A DNA stretch of 24,344 nucleotides from positions 1 through 24,344 of IMG/VR virus record IMGVR_UViG_3300020045_001486; one strand, given 5' to 3'. The notes beneath the pieces are model-generated. The model was given only the letters and a program-made list of their open reading frames with translations, did not search any database and was not told the DNA's origin. The stretch is from a virus. Lineage: Duplodnaviria; Caudoviricetes. Positions 1 to 24,344 of the stretch are shown here, in pieces (the first letter of the stretch is position 1; every line of letters begins with the position of its first letter). A program made the translations under genes and the position numbers.

Positions 1-1
1 G

Positions 2-652
2 TTCAATCGAGGTCACAGGGAAGAGGTTAGATTTCTTGAATGGTTAAGAGGAATTGGTTGTGTTGTGTCGGACGTTACTGAAGATGGTAAACAACACCGA
101 ATTAACGACGTTATGGGCCACTTTGGTGGATCGCTTGACGGTAAAGGGTATCTTCCGGCACATTATCGAATAGAAGAACAAATTTTATTTGAGTTCAAGA
201 CAAACGGAACTGGTCAAGGATTTAATAAACTAACTGAAAAAGGAATGATACTGAGCAAAGAGCAGCACTTTGCCCAAACTTGCACATACGGTTACAAAGA
301 AAGTTTGAATTATTGTGCATATTTAAACATTAATAAAAACGACGATACTATTCATTTGGAACTTGTCAAACTTAATCATAATATAGGCAAGCAAATGATC
401 GCTAAAGCCGAACAGATTATTTTATCACAAATTGCACCACCAAGACTTTCTGATAATCCAACATACTTTGGTTGTAAATTTTGTGGAATGGCCGAAGGTT
501 GTCACTTTGGGAAAGCTCCTGAACGAAATTGCCGCTCTTGTGTTAAGGCAATTCCAGTTGAAAATGCAGAATGGTTTTGTTCATTTCACAACTCAGTCAT
601 ACCTAAAGAATACATTCCAGTTGCTTGCGATAACTATGTTTCTATAGTGTAA
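2..652 (+). CDS. Cas4-like / PD-(D/E)xK phage exonuclease (5'-truncated by the window edge)
   Basis: The frame is open from nt 2 (FNRGHREEVRFLEWLRGIG...), upstream of the listed GTG at 65. Motifs: GH, GSLDG, EFKT, HFAQxxxY and a C-terminal CKFC-x5-C, as in Cas4/RecB-like nucleases. Lies directly upstream of the helicase. Confidence 0.8.
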   Translation, partial: FNRGHREEVRFLEWLRGIGCVVSDVTEDGKQHRINDVMGHFGGSLDGKGYLPAHYRIEEQILFEFKTNGTGQGFNKLTEKGMILSKEQHFAQTCTYGYKESLNYCAYLNINKNDDTIHLELVKLNHNIGKQMIAKAEQIILSQIAPPRLSDNPTYFGCKFCGMAEGCHFGKAPERNCRSCVKAIPVENAEWFCSFHNSVIPKEYIPVACDNYVSIV

Positions 653-654
653 TA

Positions 655-3354
655 ATGTATAAACCATACTACTTTCAAGAAGAAGCTATTTTTAGCATCT
701 TCGATTATTTTAGCTCAGGTAAACAAGGTAATCCAGTTATCTGTTGTCCAACAGGATGCCACGCCAAAGGAACTGAAATATTAATGTATGACGGCTCAAT
801 CAAAAAAGTCGAAGATATTATTATTGGCGATTTATTAATGGGACCGGATAGTAAATCAAGAAGAGTTTTAAATCTCGCCAGAGGTCGGCAAGAAATGAGA
901 AAAATAATACCAACTAAGGGTAAATCCTTTGTAGTGAATTTAGATCATAAAATATTTTCCAAAGTTATGTGTCAAAGTAATTCAAGAACATCTGAATCTT
1001 TTAAAGAACGAAACGAGGTTATAACAATACGAGAGTATGAAAACGGAACTAAATGGTATAAACATATTAGAAAATTACAAAGAACTAATGTAAATTTTAA
1101 AGAAAGAAATACAAAACTTGAATTTTGGCCTTGGTTTTTAGGTATATGTTTAGGTGATGGTTCTTTAAGTCATTCTTTCGGCATAACCACTGCTGACAAA
1201 GAGATAGTAGAAAGGATCACAGCCTATGCTTATAAAGCTGAGTGCCAAATACGAATAGCAGATAAGGGCGACAATAAAGCAAAAACTTACTTTATAACAG
1301 ATAAGGTATCAAATTGTGTCAATCCAAATAGGTTTGTAGGAGCTTTAACAAGATTAGGTTTATGGGGAACCAATTCTTCAAATAAATTTATACCTGATGA
1401 CTACAAACTAGGTAGTAAAGATACAAGATTAGGAATTTTAGCTGGATTACTCGATTCCGATGGTCATTTGGATAACTGTGGAGTTTTTGATTATATTTCC
1501 AAATCAAAACAATTGGCCGAAGACGTTGTTTTTATAGCTAGAAGTTTAGGTCTTGCTGCATATTTAAAAGAATGTGAAAAAACATGCACCAATAATGGAG
1601 TTAAAGGTAATTATTTTAGAGTGTGTATTTCTGGCGATTTATCTAAAATACCTTGTGTTATACCTAAAAAACAAGCTAGTATTAGGTTACAAAAGAAAAG
1701 TGTTTTGGTCACAGGGTTTAAAGTTGAAGTTCTTCCAGAAGATGATTTTTACGGATTTACTTTAACTGATGATCGTTTGTATTTAACATCTGATTTTATA
1801 ATTCATCACAATACAGGAAAAAGCCTTATTATAGCTGAGTTCATAAAGAGGGTTCTTCACAGTTGGCCTACTCAAAGAGTTATGATGTTGACCCATGTTT
1901 CGGAGTTAATCAAACAAAACTCTGAAAAGTTATTAACTCAGTGGCCTACAGCACCGCTCGGCATATATAGTGCTGGTTTAAATAGTCGTGAAAGTATCAT
2001 GCCTATTGTATTTGGCGGTATTCAATCAGTTGCAAAGACAATTAAGAAATCATTATCAAACGGTAACAACAAACCAGCTCATTTAAAACATTTCGGTTGG
2101 CGTGACTTGGTCTTGGTCGATGAAGCCCATCTCCTATCACCTAAAGAAGATACAATGTATCAATATGTTTTAGGTGAATTATTAAAGATTAATCCGTATT
2201 TAAAAGTGATTGGATTTACAGCTACACCATATCGTTTAAAGCAAGGAATGATAACAGACGATGGTTTATTTACAGACGTTTGTTATGACATAACAGGAAT
2301 AGACGCATTCAATCGACTTATTGCTGAAGGTTATATTTCACCACTCATTCCAAAGCGAACAGACATAACAATTGACGTTTCAAATATAGGTATAACCGGC
2401 GGCGATTTTAATAAAAAACAACTTGAAGCAGCGGTTGACAAAGACGAGGTTACTTATGCAGCGGTTAAAGAAATGGTGGAACAAGGTTTTGATAGACGTT
2501 CTTGGCTGATATTTGCATCTAGCGTATCGAATAGTGAACACATCGCGGCTATGCTGCAATCCTTCGGTATACATGCTGCTGCTACGCATTCAAAATTATC
2601 AGATGAAGATAATAACAAAAGAATTTCCGACTTTAAAAACGGATCTTTAAGAGCCCTTGTCAATAACAATAAATTAACCACCGGTTTTGATTGCCCACAG
2701 ATAGACATGATCGGAATGTTGAGGCCGACTTGCTCACCCGGTCTGTGGGTACAAATGCTCGGAAGGGGAACTAGACCTTGTGAAAATAAATCCAATTGCC
2801 TTGTACTTGATTTCGCCGGAAATACCAAAAGACTTGGCCCAATTAATGATCCAGTTAAGCCACGAAAAAAGGGAAAAGGAACTCCTGGTGATGCGCCAAT
2901 CCGAATTTGCGATAGCTGCGGAGTTTACAATCATGCTTCAGCAAGATTCTGTATCAACTGTGGAAAAGAGTTCTTGTTTGAAACGAAGTTATTTAAACAC
3001 GCAGGAACTGATCAGTTATTAAGATCGGACGCACCGATAGTTGAATACTTTGATGTTCAAAAAGTAATTTATAACTTACACGAAAAAAAGAACGCTGAAG
3101 GTACGTTACTTTCACCACCGATGATAAAAGTTAGTTACTTTTGCGGATTTCAGATGTATAATAAGTATGTATGTTTGGAACATCCTGGAGTGACTGGAAA
3201 GCAAGCAAGAGATTGGTGGCGGCAACATCATCACGAAGAACCACCACCAACAACACACGAAGCATTACAAAGAGTAAATGAATTGCGAATACCTAAACGT
3301 ATTCGTGTATGGGTCAATCGCAAATGGCCGGAAATCTTAAATATGGAGTATTAA
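655..3354 (+). CDS. Superfamily 2 DNA helicase (RadD/YejH/UvsW-like), intein-containing precursor of 899 aa (547 aa after splicing)
   Basis: Walker A PTG|TGKS is reconstituted after intein removal. Also DEAH (LVDEAH), motif III TAT (GFTATP), motif V (LTTGFDCP), motif VI (QMLGRGTR) and a C-terminal Zn ribbon CDSC-x10-CINC. Confidence 0.92.
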   Translation: MYKPYYFQEEAIFSIFDYFSSGKQGNPVICCPTGCHAKGTEILMYDGSIKKVEDIIIGDLLMGPDSKSRRVLNLARGRQEMRKIIPTKGKSFVVNLDHKIFSKVMCQSNSRTSESFKERNEVITIREYENGTKWYKHIRKLQRTNVNFKERNTKLEFWPWFLGICLGDGSLSHSFGITTADKEIVERITAYAYKAECQIRIADKGDNKAKTYFITDKVSNCVNPNRFVGALTRLGLWGTNSSNKFIPDDYKLGSKDTRLGILAGLLDSDGHLDNCGVFDYISKSKQLAEDVVFIARSLGLAAYLKECEKTCTNNGVKGNYFRVCISGDLSKIPCVIPKKQASIRLQKKSVLVTGFKVEVLPEDDFYGFTLTDDRLYLTSDFIIHHNTGKSLIIAEFIKRVLHSWPTQRVMMLTHVSELIKQNSEKLLTQWPTAPLGIYSAGLNSRESIMPIVFGGIQSVAKTIKKSLSNGNNKPAHLKHFGWRDLVLVDEAHLLSPKEDTMYQYVLGELLKINPYLKVIGFTATPYRLKQGMITDDGLFTDVCYDITGIDAFNRLIAEGYISPLIPKRTDITIDVSNIGITGGDFNKKQLEAAVDKDEVTYAAVKEMVEQGFDRRSWLIFASSVSNSEHIAAMLQSFGIHAAATHSKLSDEDNNKRISDFKNGSLRALVNNNKLTTGFDCPQIDMIGMLRPTCSPGLWVQMLGRGTRPCENKSNCLVLDFAGNTKRLGPINDPVKPRKKGKGTPGDAPIRICDSCGVYNHASARFCINCGKEFLFETKLFKHAGTDQLLRSDAPIVEYFDVQKVIYNLHEKKNAEGTLLSPPMIKVSYFCGFQMYNKYVCLEHPGVTGKQARDWWRQHHHEEPPPTTHEALQRVNELRIPKRIRVWVNRKWPEILNMEY
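757..1812 (+). mobile_element. Intein with LAGLIDADG homing endonuclease (352 aa) in the helicase Walker A motif
   Basis: Starts CHAKGTEILMYDG (block A), has block B VVNLDHKI, LAGLIDADG helices FLGICLGDG and LAGLLDSDG, and block F/G FYGFTL...IIHHN followed by Thr (+1). Confidence 0.93.
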
Positions 3355-3356
3355 AA

Positions 3357-3698
3357 ATGAGCGAAACCGATAACGATGATTGTTTAAAATGTGTTAAATG
3401 CGCTGAAGTTTGTCCTGACGAACCTCATGTATCAGCCAGAGGACTTGAATGGTTATCCTTTGCTGATTCGGTGATGGATCACGTTGAAAATTATACAGTT
3501 CCTCAATACGGTGATAAAGGTCAAGATAACGTATCTGAATGGTCTGCTGAAGAATGTTTTAAGCAGGTTGAAAAATATTTGAAACGTAGAAATTCAAATC
3601 AAAGACCTGGACAAAATAAGTTGGATATATTAAAGATGGCGCATTACCTTTGTTTAGCCGAATCAAAACTTGATGATAACCGACACGGTTTAGTTTAA
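3357..3698 (+). CDS. Small phage protein, DUF3310-like / nucleotide pyrophosphohydrolase-like helical protein
   Basis: The ATG at 3357, just after the helicase stop, is preferred to 3309. The pattern QYGD...KYxxR...G...DILKMAHY resembles the KYxxR..DLxKAxxY signature of DUF3310-type proteins. N-terminal CxxCxxCxxxC. Confidence 0.5.
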   Translation: MSETDNDDCLKCVKCAEVCPDEPHVSARGLEWLSFADSVMDHVENYTVPQYGDKGQDNVSEWSAEECFKQVEKYLKRRNSNQRPGQNKLDILKMAHYLCLAESKLDDNRHGLV

Positions 3699-3707
3699 GG
3701 GGAAGGA

Positions 3708-4769
3708 ATGGAAATTGAAAACGGAGTGGAATTACCAGTTGAAAAGAAGGTTAGAAAGCCAAGAGCAAGACGAGCTAAAAAAGGATTGAATCCTGCCGCT
3801 GGTTTGATATCAGCTTTGAAATTTATTCTTCCTGCTCAAAAGAAAGCTGGAACGGTCCAGCAGCAATATTGTTTTATCGGCAACGGCTGGCTGGTGGCAT
3901 CAAACGACACCTTAACCATCGCCACGCCGATTCAAGAGGATCTTTGTGCCTGCCCACACACTCACCTGTTACTTGAAGCCCTTTCCAATTGCACTACAGA
4001 GCTTCAAATAACCCAACTGAGCGAGTTTGTGCTGTCTGTTAAGTCTGACCCGTTCAGGGCGGAAATCCCCTGTGTTGCGGCAAATCAGCTTGTTCTCAGC
4101 GGCCCTGACGAACCTTTTGCATCCTGTGGGCAAAGTCTCAAGACTGCCTTGGAATCGGTCTATCACTTGGCTACTGATGGAGCGAGTGAAGCATTTTTGG
4201 CAGGTGTTTTGTTAAATGAAGTAACGGCAGTCAGCACAAACGGAAGCACTATTATTGAATATTGGCATGGTCAATATTCAAGCTTGCTTTCATATCTTAT
4301 TCCGAAAGTTGCTATTTCCGCTTTATCAAAATCAAATAAGGGTTTGATCGGTTGCGGATTAACCGATACTTCAATAACCTTTCATTTTGAAGACAGTTCG
4401 TTTATAAAATCTCAATTATTTAATGATAGGTTTCCAAGTTATTTACATTTATTCGAAAATGAATCAATAAATCCCTGGCCTGTTCCTGACGATTTCTTTA
4501 AGGCTTTGAAATCAATTGAACCCTTTACTACTGATGGAATTGTTCATTTTGTTGAAGGTGGGTTGGCGGCAAGTGAATCTGGAGAAACCTTTTACAAGAT
4601 CGAAGGTTTACCTTCAGGCTGGTCTTTTTTGATTAAACATCTGCTGTCAGTTGAACACGTTATGAAAACGGTTCATTTCGACAACGACTTAAACAAAATT
4701 ATTTTCTTTGGCAATAATGCTAGAGGAATTGTTTCAGCTATGGAAAGGCAAGAAGAAAGGAGGATATAA
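3708..4769 (+). CDS. DNA polymerase sliding clamp (Pol III beta-like)
   Basis: 353 aa with an RBS (GGGGAAGGA). Beta-clamp-like repeats 'LVASNDTLTI' and 'AVSTNG' (compare ATDG) and 'SQLFNDRFPSY' (compare RLIdG.FP.Y). Sits between helicase and polymerase, as in KL1/PA73-type replication modules. Confidence 0.7.
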   Translation: MEIENGVELPVEKKVRKPRARRAKKGLNPAAGLISALKFILPAQKKAGTVQQQYCFIGNGWLVASNDTLTIATPIQEDLCACPHTHLLLEALSNCTTELQITQLSEFVLSVKSDPFRAEIPCVAANQLVLSGPDEPFASCGQSLKTALESVYHLATDGASEAFLAGVLLNEVTAVSTNGSTIIEYWHGQYSSLLSYLIPKVAISALSKSNKGLIGCGLTDTSITFHFEDSSFIKSQLFNDRFPSYLHLFENESINPWPVPDDFFKALKSIEPFTTDGIVHFVEGGLAASESGETFYKIEGLPSGWSFLIKHLLSVEHVMKTVHFDNDLNKIIFFGNNARGIVSAMERQEERRI

Positions 4770-4771
4770 TA

Positions 4772-5011
4772 ATGATAATTTCAATTAAGAAAGGTCGATC
4801 TGATGTTTGGCCACCTTGGAATAGTCGAATCAGATTAAATGGAATAACAATTAATAATGTTATCTATGCAGACGATAGTAAAAAATTAATTGAAAGATAT
4901 GTTGTAGATTCCGAAGGTAAATACATTCTCAGTAAAATAAATGATCAGACTTTGACTGAAATAATTCACGGTGATGTTCAAATAATTCATGGTCTTGCTG
5001 ATAATGAATAA
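4772..5011 (+). CDS. Hypothetical protein (79 aa)
   Basis: Fills the gap between the clamp and polymerase genes with tight coupling and an AGGAGG RBS upstream. No recognisable motif. Confidence 0.6.
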   Translation: MIISIKKGRSDVWPPWNSRIRLNGITINNVIYADDSKKLIERYVVDSEGKYILSKINDQTLTEIIHGDVQIIHGLADNE

Positions 5012-6155
5012 ATCAATTGACTTCTATACCGACTCGGAACTGTTACAGGTTCCAGTCGGTACTGTTTTTGTATTCGATGTTGAATGTTACTGGAACTTCT
5101 TTTGTGTAGGTTTCAAAGATATTAGAAACGATAAGGTTGTGTTCTTTGAGCAATCGCCAGATTACAATTTAAATATTGAAAAGTTACGATGGATGCTGTG
5201 GCGTTTCTGTCTAGTAGGATTTAATTCAAGAAACTACGATATTCCTATAACATTACTTGCTTGTGAAGGTAAATCAGTTACTGAATTAAAAGAAATTACA
5301 AATGAAATTATTAAAAGCGAATTGAGAATTTATCAACTCGAAAAGAAATACAAATTAAATATTCCAAACTTAAATCACATTGACTTAATTGAAGTCTGTC
5401 CTTTAACAGCTTCTTTGAAAACTTACGCTGGCCGTCTGCATTGCCAGCGTATGCAAGATTTGCCTTATGATGAAGATTCACACTTGACACAAGAACAAGC
5501 TAAAGTCGTTAGAGAGTATAATATAAACGATCTTGATAATACCAAGTTAATTTTGTTAAATTTAAAAGATCAGCTTGGTTTGCGTGATCAAATGTCAGTT
5601 GAGTATAATCAAGATTTACGTTCAAAATCTGACGCACAAATAGCCGAAGCTGTTATTACAAAAGAAGTAGGTAGATTGACCGGTCATGCCCCAAAGAAAC
5701 CAATAATCAAAGAGGGAACAAGTTATAAATATAACATACCTAACTTTATTAATTATAATAATAGCATCTTGGTTAATATGTTGGATGTTATTAGAAATTC
5801 TAATTTTATTATTGGTAAAGACGGCTCTCCAAAACTACCTAAAGAAATCGAAGGACTTAAAATCAAAATAGGTAGTTCTGTTTATCGAATGGGGATAGGT
5901 GGGTTGCATAGTTCTGAAAAGAATATAGCTCATCTTGCCGATGAAAGTAACCTACTTATTGATCGAGATGTTGAATCATATTACCCGCGAATTATCATCA
6001 ATCAATGCCTTTTTCCTGCCCACATGGGCCTGGATTTCTTGTCTGTTTACGGTGATAATGGCCTGGTTGGAAAACGGGTCGGGGCCAAACGTCGAGGGAA
6101 GGAGATAAAAAAAGAAATTGAAAGATTGAAAAATCTCTTGAATGAACTTACCTAA
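5004..6155 (+). CDS. Family-B-like DNA polymerase, N-terminal part (3'-5' exonuclease, motif A, first fingers helix)
   Basis: ExoI FDVECY, ExoII GFNSRNYD, ExoIII YNINDL, GGLHS, and motif A DRDVESYYP. Ends RVGAKRRG plus a helical tail, before motif B. Start at ATG 5004 (overlapping the previous gene) is preferred to 4989. Confidence 0.88.
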   Translation: MNKSIDFYTDSELLQVPVGTVFVFDVECYWNFFCVGFKDIRNDKVVFFEQSPDYNLNIEKLRWMLWRFCLVGFNSRNYDIPITLLACEGKSVTELKEITNEIIKSELRIYQLEKKYKLNIPNLNHIDLIEVCPLTASLKTYAGRLHCQRMQDLPYDEDSHLTQEQAKVVREYNINDLDNTKLILLNLKDQLGLRDQMSVEYNQDLRSKSDAQIAEAVITKEVGRLTGHAPKKPIIKEGTSYKYNIPNFINYNNSILVNMLDVIRNSNFIIGKDGSPKLPKEIEGLKIKIGSSVYRMGIGGLHSSEKNIAHLADESNLLIDRDVESYYPRIIINQCLFPAHMGLDFLSVYGDNGLVGKRVGAKRRGKEIKKEIERLKNLLNELT

Positions 6156-6166
6156 TGTGCTATTTT
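6138..6166 (+). promoter_or_regulatory. Putative sigma70-type promoter for the endonuclease and the polymerase C-terminal gene
   Basis: TTGAAT (6138-6143), 17-nt spacer ending TGC, then TATTTT (6161-6166), i.e. an extended -10. The AT-rich context makes a chance match possible. Confidence 0.4.
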
Positions 6167-6190
6167 TATAAAAATTAAATTTTATAAAAA
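6163..6190 (+). repeat. Inverted repeat (11-bp stem, 6-nt loop) next to the endonuclease RBS
   Basis: TTTTTATAAAA-attaaa-TTTTATAAAAA, followed directly by GGTTCTT-ATG. Confidence 0.6.
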
Positions 6191-6197
6191 GGTTCTT

Positions 6198-6869
6198 ATG
6201 AAAAAATATCATCCTCGATTAAAAACAGTTCACGGTGTCAATGTTGTGAATCATCCTTTATATAACATTTGGACAAATATGCGTTATCGCTGTGAGGATG
6301 AAAATAATTCAGCTTATCATAACTATGGTGGTCGCGGTATAAAGGTTTGTGAAGAGTGGTCAAAATCCTTTGAATGTTTTGCTTTAGATATGGGGTTGCC
6401 GCCGACACCTGAACACACGTTAGACAGAAAAGATAATGATTTAGGATATAATAAAGAAAACTGTAGATGGGCTACAAGAACCGAACAATGTTTAAATAGA
6501 AGAACATTTAAAAATAATACAACCGGACAAACTGGAATTGTTAAAAAACAAAACGGTAAATTTATAGCTCGTTACGATAAAAATGGGAAAAGATATAATC
6601 TCGGATCGTTTAATACAATTGAAGAAGCCGTTTCCTATAGAACTAAGTTTTTAAAATTATTTGAAAGTAACAAAGAAGAAGCTCTTAAAATGACAGAACG
6701 TAGAGCTAGACTTGATTCACAAACAGGAATAAAAGGAATAACTAAAAATTCAGACGGATATTTAGTAAGAGTAACTTTACTAAATAAAACTAGAAAATAT
6801 TTAGGTTTTAGTAAAACATTAGAAGGCGCTATTGAAAAATTAAACGCCTTTGATGGTGAATATAAATGA
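6198..6869 (+). mobile_element. Free-standing HNH-family homing endonuclease with two C-terminal AP2-like DNA-binding domains
   Basis: YNIWxxMRxRC...YGGRGIKVCEEW...F...DMG...TLDRKDNDLGYNKENCRWATxxEQxxN (HNH-like), then two TG..GI...(F/Y)xxR...R.xLG.(F)xTxExA repeats. Its stop overlaps the ATG of the polymerase C-terminal ORF. Confidence 0.85.
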
Positions 6870-7717
6870 ATAAAATTGAAATAGAAAATAGGATTAAAGA
6901 GCTTGAAAAAGAACTCAAACAAGTTTCTGTAACAACTGATTCAATTAAAATTTCAGTTAACGGCTCCTTCGGCAAGCTAGGGAGCAAATATTCAGCCTTG
7001 TACGCCCCTGATTTGATGCTCCAAGTCACCATCACCGGCCAGCTTGCCCTGCTCATGCTGATAGAGCGTATCGAGTCTGTGGGCATCCCTGTAGTATCGG
7101 CCAATACCGATGGTATTGTAATGAAATGCCCGAAGGTTCGATACGACGAATTAAATTTAATTATCGAACAATGGGAAAATGATACGAACTTTAAAACAGA
7201 AGAAACACAATACAAAGCCGTTTATTCAAGAGACATTAATAATTACATTGCGGTTAAAACTGATGGCAAATGTAAGACAAAAGGCGCGTACAATAACCCT
7301 TGGAGTGATCATAAATCAGCAATTTTCAGATTCCATAAGAACCCACAAACGACAATATGTATCGAAGCTGTTGTTGAACTTATATCTAAAGGAAATGAAA
7401 TTGAAAAAACAATTAGCAATTGCAATGAAATTTCCAAATTTGTTGCAGTCAGAAATGTTAAAGGCGGTGCTGTTAAATCAGGAAAATATCTAGGTAAGGT
7501 TGTTCGTTGGTATTATGCAAAAGGCGAACAAGGGTACATCGAATATAAAGTCAATGGTAACAAAGTGCCAAAAAGTGACGGCGGGAAGCCTTGTATGGGC
7601 TTACCCGCCGAATTTCCTAACGATATTGATTATGATTGGTATATCAAAGAAGCTGAAGGAATCCTTTTTGATATAGGCTATTACAAAAAAGCCACTCCTG
7701 GTAAACTGTTCTTTTAA
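6866..7717 (+). CDS. Family-B-like DNA polymerase, C-terminal part (motif B, motif C, thumb)
   Basis: Motif B KISVNGSFGK, TITGQ, motif C SANTDG, RDINNY, KTKG and a C-terminal DIDYDWYI. Confidence 0.88.
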   Translation: MNKIEIENRIKELEKELKQVSVTTDSIKISVNGSFGKLGSKYSALYAPDLMLQVTITGQLALLMLIERIESVGIPVVSANTDGIVMKCPKVRYDELNLIIEQWENDTNFKTEETQYKAVYSRDINNYIAVKTDGKCKTKGAYNNPWSDHKSAIFRFHKNPQTTICIEAVVELISKGNEIEKTISNCNEISKFVAVRNVKGGAVKSGKYLGKVVRWYYAKGEQGYIEYKVNGNKVPKSDGGKPCMGLPAEFPNDIDYDWYIKEAEGILFDIGYYKKATPGKLFF

Positions 7718-10700
7718 TTAATAGGTGCCGAACTTTTATATGGATGGTCAACCGGAAGATTGGCCTCTAGGCCCCATTTCCAGGCGAGATACCCTTCGAT
7801 CTTCTGGCGGTCCTCGGTCGTGGGGGTGCCCGGAACGCACAAAATCTCGGCAAACTCTGCGACGAGTTCGTAATTTAAATACCCTCCGATGAGTATATTG
7901 GAGAATGCTGTAAAATTGCAATTTATCACTTCAACAATAGATACTCTATTGTTCAATGATAGATACAGGCTGTCCCTAGTACTCCAAGTGACCGATTCGC
8001 CGTCTACTAGGTAACTTGGACTACCAAAATTCCCGTTCACGGGATAGTTTGTATTACCAGACATCCCAGCAAGTGCATAAGTAACACTTCCAGATGCCGC
8101 CGTGAACGTTGCATAATTTGCATCGCTTGTCTTAAATACATAAAAGAGTGTCTGGACAGTCAGCCCGGGAGATGAGATGAGCAGACTCTTTGATGTTGTA
8201 TCCAGCGATACAGAGTTCTTTCCATCGATGCCTCCTGTATTAATAACAGGTTGGGCTGTATCCAAACTCTGCCGGGCATACCTAGCGTTCCCAGACTTAT
8301 CACGCCACTCGCTCACCCCTGTATCAATGGTGATGGTTGAAGCATCATCCGCATCCAGCCAGAGTGAGGTTGTAATCTCCACAGGAGTCCATAGATATTC
8401 ACCGCTTTCCAATTCACAAGTAATTGTTTCAGCCACTGCTGAATATTTTGAATTAGAAATTATTTGTTGATCTGCAATAACTTCAAGTATTCCAACTCTA
8501 CCTGTAATATCTAAAGATACAGTACTTGATGTAGTTGTTATTGTAGTGTATTCACCTGCTCCAACACGCCACCTTATTCTTGTTTGTGTTCCAGGTTCCC
8601 TAGATGATCCGATTTCATCATAAACTTGAAGAGAAAGATTATTTCTATCCCTGTTTCTCCAGCCCACAGTAACTGAAGTACCTCCTGCTATCGGTGAAGG
8701 ATTTCTTGACCCGTTAATTGTCAGATAATTTGTGGGCAAAGGCAATCCGGCGCGACCACTTTGAGTTGCTGTAATCAACGTCGCTTCATCAAGAGTTAAT
8801 TTATTACTATAAGTCGTGTCTAACAACTTAATATACTTTAATTCAGAATTTGGAATCAAAGTATTAATTAACCCGTTAATACCTTCAATGAACCAGGCTC
8901 TTGCGTTAGCTAAATGTGAATAGGAAGTAGTATCATAAATTGACCTGTAAACATTATTGAATGTTACTGATCCGTCACCGTTATTACTGTACCCAACATA
9001 AATAAATAATTCAGAACCAATTAATATTAACGCCTGACCTCTTCTAGCTTGGTCTAATGTTGTAAATTGTTTTAAATTCGATATATCCTCATTAGACATA
9101 TCATAAATAATTAAATCTCCGCTAGTATCGTGTTTTGTTGAAAAGGCGACTGTATTCGGGTAATCGTTTAATAACTTACCGGTAGAATTATAAATAACAG
9201 ATTCGTTACCTAAAACAAGATTTGATACAAAGTTATCCGAACTAAGCATAACGTCGTAAAGAAAAGAAGCTCCTGTTGGTTTTTTAGCTACTGAATATAA
9301 TCTACCGGAATTATCAAAAGAGGATACTGTTTCAGTGCTGGAGTTCGAACTTAAAAATAAAGGTGGTGTAAATATAGAAGTATAAACAACCGGAGCAGGT
9401 TCACTGTTTATCGGAACAAAGTGTGAAACGTCAGGCTGTGCAAAAATAGGTGTTGACGTTGAAAACTTATCTTGAATACAGGTTATTGTTATTTCGTTGT
9501 TAGCTAACTCACCTAAGCTAATTTTACTAATACGCATAACCATATTGGTTAAACTAAAAGGACTCCAATTCAAAATAAAACAACCGCCTGGACGTAAGGA
9601 TTGGGCCTTTCTATTACAAATTATATCACATTTATATAAAGGAACACTTACAAAACTAAGTTGCTTTGAAGCCATTATTAAAGCAGTCGATGAGGTCTTA
9701 CAACCAACAGCACTTATTTCAGTTGACTTAACTCTATCTTGAAAATTGATATTTGCAAAATCTTGTGCTACAGCTACACTATCATCATAGTCGTCATCTC
9801 TATTTGAAAAAGTAACACGAACTTGATTAAATGTATCATTCCAAGTACTTTTTGCAAAATTAGTTAAAGACTTAATTGACGATTCATCTAAAGTAATTAA
9901 GTCTTCAATATCGTAATCTTCTCGAATAAGTTTACATACTATTTTTGATGTAGCTGGATCTTGATACATCAAACCGTCGCATTGAGTCATTACCTCATTA
10001 ATCAAATCCTCACCAGTTATTGAAGATTGGATTAAAATTGACATCTGTATATTTTCATCGTATAAAATTTGCGCTGATGAAATAAAACTAGGCAAGTCCA
10101 ACAAATCAGGAGAATTTCCAAAACAACCAAAGTTTCTTGTTAAAGCGTCATATGCTATTTCTATAGGATTCAAATCAACGCCATTTGGCATTATTGAATA
10201 AGTAGAATCTAATCCGCTTGTTAGCCTGCTAATTTCAAAAGATATTGAAGGTAAAGTTGCTGCTGTACCTATATAAAAATTTTTAAAAACTATTCTACAA
10301 ATACCATTATATGATGGAATATTTTCATCAACCTTAATAGCTAAATAGGGATCTCTTGCCGTATCAAAAGATCCTGTATAAAATGTAGCGGTTCCTTTAA
10401 GACCGCCGCCACTTTTATCACCACCAAATAAGTTTTCTTGATCTATAGTTATGTCACCATCCGCTGATTTACTTCCTTCCCATATAATGTCCGTATCTGA
10501 AAATATACGTTTAAGAACAACGCCCGGCCCTAAGCATAAAGCTAAATCAAAACCCAAATAGTATTTATGTCCTGTTACATAAGATTTGTCAGAATGGAAT
10601 AATCCACCGTCAATTGTTTCGGTAATAGCTACTGTTGAAAAATCACCGTACCATAAAACAACCGGCGATTTTTGTCGTTCCGTACCGAACAATAGACTAA

Positions 10701-10845
10701 TAGGATCTCCGTAATTTGATCTCGGTATTTGCAAATCACCAAATTTAGCAGGCTTTGCGTTTTCAACGCTAACTTTCGGTGAAAGAAATATCATAGCCGC
10801 AACAGCTAATGCAAATGCAAAAAAAGCTACCCACATATCAAACAC
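7714..10845 (-). CDS. Central tail / host-specificity protein (GTA-like Phage-tail_3 type) with a C-terminal lectin-like domain
   Basis: 1043 aa, last gene of the tail operon. N-terminal GDPIxxLFGT and PxVLWYGD, GxxTFYxG and PSYNG motifs, N-V-V-F-NRxxxY and LRPG hub motifs. The C-terminal LWLDADD...WRDKSGN...EIL...RQKIEGYLAWKWG domain resembles LamG/concanavalin-like domains. Confidence 0.8.
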   Translation of the reverse strand: MFDMWVAFFAFALAVAAMIFLSPKVSVENAKPAKFGDLQIPRSNYGDPISLLFGTERQKSPVVLWYGDFSTVAITETIDGGLFHSDKSYVTGHKYYLGFDLALCLGPGVVLKRIFSDTDIIWEGSKSADGDITIDQENLFGGDKSGGGLKGTATFYTGSFDTARDPYLAIKVDENIPSYNGICRIVFKNFYIGTAATLPSISFEISRLTSGLDSTYSIMPNGVDLNPIEIAYDALTRNFGCFGNSPDLLDLPSFISSAQILYDENIQMSILIQSSITGEDLINEVMTQCDGLMYQDPATSKIVCKLIREDYDIEDLITLDESSIKSLTNFAKSTWNDTFNQVRVTFSNRDDDYDDSVAVAQDFANINFQDRVKSTEISAVGCKTSSTALIMASKQLSFVSVPLYKCDIICNRKAQSLRPGGCFILNWSPFSLTNMVMRISKISLGELANNEITITCIQDKFSTSTPIFAQPDVSHFVPINSEPAPVVYTSIFTPPLFLSSNSSTETVSSFDNSGRLYSVAKKPTGASFLYDVMLSSDNFVSNLVLGNESVIYNSTGKLLNDYPNTVAFSTKHDTSGDLIIYDMSNEDISNLKQFTTLDQARRGQALILIGSELFIYVGYSNNGDGSVTFNNVYRSIYDTTSYSHLANARAWFIEGINGLINTLIPNSELKYIKLLDTTYSNKLTLDEATLITATQSGRAGLPLPTNYLTINGSRNPSPIAGGTSVTVGWRNRDRNNLSLQVYDEIGSSREPGTQTRIRWRVGAGEYTTITTTSSTVSLDITGRVGILEVIADQQIISNSKYSAVAETITCELESGEYLWTPVEITTSLWLDADDASTITIDTGVSEWRDKSGNARYARQSLDTAQPVINTGGIDGKNSVSLDTTSKSLLISSPGLTVQTLFYVFKTSDANYATFTAASGSVTYALAGMSGNTNYPVNGNFGSPSYLVDGESVTWSTRDSLYLSLNNRVSIVEVINCNFTAFSNILIGGYLNYELVAEFAEILCVPGTPTTEDRQKIEGYLAWKWGLEANLPVDHPYKSSAPIN

Positions 10846-11659
10846 CTATTATGAAAATGTTATCGGATTCACCAGGAACAAAAGGCTGTCCACCGAAGTT
10901 TAATTGATTTGAAAATTTAGGGCATCCGTTTGCGCTAGTAAATGAGTGGTCACAACCGGCTGTTACTATTACTGCTTCACCAACACCGGCTCGACCAAAA
11001 GAATAGTTTATATGTAATATTCGTCCTATTTGAGAAGTTATTGTACGCCTTTCATTTCTTCCCGCAAAACTGATTTCTCCACCTTTCATCCAATTGTCTG
11101 GAAATAATCCTATTGTATTAACAACTATAGTCAAATCATAAACCATTTCGATAGTTGTCAATACCGAATTTAATTCCTTATCAACCTTACATAAAGTATC
11201 AAACAAAACATGGTTACAAGGTGGTTGAATATACACATTGGGAATATTACCTGATAAAATATTTCCAAACGTATTTGGTATTTTAAAAACCGATTCTTCG
11301 CCTGTAGTTTCTATTCCGTTAACTTCGCCTTTAAAATAAATAACGTAAGTTGAAGTTCCTCTATGAAACCGATAGATATTTAAAAACAGTCTCGGTGGGC
11401 TTATTTGAAAACCATAATCTTTTACGATTTGATTTGAAATTGGTATTTTTATTTCAACACTGGAATCATTATCTTCGTGAGTATTACAAATTATCTCACT
11501 TCTGCTTAAACCTTCTGTAGCAATATAAACTTTTTCATTTAACGTATGATTATAACGGTCGGTTGTCATATAATAATTTCTATATGTACCTACCCATTCG
11601 TATAATTCATACGGGGCACCGTCTTCTAAACTCTCGTCATATATATCATAATCACTCAT
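10838..11659 (-). CDS. Tail-tip protein, DUF2163/BR0599 family (Fe-S-type Cys motif)
   Basis: QPPCNHVLFDTLC and a C-terminal AGCDH...C.KFSNxxNFGGxPFVP. Position just upstream of the central tail protein. Confidence 0.85.
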   Translation of the reverse strand: MSDYDIYDESLEDGAPYELYEWVGTYRNYYMTTDRYNHTLNEKVYIATEGLSRSEIICNTHEDNDSSVEIKIPISNQIVKDYGFQISPPRLFLNIYRFHRGTSTYVIYFKGEVNGIETTGEESVFKIPNTFGNILSGNIPNVYIQPPCNHVLFDTLCKVDKELNSVLTTIEMVYDLTIVVNTIGLFPDNWMKGGEISFAGRNERRTITSQIGRILHINYSFGRAGVGEAVIVTAGCDHSFTSANGCPKFSNQLNFGGQPFVPGESDNIFIIGV

Positions 11660-13350
11660 GCTTCAGCAGTCCTTACACTAAATTCAATAGTAGTGTCGTT
11701 ATGATAATGTTTTAAAGTTACCGTATCACTATTTAATCTAACAGGTAACAAAAAGGAAACTCTTTTTATCAGTGCCCACAGAGGATCTACAGGCAAAGCT
11801 GGTTCGAACTCGATCAGGGACGTATCATCAACGGCGGATGCCTCTAAAACGCTCACCCTGTGAATACCACCTTCCGTTTCAAACTCAAGGTATCTATGTG
11901 TGGGCAAGGTGAAAGTTTTTCTTGCGTACTCAACGCTACTGCAAATAAAAGATGAGGTTGAAACTATTTCGATAAAGTTAAGATCCTCTCTATAAGTAGG
12001 AACCCAAAACTTTTTACATTGCCCTCTACAATGAGCAAAAAATAGTTTCCAGTAATCGAGTTTTTCATAATTAGAAACACGATTAAATTTAAATGATTTG
12101 TCTGTTCCTGTTCTACTATAGTCCCATCTTGAAATCAAACTTTCTAAACCAGTTTGATTATCTACAGATTTTAAACCAGCAAACAAAACGTCTTTAAGTA
12201 AATCATCTGCTAAACTTCTATCGTCAAGAACAATGGTATCCAAAAATGTATCGAAAGTGAAAGAAGATCCCGCCCTAGCTAAAGATTCACGTTGTCTTAA
12301 AAGTTTACAATTCAAAGTAGTTTTACCAACTTCGTTTGTTGCAAATCTTTCAAGATAACTGTTATCTTCTATTGAAACAGCAGAACCAGGAATAACAAAC
12401 GAACCTAATGGTATATCAAAAATTAAAGGTATTGTAGTACAACCGAAACTTTCAATAGTTTCTATTTTAATAACTTCTGATCCAGTTGGAGTTTTAATTA
12501 AAATATATTCCAATTCTCTAACATCAATTTTCGAATTATCAAAATATATGTTTAATTCACCCACACTACTCTCGGAAGTAACTCTTGTAGCGTATTGAAA
12601 TTCAGGAACCCATAAAAATCCTTTGCATATCAAAAGGTTCGTGTAAAATGATCGTAGTTCTGTTTGATTTTCAAATATAACATTGATATTTTGTTCAATT
12701 CTAGGAACTTCACCTAAAATGGAAATTCTTTGTTCACTACCATCATCAGAATCAATAATATCAGTTAACCATTCCCAAGTTTCTATAACAGGAACTTCAG
12801 GAACAACATCAAACTTTATTATTCTATCACCGGTTAAAATTAATGGTAATGGATCGGGATAATCTGAAAAATCAAATAAAATTTCAGAATAAATTACCGG
12901 AGTTCCTATGTAATCTACAGTTAGGTCATAAGTCAATTCCTGCAAAGGTGAAAATTCATAAGGAGTTGATTGACCCTCGATGATTATTCCAGACTGATCG
13001 GATATTAATATTTCATAAAGGTTTACTGGATTATAAGGATAAGCATTCCAAATAAAGAATTGTCGTTCTTGAGTTGTTGCAATCGTACCTAAATTTATTC
13101 CAAGTGGAGTGCAATGAATACGGAGATAATAATCTTGAAAAAATGATGGAAATAAATTACCTTTTATTTGCCATCTGTTAGATTCATGTTCTCTCCAATC
13201 AGAATAAGAACCATTTAATTGAACTATTTCGGTTAAAGACCAAGCTGCTTTTTCATAAGAGGCTTCTGTATTTTCATTCAAATCTTCAGAACAAAAATCA
13301 ACTATTTCAAAAGTAATATCAGTTGTTAAATAACCGGATATGGCTACCAT
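11656..13350 (-). CDS. Virion tail-tip structural protein (564 aa; YuA/D3112-like module)
   Basis: DYYxRIH...IWNAY, ETWEWLTD..DGSEQR, GQxKxFWVP and RLxSDxV motifs typical of this distal-tail-like protein. Gene order agrees. Confidence 0.7.
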   Translation of the reverse strand: MVAISGYLTTDITFEIVDFCSEDLNENTEASYEKAAWSLTEIVQLNGSYSDWREHESNRWQIKGNLFPSFFQDYYLRIHCTPLGINLGTIATTQERQFFIWNAYPYNPVNLYEILISDQSGIIIEGQSTPYEFSPLQELTYDLTVDYIGTPVIYSEILFDFSDYPDPLPLILTGDRIIKFDVVPEVPVIETWEWLTDIIDSDDGSEQRISILGEVPRIEQNINVIFENQTELRSFYTNLLICKGFLWVPEFQYATRVTSESSVGELNIYFDNSKIDVRELEYILIKTPTGSEVIKIETIESFGCTTIPLIFDIPLGSFVIPGSAVSIEDNSYLERFATNEVGKTTLNCKLLRQRESLARAGSSFTFDTFLDTIVLDDRSLADDLLKDVLFAGLKSVDNQTGLESLISRWDYSRTGTDKSFKFNRVSNYEKLDYWKLFFAHCRGQCKKFWVPTYREDLNFIEIVSTSSFICSSVEYARKTFTLPTHRYLEFETEGGIHRVSVLEASAVDDTSLIEFEPALPVDPLWALIKRVSFLLPVRLNSDTVTLKHYHNDTTIEFSVRTAEA

Positions 13351-14292
13351 TTAAGCACCTGTATATTTTATAGCAAATCCAAAAGTACCTGAATGATATC
13401 CAGATTCAGAACCTGATGAATTTCTTTGAGTTACATTTCTTTTATAACAAGGATAAACTTTCCATTGTTCAGAACCAAAAGTAACCAATTCTTCAGGTTG
13501 ATGATTATCCAAACGAACCAATCTTGAATTTTTCAAATTAGCCGCTATTGTTAATCCTCCAAATTCTCTAGCTATTACAGCTTTTATTGGAAGTAATACT
13601 GTAGCTTGATTTAACAAATTAGGTAAAGCTGTTATTAACCCACTGACGTAATCACCAGAACAAGCATTTAATCCACCTGCATTAGCTGCGCTGCTGTGTA
13701 CATATTTCCAACCTATTGAATCTAAGCTAGTATAAATATAAGAAGTCGGTCCACTATATGTATATTGACCAGTTCCTAAAAATAAACCTACTGTAAATGT
13801 AGGATATGTCGGAAAAGAAGTATATGGAACAAAGTGAAAAGATTCTTTACTTAAATTTAAGTAAAGTTTAGGAACTGTCGATTTATCAGTTATTGAAACA
13901 GAACCTGTTAACCAAGCACCTAAACCAATACCTTGAATATTTGATTTTCCAAACGACAGTTGTTGATAGCAATCATCATTGTAATTTACAATAACATAAA
14001 CTTCATCAGGATTATTAAAAATATGGATATCATACTTTAATGGAAAAATACTAGCTTCTCCAGAAAACTCTTTAATTTGTACACCATCTTGTACACTTTC
14101 AATTAAAGTTGACTCGTTTTGTGAAGTTCCACCCTTTAATAGTAAGTATGTTAAAAATGCAGTTAACTTAAAATAGCAACCACTTTTAGAAAGTATACCG
14201 TTACTCAACGTCCAACCATTAGATTGACAGGCAGTTTCAATTGCAGTTTTTAATAAATCGAAAGATAAAACCGAATCAGTATAAAATGCCAT
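13351..14292 (-). CDS. Virion structural protein (313 aa), second of the pair after the tape measure gene
   Basis: MAFYT...ACxxNGW, PDEVYxxVNY..YQxLSFG and a C-terminal HSGTFGFAIKY, as in YuA/D3112-like tail proteins. Confidence 0.7.
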   Translation of the reverse strand: MAFYTDSVLSFDLLKTAIETACQSNGWTLSNGILSKSGCYFKLTAFLTYLLLKGGTSQNESTLIESVQDGVQIKEFSGEASIFPLKYDIHIFNNPDEVYVIVNYNDDCYQQLSFGKSNIQGIGLGAWLTGSVSITDKSTVPKLYLNLSKESFHFVPYTSFPTYPTFTVGLFLGTGQYTYSGPTSYIYTSLDSIGWKYVHSSAANAGGLNACSGDYVSGLITALPNLLNQATVLLPIKAVIAREFGGLTIAANLKNSRLVRLDNHQPEELVTFGSEQWKVYPCYKRNVTQRNSSGSESGYHSGTFGFAIKYTGA

Positions 14293-14293
14293 A

Positions 14294-15271
14294 TTATTTC
14301 ATCTCCATTGCAATATAATTACGCCATGTTGTTCTATATACATCTTGACAAATAATAAAAGCTCTTCCCGAAACCAAACGTATTGCAGTAACTGCTTCTA
14401 AAACACTCATTCCAGTTTGATCGACTACGGTAGAGCCGTCTATTTGCAAAACATTTTCAACACCATTATTAAAACCGGAACAAAAAAAGATACTTTCGAA
14501 CTCACCCCATACATTAGATTGATTTATAGAAGTATCTAAATCTTGTAGTATTACAGGTTCTATTTGATAATATTTGTAAGTTTCCTCTAATAATCCAGCG
14601 GGAACTAATGTGTTTGAACCTGCTACACCAGCTAAAGCATTAGTGTTACTATTTTTATTTGAAAATGGATAGTTGTATGTTTTGCTCCATACACCGTCAG
14701 GTTTACGAACCCATAACATACATGAAGCTGAATAAGCAGACCCACCCCATGGGAATACTTGAGCAGTGTCACTGAATCGCTTTAGTTCAGGCCCATCAAA
14801 CATACCAGCGACGTATAGAGGTGAAGGAAATTCCCCAGGTCTACCATAAGGAAAGAATTTACCCGCTCCGAAATGTTCGTAAACAGGAGTTCCGACTTTC
14901 AAACAACCTGTTATTTGCTGTGCGTTAGCTTGGATAAAATACGTTATGGCATTATTGTGGGCAGGTACGCCACTATATTTTCCATTTGGTTGAGTTTCAA
15001 AAGTGTTAATTGAAACATATCCGGTAAAAACACCAACTGAAATATTATAATAATCAGCGGCAGCATTTTGATAAGTTTTGAAACCTATAAAAATTTCTTC
15101 TGTTCCGGTTAAACCTTCACCTTGCAAAATAAGTTCATGGTTATCGGTTGAAGTGTCGTAACGTAAAGTCACCCAATTGTTATCTTCAAGTAAACTTTTG
15201 ATAACAACCAAAAGTTGGTAATGAGTATCTAAGTCATCACCTTTAACTACTGTTCCTATTGAATATGACAT
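14294..15271 (-). CDS. Virion structural protein (325 aa), first of the pair after the tape measure gene
   Basis: ELILQGxGLTGTEEIFIG, GKFFPYxRPxEFPxPL, SGFNNxVEN and QDVYRT motifs. Directly follows the tape measure gene. Confidence 0.7.
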   Translation of the reverse strand: MSYSIGTVVKGDDLDTHYQLLVVIKSLLEDNNWVTLRYDTSTDNHELILQGEGLTGTEEIFIGFKTYQNAAADYYNISVGVFTGYVSINTFETQPNGKYSGVPAHNNAITYFIQANAQQITGCLKVGTPVYEHFGAGKFFPYGRPGEFPSPLYVAGMFDGPELKRFSDTAQVFPWGGSAYSASCMLWVRKPDGVWSKTYNYPFSNKNSNTNALAGVAGSNTLVPAGLLEETYKYYQIEPVILQDLDTSINQSNVWGEFESIFFCSGFNNGVENVLQIDGSTVVDQTGMSVLEAVTAIRLVSGRAFIICQDVYRTTWRNYIAMEMK

Positions 15272-18165
15272 TATTTAACTCCAACTATTTTGGCTACTGT
15301 TTGACGATTCTTTTGTAAAGTTTCAATTATAAATGCTCTACCTTCGGAAGATTTCAAAGCACTCATAGCGGCTTCTTTCGATTGTACCACAACAGCAGTA
15401 AAAGGCACGTTCACATTCACAGGCTGGTCAACTTTTGTCGCACCCTGTGCATTTCCTGAACCGTTCTGACCACTCGCTGCCTTGCCCACAGATGCGCCAT
15501 TTCGAGCCACCTGCGCCGCCCCGGATCGAAGCCTATCCAGGTTTGCCACCCCGATCTTTTGAGTACTGGCAGCGTCCATGACGTATTCGCGTTTATGCAC
15601 CACACCAGCGACTTCGTTCAGCGACCCTCTACCAGTCCACCCACCTTCCATAAATCCAGCCACGCCCCGGATAGCGGCCACGTTAGCCATACCAGCGGCC
15701 ACCACAGCAGCGGCCAGAGCAGGCCCAAGATAAGGCCCACCTTCAGCATAAGCCTTGGTAGCAGCGACGTAAGTATTGATTAGAGCTTGTGCTATTGCCG
15801 CTGTCTTTCCTATATCAGCTATCTTTGCATTACTGGAGTTCTGCAAAGATGCAAAGTTTCCAAAGAAGTCACTAGCGTAATCCAGCTTTAACTTATTTTC
15901 GTTAGCTATTAACTTTTCACGATATGCAGAATACGTTTTTTCACTAACAAGATCACTAGCTCTCATTTCCTCAAGAGTTTTATAATATTCTTGATATCTA
16001 TCCATCTGAGCACCTAAACCAATAGGATCGTCGGATATTGAAGCAAGTTCTTGACGAAGTGAAAGTACCTTTCTCAAATTTTCAACTTCACTTTCTGGAA
16101 GAATATTCTTTTGTTTAAGTTGTTCGTCTTTTAATTGAGATATTTCAGTTTCAACACCACGCTGATTTGTAGGCAAGGCTCCAAGTCTTAATTGTTCTTT
16201 AAGATTCTTGTTATACTCATACATCGAGTTTGTAGCAGCTTTATACTTTTCATCAGCATTTTGAATAACAGCGTTCAACTTTTCTTGGCTTATCAAGTTT
16301 TTCTTTAAAAGCTCATCACCAGCCTTTAAAGTAGCGAAGTATATACGACTTGGTCCTTCAATATCATCATAAAGATTATCAAATATTTGTTGAGCAAGAG
16401 TAGCTTCTTGAATTGCTTTTATTTTATTCCAAATGCTTTTAGTTTCTTCATCAGTAAGTTTTATTTTCTTACCGATCATTTTTTCCATAATAGAATCAAA
16501 TTTTGCTTGTGCTTCTCTTTCTGGACGCAAAGCAAACATACGATTTAATTCGTTATCAAGTTCGGCATTAATTTTAGCTAAAGTTAAAGCTCTACGTTCA
16601 GCAGCTTTGTCAGATTTATTAGCCCTATCTTCTAGTATAGATTTAGCTGCATTTTTAAGTTTATCTTTTTCAAAATTTATAGCATTCTTTTTAACGTCTT
16701 TAAAGAAATCGCTAGTAGCTGATTTACCAGTGGCCCAACCTTTTTTTAAGTCGGCCCCCATATTATCACCTATTTTAGAAAAGGAACCTTTATACTCATT
16801 TTCCAATTTAGGTAATTGCTTTTTAGTGAACTCGGGTATTATATCAAATCCAAATAAACCTTTAGGCAAACTGTTTAAAGAATGAATAAAAGCATTAACC
16901 AAATCAGTCGATTTATCAGTTATTCCTTGCAAAGCAGTTATTGCTATATTTGCTCCATTTACAAAAAACTCACCAAACAAATTAGGCAAGGCTTTCCAAA
17001 TATTTATAACAGCATTAAAAGCAGCATAGTTTAATGCAAATATGCCGTTACAAACAGTACCGACAACACCAAGTAATCTTAAAAATCTATCTTCAATCCA
17101 ATCAAAAAATTTAGTAGCTATATCTTTTGTGTCAAATGCTTTATCGAGATCGTCACTTATTGTTTTAAAAATACCTTTAAATATACTTCCGTAACCAACT
17201 TCAAATTCACCCTTAAAGTTTTTAATTTCTTTTTTGGTCATTCCTAATTCAGTTAGGAACTTTTTTAATTCTTTACTGGTTAAATTCAAATCAGCTACAA
17301 ATACTTTTAATCCTGAATCTTTATTTATTTCTTTTTTCAATAAAGCAAAAGCACCTACAGCGGCACCGAGAACGGCAATCAAAGGCAAAAATGGAACGAG
17401 CATCATTGCAGCGGCTCTAGCCATTGCACCCATACTAACCCCAGCAGCGGAAGCTATACCACCAATTTGAGAACCTTGTTGAATGAATACTGTCAAAGGC
17501 TTTTGACCTGAAGCAAGCGAAACAAAAATATCATTTAATTGATACCCAAGATTAACTAAATGTTGTCTTGAAAGTTGAGTTGTGTTATTGGTTTTTAATA
17601 ATGATTGTTGCCATTGTGTATTCTGAACTCTTGCGTTTTGTAAACTAACTTGAGCTTGGTCAATAGCTCTAGCATGTACTCTTTGAGAAATAACACCTTG
17701 TTCAAGTAACCTATTTGTTTCTCTAATTGATTGAGCATATTCTAAATAAGCTCTACGCAACGGATTTATTTTGTTTAAGATTCGATCTTTTGCAGCAGCG
17801 TCGTTTGCTTCAGCTACAGCATTACCTTGAAGTATTTTTTGCTGCGCTTCCAAGGCTCTATTTTCAGAATTAATTTGTGAAACATAATCACCTGTTTTAA
17901 GATTAGATTGTCTAGTTTCAATATTTATGACGGCTCGATAATCACCAGCTTTTAATTTAGCTTTTATTTTATCAATTTCATTTGTTACTTTTTTAAACTC
18001 GCTTTGAAGTCTTGTTACAGAACTTCCGCCAAGTTTTGACATTTCTTTAGTCAATATCGCTATAGCAGAATGTGCTTCTTTCGCATCGAAAGCAATGGAC
18101 TTTAATTTAGTTGAAATTGAAGAATCAACTTTGTCTTGTACTACAATCTCAATATTATTATCCAT
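15271..18165 (-). CDS. Tail tape measure protein (964 aa)
   Basis: Long Ala/Lys-rich helical protein with the lambda-H-like motif QLNDIFVSLASGQKPLTVFIQQGSQI and a C-terminal GFxxGGWTG...AGVVHxxEYV. Lies downstream of the chaperones. Confidence 0.92.
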   Translation of the reverse strand: MDNNIEIVVQDKVDSSISTKLKSIAFDAKEAHSAIAILTKEMSKLGGSSVTRLQSEFKKVTNEIDKIKAKLKAGDYRAVINIETRQSNLKTGDYVSQINSENRALEAQQKILQGNAVAEANDAAAKDRILNKINPLRRAYLEYAQSIRETNRLLEQGVISQRVHARAIDQAQVSLQNARVQNTQWQQSLLKTNNTTQLSRQHLVNLGYQLNDIFVSLASGQKPLTVFIQQGSQIGGIASAAGVSMGAMARAAAMMLVPFLPLIAVLGAAVGAFALLKKEINKDSGLKVFVADLNLTSKELKKFLTELGMTKKEIKNFKGEFEVGYGSIFKGIFKTISDDLDKAFDTKDIATKFFDWIEDRFLRLLGVVGTVCNGIFALNYAAFNAVINIWKALPNLFGEFFVNGANIAITALQGITDKSTDLVNAFIHSLNSLPKGLFGFDIIPEFTKKQLPKLENEYKGSFSKIGDNMGADLKKGWATGKSATSDFFKDVKKNAINFEKDKLKNAAKSILEDRANKSDKAAERRALTLAKINAELDNELNRMFALRPEREAQAKFDSIMEKMIGKKIKLTDEETKSIWNKIKAIQEATLAQQIFDNLYDDIEGPSRIYFATLKAGDELLKKNLISQEKLNAVIQNADEKYKAATNSMYEYNKNLKEQLRLGALPTNQRGVETEISQLKDEQLKQKNILPESEVENLRKVLSLRQELASISDDPIGLGAQMDRYQEYYKTLEEMRASDLVSEKTYSAYREKLIANENKLKLDYASDFFGNFASLQNSSNAKIADIGKTAAIAQALINTYVAATKAYAEGGPYLGPALAAAVVAAGMANVAAIRGVAGFMEGGWTGRGSLNEVAGVVHKREYVMDAASTQKIGVANLDRLRSGAAQVARNGASVGKAASGQNGSGNAQGATKVDQPVNVNVPFTAVVVQSKEAAMSALKSSEGRAFIIETLQKNRQTVAKIVGVK

Positions 18166-18167
18166 TT

Positions 18168-18590
18168 TTATTTCCTCAACTTAAACTTTGAAGCTATGTT
18201 TCGACCTACTAAAACAGCCCTTTCAACAAAACCAGATTGCGGATGCGACCATTCCAACTGTGGGACATAAGGTTGATTGTTACGGATGTAGATTTTTTGT
18301 CCTGGCTTTTTACGGCCCAGAACCGTTTTTGACCTGCCCACAGTAACCCCGGCTGAGAGGCTTTGTGTAGATCCTTTCTCGCCGGGGAAATGAGGTTCAA
18401 TTTTGTCCATGGATGGATTGTCTAAAGTCACAATCCAGTTTGAAAGCGCCATCGAGGTATCGACAGGCGTATTGTAGGCAAGTTGTTCAACAACAGCGTT
18501 TGCCACTTTTACAGCATGATCGGAAGCATCTTTGTCGATAGCATCTGCTTTCTTTTCAAGAAACTTGGCTAAATCCAAAAGAGTTTTCAT
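18168..18590 (-). CDS. HK97 gp10-like tail completion protein
   Basis: TPVDTSxAxSNW ... IYIRNNxPY..xLE ... GFVE signature. Confidence 0.8.
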   Translation of the reverse strand: MKTLLDLAKFLEKKADAIDKDASDHAVKVANAVVEQLAYNTPVDTSMALSNWIVTLDNPSMDKIEPHFPGEKGSTQSLSAGVTVGRSKTVLGRKKPGQKIYIRNNQPYVPQLEWSHPQSGFVERAVLVGRNIASKFKLRK

Positions 18591-18918
18591 TTCATTTTTT
18601 CCGATAACCTTTTAAGATGTTCATTATCCATCTTTCGTATAAAATAAAACAAATCTTCAGTTTGGGTTTCATCAAGTTCTAAATCGAAAGCATACTCTCT
18701 TATTGAACGTCTTGGTATTGGTGTTGGTGAAAAGATATGAGTCCTTTCATAGTCGAGTTCAAAAAAAGCCTGCATGTAAAAATCAAGACCGATACGAAGT
18801 TCTGGTGCATTTTGTATGCGGTCGGGCAAGGGTTGACCTGCCCGTACCGCTTGTTTAGCTATGTTCTGCTCAACTGGTCCAAGATCAAGCATGTACAACA
18901 GAACTTCTATTAGTTTTT
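18587..18918 (-). CDS. Tail assembly chaperone, -1 frame extension (gpT-like)
   Basis: The frame is open from the slippery site (KLIEVLLYMLDLGP...) and contains PELxxGLxFY..AFxEL..ER and PIP..I..YA. The track start at 18898 is a TTG with no clear RBS. Confidence 0.75.
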
Positions 18919-19329
18919 TGCGTCATCCTCAAGTTCAGCTTCACGAAACAAAGTAGCTGAATTAGCCTTTTCCTGAAGATCCTGGAAAAGATCAGGCAAA
19001 GCCTTGAACAAATCAACAGCTTTGAAACGATTAAACTCAATCTGATTTCCTTCCTTATCTTGAACATTTTCCCAACCTTTCAGGATTGTCTTTGAGAAAA
19101 CTTCCATAAAAATATCTTCGGCTTTCTTTTCATCCATCGTTCCAAGTTCGAACTGACGGCGATAAGGGCGAGTAGCTTTTTCAAGTTCCTTTGTATAGGC
19201 TTTATTGCTTTTACCCATACGAGAAATAAAAAACTTGATTTCAGTACCGTCATCATTGAAACCGTATGATACAGTAACTCCGTCATTCTCCTTTTTACGA
19301 TCTGTTGCAAACTGACTAAAAATGCTCAT
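18910..19329 (-). CDS. Tail assembly chaperone (gpG-like)
   Basis: 139 aa after the major tail gene, with FATD..KE..GV, ILKGWENV and LPDLF motifs. Ends ...DAKN* on A AAA AAC. RBS CAGGGG. Confidence 0.85.
   Translation of the reverse strand: MSIFSQFATDRKKENDGVTVSYGFNDDGTEIKFFISRMGKSNKAYTKELEKATRPYRRQFELGTMDEKKAEDIFMEVFSKTILKGWENVQDKEGNQIEFNRFKAVDLFKALPDLFQDLQEKANSATLFREAELEDDAKN
18913..18919 (-). other. Programmed -1 ribosomal frameshift heptamer A AAA AAC
   Basis: The - strand reads GCA AAA AAC TAA TAG. The -1 frame continues AAA CTA ATA GAA GTT CTG TTG TAC ATG into the downstream ORF. Confidence 0.85.
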
Positions 19330-19351
19330 TTGTGTTACCCCTGATTAAATT

Positions 19352-19383
19352 AAAAAAGGGACTGAAGTTATTCCAGTCCCTTT
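19352..19383 (-). terminator. Rho-independent terminator after the major tail gene
   Basis: The - strand reads AAAGGGACTGGAATAACTTCAGTCCCTTTTTT: a GGGACTG/CAGTCCC stem followed by U6. Confidence 0.8.
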
Positions 19384-19384
19384 A

Positions 19385-19413
19385 AGATTACATTAAAAAC
19401 AGCCTTGTTGCAA
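19385..19413 (-). promoter_or_regulatory. Possible sigma70-type promoter
   Basis: On the - strand, TTGCAA (19413-19408), 17 nt, then TAATCT (19390-19385), between the major tail stop and the terminator. Confidence 0.3.
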
Positions 19414-19417
19414 GATT

Positions 19418-20950
19418 TTACTGCGGCATTGCTACTGTGGGCAGGTAATCAAATTTGATGTGCATCATGGTGTAACCTGCTGCATTCTCAGCACCGGAAG
19501 ACTCAAGTGGAACGGTAATTGGATTGTCTTTTTCAACATTCAATCGACCGCCACCAAGGGAAAGTAAAGGAATGTCGTAAATAAAACCAGCGTTTGAAGC
19601 GCAAATAATCGTCGAAATACCAACATCGGAGTTTTGACGAACAGCCTGAACAGCCGAAACAGTTGTGAAATAAGCAGTAATGGAACCGCCGATGTCAAAG
19701 TTACCGGCAGAAGTATCGAATGCTCCAAGTACACCAACGGCTTTATTTGGAGTCACATTGTTATTAATAGTAATTGTCGCTTCGGAAATGTATCCAAACA
19801 ATACTGTTGGGGTTGCGTCAGTCGGATCAAGCAACGACATTTTAATTCGGTAAATGTCAGATGAAGTATTGAAAGCATCTTCACCCAAAGCCGAAATACG
19901 AGTACCATCTTTAATCTCGTCATCAGTATCGCCGGAACGATGAGTGTTATCACAAGCAACAAAAGTCAAATCAGCATTCAGCTTGTCAGCTTGAGGAACA
20001 TTCAACGTAAACTCATTCGCAACAGCGCCTTCAAGGTACTCAGCCTGAACTTCGGTTTCGGAAACACCATAACCAAGTTGACGTTCAACATTGTAAGATT
20101 TACGTTTGATCAAAGCTGAAGTGTTTTCGTTTTTGAGAACACTTCCGAAAAAGATACGAATCGTTTTTCCAGTTCCTGTTTCAGTAACGCTTGCAAAAGT
20201 AGTATCGTCAAAAACAATAGCTTTTGTAGCAATAGTTTTGATACGAGCGAAGCCGACATTATTTGCAAACGTAGTTCCCGTAGTATCGCCACCAATAAAA
20301 ATCCACTCACCGACATTCAAACCAAGAGTGGTGAAATCAGCAGTGGTACAGGTCAACGAAGGGATGTTACCGGTAACGGAAACATTCACATCTGCACTTC
20401 CGAATTGAAACCCTACGGCGGTCAATTTTGCCCCTGCTGCGGGAGTTTCGTTTACCAGAGCATCGGATACCACCACAGTGCTTGCGGTGGCAGACACGAC
20501 CGTTTTCAGGCCATTGTTAGCAGCAACGGAAAACCCTTCACCCTTGACCAGAAGCCCTGCCTTGTTGAACCCAACCAGACCAGAGGTAGCTGCATAAGTA
20601 TCGTCAGCGGCAGTTACACCAGTCAAGGCAACAGCAGCGGAGTTCATCGGCGCAGTCGTTACTTTTTCACGAACATCGGCAAAAAAGAATCCTTGCAGCA
20701 ATCGAGTCAGGTTATTTTGAGTAACATCAATATTGAAACCACCGCTTGCATCAAGATCGGTAATCGTACCTTTCTTGTTTTGCCGTGACGGATCAATGGG
20801 TGAACGAGCCATTTTAGACAATTCGCCGCCGAAATCGCTGTAGCTATTCGGTTCAAGACCGTACCAAACAGGAGTGGTCGGAAGCGTTTTCAAACTCTCC
20901 TCTTCAGCAAACGCCAGCCCGGTAATGTTACTATCAATTTTGTTAGCCAT
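19418..20950 (-). CDS. Major tail tube protein (510 aa)
   Basis: MANKIDSNxTGLxxAEE...LEPNSYSDFGG...RQxKKG..TDLDASGG..D...LLQGFFFA, as recalled for YuA/KL1-like major tail proteins. Strong RBS TAAGGAG and a downstream terminator. Confidence 0.9.
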   Translation of the reverse strand: MANKIDSNITGLAFAEEESLKTLPTTPVWYGLEPNSYSDFGGELSKMARSPIDPSRQNKKGTITDLDASGGFNIDVTQNNLTRLLQGFFFADVREKVTTAPMNSAAVALTGVTAADDTYAATSGLVGFNKAGLLVKGEGFSVAANNGLKTVVSATASTVVVSDALVNETPAAGAKLTAVGFQFGSADVNVSVTGNIPSLTCTTADFTTLGLNVGEWIFIGGDTTGTTFANNVGFARIKTIATKAIVFDDTTFASVTETGTGKTIRIFFGSVLKNENTSALIKRKSYNVERQLGYGVSETEVQAEYLEGAVANEFTLNVPQADKLNADLTFVACDNTHRSGDTDDEIKDGTRISALGEDAFNTSSDIYRIKMSLLDPTDATPTVLFGYISEATITINNNVTPNKAVGVLGAFDTSAGNFDIGGSITAYFTTVSAVQAVRQNSDVGISTIICASNAGFIYDIPLLSLGGGRLNVEKDNPITVPLESSGAENAAGYTMMHIKFDYLPTVAMPQ

Positions 20951-20962
20951 TCTTTTTTCTCC

Positions 20963-21409
20963 TTAATGAATTTCATCGAATGAGTAATCTACAACTACAT
21001 TGAACCGATAGTACAATTCTTCCGGGTCAACATCAACGATTCTTACATTTTTAAAATCAACATCGCTTTGAACACCACGATAAGCGTTCTTTGCAACAGT
21101 TGCTAATTGCCGTCCTTTGTCCTTTGAATTAAGAATTGACTTAGGGCAATAAATTTGAATTATAATCAACCCTTCGCTTTCGTATCGCTTTGAACCTGGA
21201 GAAGTAACTGCATTTGACAAAGTTTTTTGTTCTTCACCTGTGTTGAAAACAGAATGATAACACCAAAACTTAGACGAATCTGGTTTTGATGGTCTTTCGT
21301 TTCCGTTCCATCTTATTTCAGGAACATAACCAGCAATTGAAGTTGCTCCAGAAGTCCAAGCATCGTTAAAAAGTTTATTAATTTCAGTAACCGCTTGAGA
21401 TAAGTTCAT
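20963..21409 (-). CDS. Tail terminator protein
   Basis: 148 aa immediately upstream of the tube gene, with GxIIIQIYCP...A..AxxAYRG...FxNVRI...YxFNVxxxY. Confidence 0.7.
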   Translation of the reverse strand: MNLSQAVTEINKLFNDAWTSGATSIAGYVPEIRWNGNERPSKPDSSKFWCYHSVFNTGEEQKTLSNAVTSPGSKRYESEGLIIIQIYCPKSILNSKDKGRQLATVAKNAYRGVQSDVDFKNVRIVDVDPEELYYRFNVVVDYSFDEIH

Positions 21410-21768
21410 TTAATAAACTCAATTGTATATAGTATCTTTTGACCATTTGGTGATAATAAGTTAATGTCACTTATTCTTAATTCTTCACCATCTCTTAAAA
21501 CAACATCTTGAACAGATGGGGTGAATGAAACATCGCCCATTAAACCGTAAACATTACCTGATACAACATCCGATCCTTTAATGTATCTTATCCAAGAATC
21601 GGTTGACGGCAAGAAGCAAATGTACACATCGTTCGAAACTGGATCTGTAGCAACTTGATTCCAAGGTTCGGTTACTGAAGAATCTTTTTCTGTTTGTTTC
21701 CATTGAACAAGTTGCCCGTTCTTTTGAATCAAACGCTGTGCTGTTGCTATTTGTCTATCGAATCTCAT
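21406..21768 (-). CDS. Head closure / head-tail joining protein
   Basis: A.RLI.KNG...PW...P...D......I.....P.G..ILY pattern. Lies between the adaptor and terminator genes. Confidence 0.65.
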   Translation of the reverse strand: MRFDRQIATAQRLIQKNGQLVQWKQTEKDSSVTEPWNQVATDPVSNDVYICFLPSTDSWIRYIKGSDVVSGNVYGLMGDVSFTPSVQDVVLRDGEELRISDINLLSPNGQKILYTIEFIK

Positions 21769-22280
21769 ACCCGTATAGTCCTAATTGCAAATGAAGATAA
21801 ACCTTGAATAAATAAAGGTTCAAGGAAAGCATCGACTCCGGTAAATGTATTTTCAATGCCCACAGATACAGGATCGGCGTATTTAGTCTTGATCGGGCCA
21901 ACAACTTCCTCAACAACATAATCTTGCGGCGAGAAGTTAGGCAACAATTTCAAACCATCATTTACTGCCAAACCAAGCATCAGTTGAGCAATTTTCAACT
22001 GCTTTGGAATGGAGTTTGACGCAAGCTCGACCTCGTAAATGTATACACCCGTTCGAGGCCATTGTAAAGCCTGGTCGGTATTTGTGGGCAAACCTTTATA
22101 TTTTTCAGCTTTACTTTCAAGGTAATCAGTTGCTTGAATAAGCATTGCCGCCAAAGTATCGTCAACAGAAGATAAAGCCACACCACGATTTAAAGCAAAC
22201 GCTCGAAATTCAGCTATTGTATTATATGAATTTGCATTAGGAACATTAGTTCCATTCTCAACCGTTATTGTAATTGGCAT
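21765..22280 (-). CDS. Head-tail adaptor (DnaT-like domain family)
   Basis: VENGTxVxxANSY...A.DYLE...YKG....QxLxWPR...IPxxLKxAQ...VGPIxxxY signature. Confidence 0.8.
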   Translation of the reverse strand: MPITITVENGTNVPNANSYNTIAEFRAFALNRGVALSSVDDTLAAMLIQATDYLESKAEKYKGLPTNTDQALQWPRTGVYIYEVELASNSIPKQLKIAQLMLGLAVNDGLKLLPNFSPQDYVVEEVVGPIKTKYADPVSVGIENTFTGVDAFLEPLFIQGLSSFAIRTIRV

Positions 22281-22813
22281 TATTCAAACTCCGGGTTATC
22301 AAGTTGCCACCAACTACCACCATTGAACCGTGGGATGTTGATTATTTCACCCTCAACCACAACCTCATCACTCCCAATCAACTCGGGCCGAACCATGAAA
22401 ACGTGGGCTGGCACAAATCCAAGAAACTCTGCACTCAAGATCCCGGCCCTGAGATTTATCACATGCTCCCGATCCAGTCCCTGTGCCTCATCCATCTCCA
22501 GGGTCTGCTGCGTGACCGGATGCAGACCAGACTTGTCACCGGTGAGCAGGTAGGTAAGTGCCAATGTTTGACCATCGACGCTATCCAACTGGAAATCACA
22601 GAGGTATTCGCCCTTGAGGTCGATATCTAGCAGTTTCTCTTCAGGATCTTTAGCGAGCCGGATATAGTAGACATCAAGCGCGCATTTGATGTAGTGCAAA
22701 CGTGGGCTGCCGTAAAGGATCGGTTGATTGTGCCGGTAGTCTGTTGGATCGTTGAAAATGGTGGTTATGGTGTAGTATGCGCCGAAATGCTGATAGTCGT
22801 GTCTCATGTCCAT
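22280..22813 (-). CDS. Hypothetical protein (175-177 aa)
   Basis: Coupled to both neighbours: an ATGA overlap if it starts at 22807, and its stop overlaps the next ATG. GC-richer than the core genes. Confidence 0.65.
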   Translation of the reverse strand: MDMRHDYQHFGAYYTITTIFNDPTDYRHNQPILYGSPRLHYIKCALDVYYIRLAKDPEEKLLDIDLKGEYLCDFQLDSVDGQTLALTYLLTGDKSGLHPVTQQTLEMDEAQGLDREHVINLRAGILSAEFLGFVPAHVFMVRPELIGSDEVVVEGEIINIPRFNGGSWWQLDNPEFE

Positions 22814-24069
22814 GCCCCCAGTAGTTCGGTATCAGATACTTGGCGTTTCCAGACTGTGATTTTGTTGAACCACATTGGGTAGGAGTTGTTGTAGCCTAGC
22901 ATCAGTCGATAGAGTGTTGATGGATTAAAGCTACCATCGAATGCTGCCCAAGTGCTAGAGTCTTCTAGTGGGTGGCTCCAGGTTATAGTGGTTGCTGGTT
23001 CGATTAGATAGCCGACACGAAATTTTGTCCCTGCTATGTTGACTTGTATAAATGTCTCTATTACAGCATTTCGATCCCACGTTGCTGCCTTGTAGGCAGC
23101 AGTTATCCCATCGGAGCTCTGCACAATACGCTTAACACCGCTAAAATCACCACCGTATAATAGCGTTCCGGCTGCTTTTTCCGCTAAAATATTAGGTTGG
23201 ACTGCGACCACATCACCACTCCTCACGCCCATCCTGACCCGAGTTGCAAGGGTCATGGGTGAGCCGGTAAGTGCTTGCCACACCTCGCTCCCATCAGGCA
23301 GGCTAAACCAGCAGCCATTGGTGGTTGTGGAGTTGCTGGCGGGTTGGGTTGTCTTTACTGGTATAAATGGTAGTGGATATGCAGATTGGTAAAAGTTAAC
23401 CCCTTTTATCCTGAGAGTTACGTCGTAATCGGCAACTACTGAAACTGCCAAATAAACTTCTACTCCAGTGGTAGCTGCGTTAGTTAGTGTACGAGTTGAA
23501 AACAAAACCCCAGTAGTTACAGCTATCTTGGTAGACTCAAGAGCAGTTCGTTCTCGTATGTCAAGCGATAAATTAGTTGTACTGCCAGATAAAATCTCCA
23601 CATCCAGTAGAACCGACCATACCTGCCCTACAGTTGCAGGTATTACAGCAGATAGAAAATAAAGAGCGCAGATCCCGGTTAGTGTTCCAGAAAATCTAAT
23701 ATCAACGTATCCATCACCAGCCCCCACGACTGTCCACACTGCCCCTGTTTGCAGTTTTCTCCATCCAGTAGGCAGTGTGTTCGTAGCAACCACAGCGCCT
23801 TGCCCCAATGGACTATCAGCCAGTTGATTAATCGCCCCACAACTCCTTAGCCACTTCTCCCCGGCGAACGTATCAACAGCAGGCTGGGCACCGACATTGG
23901 TGTAGGTTCCATCTGCGTTGAGTTGGTATTGGGGTGACAGCACAGAATGATTGAACGTATGTGCCCCACCGGTACGCTCAGTAAAGGGGGTTTTGTTGGC
24001 ATCATAATGGAGTATTGAACCCTTAGGGTATCTCCTCTTAGAATTCAAAAACCAAATGGGTAAACTCAT
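22804..24069 (-). CDS. Putative virion fibre or decoration protein, beta-rich (421 aa)
   Basis: Rich in Thr, Gly, Val and Trp. The C-terminal 'WFNKITVWKRQVSDTEL' resembles the end of LamG-like domains. In the structural operon upstream of the adaptor. The function is an inference. Confidence 0.5.
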   Translation of the reverse strand: MSLPIWFLNSKRRYPKGSILHYDANKTPFTERTGGAHTFNHSVLSPQYQLNADGTYTNVGAQPAVDTFAGEKWLRSCGAINQLADSPLGQGAVVATNTLPTGWRKLQTGAVWTVVGAGDGYVDIRFSGTLTGICALYFLSAVIPATVGQVWSVLLDVEILSGSTTNLSLDIRERTALESTKIAVTTGVLFSTRTLTNAATTGVEVYLAVSVVADYDVTLRIKGVNFYQSAYPLPFIPVKTTQPASNSTTTNGCWFSLPDGSEVWQALTGSPMTLATRVRMGVRSGDVVAVQPNILAEKAAGTLLYGGDFSGVKRIVQSSDGITAAYKAATWDRNAVIETFIQVNIAGTKFRVGYLIEPATTITWSHPLEDSSTWAAFDGSFNPSTLYRLMLGYNNSYPMWFNKITVWKRQVSDTELLGAWT

Positions 24070-24344
24070 TACATTCCCACAATGTATAGTTCCAGGTTAA
24101 TTATTGCACCGCTGGTGCTGCCGTTTGCTATTACCGGAGTCAATGCCCCTACTGTCAAAGTAGGCTCTGAAAAGGCAATTCTTTGACCGACTGAAGATGA
24201 ACGGTCGGCACCCAATCCACCTAAAATATCAATCGAATCATCATCGAGCAAAGTCAAATCATACAGATTGGCTGGTGCGGGAGTACCTGGAATAGTTTTG
24301 ACCAACATCAGAAAACCGGAATCTGGAGTTCTACCGCTTAAAAG
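24069..24344 (-). CDS. Hypothetical virion-region protein (probably 5'-truncated by the window edge)
   Basis: The frame is open to nt 24344 (LLSGRTPDSGFLMLVKTIPG...). Its stop overlaps the ATG of the next gene. Confidence 0.6.
   Translation of the reverse strand, partial: LLSGRTPDSGFLMLVKTIPGTPAPANLYDLTLLDDDSIDILGGLGADRSSSVGQRIAFSEPTLTVGALTPVIANGSTSGAIINLELYIVGM

Follow-up and report, generated by a model that had tools for sequence, protein, structure and literature searches.

The octamer TGTGGGCA, which recurs along a viral stretch of 24,344 nucleotides (the window, meaning the whole stretch analysed), is probably the recognition site of the phage's own NrS-1-type primase, its copies forming a ladder of priming sites for the lagging strand. 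The window comes from a siphophage resembling PA73 and Septimatrevirus. I base this reading on the enrichment of the word, its even spacing on each strand, its linkage to the replication module, the homology of the primase to that of NrS-1, and the likeness of the word to NrS-1 sites; for this phage group it derives from sequence comparison and from analogy with NrS-1. If it is correct, many lytic phages (Septimatrevirus-like ones and Queuovirinae, therapy candidates among them) would have the starts and lengths of their Okazaki fragments written in the genome and not set by chance. Silent recoding could then test what determines fragment length, a long-standing question; sequence alone would show what dozens of uncharacterised primases recognise in vivo; natural primase variants with different 8-base sites would be on offer; and recoding of these phages, or DNA insertion into them, may break a hidden spacing rule. 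A literature search found no description of such evenly spaced octamer primase sites.

A sequence-only reading of the window had reported 14 exact copies, 7 per strand, along with near matches at 2744, 8661 and 18473, and all of these are present where it placed them (Table 1). Every exact copy lies within a gene, with all three frames represented and 6 copies sense, 8 antisense. TGTGGGCA is the top-ranked 8-mer of the window, and its chance rate is below one per 24 kb: dinucleotide shuffles of the window yield 0.46 copies (maximum 2, n = 100) and within-gene shuffles of synonymous codons 0.74 (maximum 5, n = 1000), against 14 observed. The enrichment survives this codon-preserving null. Supported, too, is the view that the word works in cis at the level of DNA and is read by a protein of the phage. 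The absence of copies from the intein, the HNH gene and the accessory block, to which the same reading had drawn attention, does not reach significance: the core density would predict roughly 1.1 and 1.3 copies there.

Table 1. Exact and variant copies of the octamer in the window, and the replication arm.
Feature	Position	Strand	Location and remarks
TGTGGGCA	2692..2699	-	reads TGCCCACA on the plus strand; SF2 helicase gene; left half of a 52-bp convergent pair
variant TGTGGGTA	2744..2751	+	partner of 2692; same variant common in G002, G025, G032
TGTGGGCA	3951..3958	-	clamp gene; sole site widely kept at the same codons (7/34 aligned relatives)
TGTGGGCA	4125..4132	+	clamp gene; 174 bp from 3951
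TGTGGGCA	6017..6024	-	family B polymerase, N-terminal half; also in G018
TGTGGGCA	7078..7085	+	polymerase, C-terminal half; also in G018, there 231 bp from the 6017 orthologue
variant TGTGGGCT	8661..8668	-	70 bp from 8731; variant common in PA73, AH03, RcTitan, G022
TGTGGGCA	8731..8738	+	large tail gene
variant TGTGGGTA	10828..10835	-	unpaired; fills a gap in the minus-strand ladder; absent from the sequence-only list
TGTGGGCA	11773..11780	-	tail assembly gene; 126 bp from 11899
TGTGGGCA	11899..11906	+	tail assembly gene
TGTGGGCA	14956..14963	+	structural gene, unpaired; also in PA73
TGTGGGCA	15483..15490	-	tape measure gene, unpaired; also in G018 and G034
TGTAGGCA	16168..16175	+	possible weak variant; not enriched in relatives
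TGTGGGCA	18335..18342	-	neck gene
TGTAGGCA	18473..18480	+	possible weak variant, 138 bp from 18335; not enriched in relatives
TGTGGGCA	19436..19443	+	end of tail tube gene, unpaired
TGTGGGCA	21857..21864	-	head-tail adaptor gene; 226 bp from 22083
TGTGGGCA	22083..22090	+	head-tail adaptor gene
replication arm	1..7717	+	Cas4-domain exonuclease, intein-bearing SF2 helicase, clamp-like processivity factor, family B polymerase

A word with a TGTGG core (TGTGGGCA, TGTGGTCA or TGTGGTTA) occurs in 41 of 64 sequences, irrespective of host. Related phages with the word infect unrelated bacteria, TGTGGGCA being common to phages of seven host genera, and three Pseudomonas aeruginosa phages have three different words. 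The feature shared across the family is even spacing strand by strand, one word per ~1–4 kb, and not pairing. Each genome holds 12–50 evenly spaced sites inside genes, and the gaps between sites on the same strand are under-dispersed in 31 of the 37 genomes tested, the other 6 missing p < 0.05; because the genomes are related, such counts are not independent. In the window the CV of same-strand gaps is 0.37, against 0.82 (p 0.003). Over 1100 same-strand gaps the median is 2375 bp and the 5th percentile 950, and same-strand pairs closer than 500 bp number 12 where ~203 are expected, while opposite-strand distances are near flat. In a control set of 111 further enriched 8-mers, under-dispersion is seen for 2, and an unbiased search of motif-free genomes for evenly spaced words (27 of the 64 sequences scanned) returned none above noise. 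Across sites, orientation relative to transcription is slightly biased (583 sense, 500 antisense), and the strongest flank bias lies on the 5' side, where the NrS-1 primase begins its primers, with A at -2 (0.52 vs 0.34; 0.41 vs 0.22 for other TGTGG words). Conservation in related phages, which the sequence-only reading had suggested checking, is found for the word and its spacing, while individual sites turn over, 11 of the 19 window sites occurring in no aligned relative.

The word travels with the replication module. An NrS-1-type primase domain is encoded by 37 of the 41 sequences with a TGTGG-core word, the other 4 being partial contigs without that region, and is missing from 16 of 22 motif-free sequences. 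The domain is present and the ladder absent in 6 sequences (NrS-1, CL2, DS11, PEi21, Sasha and G035), and two further genomes, G012 and G017, have related primases and no ladder; in this sample the domain is necessary, not sufficient, for the ladder. The motif is retained in 6 genomes where a family A polymerase replaces family B, and it is present without a match to Cas4 in shaaii_LB5, to the clamp in G002, to SSB in PBPA162 and to the C-terminus of the PA73 primase in BcepGomr. G027 encodes polymerase B, SF2 and Cas4, yet has a different Prim-Pol domain and no motif. Comparing trees for signs that word and primase evolved together was uninformative and gave the primase no special place: its tree, which is a quick one, requires 2 changes of the G/T word class, against 1 on those of polymerase, Cas4, clamp and terminase. 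The primase columns that differ between word classes follow lineage, so they are not put forward as specificity residues.

PA73 gp36 matches solved NrS-1 primase chains (E 4e-26) and the Pfam NrS-1 HBD (PF22763). The primase of the window phage is likely carried by contig L316 (742..122, minus strand), upstream of the window and outside it, the join being made by a 121-base overlap (window 1–121) and gene order only. The L316 primase is 62% identical to PA73 gp36 and 38% to NrS-1 (E 1e-30), with the DxD and His motifs present. L316 ends before the helix-bundle domain, and 30 loose bases of close strains extend the frame with an HBD start motif in a by-eye translation. Strains 90–95% identical exist, with 869 differences.

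The NrS-1 primase-polymerase has AEP catalytic and helix-bundle domains homologous to the primases of this group. It primes at TTTGGTTA and, more efficiently, at GTGG, and the base immediately upstream is where it begins (PMC8718748). The family words TGTGGTTA, TGTGGTCA and TGTGGGCA contain GTGG and are 1–3 positions off the NrS-1 site (PMC8718748, PMC7102993), TGTGGTTA by a single change. A plus/minus site pair has been proposed as the NrS-1 origin (PMC7102993); the putative origin is flanked by opposite-strand sites with the polarity of the window pairs, and I found iterons and an AT-rich core in the region after the NrS-1 primase gene. Unlike the window family, the NrS-1 genome has one exact site counted and no genome-wide ladder; it also has no separate polymerase, and its C-terminal helicase is of another kind, whereas the window family has a separate polymerase and clamp. 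The looseness of NrS-1 primase in vitro, where GTG suffices, fits awkwardly with so rigid an octamer. The primase of T7 differs from the proposed system in being DnaG-type, with a short site common by chance and RNA primers. As in the ladder proposed here, T7 replication is proposed to be supported by a subset of genomic priming sites, ~26 strong ones of the form 5'-(G/T)2GTC-3', with flanks that matter; the abstract of that report does not mention a rare word spaced evenly along both strands (PMC12839067).

In the mechanism I propose, the fork would expose a strand, the helix-bundle domain of the primase would bind the octamer in the single-stranded template, and a primer would be started at the bases just 5' of the octamer and extended by the polymerase and clamp. 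Chance alone supplies an 8-base site too seldom (<1 per 24 kb), so selection would write one site per ~2–3 kb on both strands via silent codon choice. Close same-strand copies would be redundant and decay, and the spacing of sites would set the length of Okazaki fragments. On this view the close convergent pairs seen here would reflect how the two ladders are phased in this particular lineage and would not be the basic unit.

The pairing described by the sequence-only reading survives permutation in the window. Measured against circular shifts that leave the spacing within each strand intact, exact TGCCCACA...TGTGGGCA pairs within 250 bp number 3 where 0.5 are expected (p 0.007), and 5 where 0.75 are expected once TGTGGGTA/TGTGGGCT are included (p 0.004), with 0 in the opposite polarity. 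The suggestion that an endonuclease had split the 6017/7078 pair is also supported: G018, itself with 9 pairs against 2.6 expected (p 0.0025), has both sites at orthologous codons, 231 bp apart. In the window the family B polymerase is divided over two ORFs around the HNH gene. As a family rule pairing was rejected, the other 35 motif-bearing genomes having 22 convergent pairs against 46 expected and the excess being found in the window and G018 only. Across IMG/VR the two pair polarities are about equal (~210 vs 250), and the protein needing two oppositely oriented sites that had been postulated is therefore not general. Pairs as AT-rich unwinding elements were likewise discarded, the window spacers being 45–60% AT against 63% overall; the AT-rich core between opposed sites of NrS-1/SaPI-type origins was not found in these spacers, and the idea of a single pair next to every relative's primase gene was not borne out. 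A hint from the window and G018 that C at -1 is tied to pairing was dropped (6 vs 10 IMG/VR matches; three more C-type relatives without excess).

An addition to the primase reading, which would not replace it, gives the convergent pairs of this lineage a function of their own. Two facing primase sites 30–270 bp apart would act as a small origin at which replication starts or restarts in both directions, since synthesis of each new strand would run through the partner site. I regard this as a tentative and rather unlikely possibility. The excess in the window and G018 speaks for it, as do a further pair of 33 bp in L316, the polymerase-gene pair common to the window and the distant G018, the shared polarity of the NrS-1 region after the primase gene, and the paired origin proposed for NrS-1 (PMC7102993). 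The window was, however, chosen for this very pattern and 74 tests were run; G001 is equally extreme in the opposite polarity (p 0.002), the nearest relatives (PA73, G007, G008 and RcTitan) have 0–1 pairs, and the deficit in the remaining 35 genomes, the spacers that are not AT-rich, and the lack of excess across IMG/VR and in other relatives with the same 5' flank all count against it. An extension, speculative and unlikely, would have the replication map hard-coded: the octamer would fix each Okazaki start on either strand, the two 5' bases a lineage-specific first dinucleotide, and the locked facing pairs of the window phage and G018 would serve as a dozen origins or restart points, bidirectional and scattered through coding DNA, so that the one paired origin of NrS-1 would be repeated many times over.

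Strand-wise even spacing would equally arise if some other enzyme of the module (the SF2 helicase, or exonuclease/Sak4 recombination) read the octamer as a polar signal, Chi-like or for loading, a reading I consider improbable. A close SF2 helicase is encoded by every complete motif-positive genome, G027 alone separating it from the primase, and other module genes fit the word trees as well as the primase does. Yet SF2 and Cas4 are present in G027 without the motif, shaaii_LB5 has the motif without a Cas4 match, and motif-bearing G015, G020 and G025 have only faint Sak4 matches; no SF2 helicase of this type is known to read octamers, and the likeness to the measured sites of NrS-1 would have to be coincidence. 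Programmed nicks or base modification in virion DNA would be a very improbable role for the sites. Motif-linked nicks do occur in phages, as at WACTRTGAC in Pseudomonas phages (13 sites in Rembedalsseter; PMC11780129), which is also a dispersed 8–9-base motif common to a phage family, and unprocessed DNA primers could in principle leave nicks beside priming sites. That motif has another sequence, measured nicks and no link to this primase, and it lies on a single strand, whereas here both strands are tiled, with 7 + 7 sites.

Chi sites and DnaA boxes are polar 8–9-mers and host-specific. Binding of the sites by a host protein (DnaA, host Chi), or a role in packaging, injection or condensation, all raised by the sequence-only reading, is largely refuted and has scarcely any probability left. 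The likeness of TTGCCCACA to the DnaA box TTATCCACA holds at 7 of 9 positions, but the leading T occurs in only 6 of the 14 copies, the base required at the first box position is free in 1174 pooled sites, and no host-tied TT(A/T)TNCACA was found, the word having two mismatches to it. The word follows phage lineage across hosts, and host factors fail because the three P. aeruginosa phages use three words while phages of seven host genera use TGTGGGCA. The packaging, condensation and injection readings fail on G004, whose virion genes resemble those of PA73 (tail tube 75%, capsid 69%) although it has neither the replication module nor the motif, and the motif-positive genomes differ among themselves in terminase, capsid and tail tube families.

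The sequence-only reading had described an 8-mer repeated seven times per strand, and all 14 exact copies were recovered at the expected positions, whereas dinucleotide shuffles gave 0.46 copies and 1000 shuffles of synonymous codons within genes gave 0.74. Ranked by the latter, TGCCCACA is the top 8-mer of the window. All 14 copies are intragenic, and they are read in three frames, sense and antisense. The signal is real and biologically meaningful, and the constraint acts at the DNA level.

Words were counted over 64 sequences, some of them partial or counted without the last few kb: the window, PA73 (a Septimatrevirus of Pseudomonas), NrS-1 (a phage whose primase-polymerase has measured priming sites), 24 named phages chosen across the primase and polymerase match lists, and 37 IMG/VR records (G-numbers below). 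A TGTGG-N-Y-W octamer is among the top words in 37 of the 64, the shorter TGTGG core in four and TGTTGGGC in one, with no such word in 22. TGTGGGCA is shared by phages of Pseudomonas, Rhodobacter, Paracoccus, Sphingomonas, Acinetobacter, Erwinia and Achromobacter, and TGTGGTCA or TGTGGTTA is found mainly in Queuovirinae-like phages. PA73, PAJD-1 and PBPA162 are all P. aeruginosa phages and use three different words; the reader is therefore a phage protein.

In 31 of the 37 octamer-bearing genomes, which were selected from the same word-count table, sites on one strand are spaced more evenly than at random; in the window, the coefficient of variation of the gaps is 0.37 (0.82 at random). The pooled same-strand gaps have a median of 2375 bp, same-strand neighbours lie 300 bp or less apart in 3 of 400 cases, and only 12 same-strand pairs fall under 500 bp vs ∼203 expected. 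Distances between opposite-strand sites follow a near-flat distribution. As a control, even spacing was found in just 2 of 111 other enriched 8-mers. The basic architecture is two ladders of evenly spaced sites, one per strand. Site positions change between relatives: the site at 3951 alone is widely conserved, and 11 of the 19 window sites occur in no aligned relative. Selection maintains the word and its spacing, not individual positions.

Gene presence was compared by profile searches across genomes that are related, so that counts are not independent. Every complete motif-positive genome has an NrS-1-type primase domain and a close SF2 helicase, and nothing else compared is as constant; the motif occurs in single genomes that give no match to Cas4, to the clamp, to SSB or to the primase C-terminus, and in six genomes it stands alongside a family A polymerase (checked with Pfam for two). 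In Birtae, Bhz54, R3, G022, 2.117.O and S0112, family A polymerase replaces the family B enzyme next to the same clamp gene, and polymerases have been swapped repeatedly within one replication module. G027 has SF2, Cas4 and polymerase B with a different Prim-Pol domain, and the motif is absent. PA73 gp36 matches solved NrS-1 primase chains and the NrS-1 helix-bundle domain family, and NrS-1 is described as priming at TTTGGTTA, more strongly at GTGG, starting at the first base upstream (PMC8718748). The strongest flank bias at octamer sites is on the 5′ side, where NrS-1 primers begin, and it differs between lineages: C at −1, noticed post hoc, occurs at 8 of 14 window sites, 36 of 41 in G018 and 0 of 100 in six close relatives. 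On the other side, a ladder is missing from six sequences that encode the domain, and gene trees fit the primase no better than other genes. From these comparisons, the octamers are likely primase start sites. Over all 37 motif-positive genomes, base choice at the two positions directly 5′ of the octamer shows a lineage-specific bias (towards AT for PA73-like phages, AA for Loki and PSTCR4, and YC for the window and G018).

By analogy with NrS-1, from which I infer the stepwise account, the sites likely form a lagging-strand priming ladder. As the fork exposes the strand, the primase would bind the next octamer and prime 5′ of it, and the polymerase would extend to the previous fragment. Both strands carry ladders, which would follow from forks running in both directions. 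For so rare a site, selection would have to provide the copies, and near neighbours on a strand would be redundant, giving even spacing without selection against them. Primase recognition sites are of an already known kind; the open-licence literature searched gave no published description of a rare octamer forming an evenly spaced ladder over a whole genome, and in the accessible part of the KL1 paper (PMC3483164) the word appears only within a ribosome-binding-site table.

Packaging and injection, also offered by the sequence-only reading, are ruled against because G004 carries PA73-like virion genes, with both the replication module and the motif absent. In G004 (loci L115–L117) no phage replication genes were detected, and a ParB-methyltransferase fusion is present. 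The inverted pairs of the proposed two-site system are convergent (opposite-strand sites facing each other). If priming begins 5′ of TGTGGGCA, the two new strands from such a pair would pass through one another, as at a bidirectional origin. Under a shift null that keeps each strand's own spacing, pairing in the window is borne out (3 convergent pairs of exact copies no more than 250 bp apart vs 0.5 expected, p 0.007; 5 vs 0.75 with two family variants, p 0.004), as it is in G018 (9 vs 2.6, p 0.0025). G018 is not a close relative of the window phage, yet the 6017/7078 pair, separated by an insert in the window, is intact there at 231 bp, and L316, a contig overlapping the window start, adds a 33-bp pair. 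However, the remaining 35 genomes hold 22 convergent and 56 divergent pairs vs 46 expected each, and inverted pairing is not the general rule; there is no convergent excess across IMG/VR among the matches listed, and one genome is equally extreme in the opposite polarity. For NrS-1, a plus/minus site pair has been proposed as origin (PMC7102993); that region has one exact TTTGGTTA and, on the other strand, one-mismatch copies. The window pairs share the polarity of the NrS-1 iteron and AT-rich region after the primase gene, but their spacers are not AT-rich. Overall, I consider it unlikely that the pairs are functional units, and favour primase start sites arranged in ladders. Within the TGTGGTYA group, divergent neighbours at 100–300 bp are somewhat over-represented and convergent ones under-represented.

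The gene content and order of the window match PA73 gp13–gp30, with replication genes (Cas4 exonuclease, intein-bearing SF2 helicase, clamp, and a family B polymerase interrupted by an HNH gene) followed by tail genes. L316 is likely the upstream part of the same phage: its final 121 bases are identical to the window start, and the Cas4 frame continues across. It carries SSB, Sak4, MazG and HTH genes as well as the N-terminal 205 residues of a primase (62% identity to PA73 gp36, 38% to NrS-1 polymerase), ordered as in PA73. In close strains from two sequencing runs, X1 and X2, depth is similar over the window and this primase, and reads continue beyond the L316 joint.

Coordinates of features in the window, L316 and NrS-1 (L205)
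Sequence	Position	Feature	Remarks
Window	1–121	Overlap with L316	
Window	735–1828	LAGLIDADG intein in SF2 helicase	X1 strain without intein
Window	∼6046–6957	HNH region of polymerase, skipped in X1 strain	Intron or split enzyme both possible
Window	6156–6870	HNH gene dividing family B polymerase into two ORFs	Facing ends coiled-coil-like by eye
Window	22280–24344	Three ORFs, GC higher (47–48%), without PHROG or Pfam match	Likely a recent accessory block
L316	1–121, 4405–4525	Same 121 bases at both ends; first copy truncates primase gene	Probably an assembly joint; otherwise a small circular form
L316	1275–1380	Other letters in X1 and X2 strains	tRNA-gene-like by eye
L205	17050–17440	Repeated iteron-like AAGTGTAAC/GTTACACTT, overlapping primase sites, around AT-rich stretch directly after primase gene	Likely the NrS-1 origin

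Other words were seen beside other primases. G021 (L165–L168) has 44 evenly spaced copies of TGTTGGGC with a phrog_1829 primase, a family also present in G012 and G017, without such a word. In G028 (L179–L181), CCTGGTTA occurs 30 times, split 25:5 between strands and not evenly spaced, with a phrog_1156 primase. Further strongly over-represented words (AAGGTAAG, AAGTATAG, AAGTTAAG, CTAGACCA) in G011, G016, G019, G037 and G030 are possibly phage promoters or operators.
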